The notes: generated by a model from the sequence alone, not told the origin. DNA of 63,807 bases, filler included, from Reclinomonas americana ATCC 50394 (GCA_048213135.1; 11 parts of 11 records of this genome joined end to end with filler, not necessarily neighbours in it); one strand, 5' to 3'; positions 1 to 63,807 are shown, counted from the whole stretch's first letter. Translations and numbers: made by a program.

Positions 1-11700: not shown

Positions 11701-14700
11701 CGACAGCAGGCGAGCGCGCGAATCCAGCAGGTCGTTACCGGGGCCATCGGCACTGGCACCCACCGTGGCGTATTGTGCAAGCCAAAGACGCTGGAACTCG
11801 TCGGCAGACATATCCGGTGCCAAGCTCTCCTTGCCCATCCCTGTTCTGTGCACCCACCCGAAGAACTCGCGTTGCAGCTCCGCCAGCGAGAAGCCAACGG
11901 GAACCTGATGGATCGATCAGTCATGAGACAGGTTTGGCAAGGGAGGGAAATTATAAGAACGGAGTGCTGGCGACTCGAGCGCCATTTGTTCACGGATACG
12001 AGGTAGCGAAAGCAGTGTCTGTGAGCAAGAATGACATCTAAAAGCACCACTCTGGCATACTCCGAGTCGAACACAAGAGCTGCGTCCTGCCCCAGTCTCC
12101 ACCACGAGCTCATTCTGCATCCAATAGCAACCCATCACGTGTGTGTAATCTACCCTTCGTTTCCCTCACTCCAGTAACAGTTAAGACCTCACTCTCGCAT
12201 CGGGTTTGTTTCCCTCTTCCAGCTACTCAATCCTCCATCTTCACCGCCTCACTTCGCCTTCTTTCCATTCCTCCTCTCCACTGAGCTTGTTCCTTCTCAC
12301 TCATCTCAGTTTCCTCTCATTCAACCTTGCCCTCGGTCCACCGTCGCCTTCTCCCGATTCTTCTCGCATTGCGTTCGTCCCTCTTCCATGGATCCACTTC
12401 ATCTGCACAGATACCTTCGAACTCGCGCCCCTCCTATCCTCCTCCCCCACATCAACAATCTGCTCATCTCTTGTCTCTCACTCTGACCTCACCATTTATC
12501 ACTGCCATCGTTTTTCCTTCCTTGTCGAGGCAGTCGCCAACCTCTTTCTCTCACTCCTCACGCATCAACTTCGGTCCTCCTTCGCCTGCTCAACTCTGTC
12601 TCCTCATCCATCTTCTCCTCCTTTCTCCGCCCCTCACATCAAGTTCGTTTCTTCATCACCTGCTCAACTGTCCTCTCACTCATTTCTTTCCCACCACTAT
12701 CTGCTCTCCTCTTTCTCCCCACTCGGTTCTTTCTATTTCTCTTTGCTCTCTTCCTTTTCCTTCTCTCACACCATCCTCGCCGATTCTCTTTATCCCCCCT
12801 CTCCTCCTATCCCTCCTCCCAGCATCGACGCAACTGCTCTCTGTCGGCCGTGGTGTGCGTAATGCAACAGCGCGCCAAAAATATCATTCTTTCGCAGTTG
12901 AGACACAGCAGTGAGCAAATGCGTGCTGGATTCGCCTCGCACTCTCAGTCGAGCAACGCGCGGAGGCAAGGGTGGTGGTGGTGGTGGCGGCAAAGGTGGC
13001 CGTTGCCCACGAGCAGACACCACAATGGCACGGTGACTCTGCGCGTATGCAGAAGCACAATCGCAGTTACATCGCGAACTTGATTGCAAACCACTTCCCA
13101 CTCCACACGAAAATCACCTTGTGAGCCGACTCTGCACACTCCAAGTCGCTTGCATCGTCGGCGGGCATGTCGATGGATGTCACCTCCACCCGCTTGCCGG
13201 TTGTTGTTTCGTGAGCAGAAGGCAACTGCATTACCATACGCGGCGTGCGCATGAATATCTGCGAGACAACCCACACCACCGGCGCCATGATCACGCCTGC
13301 AGACAAGCGTGAGGAACCACACAACAGTGGCACGGTGTACAGATCTGAGTAACACGATACCAGAGAAAATGCCAATAAGCATTTCGCGAAGGAAGGCAGA
13401 ACCACCGCCCGTGACGGTGGCTTGCTCGGCAAACACGGCGTTGGTGTACAGAGCCAGGCACATGGCAAACCACAGAACCTGAAGGAATTGTGGAGTGAGC
13501 AGGTTATCAAAGAATGGAAAGTGAAGAAAGAGACAGAGAGACGGTGTGAGTGTCCCCATAGTTCGGCTGAATTCAAGCCGCTTGCGGAGAGAAGATAGAG
13601 AGGGTGCTCAAGATTAAAGTAGCACACGATATCGATCAAAATATGGTACAGCACAGCGACAGTACGTGTGGCAGACTCTTTTCTCTCCTTCTAAGACGAC
13701 TGCGCGGCGTGCGTGAGTTCTCTGCGAAAGTTTGAAACACAGCCCCTCTTTCTCTCTCGCATTCTCCTCCTCATACTGTGCTCAGTGACTGCATACAGCG
13801 CGAAAGTCAACTGCAGAGTCCTGCAAGTCCACAATCTCCCTACCTCGAGCTCTCTGTCACCCTCTCTCTCCCTCTCATGCTGTNNNNNNNNNNNNNNNNN
13901 NNNNNNNNNNNNNNNNNNNNNNNNNNNTTAATTAATTAANNNNNNNNNNNNNNNNNNNNNNNNNNNNNNNNNNNNNNNNNNNNTTATCATGTCTCCTTGA
14001 CTCCTCTCTCTCTCTCTCTTACACCCTGCACACAGCCACTGTGCACTTTGCATCCCTTTCTTCTCGCCCCATCCCTCTCAGCACACGGTTACTACTGTGC
14101 TAAGCTTCTCCATCTCCCACTCTCCTTTCTCTTCTCCTATCTTAGTTTGACAACACAACTGTGCGCCTACAGGAAGTGCGTCAGCCGTGTCCCTTCCCCT
14201 CCCCCGTCCCGCCCTTCCCTCAAGCTCCCCCTTCCCTCCCTTCTCCCCCTTCCCCCCTTTCCTCCCTCCCACACCGTCACACGCTGCGTACGACGGAAGC
14301 GATCGGCATTCGGGCACATAATCGTCGACACCCACGAGTGGTCATCTGCACGCAGCCACCACGCTACTCAGAAGTGCACTGTTCGCACTAATCAAGCAGC
14401 ATGCACACACCTCTCACAGCCGTCCACACAGCCACAGCGCGTCTCATCAACCAACTGCGACAACGATTGACGCGTATCACCGAGTGCACGACCTCTGAAC
14501 ACATTCAAGTTAAAAACGAGCATAGAAACGCAAGAGACTTGCAAGAACAATGGCCACAAACGTCGGAATCGTGAAACAGCCACGAAATGCCTTTCAAGTG
14601 CCCGAAGTGAGTCTGTTCAAACGAACGACATGGGTGAGCAGCGCGATGCCGCAAGGGATTATGCGGTAGTCATACACACCTGCGTCTTCTGCCTGCAGAC

Positions 14701-17700
14701 CGCGGTCGCGCAGATCGGCGGTGGAGAACACACTATGCACAATCACACACGCGCACTTTCAGGATCAAATCAAAGAAATCGCCCGGCGCAATACGCACCC
14801 GGCGAACTTGACGCCAGCCAACTCTGCCTGTCGCAACGGCATTTTCAGCATGGTGACACATCGGACCAGCTGCCTGTCGCTCGCCTGGTCCATCTTGAAG
14901 CCGATGTACAGCTGGATGAGATAGATGACTTGAATCACTGGTGCGCGCAGGGTGGTGAGTGGGTGAGCAGGCTCGTGGTGACAGCGGGTCGGTGAGTGCT
15001 TACCAATGACAATCGAAAATGTCGAGCTCCTCAGCAGCTGGCCCGTGAAGAGTGACAGCAGGTCGGCAGGACTGAGAATCACCACGTTAGCTCACTTGCG
15101 ACTCAACAACACCGCCGAGTACAGACGCAACGAGACAAAGGTAAAGTGAATGTCGAAGATATCGTGCACTGGAGAGAAAGGGAGAGAACACATTGAGGCG
15201 ATTCAACACAGAGAGAATCACCCCTCTGCCCCAAGTGACGACGCACGATTCACGCTAAAATCCGTCATGTGATTACAACGACACACAAACGACTGCACGT
15301 CGTGAGTTCCGCGCGCCACTCGCACAAATCTGTCGCGTGAGCGCATTCGTCAGGGCAGAGCGCAAACGATGCGCCGTACGGCGTCGTAACGTTTTGCATC
15401 CGTCCGATATCCACTGCTGCCTGGTCTCGTTCCAGAACACACACAGCTTGCCGAAGTCGGCAGCAGTCGCTGTAGAAACAAACAAAGAACAGAAAGCGCC
15501 GTGAACAACCCTCGCCTTGCGCCAATGGCATCGTGTGCACGCACGATTGTCACTGCGGTACACGGTCCGGTTGCAATCTGTGCAGACACGTAAGCACATG
15601 CGCCTATTCGTCAGCACGTAATTGCAATGCAAAGCGCAACGACTGTCGTCCAGGGCCACCAGCGTCGTGTCGCCATCGTCATCTGCTTCAGGTAAGTGCA
15701 AGCCACGCACTCCACATCCAGCAATGTACTCCAACACATCTCGCTTAGACAGGAGGTGAGGCACGACACATTCACAGGCAGGTGGGCATACAAAAGAGAC
15801 GTACCAGCTGCGGCGCAACGGCGGCCAGGAGCGCGCTATCTTGACGAGCAATCTCGAATGTGAACGATTCACCCGCAGTGGCATTCAGAGCGATGGGTAC
15901 TCCGTTTGCTGCTTGCAGAAACACTCGCTGGACAGGACCCAGGAACACGGTAGTGGAGTTGCGACTGTCCGCGTAGGGCAGCAGATCTGCGGCAGCCATG
16001 TAAAAAGCGATAAGAAAGCAAACCACGGCAGGCACGACATCAGGTGACCAACCATTGGCGATAAGCGTCGAGGTGATGATCGGGTAGACACCCTGCAGTC
16101 GCTCCGTAACGCTCAATGGGAACTGGTACTGCGTGACCAGGGAGGAGGCAACGGCATCCGTCGGGGGCACGGTGAAGGTGGAGCTGTTGGAGAACTGTGT
16201 GCGCAACATAAACAGTTCTTTTGTAAGGAGTTTCCGAGAGACATGAGCAGGCTGCCCGGGCAGCACAGACCTGGATGCCGGGCGCCGTCGCCAAGGGCGA
16301 AAGGTACGCAGACACCAGCTGTACGTTGGTGCCAATGATGGCAATTGCAGGATCGCCGGCGGTCTTGGTGTTGACAGCATGAAATCCGACAGTAGACAGC
16401 GCCGAGATACCATTACTCGCCATCTGTCCGTCCAGCACTGTGCCCCGCGTGGCTCCAAACACCGTATCCACCGTCGACACCAGCAGCTGCACAGTGAGCC
16501 AGGGATTGAGCACAAGTATCTGCTCACAACCTTCATAAAGACTTCCCCGACCATGCCCCCCTTTGTGCACTTCGAGTCCCCTCTTCATTCTCCGCTCTCT
16601 CCGCCGAGAGATTCGCCACCGAGATGCAACAAGAAACAAGTGAGAGGCTTATCTGCTCCTCTCATTCATCCTTCTCCTTATCCTCTCATTCTCTCCCCCG
16701 CCGCCAAAATGCAGCAATCGGTCATAGNNNNNNNNNNNNNNNNNNNNNNNNNNNNNNNNNNNNNNNNNNNNTTAATTAATTAANNNNNNNNNNNNNNNNN
16801 NNNNNNNNNNNNNNNNNNNNNNNNNNNATTCCTCTCACCTGCACCGAGGACACTGGAAGATAGCTGCCAATCGTGGCCATGTGCACAGCTGTTTGCATCA
16901 GGGAACTCGCGGTTGTTGCAACGGCGGCAGAGTCACCGCTCTTGGCCATATCACGCAGTGAGCTGACACGCGAATGCGCTAGTGAGTAAACGGGTGAAGG
17001 CACGCTGCAAAAGGTGGAGACGACAGCACCTGGCCAGATCTCCAGCCACAAACAACATGGTGGTGGTGGTCTCGGGAGAGAGTGACAAGTCGATTTTCGC
17101 AGCGGTCGCCGACAACAACATGGAGGCGTCACGAACGGCTGCTCGGTTGGAAGCAACTGCATCGTCGAAAGGGCCTTCACGTGTGAGAATCAAATGATGC
17201 CCCACATGTAATAGGATGTCTCACCGTCGAGCAGCGCAGACTGGTCACCCACAGTCAGTGCCGATACGCCGGCACTCAGCGAGCCCATGGCATCCGCCAC
17301 CTCACTGTCTGTAAAGTCGGTAAGGTCAAGCTGCTGCGCTCGGTCAAAGCTGCCGCGGAGAAATGCTCCATTGCTCGCGGTTGTGGACGGTGTGGTCGAC
17401 TCGAGAACCACAATCGTGGAGTAGACATCAACAGACGCGCCATATACATCGCGCACCGTGACGCCGGCGTGCAGCTGATTGCCGGTGGAGGCGCTTCCAG
17501 CCAGCGGGAAGATAACGCCCCTGATAACAGAAATCGTACTGGCCGTGATAAAGACCTGTGGACGAGAAAGGGGAAGGGAGGTCAGCGTGAAAAGAAGTGC
17601 GGCATTCTGGGGACACATCGGTTCTTTTCGAGACCAACCTTGGTGCCAAGCGACGGGTGCACGTAGAACGGAAGGTAGGACACTGGACGCGTGCGCACAC

Positions 17701-20700
17701 ACAAGCAGGTGAGAGACAGTTCCATTCGATGAGCACGAGAACAGCAGGCGACGCACGAGGTTGATCCTTGTCCACAAAGTCGGTCATTGTGAAAACAAAG
17801 GCAGTGATGCGAGCCACACCACTCAGTGGTGTGATATCGAGAGTGCCGGCAGTCGGCAAATCATTGATGTCGAGTGTAATGGAAGGAATAACTGGGGCGA
17901 GGCACGTCGTAAGGCACATCTATCACAGCACGGGTACAACCCTGCATGCAAGACACGGGCGTACCTGGAGTGCTCAGCGCGGGCAGTGCCAACAACTCAA
18001 ACACATACTTCTTGTTGCCCTCAAAGACGCCCTCTTTGATGCGCACAGCGGGCGGCTGTCCAGGAGCCGATGGAAGAAAATCGAAATCGGGCAAACCGAG
18101 CACTAGATCCTGCGTCGACCCTGCATTGCACACACAGATGCGAGTTCAGTAGCAAGACTTTGCACACGTCTCGCTGCATCGCAGACACCTTGCTCATACG
18201 CTCGCCACGAGAAGCTGGTGTCTGTGGGAGTGCCGAATGCAGTGGCGGTGATTGAAATAGAGCGCAGCGGGTTCAGCCGTGCAGTTGAAGCGCCGACAGC
18301 CAAGGGCGACGCCGAGACCTGTGCACGCAACACCATGATGAATAACAACGCCACCTCGTACCCAAGCAACAGAACGTCGACAAACCACTCTGAATGCGAC
18401 AGATTCTCCTCCTTGGACTGTCACATCTGCGGTAGCGTGCCGGTTGCGAGTTCCACGAGTCACTGTGCACCCGAACGAGTAGCTGCAGTGAAGAGACGTG
18501 AGAAGCCCATTTCCCTCCTTGCGAGGCACTCTGAGTGATACTGCCACGCAACATGCCCGGTGTGCTGAAGCCAGCAGCAATGGTCAGCACTGCAGATCGC
18601 TCCGGCGAAACGACGGATGCCCCACAGGGTGTGCCCCCAAACGAGCATGTCCACGTGAACACCACCGGCACGTCTCGTACCAGCGACCGAGTCCGGTCAA
18701 CATCCACCAGTGTGGCCTGCACAGTCACTGGTCCACCGACACCAACCACCGGCCCCATGGCGGTCAACGACAGCTCCAAGTCATGGAACTCTGTGCGATA
18801 TAGGCGGCGAAACATAACACAAAATGAGTGTGACACGATAACACGCGCGAGACGGCAGAACAGAGCACGCAACGAGTGACAATAGTTTCCGCTGCAGGCG
18901 TCAAGTCTCCCGAGTTCGCGTCCGTGACGACAAACACATAGAGATTGGAGTAGCCGGTGGCCGCCTCGAGGCCGGCGAGAGTGCACAGCACCGGAGTCGT
19001 CGAGGTCCTGTTGAACGTCAACCAGTGTGAGTGAAATGGATGACGAAGAGAGCGGGCAACACACACGGAAATTCACCACAAGCAGGGCGATGTCGTGGGA
19101 TGCCAGTCGATGAGACGCGTTCGCCCGCTTGATGCGCGCTTCTGAATGACTTGAAAACGTGGATTCGGACTGATCAGAGGCAGTCAGTGCGCCAGTAAGG
19201 AATATTGTCAGTGCAGTGACAGGAGGAGGCTCACCCTTCTGCCGCATTTGGTGGGCCGTTGGCTTGCACAAACCTGCACATTACGAGCAAAACTTTCACA
19301 AGGGAACGAGAAATTCGTAGAAACCCGGTTTCTCTGTCGCCCTCAGTGTCCCTCTCAACGCAACACTGGAGCCGTCGTATAAGTCGGGTTGCCGGCATTC
19401 CGCATCGCTGCCGTGTGCACGAGGAGAGTTTTCCCTGCACAGCCCGCATCAGCACGCTGCGATTCGAATAGAAGATGGAAGCACGCATGCACACGCACCC
19501 AAGACCACCTGCTGACGCCCAAAGTCGTTGTCATTGGCCAGCGACACACTCAGCGTGTAGTTCGTGTTCGGCTGCAGCCCGGTGGCCGTACACACCACGG
19601 TGTCGGTGTACGTCGTCGGCCACGGGCACGGATTCGGCACAGTCGACAGCCAGAGCACTCCGTTGACGAATACCTGCACTCGTTCGCCAGAGGTGCGCTC
19701 GTGCCATGTTGAAGATGATGACGATTGCACACTGCGTGCCAGTGTCGAGAATGTGCGCCGCATGACAAGCGTCACATTTTCTGGGTGTCGCAACAAGTCC
19801 ATAACGGTCAGCTGGTCTGGGATACTCGTTTCTGCAGTTTGGGGCGACGCATTCGCACAACCAGTGAGCGTAGTGACGCAAAGTGGGGAAACCACTTCTC
19901 TTCAGTGAGACTGACCAGTACCCAGCGAGTAGCTGCTTGCCCGGTGAAATGCTCCCTCGGACGGCGCAGCAGCGTAGTCGACACAGAGAGCGTACCAGGA
20001 TTTGAATCGATTCAAGCGGAATCCGCTCAGTACAACTTCGTGAGTTGTATCCACAGAGGTGGTACTCTGCTGTGCAGTCGCCAAATCGACTGTCAGCGTG
20101 CCATTGCGTGTCGGACCCAACAATGGCGCCACGCAGGACGTCGCCCATGGCATGCTGACATCGTCGACGGGTTCCAGTCGCAACGCCCGCAGTGAGGTCC
20201 GCGGCTCCAGTCCCAGACCGCGAAGAGTGAGTCGCGCGGCGGGATCATTTGCAGGAAGAACGAGTGGGTATATCGTCTCCACACGTGCTGTAATCAGGCA
20301 GAAGTGCACAAGTGAGACACTTGCCAGTTTCATAAAGAGGGGCTTGCATAACAGACCAACAAAAATGTACACAGCCTCCTTGACATTGAAAAAGGCGCCA
20401 TTTGGGTCGGCTGCGGCGGCGTCGAAACACAGCGAGTATAGGCCGGCTTGCAGTCCACTAGCCACGGTGATGAGCATGCGAGTGTCGCCATTCGTCGACT
20501 GCAGCGACACCGTGTCCGAGCTGTCAATGGTCAACGAGCCGCTGGCAACGCTGGCCGTCGGCAGGATCGTACACACCGTGGCCTCACGCTCAAAACGGAC
20601 GCGGCGCAGCAGCAACTGCGGCTGCAGAGCGACGCCGCTGACGGTAAAGATGGAGTTTGGCACATTCTCGAGAACCGTCACCGGTGTGAAGGAGACCACC

Positions 20701-23700
20701 GAGGCTGTGAATGCGACGCACAGTCAGCAGAGCACCTTCAAGAGGGACAGGATGAAGGAGAAAGGCTGGCCAGCGCAAGATGGGCATCGGCTGCATGCAA
20801 AGCAAGACACTGACACCTCCCGGTGTCCGACTCACAAGTCTCTGCAGCTGAGGACAGCTGTAGGTACCTCTTCGATCTCACGCATCACTCCTTTCTCCCC
20901 TTCCTCTCTCTCTCTCTCCTGTCGCCACTCACCGATGGCAGCACTGCCGTACTGCACAAAGAGCGGCTGCGAGTATGCCGACAGATCGACGCACACGGCA
21001 TACGTGTCGAGCGGCAGCGCGCCCGCTTGAATAACAACTTGCGAGCCTTCTGTGTCGTCCGCCACAGCGCCAAAGAGGAACGGCATCGACACTGTATCCG
21101 TCGCCGGGTTGTTGCCAGCAGCAGCACATGCGGTCGACGCCTCAAATCGCACACTCCGCACACTCACATTCGCACGCAATCCGTCACCCGAGATCGTGAA
21201 GCGCGCGGTGGCATCTCGCCGGAAGAACAACAGCGGAGCAACACCGACAATGTGCGGCACATAAAGCTCACGCACAATCGGAGGCACAGCCGGCAGTTGC
21301 ACAGGCCACTTTTGCAGAGCAGTGGTCGGTGAGTCGGAGACGAGCTCAACGCACACCGTCCACCGACCGGCAGGCACACCGGCGGCAAAGAGAATTTGGA
21401 GACTGGTGAAACTCGCATTGGCTGTCAGCGCAGAGGGTGAGATGGAAGTGACCGGCGATGGAAACGTGCACAAGGCTCCGCGTTGCAGGACCACACTTCG
21501 CAGAGCGCAAACGGGGTCCATGGTGAAGCCGGTGAGTGTGATGACAGAGGAGATTGCGTTTGGCAGCACAGCCACTGGTTGAATCATAGTGGCGATGGCT
21601 GTCACAATGTGCACGTGGGTAAGGAGCGCTTGACGAAGAAGATTCACAAGACGGCAACACAAACCGACAAAGAGGCGGCGCGAAGAGACTTGCGTCGGCG
21701 CACCGTCAGGTACCGCAGCTGTCCATTTCACACAGACGCAAAAGACGCCAGCGGGTATGCCGGTGTTGCCGTCCGTGTTCAGTGGCACGAGGGCGACACT
21801 GCCGTCGACCACCCCACTCGGATTCGTCACTCGCGCACCAAGTACCACCACAGACCCCGTGGGAAGTGGGTTCAACGCAGCACATGAAGGTGCAGGGGTA
21901 AAGATGACTTGATCGATGCTGCTGCTAGTCAGCCCCATCCCTGCACCACGACGCAATCTTGAGCAAACCCAGACAGAAGAGGGGCAGGGTTGCCCCACCC
22001 TCCCAGTCCCATTTCCTCCCTCCCTCCTACACACCGATAAGCGTCACCGGTATCAGGGATGCACTGGCGAGAAGAACTGGTGGCGAAAAGGAGTCGGCTC
22101 GTCCGACCGACACCAAGAGCACGGAGGGTCCAGGGGTGAGGGTGTTTGGTGGATCGGCAGCATATTCCACACAAATCTGTGAAGTGAACAGTAAGGCGAA
22201 CTGCTATTCCGAATTCAGAGTCATCGATGTGCACGCTTCTTCTTACCTTGTACACCGTCGGCGACAAGGCAGCCTGCGGGACAACCACCCGCAGCATGTC
22301 GTCGGTTGCGCTCGCAGCTTGTAGCGCGCTGGCACGCAGCGGAGTCTGGCCGCACGTGCCAACAGACATTGACGACGCCACAGGCGAAAAGAACACGCTG
22401 CGCACGGCCGCAGAAGGTCGAAGGCCCGAGCCGACCAACACGATCGATGAGCCAGACACAGAGGCCAGCACGCTTGGCAGCACCACCGAGACGACACCAG
22501 CTACACAACGTACAAAGAGTCACGACGAGGCTGGCGATTATCATCAACAAATCAAATCGTTGTCGCTCACCCAAATTCAACACGCCGCCGACCTTGACAA
22601 ATGTGGCCACAGGATTGCTGTTCAACAAGTCAACGCACACACTCCACTGCCCGAGCAACAGCGTCGGCATGTTGCCGATGGAGAACGTGAACGCCGGCAA
22701 GCCGTTCAGGGATGGCGCTTGCGTCATCTCCGCTACCACAAAGTTGCGCGAAAGCGATGTGCTTGCGGTCAGCGCACCAACTGAGCACTGCAGGCCACGC
22801 TCCAGGCGAACTGCGCGAATCATGTCCAATCCAAGGCCAATGCCCGCCAGCGTGAGAGGTGCCACGGTGCTGGCGGACGAGATAAAGTCGGGCGAGAACA
22901 TCGTGACACCTGCGTATCGGAATATAAGAATGAACCGAAAGATGCTGCTCCTCGCAACCCGCCACATACCGCGGCTGCAAATGCTGGTGAACTTGAACAG
23001 CGGAGGACACGTGCATGACCCGTCGCCAGCGACACCAGAGTTGCATATGCCGCCATTCTGGCATGGGCAAGCTGCGGAAGACAAACGCAGATGCGTTGGC
23101 TAGCAGCACGAGAAACAACACGGAATTGGACTCACGAGTGCAAATTGGGCCATACGCCGTTGACGAGCAGTCAGGCGTGGTGAACGACTGAATACTGCCT
23201 CGTTGCATCGACGATGCATCCAGGATGCGGTAGTAGTACGTAGTGAGTGGGAAGAGATTTTGAACGTTGGCTGTGACAACCATACTGCTGCTGGTGGATG
23301 GTGATGGAGAGGCGTCGACGGTGGCAACTGGTACTGAAAGGCTGCGAACTGTACTAAAATCAACGTCTGAAAAGTACAGCAGGAGCAGGGAATCCAGTAA
23401 GATCGTCGGTGAATACGGATTCGCAGCGTTACTTTAGATCTTTAGTTGCACGAAATAACGAACCAGAAACGGCCAGCAGGCGACTCCGTGGTTCAAACAC
23501 GGCACCAATCTACGTGAGTGTGAACAGTGAGCAGTGATACAAGAATACGGCGTTCAGAGGCTAGCAACGCACTGGAAAGCCAAATGTTGCAGTGAGTGGT
23601 GCCCCGTCATTACTGCCGTATTCTCCAGAACCGGCCACGATTGTGATCATGATTCCTGAACCATCAATTACACGAACGCGTTCGGTTTCGTACTGATTAC

Positions 23701-26700
23701 GGGGACATGTTACTGAGCAATTAATGTGCACGTGCATCACTGCTTGCGGCATACAACGGACATAGAACGCAACATCGACAACGTACAAATTTCCAGTGAT
23801 CGGATCAAGGGCAACAGCTGTCGGGGATATAAACAGGGCATTGGTCCCAGAGCCGTCCACGAAGCCAGCTGGAAGGTAGCCGATGAGGATAGCGACAAAC
23901 GTGGTCGTGTCAATCCGGAAGATTCCTGGGAATTCTTCGTCGCATACATACAGGAAACTACGCTGCTTGTCCAGTACAACTTGACGCACGGCTGCTGATG
24001 GCGTCACGGTGGACGTAATTGCTGGAGTTGTAATGGTTCCGCTATCGATGTTGACGCGTCTACAAGACTCGTGTGTCAGCCGAGGTGATTAGCGAAAACA
24101 ATTGCAGTCATGTGGACCGAACCGAAGCGGGCCTGAGTGCGATACATAGGCCACACGAGATGCGAAGTCTACCGCGATACCCTGCGGATTAGAAAACTGG
24201 CCGCTGGCCAGCGTGGAAACTTGTCCGCCAGCCAGCTTTCGCACAATGTGGTTGTTCTACAGCAAGAGTGCTTGAGCACACTGTGAATCAGTGCAATCCT
24301 GAGCTAAGTGAGCAAGTAACTGTGTCTACAATGTACACCTCCGTTCCAAGAGGATCCACCGCCACCGCATTCGGGCTGTGAGAGAAAACGGTAAGCATCT
24401 TTCTTTGCTCACCACTGCAATCGCCTGAAAGCAAGGATACTGACCCATTGAACAAGGCAGATGCCGCCGGTCCATTTTGTAGCCCTGAAGAGTTGTACAC
24501 TCCGGCGATTGTTGACACGACGGCTCCGGGACTGATCTTTCTGATTGTCTGGGCGCTAATGTGATATACGTAAGTGAGATAGTACAGTCTACAAGTGATG
24601 TACGCTGTGTTTTTTGGGCACTCACAATTTATCCGGGATGAAGACGTTGCCAACGTCATCGGCGGCGCCAGCCTGTCAGTCGAGTAACGACATAAGTCAA
24701 TCCCTGCTCAATAAAGGTGGAGAACAGGAGAACACAACGGCAGGCGAGTAAAATCTTGCCACTGGTCCCACGCCGTCGACGGAGCCGGAGAGACCAGGAG
24801 ACCCAGCAAGCGTGGCCACCACTGGCAGCGTACTGAACGGCGAAGTCGACAGCTCAAACCTCGGAGTCACGCCACTGGATTGCACCCTGCCAACAAGAGT
24901 GGCACTGGCGATAGTGATGTCCCCAACAGATAGCGTGCTCACAATCCCCGAGGCTATGATGTGAGAGAAGACTTGTTTTGAGATAGAAATACACAGACAG
25001 GACGGGGTGGCCATTGTGCGCAACTGACAGGCTGGAGTGGCGAGCGAGTTGAAAAGTCAACAATCAAGCCTTGTGCTGATACGGTGCTGGTGGCACGGAA
25101 GAAGTACGTCGCAGATGGAAACAACGACTCGGTAAGCGATGCGATACGAGTCGCAACAGAGCTGCTGGGCGGCATGGCACTCTGTCGCCAGGAGGGGAAG
25201 GCAAGAAGGCGGATAGTGTGATTGCTCGAATCTGCCAGAAGGGGGAGCGTGTGAGAATAAACGCTAGACCATGCAAAGCGTCGACACCAACGAGCAGCAC
25301 CTGCCACAAATAGGCCCCCTCGAATCCAGGCCACACCATTCTGTGAGCAGGGTACCCTGGTCAACACTTCTGCGGGACAGCCCCCGGCAAGACATTGGTC
25401 ATGCATACCGGCAAGTTGAGTCGGGAATTGCTCAGGTAGCCATCGGCAGTGCCTGGTACAGTAGCCAAGCCAGCCAAGGTGTTGACTTGCGCTTTAATGG
25501 GGTCGATCTGTCGAATGGCGGAATTGTTTGTCTGATACAGCACACTATTGAGTCTATCGGCTCTATTGCAGTGCACGGCTCAAGCAGGGACGCAACATCT
25601 GCAACGTAAACCAGACCATCAAGGCTGACGGTGACACCTGCCGGACTTTTGAATCGCGCCACACTGGTCGCCACTCCATCCGCAGAACCGGCGCTACCAG
25701 GGGACCCAGCCAACGTGGAAACAGATTCGGTGGCCAGATCAATTTTCCGAATGGTGTGGTTGCCAGTGTCCGCCACATACAGCACCGTGTCGGCACTCGC
25801 CAGCGCCACTGCGCTTGGCGTATTGAACCGTACACCGGAGCCAGTGCCATTTGTGCTACCAGTATAACCGGACACGCCAGCAACAACTTGCGTAGCTCCG
25901 GCTAGTGTCACAGACCTGAGAAGTGCAGCATGGTGACGACATAGTTCCACGGCGAGAGGGTGCACGAGTCCATGTGAACAGATACGTACAGAATAGTGTG
26001 GTGGCCACTGTCGGCCACGTACACCAGCTGGCTCGCCGTGATGGCCAATCCGCGAGGTGCAGACAAATTTAGATTCGTGGTCATGGTATCCACTGTCGTG
26101 CCACTGACGCGCCGCACATTGGTGTTACCGTCCTGGAGACGTGCCATGTGAGACGATGATGATACGCATAGTGACGGAGCAAGGCATCAAACCTCCACGA
26201 CAAAAATGTCGCCGGTGACTTGGTGCACGGCAACGCCTGTGGGACTGTTTGTGTCGCACACATCAGGTCACAAGAGTGGGGAAACTAGAAATGCACCCGA
26301 CGAAGAAGCTCGGGATACCTCGAGAACATGGCTGACGACACGGATCCATCCTCGGCTCCGGGCTGACCAGTACCGGCAATCGTCGACACCAGGCCACTCA
26401 CGCTCATTCGCCGAATCTTGTGGTTGCTGCACGACGAATGAGCGGAGGCAGCGAACCGGCGACAAGCGGAATCGATGCGACGCAACTTTCGATCCGCAAC
26501 GACCATCGAGCCAGTCGACGCATCCGCTGTAGTGCCCTGCAAATCTCTGGTGATCAGCAAGCGGAAGCCACATGACGGCTGCCCCGATCGCTTCATGCTC
26601 ACCCATGGAGTGGAGAACGCAGCGCTAGCTCCCTGTCCATCTGCGGCTCCGGAGACGCTCGGTGCGCCAGCCACCGTCGACAGTAGCGTAACACCGGATG

Positions 26701-29700
26701 CAAATGTGGACGACGACAGGGAGACATCGAAAGCGCCTGTCATCTGGACACCGGTGCCGTTCGGGTCGATGACACCATTGAGGATCGCTGTTGTGGTGGT
26801 GACGACAGTGGCCACATTGGTGGTGACCAAGGGGGCTATACAACCGGCGTGATGAGGAGGCGGAACATACCATTGAACTCACAGACGCACTCACCGGGCA
26901 CCGGAATGAATGCTTGAGAGGTGAATTGCACGGTAGACCCGACGCGATTGCTGACCGTGTCGACGGCTCGGTACACATATGTTGTCAGCGGCAGAAGAGA
27001 GGAGACTGTCGCAGAAAAGCTCGTTGGTGTGCTTGCAGTGAGAGGACTTGCTGTAATCGTCAATGGCGGCAACACAGCCAGTCGCAGGGAGCCATTGGCA
27101 GAGTCTGGCACGGCAGTCGTACATCAGACAGCAGTCAATACGGAGGACAGCAAGAAATGACTCACCCGTGATCACCAGGCCGTGTGCAAATGCAGCCAAC
27201 CCGCGCTGTGCCTTGGCGTGAGCTGCTGGTGTGCGCCAAACACTGACGATTTTCTGACACTCACCACAGTGTTCAGCCGCGATCCGTTGCCTGCTCCGTC
27301 AACAAAACCCGCCGTGTCGACGACGCCGAGAAGCGTGGACACTCTACTCACAGACAGCTGGACCACTCGCACAGCATTTCCCTGCACCGCCACAAATGCA
27401 ACACATTAGCAATCACTCCGATCTCGACATACCCACAACCAGGCACGCAGCGCAACGTCAGCAACATACAGCGTGTTTCCATCTGTACCGGTAGCAATGT
27501 GCGCCGGCAACTGGAACAGTGCGGAGGTAAGTGTCCCGTCGAGAGCCCCGGACACGCCAACGATGCCGGCGACAAGTGAGACGGTGGCGGTGCTCAAGGC
27601 AATCTTGCGAATGACCCGATTGCTGAGATCAGCCACGTAGAGAGTGTTGCCATCTGGGGCCAGCGACACCGCCGAAGGAGAATTGAAACGCGCACTCGCG
27701 CCGACTCCATTCGCGGAGCCACTAACGCCGGAAGCCCCAGCGACAATCGTCACTGGCCCAGCAAATGCGAGGCGACTGCGAAGCAAAGCGGCTGTGAGAA
27801 GCGAAAATCACAAGGCTGTCATCTGGCTGCAACACGTCCAACCGAATAGTGTGGTCGAGAGCATCCGCCACGTACACACACTCGTGTGCGAAAGACCCGT
27901 CAACGGCGATGCCCTGTGGCAACCTGAAGTCGCTACTAACGGTGGATACTTGGCCATCCGCAATCTTGCGCAGCGAATGGCTACCCTCCTGCGACCACGG
28001 ACAATGGATGAGAACATCACATCACCTCTGGGCTAACCTGGTGCAGCAGCGCACAGACTCACTTCAGCGACATACACCTCGCGATTCTGACTGTCAAATC
28101 CAACCCCCGTTGGGCTGTAAATAGTGATGAGAAGGCAATCATCGACGTGTGTGCGCATGAAGCCAGTCATCATCCACGCACCGTGAGAAACGTGCTGTTT
28201 CCGCCGGACCATCGACGCTGCCAACAGCCCCAGTACCCGCCAGCAAAGTGAGCGTACCGGAGAGCGTCACTGCCCGCACCACGTGAGCTCTGTTGCGCGT
28301 GACAAGGAATCAGTGGATGACTGTGAGGATGCGCGGATAAGCGTGACGCACTGATAGTCGGTTACGAAGAACGTTGCGCTGCTTGCATCCAATGCCACGC
28401 CCTAATTTCTCATCGAAATATGGAAAGGGATGTTAAAACGCACACTATCAGGTAACAAGCATCCTCACTGCGTGAGCCCGACGCACCCATGGACTTGGGA
28501 ATGCCCCGGTGCTGGAGGCAATCAAGGTGGACAGGACAGGCACTGTGCTGCCAAAGGCGGCGGACAAGAGAGCAAAATGGAAAGCATTGCTGGTGCCGCC
28601 CGTGTCAACTGTCGCATTCAGCACAGCGCTGGTGGAGGTGATTGACGACGCGGCCAGCGTGCTCACAACAGGTGCTGCGAGACAAGGACATGAGTATCAA
28701 CTTTTTAACGGCGTACAAATTGCCAGACATGCTCACGAACACGCTCACAAACCCGGCTTTGTGGTCAGCTGGCTTGACTGGGGACGAGCCGACAAATCGG
28801 AGAGACTGACAAGCCGATACACGTAGGTCGTCGACGGCAACAACTGCTGCACGGTCACAAAAGCCGAATAGCTGGTGACACCACTGCTACTGGAAGGGCT
28901 GATAGCGGTCACGTCGGGTGGGATGGTGACAAGCCGTATGCGTGAAGATCCACCGTCTGTTTTACAACGAACACGATGAGTTCAACACCTTTCACCATGA
29001 ACGAGGAGATCATCAACACAAAAACGCACCAGAAACGAACAGAGTGCCATGCACGGCTGACATTATGCCTGGTGCACTGAATCTGGCATTAACGCCGTAA
29101 CCGTCGACGACAGCGCTGGCTGTGGATGCTGTCCCTGCAACAACTAGTAACTGACTGCCGGAGAGATATCGGATGCAATTGTTGCCCGTCTGCAAGTCGC
29201 AACCTTCAGTATGGGGGTAGCAAGAGAGAGACAGAGACCATATGAGACGCAACATCAGCCACGAAGATAGTCAGTGCATCTGGGTAAACAGCGACGCCGG
29301 AAGGGTTGTTCAAGAGTGTGCCAGAGGCGCCAGACATGCCTGGCAGTCCAGCAACGAGAGAGACGACGAATGTGCTCAGGTCCACCGCGCGGATCACGTG
29401 GTTGCCACTATCGGCCACCAACAGCCGCTTTGCCGTTGAATCCAGCGCGATGCCCGTTGGTTGGTTAAATGAGGCCGCGGTGGCAACACCATTTGCGTAT
29501 CCGCTGCTCCCTCGAGTACCAGCCAGCACGCTTACGAGCCCACTGGCGGAGATGCGACTGTGACACAAAGACGATGAGACGGGTGGTACAGCAAGCGTGG
29601 CGCCCCACAGGGCGGAAAACGCACAAGATAACGTGCAGCGCAGCATCGGCTACATAGAACTCGCCACCGGCAAACTCGGCGACTGCCACTCCTCGAGGAG

Positions 29701-32700
29701 CCTGAAAGTCAGTCGTCACTGTGGAAACTTGACTCGCCGACAGACGACGAAGGCTGTGGTTGCCATCCTACAAATATCACAACATCAATGACTACATGCG
29801 CACAGGCGCCAAGAACATGGCTTCGAACTGGCACACCTCGGTAACAAGAATGTCGCCATTGCGTCTATCGACAACTACACCAAACGGTCTGCGATATGCA
29901 TGGTCATATATGCAGATTGTCAATCTCATCACGTTCTGCGGCATACGCACCGTGAGAAACTGGCCGCAGCATATGGACCGTCTGACGAGCCCGGGACACC
30001 AAGAGTGCCGGCCAGTGTGCTCACGCTGCCATCCGTACCCACTGATCGGATCACATGGTTGCTGCACAAAGGAAAGAAAGGTGAGTCCGACTCGCCAATG
30101 GACCAATGCAAAACACGCGCAGGTGGTACGAGCGTACTTTGTATCGCACACGACAATGCGACCGGAGGTCCAGTCTACAGCCACTCCCTTTTGTAATTGC
30201 CGATTACAATGCAAGTAAGGTCGCGAGTCTAACCACAATAGACAACGTTGAACAACTGACCATGGGCGACGACAACGACAAGCTACTGTCCACTGCCGAC
30301 GGCCCGGCTAGTGTGGACACTGTAGCCGCACCACTGCCGAAAAGATCGGCTGACGTGGCCAGCTCGAACTTGAATAAAATGGTCAAATTGCCGGCGAGCG
30401 TGGCAGCGCCTGGCAACGTAGCCGAATTCGCACCTACACTGGTGGCGGAATTGGTGGACAGCGAAGTCACTGAGATGAGCACACGTGCACGAGGTGAGCA
30501 GCCAGCAGGGTTCCAAAGTCATGAATGTTTGTTTTGCCCCACCGAGATTCGTGATAGCAGAGGCCGTAGGCGACCGAAAATGCGAGTTCAGGTCCACCAC
30601 GCGATATGCGTATGACAAGCCCGAAACCAGCGCGACGCCGCTAGCCATCAGAGTGATCGACGCGGATCCAGTCGCAGTGGCAGGCGAAGTGACAAATGAG
30701 GTCGGCGGCAGCGTGATGATTCGGATGGCACTGTCGCCAGTGGTTGTATCGTTCGTCGTCAGTGTCACAGTAGAGCCCTCGACGACTACGCCGTGCTGCA
30801 GAATGGGGAAAATGGCGCAAAATGAGACTTCGTTGACTTTCTGGAAAATGCACGACAGGTCGTACCGGTGTTGGGAATGACGCGGAGGTAAGTAGTCCAT
30901 CATTGGAGGTGGACCAAGCTGGTGAACCTGCAAGTGTACTCACGGTGCCGGATGCCGCAATCACCCGCACCGTGTGGTTGCCGGCCTCGTGCGACGGAAA
31001 ACGACGTAAATCTTTCGCTTGTTGGCAACTATCTCCAGCACACCAAACAATTCACCTCCACAACAAATAGAGAGCCAGAGAGATGCTCGAATGCCACTCC
31101 TATCGGATCGCGGAAGAAGGCACCACCCGGAGCACCATCTGTATATCCGGGCAACGACGACTGACCGGCCACTGTTGTGACTGCCATGGTGGCCAGCACG
31201 ATCTTGCGCACGACGTGATTGCCGGTGTCGGCGACGTAGAGCACTTTCTGATTCGAGTCCAGGGCGAGGCCGATCGGTGAGCGAAATGAGGCGCCGGTGC
31301 TTACGGCGTCTGTGTTGCCCGGAACACCGACCGAACCGGCGATGGTGGCCACCAGTCCTCGGAAAGACACACGACTGACAAAAACAAACAACAGGAGCAG
31401 CAGCGATCAGCGTGTGTTAATTCACGCCAAGAGAGACCTGCATGCGCGAACGCCAGCAGCTCACCGCACGGTATGCAACGAGTCAGTGACAAACAGGCAT
31501 TCACGATCGGCGAGCGAATCCACAGCAATGCCTCGTGGCTGCGTGAATCGCGCGTCGTTGCGAATGCCGTCAACGTGACCGGCTGTGCCGACAATAGAGC
31601 CCGCCAGGGTCGAAAGCACACCAGCGGATAGCTTGCGAATGGCATTGTTGCCACTCTGTGCCCAGGGTTGAGAGGCGCGCATGCGTGGCATGCAGACGAG
31701 ACAACTGCTACATACATCAACAATAAAAACGTCTCCAGTTCCCCGGTCGATCCCAACAGAAGTCGGACTGGGTGGGAGACTCAAAGTCAGCCGTGTCACT
31801 AAAACGTTGCTTCGCATGCACTGAGTGAATCACAGACCTGGATAAGAGAGCACTGGTCGGCGCGCCTTCGACAAAGCCGGCAATGCCAATCTGACCGACG
31901 AGAATCGTCTGGACTCCGACGGCCGACACGGAACGAACAACGTGATCTCTGAGAGGCGAACATAGAGGCCAGTGAGATGAAAGCAAAACAATGCACACAC
32001 GAAAAAACTTATGCACTTATGCGTGAAAAGTGCGTGCAAATCAACTCGCAAATCACCTCGCATCAGCCATAAGGACGTAACCGCTGCCGTCCACAGTCAA
32101 GCCCTGCACCGAGTACCGAGAGGTTGACTGACACACATAATCTCAACACCAGTCGAGATGAAGCTACCACCAACCATAAAGCCGACTACTGCAGCGGGAT
32201 CCGACGAAGTTGGCAGAGCTCGCGTGACAGTCTTCAAGGTCGATACCAGCGGAGCATCGCCAAATGCATCTAGCGACCTTGCCACCTGCACGGTGCCCTG
32301 AACAGAGGACCCGTTTTGAGGGGTTACGCGCGCAGTGAAGGCAGCGGCCGTTAGCGCGCGAGTCAGCGAGTTTGACGACAGCGAGACCGTGGGTGTGGTC
32401 CAGGTGGGTGCTGACGGAGCAAGTTGCAGTGAGAGAGTGAGTTCAAGCGAATACTACTTTTCACAGCACAAAAAATACCTGCGGTGGTGGTGATGGAAAC
32501 CACGGTGCCGGAGAGTACGGGTGTGGATGCTGCCGCACGCACAAAGTATGTCGTCGCCGGCATCAACTGCGAAACCGTCGCGGAAAATGTCACCAGCTGC
32601 GAATCGCCTGCTGCTGTGGACGGAGAGGCAGCGACCATGGTTGCCGGCAGCGCGACTTGCCGAAGTATCACATTTCCCGTGTCTGACGCAGCAGTTAGTC

Positions 32701-35700
32701 AGTCTCTCTGACGATCAAACGAGGCATGACAGAGACGGGCAAACGCGCCAGCGACAAGCAGCCGTCCACGCTTCAAGTCAAAAGCAAGCCCACGCTGGCA
32801 AGAGTTGGAGTACATGATGAGTGACTGAATGAGGGAAGGTAGCGGAAGAACAGCATCGCGCACACACCGGAGACGACAGCCGTGAATCGCTGGCGGATCC
32901 GTCTGCCAACCCACTTGTACCAGGTAAGCCGGCGACTACATCAAGTGATCCATCCACCAACGACAGGCGTCGAACAACATGATTTGGCGTCTGATACCGA
33001 ACACAGTGAGTAATACCGTCGTTGCGATGAGATTGGAAGCCTCACTCCTCGCAGGTCGCAACATCCGCAATGAACAGCATCTGGCCAGCAACATCGAGAG
33101 CAACCGTCGCCACGGCGGACAGCACAGCTGTGGTCGACGGCAGTGTCGACACTGTCAGCGTCGCAAGGTCGACAAGGCGGATGGTGTGATTGCCCGCATC
33201 GGCGACATAAAGAAGGCCGCGATCGGGATCAACAGCCACATCTGCGGGCGAGCTGAACCTGGCCGAGCGTGCGACAGCATCGATGAAGCCCTGCTGACCC
33301 GGGGAGCCAACAAGCGTGGCGGTGATGCCTCCATACGAGACTCGCCTGTACGCGCACACAAGAATGGGCAAGAGAGATAGGGGAAAGTGAGAGAGAGAGG
33401 GAGAGGGAGACACACAGAGAGAAAGAGGTAGAGGGAAAGGGAGGAGAGACGCAGACAGAACGGAGGGAGGAGAGACACAGAGAGAAAGGAGGGAGGGAGA
33501 GAGAGAGAGGTGGAGAGAGAGACACACACATACAGACAGGCAGACAAGTGCACGCACATGCACGCACACACATACACATACACGCTATCTCTCTCTTCAA
33601 CGCAAGCAAGTTGCAATCGTGTTGCAACATAAAGTACTCACCGAATAGTGTGATTCAGCGTGTCGGCCACGTAAACACACTCGTGATTCGTATTGGGATC
33701 CACGGCAAGACCCTGCGGTCCACCAAACTGCGCGGCAACAGTGGTCCCGCGTGGTCGGTCAGCAGTACCTTGGCTGCCGTTACCGGCCAGCGTGGACACA
33801 GTGGTGCCGACGATCGAGCGAATGGCATGGTTGGATTCCTGAGCACGTGCGCAGTGAGAGGAGGTTGTGCAGCGGGGCAGCGCAATCGCACGCAACTTCG
33901 GAGACGTAGATGACTTGCGTGTACGGGTCAACGAATACATCAGTAAGGCTGAGGAAAGAGGGTCAACAAATACCGTTGACGTGAATGAGCACGGAAAAAG
34001 GAAACTCACTGCGAAAAGCGCGCACTGCTGGTGCCGTTGGCAAAGCCCGGCGTTCCGACAGCGCCAGTCAAGACACTCACGGTGCCAGTGGCAGTCACTT
34101 TGCGAATGACATGCGTGCTACATTCCGATAAGAGGAAGGGTAAGTTGCGACGGAAACTCGGCCGACCCGAAAGAATCATACGCACTCATACTCTGCGACA
34201 AACACGTTGCCGGTGGCGTCCACCGCAACACCCTGCATGCAAACAACGCGGCCGAGCGTGAGCAATCTCACATCAACACGAGGCGGTGCCTGTGTCCCAC
34301 AAAAGCACACACCCGCGGGGAGGAGAACGTGCCCTGCAGGGTGGAGACCGCAATCGCTCCGTCGATGGCACTGGACACACCGGAGATTTGGAAACTGAGA
34401 CCGCTCACCGCGGTGCCGGCACTCGAGAGGACAGAGCCCTGCAGCGTGATGGTGGTGCTCGTCGTCGCAGAGGGAGCGAGGGTGGTGATGGTGATGCCGG
34501 AAGGATCACCTACAACACACTGTGAGAAATCCAGCAAAGAATCTCTCCCTGTCTTTGCCAACGAAACTTTGCGTGTGCACGACTGGTCGGCGACTCGAGC
34601 ATGGCACCGACAGCAGCACCACCTTCTCGACGGAGAGCGGCAGACCCGACAACATCGTCATCATCGGCCAAGCGCGCTTCGCATGCACATTGCCACTGGC
34701 ATCTTGATCGTGATGGCCGGTGTCGCTGCCGTCATCCATCTCCGTCGCACGAACACGCACGTGCTGCAAACACGACATGTCGTACTCGTCCACTCCCACT
34801 GCTGCTGAGGCGGCGGGTGGCGGCGGGGGCGTCGGCGTCCACCACAACTCGCAACCATTGGCGATGCGTAGGGAGGCAGTCGGCACCTCGGCGACAAGTG
34901 AAAACGAGTGTCGTTGGTGGCGATTGATGTCGACAGTGCGGAGTGTGCCAAGGAGGACACCCGCGAGTCCGTGTGAGGAGGGAGGAGGAGGGAGGAGAGG
35001 GGGTGAAGTTGTTGTCGGGAGGAAGTCAATATCCGATGGCGCGACATTGGCTGTGGCGGTGCATGCGGTGAGAAGAGGATGAGGAGAGAGAGGTGGAGTG
35101 AGAGAGATAGAGGGAGAGAGAGAGATCTAGATCTAGAGAGACAATGCGTAATTGCAAACCTTCGGCGATCAAGAACGAGGCCTGGATGCGAGTGCGCTCC
35201 ATCCGAGGACCGGCCAGTGGCACCGCAGACTCACGGACGTCGTTGCTGTTATTGTTGTCGACTGGCAGCATTCTCACGGCACAGCTCACAGCGACCATCA
35301 ACGGAGACCCCAGCACTCCACTCTCGCCCATGACGAGCTCATGGCCGTGAACGCCCGTGCGCACGGCGAAAAGGTGCGAATCCCTGCCGCCGCCCTCGTT
35401 GTCATCCACGGTGGCACAGTCGTCGATGACCAACGCGAGCAAAACAGACCCCACATGATCTGCGTCCGCTCGAAGCTCTCCAATCACTTCACCGCGTGTT
35501 GATGGTGGTGTGTATGCAGGCGATGTGGGTATTAGCAGGAGGCGGGCTGTGCGAGAGCGAGCATCAGAACAACATTGCACAGCACAATTGATTTATGCAT
35601 GACGGTGGTGTCGAGGGTGCGACGCGGCACCGTCAAACAGTATGCGCGAGGATGGTGCGCATGCAGCAGATGCAGGAGGCTCGAGAAACGGAGAGGAAGA

Positions 35701-35865
35701 AACGTAGATGAACCGAACACGCACAATGACAAATACACGCTAGCGCTGCTGGCACGTACTAGAACACATCTCACCTTTGCGCTGTTCAAGCAGTGGTTCC
35801 GAGGCAACACATAGTGTGCACAAGCAGCATGCCACCACGAGCACCAGCAAGAGCGCAGTGCGCAT
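7297..35865 (-). CDS. Giant multi-exon polycystin-1/REJ-like adhesion receptor: SP - 6x(split FN3-like with nested NHL propeller) - EGF - Ig/IPT-like repeats - FN3 - REJ - GAIN/GPS - ~5 TM
   Basis: Signal peptide MRTALLLVLVVACCLCTLCVA (ATG 35865); many NHL repeats (LYVADTGNHTIRKIDL..VSTLAG); REJ-like INDLPTAGTLDITPLSGVARITAFVFTMTDFVDKD (~17760-17870); GPS CVFWNETRQQWISDGC..CRCNHMTDF (~15250-15445); TM1 VIYLIQLYIGFKMD; PKD1-like DDHSWVSTIMCPNADRFRRTQRVT|VLWFAMCLALYTNAVF; TM3 LIGIFSG..APVVWVVSQIF; TM5 DILINEPLKIAFFAFL; TGA at 7297-7299. Spans two spacers. Linkage of exons at 8000-13100 and 34500-35865 is inferred. Confidence 0.75.
8610..9790. repeat. Pyrimidine-rich low-complexity tract with internal duplications (probably intronic in the receptor gene)
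   Basis: C/T-dominated; 'tctctccgctctcccttgcctctcctcaccacctctctt' at ~8917 and ~9409; 'cttccacacttgcctc' repeated. Confidence 0.85.
12200..12830. repeat. Pyrimidine-rich low-complexity tract (probably intronic)
   Basis: C/T-rich; ORFs here are S/L/P/F-biased artefacts. Confidence 0.75.
15250..15445 (-). other. GPS autoproteolysis motif (H-M/T) of the receptor
   Basis: Spliced across intron 15330-15390: LCVFWNETRQQWISDGCKT|FVRVARGTHDVQSFVCRCNHMTDFSV, matching the C-x2-W..W-x3-GC..CxCxHL(T/S)xF consensus. Confidence 0.9.
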
Positions 35866-36289
35866 GAGGCCTGTGTGTGTGTGTGTGCTCCAACGCGCGG
35901 TGAAGCGATTGTCCTTTGACTGCAATTCGTATCGCTGCGAACACGCAGCCCGAGTGTGCTTTGTTTTTGTCTGTTGCTGATGGAGGCACTGGCTTGTTGG
36001 TGGACGACGATGTCCTTGTTGCGATGGTTTCGTCGCACTCTCTGTGCCCTGCGAACTGCGCTTTCTGTTGTTGGTTCCTTTCGAATTCCTGGTCGAAATC
36101 ACCCGCGATATGGAGAGAGAAATAGAGAGAGGGAGAGGGAGAGGGAGGGGAAGTGGGAGGGAGGGAGGGAGAGGGAGTACGCCAGGCGAAGAATGCACAT
36201 GATAACTTTGGTGTGCCCCTGTGTCGTGTGTCTCCACCAAAGCTGTGACATCAATCTCATTCTCTCTCGCTCTCTCTCTCTCTCCCTCT

Positions 36290-36370
36290 CTCCCGTCTCT
36301 CCCGACAGCCTGCACGTGATAAGTGGCAGTGATGATTGCACGTTGCGTGTGTGTGGCTCGCCAGTGGGGA
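36290..36370 (+). pseudogene. Isolated degenerate WD40 repeat of the same family
   Basis: VSPDSLHVISGSDDCTLRV followed by frameshifted 'tggctcgccagtggg' (WLASG). Confidence 0.6.
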
Positions 36371-36454
36371 TATCGATGACATATGTACATGTGACAGTGG
36401 AAGGGGCTCACGGTCTTCAAAACCACACCTGTGTCAGCAGAGTCACATTGATCC

Positions 36455-36696
36455 TGATGTGTGGGGTGGCTGGCTGCATCTCAGCGAGGGATGGAGGACG
36501 TCTCAGAGAGAGGCGGGAGCGGGAAACGATGACGATCCAGAGCGAGCAATTCACACGCACACACGATACAAAGAGAACAGACTCTTCGTGACCACCACAG
36601 GAGAGTACCGACCAGGTGTTGCTCTCCGAAGAGAGAAAGTCAACAGAAGCGAGCCTATCAAGAGAGAGGGTAGGGCACAAGAGTCCTCTTTCTCCA
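36455..36696 (+). promoter_or_regulatory. Conserved proximal upstream segment of WD40 family genes (putative promoter/5'UTR)
   Basis: Matches 3910-4149 ('gcgagggatgga..gagcgagcaa..ctccgaagagagaa(g)aagtcaacagaagcga.cctatcaagagag') and partly 925-1030. Confidence 0.6.
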
Positions 36697-48774: not shown

Positions 48775-49382
48775 CTTCTCTCTTCTCTTTCTTTCTCTCT
48801 CTCTTGATCACACACAGTCACACAACACGCGCGGTCTCTCTTTGCTCTCTTTTTTGGTTCGCTTGGTGGAACGGGAATCGCCTCCTCTCGCAAGAAAACG
48901 CTGCTGATTTTGTGTCGGTTTTGTGATGGGACACGACGTTCACTGCTTTTGCGCGGTGGAGGCCCACTCGATGGAAAGCACGAAGCATCGGTGATGCGCT
49001 GCACCGAGAATCGACCGGCGGCACGTGCTTTTTTTTGCACTTATCCACGTGCGCCGCGAAGTATTCAATATCGATATCAACGTCGCGCGACCTGTCTTTG
49101 GCTCACCAACCCGGCGGCCTGTTGCAGCACGTGTAATGCAAGTGTAGAGGTGATGGTTGGCAATGCACCTGCACAGGGCGCGCCACCAAGGGGTGACGAC
49201 AATACAGGGCACAGTTCGAATTCGAACACAAAGCGACGACACCCGACTCCACCGCGACCACCGACACTTGCCACTTGCCTGAGTGCAATACACATGTGCA
49301 TCCACGCATGCCAGCGAGCACAGCAAAGTGCAAAGGGCGCGCATTCTGTCCAAAAGAGCACGCCACACATTACACATTCACA

Positions 49383-50401
49383 ATGAGCACAGCGGACGAC
49401 GATGACGACGACAGCCATCGAAGAGGAGGCGCCACTGTCGCCAAGGACGATGATGATGACGACGAAGGGAGCGCACTGTTGCGCGCCAGCGAGTCACTGA
49501 TGGAGGTGCCGCTGTGGTACCACGCACAGCATCCACCGCGACTGATGCAACAGAGTCGCGTGGCCGAGGGCGCCGTGTGGTCGCTCTCCTCCGATACCGA
49601 CATGCAGCGATGGCTGGTCGCTGGCTCCGACTCGGGCTTCACCGTGGTGGTCGACGTGCAGCGTGTCACCGCCGACAAGGCCGACGAGGGTGCGTGTGTG
49701 TGTGTGTGCTTGTTTGCGCATTTGGCGCGCAAAGAATCGAGCACACTGACTGAATCGTCTTCCTCTCGCCAGCGGCTGTGGTTGAGGTGCGCTCGCACAC
49801 TGGCATCGTGTCGGGCATGTCTCACGTGCCTCGATCCGACTGCTTTGTGTCGGTGAGCGCCGATGGCTCAGTCGCGGCTGTCCGTGCGTCGACGACACCG
49901 CCGACGGTGGTCTCGCTGTCGCGACAGGGCTCCGGCGCCACCGCCTTTATGAGTGTCGTGGTGTGTCCGTCGGGAAGGCATGTGGCCACGGGCGGAGGCG
50001 ACACGGTGGTGCGCGTGTATGGCCTGGAGGTGGATGAGTTGGGCGCGGAAGGGGTGGTGCCGACTGCCTCGGTTCGTCTGGGCCGACTGCTCGTCGAGCT
50101 TCGTGGGCACACAAAGGTGCGTTGTTTGTGCGCGGCCGTGCTGTCTGCTGCTCTCCACTCACCGTGTCGCAGAGCGTGGAGGGGCTGGCGTTCTCCAACA
50201 ATGGAACCATGCTGGCGTCGGTGTCGCGTGATGGATCGCTGCGCTTGTGGAATGTTGGTGAGCCGGCGACGGCGCATCGCGATGTGCTCAACAGTGAGCC
50301 GCTGTCGCGCGTGGCGTGGTCGCCCGACTCGCGCCGTGTGGCTGTCACACACTTCATCTCGGGTCCGTCGGCTGTCGTTGTGTTCGACGTGGTCACCGGC
50401 C
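49383..50401 (+). CDS. Divergent WD40-repeat protein (3' truncated), unrelated to the high-identity family
   Basis: HTGIVSGMSHV..FVSVSADGSV; SVVVCPSGRHVATGGGDTVVRVY; LRGHTK|SVEGLAFSNNGTMLASVSRDGSLRLW. Confidence 0.85.
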
Positions 50402-50501
50402 NNNNNNNNNNNNNNNNNNNNNNNNNNNNNNNNNNNNNNNNNNNNTTAATTAATTAANNNNNNNNNNNNNNNNNNNNNNNNNNNNNNNNNNNNNNNNNNN
50501 N

Positions 50502-52818
50502 CTCTTTCTTCTCTTGCCTTGGGCTGGGAGCTGACCTTGTGTGTTCAGCAACTTGCGCATCATTCGCCACATGACGCGCGAGGAGGCCGTGGAGATTCTC
50601 ACGCGTGTGGGAGCGGATAGTGGGCGTGCGCATCCGACGTTGGTGCCTGGATGCCGCGTGGAGTGCATCCGCGAAGTGGGCCCCATTCACGTCGGCGGTG
50701 TGTGCTTGTGTTGCTTTGCATGTTGTTGTCCGCAGTCGCTTACCCCCTCACGCAGACCAAGGCACGCTGTGGGATCATGACGACTCGCCGCCGACTTGGT
50801 GCGTGCTCATATCACGGCTCTCGTGTCTTATGTCATATGTTGACTTTATTTGTGCGTGCGTGCGTGCGCAGCTACGTCACGTGGGATCGACAGGATTTGC
50901 AGACCGAGGCCACGCAGCCGATTCGCGCGCAACTGGCGGGCGCTCGCGCCGCCAGCGGCTACTGGTGCAACGACGCGTGAGTAGTCGTAGTAGCAGTCGC
51001 GAGATAGATGCGCATGTTCGTTCCGCGCGGCGACTCATGTTCTGTTTTATTGCCGTAGGGATTTGCGTGTGGTTTCACCGCCGGGTGAGGGTGCCAGTGC
51101 CGCCGGTCCCGGTCGTTTCTTGGCGAGCGGCTCGTCGGCGGCCGCTCCTCGAGTACCGGTGCGGTCGGTCGGTGCCCCCAGCGGCCAGACCTACCAGCAA
51201 CTCAGCGACTACGCCGAGCACTTGCGCAACAGCACCGGCAGTCGTGTGCGAGTGGTCGTTGCGTACGGCAATGTCCAAGTCGGCGGTATGTGGTCGGCGC
51301 ACATTGTTGTTTGTCTGCTGTGCACTTGTTATTGATTGTGGTTGGCAGATATCGGCAAGCTGCAGTTTGTCGACTACTTGCCGCCGGAGGACATGATTAC
51401 GGAGGCTTACCCGCCACCATGGTTTGTGGTACTTGGCAAGCAAGGTCTATTTTCTGCGAGCTCACAATATTCCCTGAATTACAGCTACGTCACATTCGAC
51501 CGCGAGCTCAATTCAACTGCCGAGGTTCCGCCAGCGCACGACTTGTACGACGTGAATCCGCCGCGTTCACGCGGAGCGTGGGTTCCTGTGGAGTTGCGTC
51601 GCGGAATTGTTCGATATTTTTTGATGCCGTGTTTTGATGCTCACATATAAGTGCAGGTGCCTGCAAGTGGAGAACTCGAGCCGCGCCCCACCGAACTCAC
51701 CGCCGCCGCCCTCCTCATCGCGTGCGCGACCATCGCTCCCCGCCGGCGTGCAAGTGATGACCGACCGAAGCGTCCCGTGTCTCGTGTGCACCGATGCTGG
51801 CGGCTCCGTCTACCGTCTGCAGTGCACGCACGGAATACACGGCGAGTGCATTCGTGATTCCATTGGCCCTCTGGTGACTGCGGATTCGCGTCATCCACTC
51901 AAGTGCCAGCAGCGCGGATGCACCCAGGGTGAGTGGCTGCAAATGTGATTGACTTCGAATCTCCCGCCTGCCATCTCACTCACTCACTGTGTGTGTGCGC
52001 ACAGTGGTCCCGCTGGAGGTGGTGCACCATGCCGCCGTCGAGTGTGGCTTCGAGCCGGCCGCCGGACAGTACTTTGACCTGCTCAATCGCCAGTTCGTCC
52101 TGAGTGGCAAGTCCAAGACGTGCCCGCGGGTGTGTTCCACTGCTCCCCCTTGTCCATAATTTCACGGCGCACTGCTCACGTTCTTTTCGTGCTTACAGTG
52201 CCGTGCGTCCATCATGCCCGAGGATCCGAACCTGCGTCAGGTCACCTGCGCTCTCTGCAGCACTCGGTGAGCATGAACTGCCACCACCTTTTACTCTTGC
52301 CGTCGGTGACCTGACTCACGCGCTCTGCATCACAGTTTCTGCATGCGCTGCCAGGGCCAGTGGCGCGATCCTGCCAACCAACAGTGGTGCGGCAACGACC
52401 AGTGTGACTCGGTCGGTCCCAACTCTCTGCTGCGCACGTGCGCCATGAAAGAGGTCGCGTACACGACTGGCCAATGTCCGAGCATGCGTGCGTGCCCCTC
52501 GTGTCACTACGTGCAAGGTGTGTGGCACGACAGAGGACAGGTTTTTTGGATTGTGCGCCCCCCAAGTGACTCACTCCTGTCGCTGCAGAACACTCTACGG
52601 CCTGCAAGCACATGGCGTGTCAGCAGTGCGGCGTCAATTACTGCTTCCGCTGTCTACGCCCGCAGCGCAACGGCGCATGGCAGTTTCGTTGATAAGAACC
52701 CTTGCTGTTCATCTTCCGTCCACTCCTTTTTTGCTGATCTTCTTCCTCTCGCGCCAACAGGTGTGGCTCCTTCCAAGATTCGTGCCCTGTCGCACCTCGG
52801 CAAACCGTTCCTGAATAA
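50502..52818 (+). CDS. RBR E3 ubiquitin ligase with catalytic Cys retained and an uncharacterised N-terminal region (5' truncated)
   Basis: CLVC..CTHGIHGEC..CQQRGC; CPR|CRAS..CALC..FCMRC; spliced CPSCHYVQEHSTACKHMACQQCGVNYCFRC..APRQTVPE*. Confidence 0.85.
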
Positions 52819-53189
52819 GCGAGCACCGTCTTTGCACTCGCGCCGGTGCTGCGTCGCTCCACAAGATTTCTTGTTTCCTTTTGTCAGTCCTTCTCGTTGT
52901 TTGATATCCATCCTCCCAAAATACACGCGTGCATCGTGTCAGTCAGCCTCCAAACTCTGCCGACTGCTTTACTTTTTGTTGTCGGCATCTGGCCGTCTGT
53001 CAATCTCACTGATAATAGAAATCACCGCCCATTGCCCCGTATCGCCCGCGCCCAATGCCAGCCGCGCGACCTCGATCGTACACCTGCGCAGAAAATATGA
53101 GCACACATACACGCATACAAGAGAGGGCACCACAAGCAGATGTAACGTCATAGAAACGCTGCGTAGCACAAGGTCAGTCGCACAGTCAA

Positions 53190-54604
53190 TCAAACCCAAG
53201 CATTCGCATCGCACGCAACATCGTCATCGTCGTCGTGTCGCCGCCTGCCTCCTCCCCCTCCACCCATGTACCCTGTGCGCCAATAATCGCCGCGTCGCGG
53301 GGCGGAGACACAAGATTCGCTGCCGCACCAGTTGACACCATCGCGGCGGCGCCAGCGCGATCCACATCGGAAGCAGAAGTCGGTGTTGCAGAGACCGCAG
53401 TGACCGCGATTCGCGCCGCGAATGTCGCTCATGCAGAAACTCGAGCACTGCTTTCACGTCAGGGAGGGGGAGGAGAGAGAAAAAAAGACAGAGAGAGACA
53501 GAAACAGAACCTGCGGGCACGCCACAATGTGCGACTGGTCAGCCCACGTCTGGTTCAACATGGCCTCGTACTCCTGCAGCAGCGCCCCTTCGCCCGCTCG
53601 CAGCAGCGCATGCTGCACGGCGACCAGCGACACGGCTGCGCAGAAACAACAACACCGTGAGACGAAAAAAACAATCGAACCAAACAGACAGCGCAGAACG
53701 ACGCACGAATATCACACGAGCGATCGCCACACTTGAGCTGCTCCGGGTGCGCCGCGTCCCTGTTGCTGACCACCAACGCCTGCACCTTGCCCAACAAGCA
53801 GTGCGCATGGACCTCATGCTGACACGGCAGGCGGTAGCGCGGCTCATCGAGCGCCAAATCCTTGCAAATGCGACACTGGCCGCTCTTTCCACGGTCAAGG
53901 AACTGCACACCGCTGTCGCCAAGCACCGGCAGCTCGCTCTCCGGCACCGACTGCCCAGGCCCACGACGCACCTGCGCGCATGCATGGCCACAGTAAGCGT
54001 GCGCGCGCGACAAGCCAAGTCGAGCGGACAGTACCTCTCCCGGCGGAGGAGGCGGAGGCTGTGCAGGACCTGCCTCGCCGCCCTCTGGTCGCACAGGAGC
54101 CGCACGAGGCACAGCGACTACAACAGGACCCTGCGGCTGTGCCTGCACAGGAGGCTGAGGCTGCGCAGGCTGAGAAGGCTGAGGAGGAGGAGGAGGCGAC
54201 GGATCGACGCCTGCTGGACCGGCCCCCGAGGCCTCCACAATGCCGAGTCGCACGGCCTCCCATTGCACGCGCTTCAGCTGCACTATAAGATCAATCAGCG
54301 GCTGGTTCACCTCAAAAACGCCATCGACTGCGGCCTGCACTCGCGCGCTGCTGCCTCTGCACAGAGGACACGTGCTCTCCGCGGTCAGCGACTGTGAGCA
54401 TTGACGACACCTGTGTGCGCACACAGAGTAGTGTCAGTGAACAGGCACAGGCAGAGAGACAGACAGACAGAGAGAAAGACACAACATGCAGTGTCCCTGT
54501 CCACAGCGGAGAAACACGGGCATTTCCGACTCTTGCTCGTCGCTGTAGTTCTGGAAGCACACAGGGCACTGTGCAAGGTTCAGCGCCTCCTCCAATACGT
54601 TCAT
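53190..54604 (-). CDS. RING + RING1-IBR protein lacking RING2 (truncated RBR-like)
   Basis: CPVCFQNY..CGQGH..CRQC..CPLC..NQPLIDL; P/Q linker; CRIC..CQHEVHAHC..CGDRSC; CPQ|CSSFC..CGLCNTDFCFRC; ends in G/D-rich tail. Confidence 0.8.
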
Positions 54605-54745
54605 TGTGCGCGTGTGTGTGTATGTAAAGAGCCTTGCTGTCAGAGACACAACAAGTGAGGGTGAGAAGCGCTAGCTCGGAATATTGCGTGTCCCGTCCGC
54701 AGGCCTTATCGTCCGCTCACTCACTCTCTCACTCACACACACACA

Positions 54746-56998
54746 ATGGGCCAGCCCGGTCGATATGCAGTGACTGGGCTTGGTGAGAAGGGATCACGGA
54801 ACGCCGTATTCACTGGGAGCACTCTGAATCCCGCTGCGCGAGTGATGCCGCCTTCACACAACAATCGCCAAGTGCAAGTGGTGCCACGTCGCGATCGGCC
54901 GCTGCAAGAGTCGCGGACGACGGGGCAGCCACGTAGAATGGCTCCGCCACCGCCTGTCGCCGATATAGCGATGCGACCGCCGAGCAGGCCGGCACCGCCG
55001 CCACCGCCTCCGCCAGCGAAACAGGCGTTTATTCCACCGGCGATGGATGTAACGCGACGAGCATTGTCGCCTTCAACAATGACGAATCGAGCGTCGCAGT
55101 CGGTGTCGAGTGCGGCGGCGGAGGCGGGGACTCCACTGGCCCAGGCGGCGTCGCCTCCGTCGCAGCCGCAGCAGCCGCAGCAATCGCGGTTCGGATCATC
55201 GCCGCCACTGTCGGCAAAGGAGCAGCCGTCGAAACAGTATCCGCCTCAGGTTCGGCAGCCCTATCAACAACCGCAGCTGGAACCGCAGCAAGGTCTGCGG
55301 CAGCGACAGTCGCCGCCACCGTTGCGACCGCAGCTCCCGTCGCCGCATCAGTCGCCACCGCCACAGCGATCACAGTCACAACATCCAGCACCTCCACCGC
55401 AGCAGCAGTCGCCGCCATCGTCGCGACCGCCATCGCGATCGTACCACCACAACTCGCCCCCGCAGCAGCAGCCGCAGCAGCAGCAGTACAATCGCTCGCC
55501 ACCGCCGCAGGAGCAGCACCGCCCGCTGCCACCCTCGCGACCGCCGTCAAGCAGCACGAATGGTCATTCGCCGCCTTTGCGCCACGTGCTGCAGCGCGCG
55601 TCGGCGTCCGTGTTGCAAGAGGAGAAGCGACACGATGGCGTGGCGCTTGCCAAGGCGTACTCGACCACCACCACAACAACAACGACGGCTGCCACATCTG
55701 CGCCGCTGTCGCCGCCGATGCGGGCGCCGCCACCTCCGCCACTTCCCGATCGCGATGGCGATGGAACGGCAACTGCGGCGCCCCGGCGGCCTCCTCGTCG
55801 AGGAGGGAGGTATCTCGGCCTGCCAAACCTCGGCATGACGTGCTTCATGAACAGCATCCTCCAGTGCCTCCGATTTTGTGCTCCGTTCCGCAAGTCACTT
55901 GAGGCGCACTGTGGCAATCTTGGACTGAAGTCAGCGCGGGGCCTCGCTGTGCTGCATCAACTGTTCACGCAGATTGATGACGGAGATCCCGTGGACCATT
56001 TGCTCGAGGTGAGACACATGCTCGAGGCCGGGGCAGTGGGGATCGAGTGTGCCTTTGTCTCACCAGCCGCTGCGCAGAAATTTATGAAGGATATCAACTT
56101 TCGGCCCGGAAGGCAGGATGATCCCGGGGTACGGCACTTGTAGTGGTACATGGTATGCACTCACAAATACACTCATGATGCTTGTTTTCTGCAGTATTTT
56201 ATCATGAACCACATCATTCCGAGCGCCGAAGGTACTGCACTCATCCCCTGCGTGACACCACCCCACCCCCGTTTACTCACCACCGTCCGTGTGCGTAAAG
56301 AGTTCAAGCAAATCGAGGCCATGTCCGTGTTCTCTGGCGTCATGGGCTTCAAGAATCAATGTCTGGTGTGCCAGGGATCGCGCACGACAGAAGACGACAC
56401 ATTCTACGAGTATGTGGTGGAGTTGAGTGAGCTGTCGGGCGACATGTCGGCGCGGTGGGAGCCTCGCGACGTGCCAAACGGCATGCTCTGCCGCAATCCC
56501 AAGTGCGCAGCCACTGGAACACGGGTTTGCGCTGTTTTTCTTCCCCCGAAAGCCCTCTGTTGTCTTACTCCTCCTGCGTGGCAGGTCACGTGCCGCGAAA
56601 CAAGCTACATGGCTCGCGTACCGGCGGTGCTCATGATGCGCATTGTGTTTGAGGAGTACGGCACACTGCCGGTTGGTGGCTGGCGGCTGCCGATGAAGCT
56701 GCCGCTGCTGACGCGCCGCAGTGCCGAGTCGGAAGAACTCGAGATGATGACACTGCGTCTCACCGCCGTAGCGGTGCACTTTGGTACGATGCGCGGCGGG
56801 CACTACATTGCCCAAGTACTGGTACTCGAGTCGATTCTTTGTCGTCGCCGAGGTGGCAAAACAACTGATGTGCTTGCACAGGTCGACTCGAGCTCGGGCG
56901 AGTGGTGGGAATTCTCCGATTCACATGCCACCGCCATGGGCGGTCCTCCGTCCACCGGCCAGCGCGGTCGCCCCATTCTCGCCTTGTACTCCACGTGA
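54746..56998 (+). CDS. Ubiquitin-specific protease (peptidase C19) with Pro/Gln-rich N-terminus
   Basis: Cys box GLPNLGMTCFMNSILQCL; QDDP; His box VAVHFGTMRGGHYIA; WWEFSDS; PILALY. Confidence 0.92.
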
Positions 56999-57220
56999 GA
57001 CCGAATGCAGTCCACTCGTTTGCATTTCAATTTGCAAGGGTTCCAACCAAACATGACAAAGGAAAAAGGCCATGCTGTTCCTTCGCCCGCCCATACACAT
57101 ACGCACTCTCGATCCAAACTACTCAGACTCTCGTTCAGCATGTGCCACTTCTGGCTATCGTCCGACGCCATTGCCGGCTCTCTTCGTCGTCCTGTCACTC
57201 AATCGCACACACACTCCTCA

Positions 57221-58700
57221 ATGGAAGCCGCCATGGACCCGTGCACTCTCCGCGACAAGGAGGGCGACTATGAAGAAGATGCCGCCCTCATGGCGCTGCA
57301 CGAGGTCGGCAGCTTCGCCTCGGGTGTCGCACGCACCGTGGTGGAGAAGTGTCTGGACGCGATCTCCAGTGTGGGTTCCATTGTCAGTCGCGCGATTGGC
57401 AAGTCGCCGGCGGCCTCGCCAAAGTACCGCAGTCGCGGCAATGTTGATGATGAGGATGATGATGATGAGGGATGGGAGGAGGTGCCTCCCGAGGACTCGC
57501 TGCTGCCTGTGGACGGCGGCAATAAGCAGAGGAAGCGTGTCGCGTTTGAGGATGAGGAGCAGCTTCCGTTGACAGAGTATGAGCAGGCGGTTGCCCTTGT
57601 TCAGCAGAAGTCGTTCTCTGGTGCGTTGACTCTCTTTTGGCGTCAGGGTGATCAACACGAGTGCTCATGTTTTCGCGCAGCAGATCCGTACTACGAGGAC
57701 GGCATGTCGTACTGGAAGAGGCGGTACCCGGATGCACCCAATGGGCTCACCAACATTGGGTTCGTTCGAGTGGAACGTCTGTGCCGTGTGAGAACGGCGA
57801 GCGGGCTGACTCGTATTGTTGCAGCAACACATGTTTCCTCAACTCATTGCTGGAGTGCCTGCNNNNNNNNNNNNNNNNNNNNNNNNNNNNNNNNNNNNNN
57901 NNNNNNTTAATTAATTAANNNNNNNNNNNNNNNNNNNNNNNNNNNNNNNNNNNNNNNNNNNNTGGACATTACACGGCGTACGCCATGGTTTGAGGCATTT
58001 TTTGGGGGGGTGGTGGAGGAGGATGACTGACCATGATACGCGCAGACGGAGAAGCTGCAGTGGTTCCACTTTGATGACTCGTTCGTCACGCCCGTCTCCA
58101 ACAGCGAGATAAGTGACCTTGTGGCCGGTGGCATCAGCGGAACCAAGAAGCCGATTCTCGCCTTTTACCGCGTGCTCCCGCGCGATGACGACATTGCGTA
58201 CACGCAGCCGGGGTCGACCAGCAAGAACTCGCCGCCTCCAAAGGCCGCAGACAATGAGGTGGACGAGTACGGTGATCCGGAAGTTGGCGTCATTGACGAC
58301 GTGCCGGAGACGCCAACCGTGTACAGCACTATCATTGTCAGCTCGATTCTCTCGTCGGCACTCGACTCCGTGACCACCATGCCGGTGGTGGCCACTGTTT
58401 GTGTGGCTGCCACGGCGGCGGCGGTGGCTGCGGAAGAGGAGGATGGGGGACGACGAGGAGGAGGAGGAGGAGGGCGAGGAGGAGGAGGAGGGAGAACAAG
58501 GAGGAGCAGGAAAGGGAGGAGCGGAAGGGGAGGAACGGGCACAGGAAGAAGCAGAACGGGAACAAGGAGCGGAAGAGAATGAGATAGTGGAGGAAGAGGA
58601 GGAAGGTGGAGAGGAGGAAGCGACGCCGGTGCACCAAACAGTGATTGTGCATGTTGCGGATAGCTCGCCTGCGTCACCTGAGGGGCAGGAGGATCGGTAG
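57221..58700 (+). CDS. Ubiquitin-specific protease, middle lost in gap, acidic C-terminus
   Basis: GLTNIG|NTCFLNSLLECL before the spacer; GHYTAY..WFHFDDS..PILAFY after it. Confidence 0.85.
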
Positions 58701-59033
58701 GATTAGTGGGTGGGAGGCATGCTGCATGTGAGGTTGAGCTGAGAATATACAGACGGTTCGTTGTGGAGGACGAGAGTGCTCTTAAGACGACTCACTCTTA
58801 ATGCATTGAGAACCGACTGAGAACCGGTTCCACTCCGCGTGTCCTGCTTGCTTCGAATTGCCAGTCACGCTTCAGCATCCTTCGTCGCCGTGATTGATTA
58901 GCTTGGGTTTCATCATCGTTCTCATGTACTCACTCTTATCTTTTCGTCAGGTGAGAGAGCGTGCAATGGTCTTGGTGTCAGCGTTATCATGATACACGCT
59001 GTTGTCAAACTACATGTGTGTATGTTCTCGCAG

Positions 59034-60061
59034 ATGGCCGTGCGTCTCGTGGCAGTAACCGCTGTGCTCCTCCTGCTGTCCGTCACCAGACATGAGGTGC
59101 ATGCACACTCGACGGCAGCGGCGGGTTCGGTTTCGTCATCATCATCACTTGATGCGAACACGGTGCCAGCCGCGGTGACGTATCCCTACTGCTGCATGGA
59201 CCCCGCCAACACCAGCAGGCCACTCCTCTATGGTCAGCTGTGTTCCGGAACGCCTTCCTGTGGGTCGGGGAGCCAGACACCGCAAGTGATCAATGGCAAG
59301 TCTGTGATGACGTGCAAGAATGCTGTATGCAACTGTGTTGGAGGCTCCTGGTCCACTGACACGAGTACGCTATGCGCCAACCCAACTCCTGCGACATATT
59401 TCTGCGATCAATTCAGCAACAACCCGAAGACATCCTACGCTTGGGTGTCTTGCACGGACAATTCGATTCCGGTGCCTGGTATGATCGGAGCCACACCTAT
59501 CTCGTTTTGTCGGCGCTCGTCTCTTGCGTTCTGGGGTGCATACACCGACTACAGTTATGTGAACTCGAGCACTTGCAACGGCAGTCCGTGCATTCCGCCG
59601 TGTGCGAATGGCGGAATATGCAGTACAGTCACCGGCTTGTGCGAGTGCAAGGCACCGTGGTCTGGCTCCGCATGTACCTGCAACTGCAAGAACGGTGGTA
59701 CTTGCAACGGAGCGTCAGGTACATGTAGCTGTCCGTCCGGCACTGGTTGGGGTGGGGACGACTGCGGAACCTGCGTGTGCTCGAACGGCGGCTCGTGCAC
59801 CGCCAGTGGACCATGCAATTGCAGTGGTCCGTGGAGTGGCACTTCCTGCGACAAGTGCGTTTGTGAAAACGGTGGCGTGTGCGTTGGTGGCAACACGTGT
59901 CAGTGCAAGGGTTCGTGGACGGGTCCTCTGTGTAACTTGTGCCTGCAATGTGCAAACGGAGGCAAGTGCAACAGTCAGGGCGGTTGCGATTGTGTTGGCC
60001 AGTGGAGTGGTGCCGATTGCACCACGTGCAACTGCAAAAACGGGGGCACATGTGCTGCAAG
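59034..60061 (+). CDS. Secreted Cys-rich protein with tandem compact EGF-like repeats (3' truncated)
   Basis: Signal peptide MAVRLVAVTAVLLLLSV; repeats CxCxNGGxC...CxCxGxWSGxxC (>=5). Confidence 0.88.
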
Positions 60062-60424
60062 NNNNNNNNNNNNNNNNNNNNNNNNNNNNNNNNNNNNNNN
60101 NNNNNTTAATTAATTAANNNNNNNNNNNNNNNNNNNNNNNNNNNNNNNNNNNNNNNNNNNNTGCGAGCGGCAGACACGGGTCAGAGAGAGACTTCCTGGC
60201 ATGCAATTGCGCATGCAATCTCTCGCGCGCGCTGCAGCTGCGCGCGCGCTGCGAGCTCATGCTCTTGATCACGATCATGGTCAACTGCAAGCGCGCGCAG
60301 CGACGACGATCACTGCGTGTGGCTGTGCAAACCGAGTCGCCAATACAGCAGACGAGATGATCAAGCGGGACGCACATGGATCGCGGAAATTTCGGCGCTG
60401 TCAATCTTCCGTCGCACACACACA

Positions 60425-63400
60425 ATGAGCGCGCCCGAGCCGCCGGCTGTTCCCGTGCGGGCTCCTCCTCCACTGCCGCCACCTCGCACTGCCAAACCCG
60501 TGGATGCCCCGAAGGAGCCGACAGCAGGTGTTGCCGAACAGCCAGTGGCAGCCACCGGACCACACCCACTGGGAGCGTGTGTGTGGAGTCTCATGGAGAT
60601 TGTCTCGCGGGCGTACCAGACTGCCACCACGCCATCATCAACTGGCGCGCCGCATGTGGTTCTTCACCAGGCCACGGAGGAGATACTTCGAGTGGCGTAC
60701 GATTTGCGCATGGCGTCGCAACAGCTGCCGGCGAGCGCCGAGTGCGACAAGGCCATCATCTCTCAGGTGCTGTACTACATGGATGAGTACGTGCGCCGCA
60801 ACCGCGAGTTCATCTCAGGCATGGCTGCCGAAGCAGGTATGTGTATGTGTGTGTGTGTGTGTGTTCGCTTCCATGCATTCTTCCTGTGAGAGATTGAGTG
60901 TGTTCCATTGTGTTGCGTGTGTGTATGTGTGTGTGTGTCTCTCTCTCTCTCTCTCTCTCCGTGACTCTCCTCTTGTGTGCGCTTTATGCAACATCTCTGT
61001 TGTGTGAGCTGCACCACTCTGTGATGGGCACGGGGAAATGTCGGCTTGTCGTCCGGTCATCTGGAGTGACTTGGTGTTTGTTTCCTCGTCTTGTTCTCCA
61101 GCTGCGGCGGCGTCTGCTCCCGTGCTGGCTCCGCCGCCCAGCACTCGCTTTGGTACTGGCACACAGTCAGGTCAGCGGATGTTCGAGAGAGTTCTGTCTT
61201 GTTTTGTGTGCGTTCTAACTGTGTGTTTGCTGCGAAGCTGGCACCTCTGGGTCGTCGCCCGTGCCCGACGCTGGTTCGCTGGGTCGCACACTGTCGAATG
61301 GACAAGGTGCGTCTGCATGTGACTGACGAGTCTTTCATTTTATTGTCTGCTGATTCATGTGTTTAGGTGGATCGGCGCCTGCGGGAGGTTTTTTTGCGAT
61401 TCGAGTTCTGCTGTGTGTGGTTCCATTCGTTGCTGACTGTCTCCGTAGGCCCGACCAGCGTCGCATCGCTGCCTGGGTACCCGAATGGTGAGTCGTCGAT
61501 GCCGCTGTCTCGCTCGCTGCCATTGGCTGACTTTTTTCCGGTGTAGACCCTCTAAATCGCAATGGTGCCAATGTCACGCCTGGTAATGTGTCGATGAGGA
61601 ATGGCGCGACGGCTGCAGACGCTGCAGTTGTCTCCGTGGCGTCGGCTGCCAGTTCAATGGAGGGTATGGCTGCCAGTCGCGTGGCGCCCCCAAACGCCTC
61701 CAATGGCAGCGGTGCGTTGCGCTGGCTGCAGGTTACGGTTTCGGCTAGCCTGTTGAATAATGGCGTGTGTCGCACAGATGCTGCGTCGCGATCCACGAAC
61801 AAAGGGGGTCTGATCGTCCCACCGCCACCGTCAGCCACCTCTGTCAGCCAGCCCGTGGACCCTCGCGCTCAACCGCTGCAGCAACCACCCGGCGATCAAC
61901 GACGAGTGCAGCGTGCGCCGACGGAGTCTGAAGACTGCCCCGTGTCTGGCCTGCCGAATCTCGGGTACGCACCCCCTCATGAGTGTCGCCGTCCCTACGT
62001 GCGTTGAAATCGTGTTTCGTGTAGGAATACGTGCTTCATCAATTCGCTTCTGGAGTGTCTGCGCTTCACTCCAACCTTCCGCCAGCGCTTGGAGCGCTTT
62101 GTGACCGAAGGCAGACGGGAACTGGTGTTGGACTCGTTGCCGGCATCGTCGATCCATGCACTGCGCGTCTTGGTGGTTCGTGGTGAACTGGCTTGCATAT
62201 TTGTTCGCCTGCATGTCGTCACCCTCGTCATATCTATCGCAGTGCTTGCACAACTTGTTCACGGCGCTTGACTCGCGCGACAACGACACTGTGCGGTTGC
62301 GCGTGGAGGTAGCTACCGTCTCTGCAGCTCTTCTGTCAAGTATCTTGTATTATTCACTGGAACTCGATTGCGATGCGCAGGAGCTGTTGGTGCAGACGGG
62401 CATTGCCGAAGGTCACGGTTCACACTTCCGTCTGTTTGGGTCGCGTATTGAGCAGGACGATCCTGGATGGTTCCTGACTGAGGTCTGCGCACGTCCACGC
62501 AGCACTTCTCGTGATGCAGCTGTCGCCTAACTCGCACTTGCTCGTGTTCGCCGTAGCACATTGTGCCAGCGACGGCGGGTGGGTGACTGCGGTCACAATG
62601 TGTGTGCTTGGCAACTCGGAATCTAATTCCCATGTTGTTGCGCAGTGTTCCCTCAAGCTGAGTTGCAGCACGTGTTCCAGTGCTCTGTCGAATTCCGCTC
62701 GACGTGTATAGTTACTGCTCTCCTGTGCCGTGTGCTGCACTCAACAAGATGTTGACGCACGCTCCTTTCACTGCGGCTGTCACAGAACTGCATGTGTGAA
62801 CCTCGAGTCGACGCACAGCCGCAGCTCGAGGTTGTGATTGATGTGATGCAGTTGCGGCAGGCCGGAGCCATCCACGATGCGTTGCGAGCGTCCATGGTGG
62901 GAGACCGACAAGTTGTCAAGAATGGAATTACGTGCCGCACACCCATCTGCAAGTTCCAAGGCTACAAGGTGTGTTTCGATCCATTCTATTACCCTTCTCA
63001 TTTCCTCTCTTTGCCATTGACTTCATGCTTCTTCTTGTTCCCCTGTGAAGGTGGACTCGATCGAGGAGTCCGTGTGGCGACTGCCGGAGAGCGCGTTGAT
63101 TGTGCGCGTCGACTGGCGCTCACTGGGGAACAGGTCCTCCAAGGGCTTCCCGTTGCAGTTAGACCACCAGTTCCCCTTTGTTGTGGGTGGTGACCGTGTT
63201 CTGCTATCGTTGCAGTCGTTGATTGTGAGTTGACGAAGAGTCGAGAGGTGTGACTCGTGCGTGCTTGTTACTCATAAAGAACAACAGCTACACTCTGGCC
63301 ACAGCACGGATCGCGGCCACTACATGATGATGACGCAACTACAGTGGCCAGTTGCGTTGCTGCCCTTGTTAATTCAGAATGTGCACATTCCGACATTGCA

Positions 63401-63568
63401 CGTGTGCAGCACATTGGTCCGGTGTGGGTCCTCTTCGACGACAGCGACGTTAAGTTTGCCGAAGCCGGTGCCGTGCTCCGTCTGACACAGGGCGACGGCC
63501 TACGCGGCAACTGGCGACCAATCATGGTCTTCTATTCCATCCACCGTGAGGCTGCGCCACCGACCTGA
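60425..63568 (+). CDS. Ubiquitin-specific protease with long N-terminal extension
   Basis: GLPNLG|NTCFINSLLECL; QDDPGWFL; HSGHSTDRGHY; WVLFDDSDV; PIMVFY. Linkage of N-terminal exons is inferred. Confidence 0.85.
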
Positions 63569-63807
63569 AGACCACAGTCAGAATATTATCGGATAGGAGC
63601 GCTCCCGTCCGCGTTCTTAGTATCCTCCGTCTCTCATCAGTATAAAAAAAGCAAGGAATGGGGAGCAGTCAGTCGCGTCCGACCTCATCCTCTGCCTCCG
63701 GCCCAGCCACCACGGTGCCTGTCTACACAAGCAACGCAGCGGCTCTGGGTGCCACCTCCGCAGCCATTGCTCAGCGCCGTCTCGCCGCTCATCCTCCCCC
63801 TCAGCAA

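Follow-up and report, generated by a model that had tools for sequence, protein, structure and literature searches.

The 63,807 nucleotide window of Reclinomonas americana ATCC 50394 DNA analysed here (GCA_048213135.1; eleven parts joined with filler) raises the question whether introns that begin with GTTGCG, by appearance a one-base displacement of the usual GTGCG donor, form a class of their own, and what in the splicing machinery would read them. A first-pass annotation had listed such introns in five genes and proposed that they are read in a shifted or bulged register, or by variant U1 or U6 small nuclear RNAs (snRNAs). The present analysis covers 52 GT-AG introns traced in nine genes, encoding a receptor, a ceramidase, two RBR proteins (RBR1 and RBR2), neurochondrin, UBE2H, a Stig1-like protein, a WD40 protein and a USP. 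The sample is no full census: it was seeded from the genes of that annotation and takes in a minority of the receptor introns.

Size and composition of the donor class

The commonest donor hexamer is GTTGCG, found in 14 of the 52 traced introns. Together with GTTACG and GTTTCG it makes up a class of 16 introns, roughly a quarter of those traced, which occurs in all five genes originally named and is spread over seven of the nine, with additional GTTGCG donors at 43531, 51593 and 38673 (Table 1). All ten GTTGCG introns for which the first-pass annotation had given both ends start with GT and finish with AG at those positions, as do the related GTTACG (15330-15390) and GTTTCG (52683-52760) introns. 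Its expectation that the class exceeds base-composition chance is borne out, with GTTGCG forming 14/52 traced donors as against 43/3785 GT sites on the sense strand (binomial p = 7e-16). Among the genes for which no GTTGCG donor had been listed (RBR2, WD40, USP and Stig1-like) the hexamer is used in 2/14 introns (p = 0.011), RBR2 not being a fully independent sample because its GTTTCG donor was already in the list.

Within the class, C at +5 is invariant, while G is found at +4 in 14/16 and T at +7 in 12/16 donors. The +7 T occurs in 11/14 GTTGCG donors compared to 7/29 other sense-strand GTTGCG sites (p = 0.001). Furthermore, GTTGCGT is present in eighteen sense and one antisense copies over the 48,381 bases of known strand (p = 8e-5), and in 24 copies in the window compared to 13.6 +/- 3.3 after shuffling, with a single shuffle of 100 reaching 24. 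The 36 ordinary donors carry +5 G in 31 cases, in keeping with the earlier statement that this base prevails outside the class, and have A (12), C (11) or T (12) at +4; they include GTGAG(T/C/G) (9), GTGTG(T/C) (4) and GTGCGT (5). Among shifted forms the class is restricted to those around a GCG core: the eight GTTGAG and twenty-four GTTGTG sense sites include no traced donor, and the donors and sense sites scanned in the window contain no GTTAAG at all.

It could be argued that GTTGCG receives no special recognition and is merely a frequent hexamer in a loose consensus, reflecting composition, codon context or the shared descent of repeats. Donors do vary widely, the 52 introns having 24 different hexamers, six of the 14 GTTGCG introns sit at one homologous site of the repeat-containing receptor, and the plain hexamer is only mildly raised in the window (75 versus 59.4 +/- 8.0). 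However, independence among positions predicts 0.85 GTTGCG donors where 14 are seen, the class recurs across most of the traced genes, the +7 T marks donors and not the other sense copies, and both the unrelated intron bodies and the persistence of the exon-end association described below count against common descent, making this explanation improbable. The sequence comparisons thus point to what is very probably a real class, namely a second, sharply defined donor signal, N/GTTGCGT (the slash marks the exon boundary; N is never G), on genuine major-type GT-AG introns.

Table 1. Introns with class donors, uncounted candidates and the canonical RBR2 counterpart.
Gene	Coordinates	Strand	Donor	Length (nt)	Phase	Exon ends	Remarks
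Receptor, GPS region	15330..15390	-	GTTACGA	61	2		
Receptor	18483..18552	-	GTTGCGT	70		T	Candidate, not counted
Receptor	18791..18873	-	GTTGCGT	83	1		Reading frame only
Receptor, NHL blade	23693..23773	-	GTTGCGT	81			Rank 1/10, small margin (2.6 vs 1.2)
Receptor, NHL blade	25532..25596	-	GTTGCGT	65			Rank 1/18
Receptor, NHL blade	27382..27456	-	GTTGCGC				Doubtful, rank 19/29
Receptor, NHL blade	29190..29253	-	GTTGCGT	64			Rank 1/16
Receptor, NHL blade	32991..33062	-	GTTGCGA	72	0		After Asp codon, rank 1/5
Receptor, NHL blade	33839..33896	-	GTTGCGT	58	0		After Glu codon, rank 1/6
Stig1-like, Cys-rich	38595..38673	-	GTTGCGC	79	0	A	New
Neutral ceramidase, C-terminal	40226..40288	-	GTTGCGT	63	1	T	
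RBR1	43070..43134	+	GTTGCGT	65	1	C	
RBR1	43531..43596	+	GTTGCGT	66	0		New, in frame, stop-free
Neurochondrin, intron 2	46559..46621	-	GTTGCGT	63	1		Reading frame only
UBE2H	47714..48192	-	GTTGCGT		1	C	Donor at 48192, spans assembly linker
RBR2	51593..51656	+	GTTGCGT	64	2	A	New
RBR2	51929..52004	+	GTGAGT			G	Canonical counterpart, codon and phase shared with RBR1 43070-43134
RBR2, last intron	52683..52760	+	GTTTCGT	78	2	A	
Possible third RBR gene	53159..53219	-	GTTGCGT	61		T	Candidate, not counted
Unassigned	63351..63409	+	GTTGCGT	59	0	A	Candidate, not counted, reading frame only

Evidence for the splice junctions

Of the 16 class junctions, ten have their position fixed by comparison with homologs, paralogs or internal repeats; for another five the reading frame is the sole guide, and 27382-27456 is doubtful. 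Independent evidence was drawn from alignments to PDB sequences, the paralog, internal repeats, and a matrix built from ten uninterrupted NHL blades of the same receptor, against which the in-frame junction alternatives were ranked. This evidence bears on the possibility that the junctions are mis-modelled and that the true donors lie at neighbouring GT or GC dinucleotides, such as the in-frame GC three bases downstream that is available for every GTTGCG site. In UBE2H, the exon preceding the donor covers residues 41-75 in the alignment to PDB 8pjn_2 and the following exon covers 77-99, with the single missing residue corresponding to the split codon C/AT (His), while the flanking ceramidase exons align to 4wgk_A residues 594-624 and 631-679 with zero gap, including the split codon. 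As use of the +3 GC would add a residue, it breaks both the single-residue gap of UBE2H and the zero-gap ceramidase alignment. In the Stig1-like gene, which has a Pfam Stig1 match downstream of the intron, splicing of 38595-38673 restores the Cys spacing found in its tandem repeats, and the +3 GC disrupts this spacing as well. For 43070-43134, the claimed junction scores 280 in the paralog alignment, and both of the closest in-frame alternatives, one of them the +3 site, reach 271. In five of the six NHL introns the claimed junction ranks first among 5 to 18 in-frame alternatives, above the +3 site. The exception is 27382-27456, which is better fitted by the +3 GC or by other alternatives; a GTATGT donor placed 24 nt further downstream is likewise in frame.

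The remaining RBR introns were assessed by the same paralogy. Alignment of RBR1 to RBR2 scores 280 with 43531-43596 spliced and 270 with it retained, although retention of this in-frame intron could occur, while the exon downstream of 52683-52760 aligns to the RBR1 C-terminus (score 280 with the intron, 277 without). No GT...YAG pair other than 51593-51656 connects the two open frames. In the receptor, a Pfam GPS match stops at the 15330-15390 junction (E 2e-4, just under the cut-off) and the frame runs on into the remainder of the GPS motif. A donor-blind gene model gave posteriors of 0.60 for 51593-51656, 0.81 for 38595-38673, 0.90 for 15330-15390 and 0.99 for 18791-18873, but is unreliable, having called a false intron (55810-55864) inside the catalytic Cys box of USP. 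The acceptor of neurochondrin 46559-46621 could lie 9 nt downstream, with the donor unchanged in those models, and a Pfam search of the short neurochondrin exons returned no match. In all, mis-modelled junctions appear a distinctly improbable source of the class.

Three further candidates were left uncounted. The 18483-18552 intron is supported by reading frame only, with 242 open codons upstream and 95 downstream. The exon upstream of 53159-53219 (53220-53453) matches Pfam IBR (E 7e-4), and read-through of this intron reaches a stop after nine codons, so that it could be the natural gene end. The exons flanking 63351-63409 have no match in Pfam or PDB.

Relation to the last exon base and to other introns

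As the first-pass annotation had noted for the donors it traced, class donors lack G at -1. The exon ends in G before none of the 16 class introns and before 26 of the 36 others (Fisher p = 1e-6), and the association persists once the NHL-site introns are removed (0/10 versus 23/31; p = 4e-5). The traced introns therefore divide into 26 that follow an exon-final G, with loose intron positions, and 26 that do not, sixteen of which belong to the class, making it the usual choice where the exon does not supply that base; GTGAGT is the commonest ordinary donor in the absence of -1 G (4/10). That GTTGCGT always follows a non-G exon end suggests an unusual mode of recognition by the spliceosome for a large class of introns. 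The exon bases that would face U1 in a displaced register show no sign of pairing, with A at -1 in only 4/16 class donors, a point against the explanation proposed below.

Class introns otherwise resemble the rest. All 52 traced introns start with GT and end with AG, and all 16 of the class end with CAG. A branch-like YTNAY motif is found 8-48 nt before the 3' end in 14/16 class and 35/36 other introns, at a median distance of 22 and 20 nt, respectively, and median length (65.5 versus 69.5 nt) and pyrimidine content (0.60 versus 0.61) are comparable. U12-type introns are characterised by a long conserved donor box. None of the 24 donor hexamers starts like this box, and as branch and acceptor are those of the other introns, the minor type was discarded as an identity for the class.

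The sharply conserved seven-nucleotide start of many short introns of similar length might also be expected if they descended from a mobile, introner-like element with its own conserved 5' end. This is the least credible of the alternatives, as GTTGCG intron bodies share 0.510 identity, the level of unrelated sequence (0.508 +/- 0.052 for all curated pairs), with 0.526 for the six at the NHL site, and the intron start does not pair in excess with the remaining intron sequence (z = -0.81, compared to -0.63 in other introns). Paralogous intron positions bear either donor type. Unrelated bodies and interchangeable donors suggest that the class is conserved by selection rather than copying.

Pairing with U1 and a proposed mode of recognition

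Pairing was evaluated by a duplex search with the 11-nt standard U1 5' end (PMC4856993), allowing bulges and ignoring pseudouridine, the cap and U1 proteins. Of the ordinary donors, 32/36 pair with standard U1 in the canonical register, and the mean energy of all 36 is -6.35 kcal/mol compared to -0.17 kcal/mol for the class, whose members form at most four pairs in any register (-2.1 to +0.7 kcal/mol). Displaced pairing of the human type on standard U1 was not clearly better and gave no stable duplex, while the one-nucleotide bulge register (+2/+3) was chosen by the search for none of the 16 sites. The shifted register put forward in the first-pass annotation is upheld in one respect: GTTGCG, GTTACG and GTTTCG mirror GTGCGT, GTACGT and GTTCGT plus one base, so that one-base displacement is the natural reading. 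It falters in another, since standard U1 is stable on these sites in no register, which, together with the disuse of GTTGAG, GTTGTG and GTTAAG, implies that more is involved than a displacement of the ordinary donors on standard U1. The hexamer ACGUAC, taken from Mastigamoeba, reaches -3.55 kcal/mol on the class, displaced by one at 16/16 sites, as opposed to +0.83 kcal/mol for the standard hexamer. On these modelled energies a variant snRNA would fit better than a shifted standard U1. No snRNA gene was detected in the window with either cut-off applied, the gathering threshold and E <= 1.

The following mode of recognition is proposed. The GTTGCGT site would be read one nucleotide out of the normal register, with the first intron G taking the place of the exon's last G and TGCGT that of +2 to +6 in GTGCGT. 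The pairing partner would then carry a G opposite the invariant +5 C, and may be a U1 snRNA whose pairing segment is of the ACGUAC type, either U1 itself or a second variant of it. Reading in a displaced register is considered slightly more probable than not, whereas an altered U1 segment as the partner, though a serious possibility, falls short of an even chance. The explanation as a whole (a real class, a displaced register and an altered-U1-type partner) is the best available and stands about evenly poised between right and wrong. Since the +4 base of ordinary donors is A, C or T in equal shares, and GTGAGT is the commonest of them where -1 G is lacking, a U1 with G at that place could not be the sole U1 and two U1 types would be needed. 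Tentatively, the major spliceosome may have two specificities, standard U1 for G/GTNNGT and a U1 variant or other small RNA for the displaced N/GTTGCGT; it is conceivable, with similar reserve, that this small RNA has G opposite +5 and that which of the two is used depends on the availability of G as the last exon base. Were this so, the lineage would possess a second intron class of its own making, comprising between a fifth and a quarter of its introns.

The main competing view is that standard U1 is the only U1, with weak shifted or bulged pairing stabilised by U1 proteins, or with the site defined later by U6, U5, Prp8 or a dedicated RNA-binding protein. In the available passages of one survey, the U1 pairing segment is standard in several lineages with atypical donors, namely Saccharomycotina, Giardia, Mamiellales and Thecamonas (bioRxiv 10.1101/2022.06.08.495308), while excerpts of two further sources state that human cells have been proven to use shifted and one-base-bulge registers (PMC4856993) and that many eukaryotes have two donor classes, leaning on U5 loop 1 or the U6 ACAGA box (PMC11732430). 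The latter division matches the present one by the exon's last base. This view is nevertheless rated unlikely, though by far the least so of the alternatives, given the few pairs and marginal energies on standard U1, the disuse of the shifted sites that would suit it best (GTTGAG and GTTAAG), and the lack of a partner in standard U1 for the +5 C and the prevalent +4 G.

Comparison with known systems

No earlier description of a GTTGCGT donor class was found in the literature searched. Roca and Krainer reportedly described, in 2009, human 5' splice sites read by U1 shifted by one nucleotide, and Irimia and Roy are said to have reported, in 2008, strict GTGCG(T/C) donors in Ostreococcus and other Mamiellales. 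The present class resembles the human shifted sites in that cleavage takes place at GT but pairing involves a block situated one base deeper in the intron, with U at +3 and the consensus running from +3. However, the human sites are rare and pair well with standard U1 once shifted, whereas here no register is predicted to bind, and their block is AAGU, rather than the GCGU of 16/52 traced introns. A likeness also exists to the human bulge registers (+2/+3 and +3), since GT plus an extra U plus GCGT equals GTGCGT with a bulged U, but the -1 G that should help such a bulge is missing in 16/16 cases. By the passages available, predictions assign 68 and 51 out of 201,541 human sites to these two registers, and the validated noncanonical registers together account for ~1.5% (PMC4856993).

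With Mamiellales donors the class shares the GCG core. In the passages at hand these donors are used in the normal register with standard U1, and those passages mention neither an extra T nor an exclusion of -1 G. According to the same excerpts, the lineages with +4 C, Mamiellales and Thecamonas, keep a standard U1 (bioRxiv 10.1101/2022.06.08.495308), an observation that counts against an altered U1 as an explanation.

Altered U1 segments matching atypical donors are reported in those excerpts for Entamoeba (ACAAAC/GUUUGU) and Mastigamoeba (ACGUAC/GUGCGC), with a mixture of standard and altered U1 in Physarum (bioRxiv 10.1101/2022.06.08.495308). As in the Entamoeba and Mastigamoeba systems, the atypical donor contains a C that standard U1 cannot pair, and all 16 class donors would be complementary to a segment of the ACGUAC type. 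As far as the excerpts go, each of these two lineages has one transformed consensus in the normal register, whereas here two donor types coexist, of which the atypical one would be displaced. In this coexistence R. americana resembles the eukaryotes with two donor classes leaning on U5 loop 1 or the U6 ACAGA box (PMC11732430, in excerpt), with 26 exon-anchored introns and 26 intron-anchored introns without -1 G. The known intron-anchored class, in the portions of that source available, keeps +5 G, while 16/26 introns without -1 G here show CG at positions +5 and +6.

Gene content and sequence context

The window is eukaryotic, with a G+C content of approximately 0.56, and its ten identical 100-base linkers, in each of which two runs of 44 N enclose a 12-base stop for all six frames, indicate that it comprises eleven contigs laid in order. 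At least one pair of contigs is truly adjacent, as the gene for a UBE2H-like E2 enzyme runs across the linker between them. Genes were placed by Pfam analysis of long open frames, which distinguished a giant receptor with NHL, REJ and GPS parts, a Stig1-like cysteine-rich gene, the C-terminus of a neutral ceramidase, an ankyrin gene, a neurochondrin, the UBE2H-like gene, WD40 genes and a USP, while two paralogous RBR E3 genes (RBR1 and RBR2), which have three intron positions in common, were recognised by eye. At its gathering threshold Rfam recognised no RNA gene in the window, and a relaxed search at E <= 1 still gave no snRNA. The relaxed search recovered only sub-threshold matches to several families of miRNA precursors, on both strands and on repeats; rather than credible miRNA genes, the sequences concerned seem to be a TG/CA repeat and an inverted repeat lying upstream of a WD40 gene. 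A non-coding 1.4-kb tract of nearly pure pyrimidine (C 0.45, T 0.36) stays open in each of the three plus-strand frames. CT, CTC and TG microsatellites are abundant in introns and at contig ends, and the assembly gaps fall within them.

Coordinates of linkers, genes, introns and other sequence features in the window
Feature	Position	Strand	Evidence or remark
Linkers	6262-6361, 13884-13983, 16728-16827, 37732-37831, 40859-40958, 42306-42405, 47879-47978, 50402-50501, 57863-57962, 60062-60161		
Giant receptor (NHL, REJ, GPS)	about 14 to 35.6 kb	-	Pfam
RBR1	42517-43896	+	Eye; weak Pfam IBR matches
RBR2	50540-52817	+	Eye; weak Pfam IBR matches
Third exon matching IBR	53220-53453	-	Strand opposite to RBR1 and RBR2
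RBR1 second GTTGCGT intron	43531-43596	+	In frame, stop-free; absent from the first-pass annotation
RBR2 last intron (GTTTCG)	52683-52760	+	Next exon aligns with RBR1 C-terminus
Stig1-like gene intron (GTTGCGC)	38595-38673		Restores the spacing of Cys residues in the gene's repeats
GTTGCG sites judged exon, uncounted	26486, 26500, 34229, 40223, 15640, 51258, 49478, 36342		
GTTGCG sites assigned neither to exon nor to donor, uncounted	15131, 19364, 18331, 60912, 43911		
Sub-threshold miRNA family matches	36103-36310, 6140-6261	both	Rfam
Pyrimidine tract	8587-9951	+	
Microsatellites	47714-48192, 40386-40856	-	
Microsatellite	42406-42514	+	

Frequency of GTTGCG donors

Every intron needed by a gene model was taken, whatever its donor, which gave 52 GT-AG introns in nine genes. 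Outside this set lie the first intron of RBR2 near 50697 (three possible donors), 23364 (no acceptor fits), 15072-15221, a ceramidase intron with its donor off the contig, and most of the remaining receptor introns. The commonest donor hexamer is GTTGCG (14/52), followed by GTGCGT and GTGAGT (five each), and with the related GTTACG and GTTTCG the class amounts to 16/52 introns. It is represented in the receptor (8/19), RBR1 (2/4), RBR2 (2/8), ceramidase (1/1), UBE2H (1/5), neurochondrin (1/9) and Stig1-like (1/2) genes, while the WD40 and USP genes (0/2 each) contain none.

The first-pass annotation had described GTTGCG as a recurrent donor, and its excess over chance is clear, with 14/52 donors against 43/3785 sense-strand GT sites (binomial p = 7e-16) and 0.85 such donors expected under independent positions. 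Even in the four genes for which that annotation had named no GTTGCG donor, 2/14 introns begin in this way (p = 0.011). In the 48,381 bases whose strand is known, the heptamer GTTGCGT is found 18 times in sense and once in antisense orientation, and eleven of the 18 sense copies are traced donors. Exonic copies exist at 26486, 36342 and 51258. T at +7 follows 11/14 GTTGCG donors versus 7/29 other sense copies of the hexamer (p = 0.001). A copy of the heptamer preceded by G lies at 43911-43917 (+), in what is presumably the 3' UTR of RBR1, fourteen bases past the stop codon. TTGCG also directly follows the acceptors at 25024 (-) and 42515 (+), where the last intron G and the exon bases together spell GTTGCG, possibly by chance.

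Automated gene models were of limited power. A frame-only filter let through 61 % of all GT sites, and Viterbi models based on codon usage either lacked strength or were overly permissive, with the true frame worth only approximately 0.13 nat per codon. A donor-blind forward-backward model ranked GTTGCG third among donor hexamers, with 4.3 expected donors over the whole window (4.2 sense versus 0.8 antisense). This model made clear errors, including a posterior of 0.98 for a false intron in the USP Cys box (55810-55864) and an intron call at 26427-26486, which is exon, and it was thus used as support only.

Evidence for individual junctions

All introns listed in the first-pass annotation start with GT and end with AG at the coordinates given there. 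The UBE2H donor at 48192, which that annotation had regarded as fixed by a conserved motif, is confirmed by alignment to PDB 8pjn_2: the exon before it matches residues 41-75 over its full length and the exon after it matches residues 77-99, the one missing residue being the split codon C/AT, and no other GT can produce this fit. Similarly, two ceramidase exons align to 4wgk_A, with the split codon filling the single open position. The RBR1 intron at 43070-43134 agrees in codon position and phase with the RBR2 intron at 51929-52004, which has an ordinary G/GTGAGT donor, and in alignment to RBR2 the claimed junction scores 280, while the GT three bases upstream and the GC three bases downstream each score 271. 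For the second RBR1 intron of this type the spliced form scores 280 against the paralog and the retained form 270; being in frame and stop-free, it could be retained.

In the receptor, eleven introns lie at one homologous site, where the first half of an NHL blade closes with Asp or Glu and the intron follows immediately in phase 0. Six of these begin with GTTGCG and the other five with GTATGT, GTGAAT, GTGTGC, GTGAGT and GTTTGA. When every in-frame GT-AG or GC-AG alternative was scored with a matrix derived from ten of the protein's own uninterrupted blades, the junction proposed in the first-pass annotation ranked first for five of the six GTTGCG introns, while that of 27382-27456 ranked 19/29 and is doubtful. 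A GC donor at +3 as the true site was rejected, since the paralog score and, in five of the six NHL introns, the blade ranking disfavour it. The introns 18791-18873, 46559-46621, 51593-51656 and 27382-27456 are placed by reading frame only. Four further NHL introns on the minus strand (24257-24320, 30062-30137, 28290-28351 and 34118-34191) are displaced from the shared site by one or two codons or differ from it in phase, a pattern suggestive of introns that slid, or were gained separately, along the repeat array.

Several searches contributed no junction evidence. Single-exon queries from the receptor, RBR1 and neurochondrin gave no match in a homologous-protein search, a ceramidase exon gave no usable match in the protein atlas, the short neurochondrin exons gave no match in Pfam, and 63234-63565 gave none in Pfam or PDB.

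Features that distinguish the class

The claim that none of these donors is preceded by G holds for the entire class, with G at -1 in 0/16 class introns versus 26/36 other donors (Fisher p = 1e-6). The difference persists when the NHL-site introns, where the Asp codon forbids G, are removed (0/10 versus 23/31, p = 4e-5). Seen from the exon, 16/26 introns that follow a non-G exon end belong to the class, compared to 0/26 of those following G, and the non-class introns after a non-G end mostly have strong ordinary donors (GTGAGT in four). The ordinary donors are loose at +3 (G 21, A 9, T 6; n = 36) and +4 (A 12, C 11, T 12), with G at +5 in 31/36 and T at +6 in 23/36. The class is tight, with G at +4 in 14/16 and T at +7 in 12/16. 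A simple, testable rule would be that an exon ending in G is joined to a loose donor, and an exon ending in another base to a GTGAGT-like donor or GTTGCGT.

In every feature tested, the class introns group with major GT-AG introns, and they are neither U12-like nor introner-like. Median length is 65.5 nt in the class versus 69.5 nt in the others, a branch-like motif is found in 14/16 versus 35/36, CAG forms the last three bases in 16/16 versus 28/36, and the pyrimidine share of the intron body is 0.60 versus 0.61. Two well-supported introns, the NHL intron 30986-31055 (-) and the USP intron 56232-56300 (+), end in GAG and AAG instead of CAG or TAG. Across the six NHL-site introns that begin with GTTGCG, the intron bodies show an identity of 0.526, compared to 0.508 +/- 0.052 for unrelated introns. 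As they are no more alike than these, the conserved start is maintained and not the result of recent copying. An introner origin was rejected on this lack of excess similarity, and pairing of the intron start with the intron's own 3' part was likewise rejected (z = -0.81 versus -0.63 in other introns). The reality of the donor class is well supported. Gene finders or splice scores that expect G at +5 or -1 will miss or misplace approximately one intron in four in this organism, with shifted frames in conserved genes, such as that of the E2 enzyme, as a result.

Pairing with U1 and comparison with known systems

A mechanism for the recognition of class donors can be proposed from pairing arithmetic. 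N/GTTGCGT corresponds to an ordinary G/GTGCGT in which the second G is replaced by T and the cut lies one base upstream, and the same relation links GTTACG to GTACGT and GTTTCG to GTTCGT. Pairing was computed with the standard 11-base U1 end as printed in PMC4856993, ignoring pseudouridine and proteins. On this basis the 36 ordinary donors pair with a mean of -6.35 kcal/mol, 32 of them in the normal register, while the sixteen class donors reach a mean of -0.17 kcal/mol, with more than four pairs in no register. The earlier proposal of a routinely used shifted register thus stands as regards the one-base-shifted shape of the donors, but not as regards stable pairing with the standard U1, which is found in no register.

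If the standard U1 read these sites in a shifted register, its preferred donors should be GTTGAGT or GTTAAGT. Within the sequence of known strand, 0/8 sense GTTGAG sites are traced donors and GTTAAG is absent; among the traced introns, GTGAG-type donors number nine versus five for GTGCGT. The weak pairing and the unused GTTGAG and GTTAAG together imply that the invariant C at +5 needs a partner that the standard U1 lacks. This weighs on the main rival explanation, in which the standard U1 acts alone, with U1 proteins helping or U6 and U5 deciding later, and which agrees with a division of eukaryotic donors into two classes (PMC11732430). Altered U1 ends are reported, as ACAAAC in Entamoeba, which matches its GUUUGU donors, and ACGUAC in Mastigamoeba, and a standard U1 reportedly occurs beside an altered one in Physarum (bioRxiv 10.1101/2022.06.08.495308). 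With the ACGUAC hexamer all sixteen class donors pair displaced by one base, at a mean of -3.55 kcal/mol, compared to +0.83 kcal/mol with the standard hexamer. In this displaced register the first intron G would take the usual place of the last exon G, which would explain why G at -1 is not needed. The ordinary donors, with A, C and T equal at +4 and GTGAGT favoured where -1 is not G, imply that a standard-type U1 must also exist. We prefer a model, built from pairing arithmetic with hypothetical snRNAs, of two U1 specificities, the second of which would read GTTGCGT out of register.

Full-text literature searches turned up no account of GTTGCG(T) as a donor class and gave only primers and unrelated sequences. 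A noncanonical form as a main donor type would, if true, provide a natural system in which the choice of cleavage site is uncoupled from U1 pairing, and would also test whether the U1 pairing segment can diversify within one cell. The class donors have the same shape as the shifted and bulged U1 registers of human, where bulge registers are rare (68 at +2/+3 and 51 at +3 predicted among 201,541 sites) and all validated noncanonical registers account for about 1.5 % of sites (PMC4856993). The human registers are defined by better pairing with the standard U1 when displaced, whereas the class donors of R. americana do not gain such pairing.
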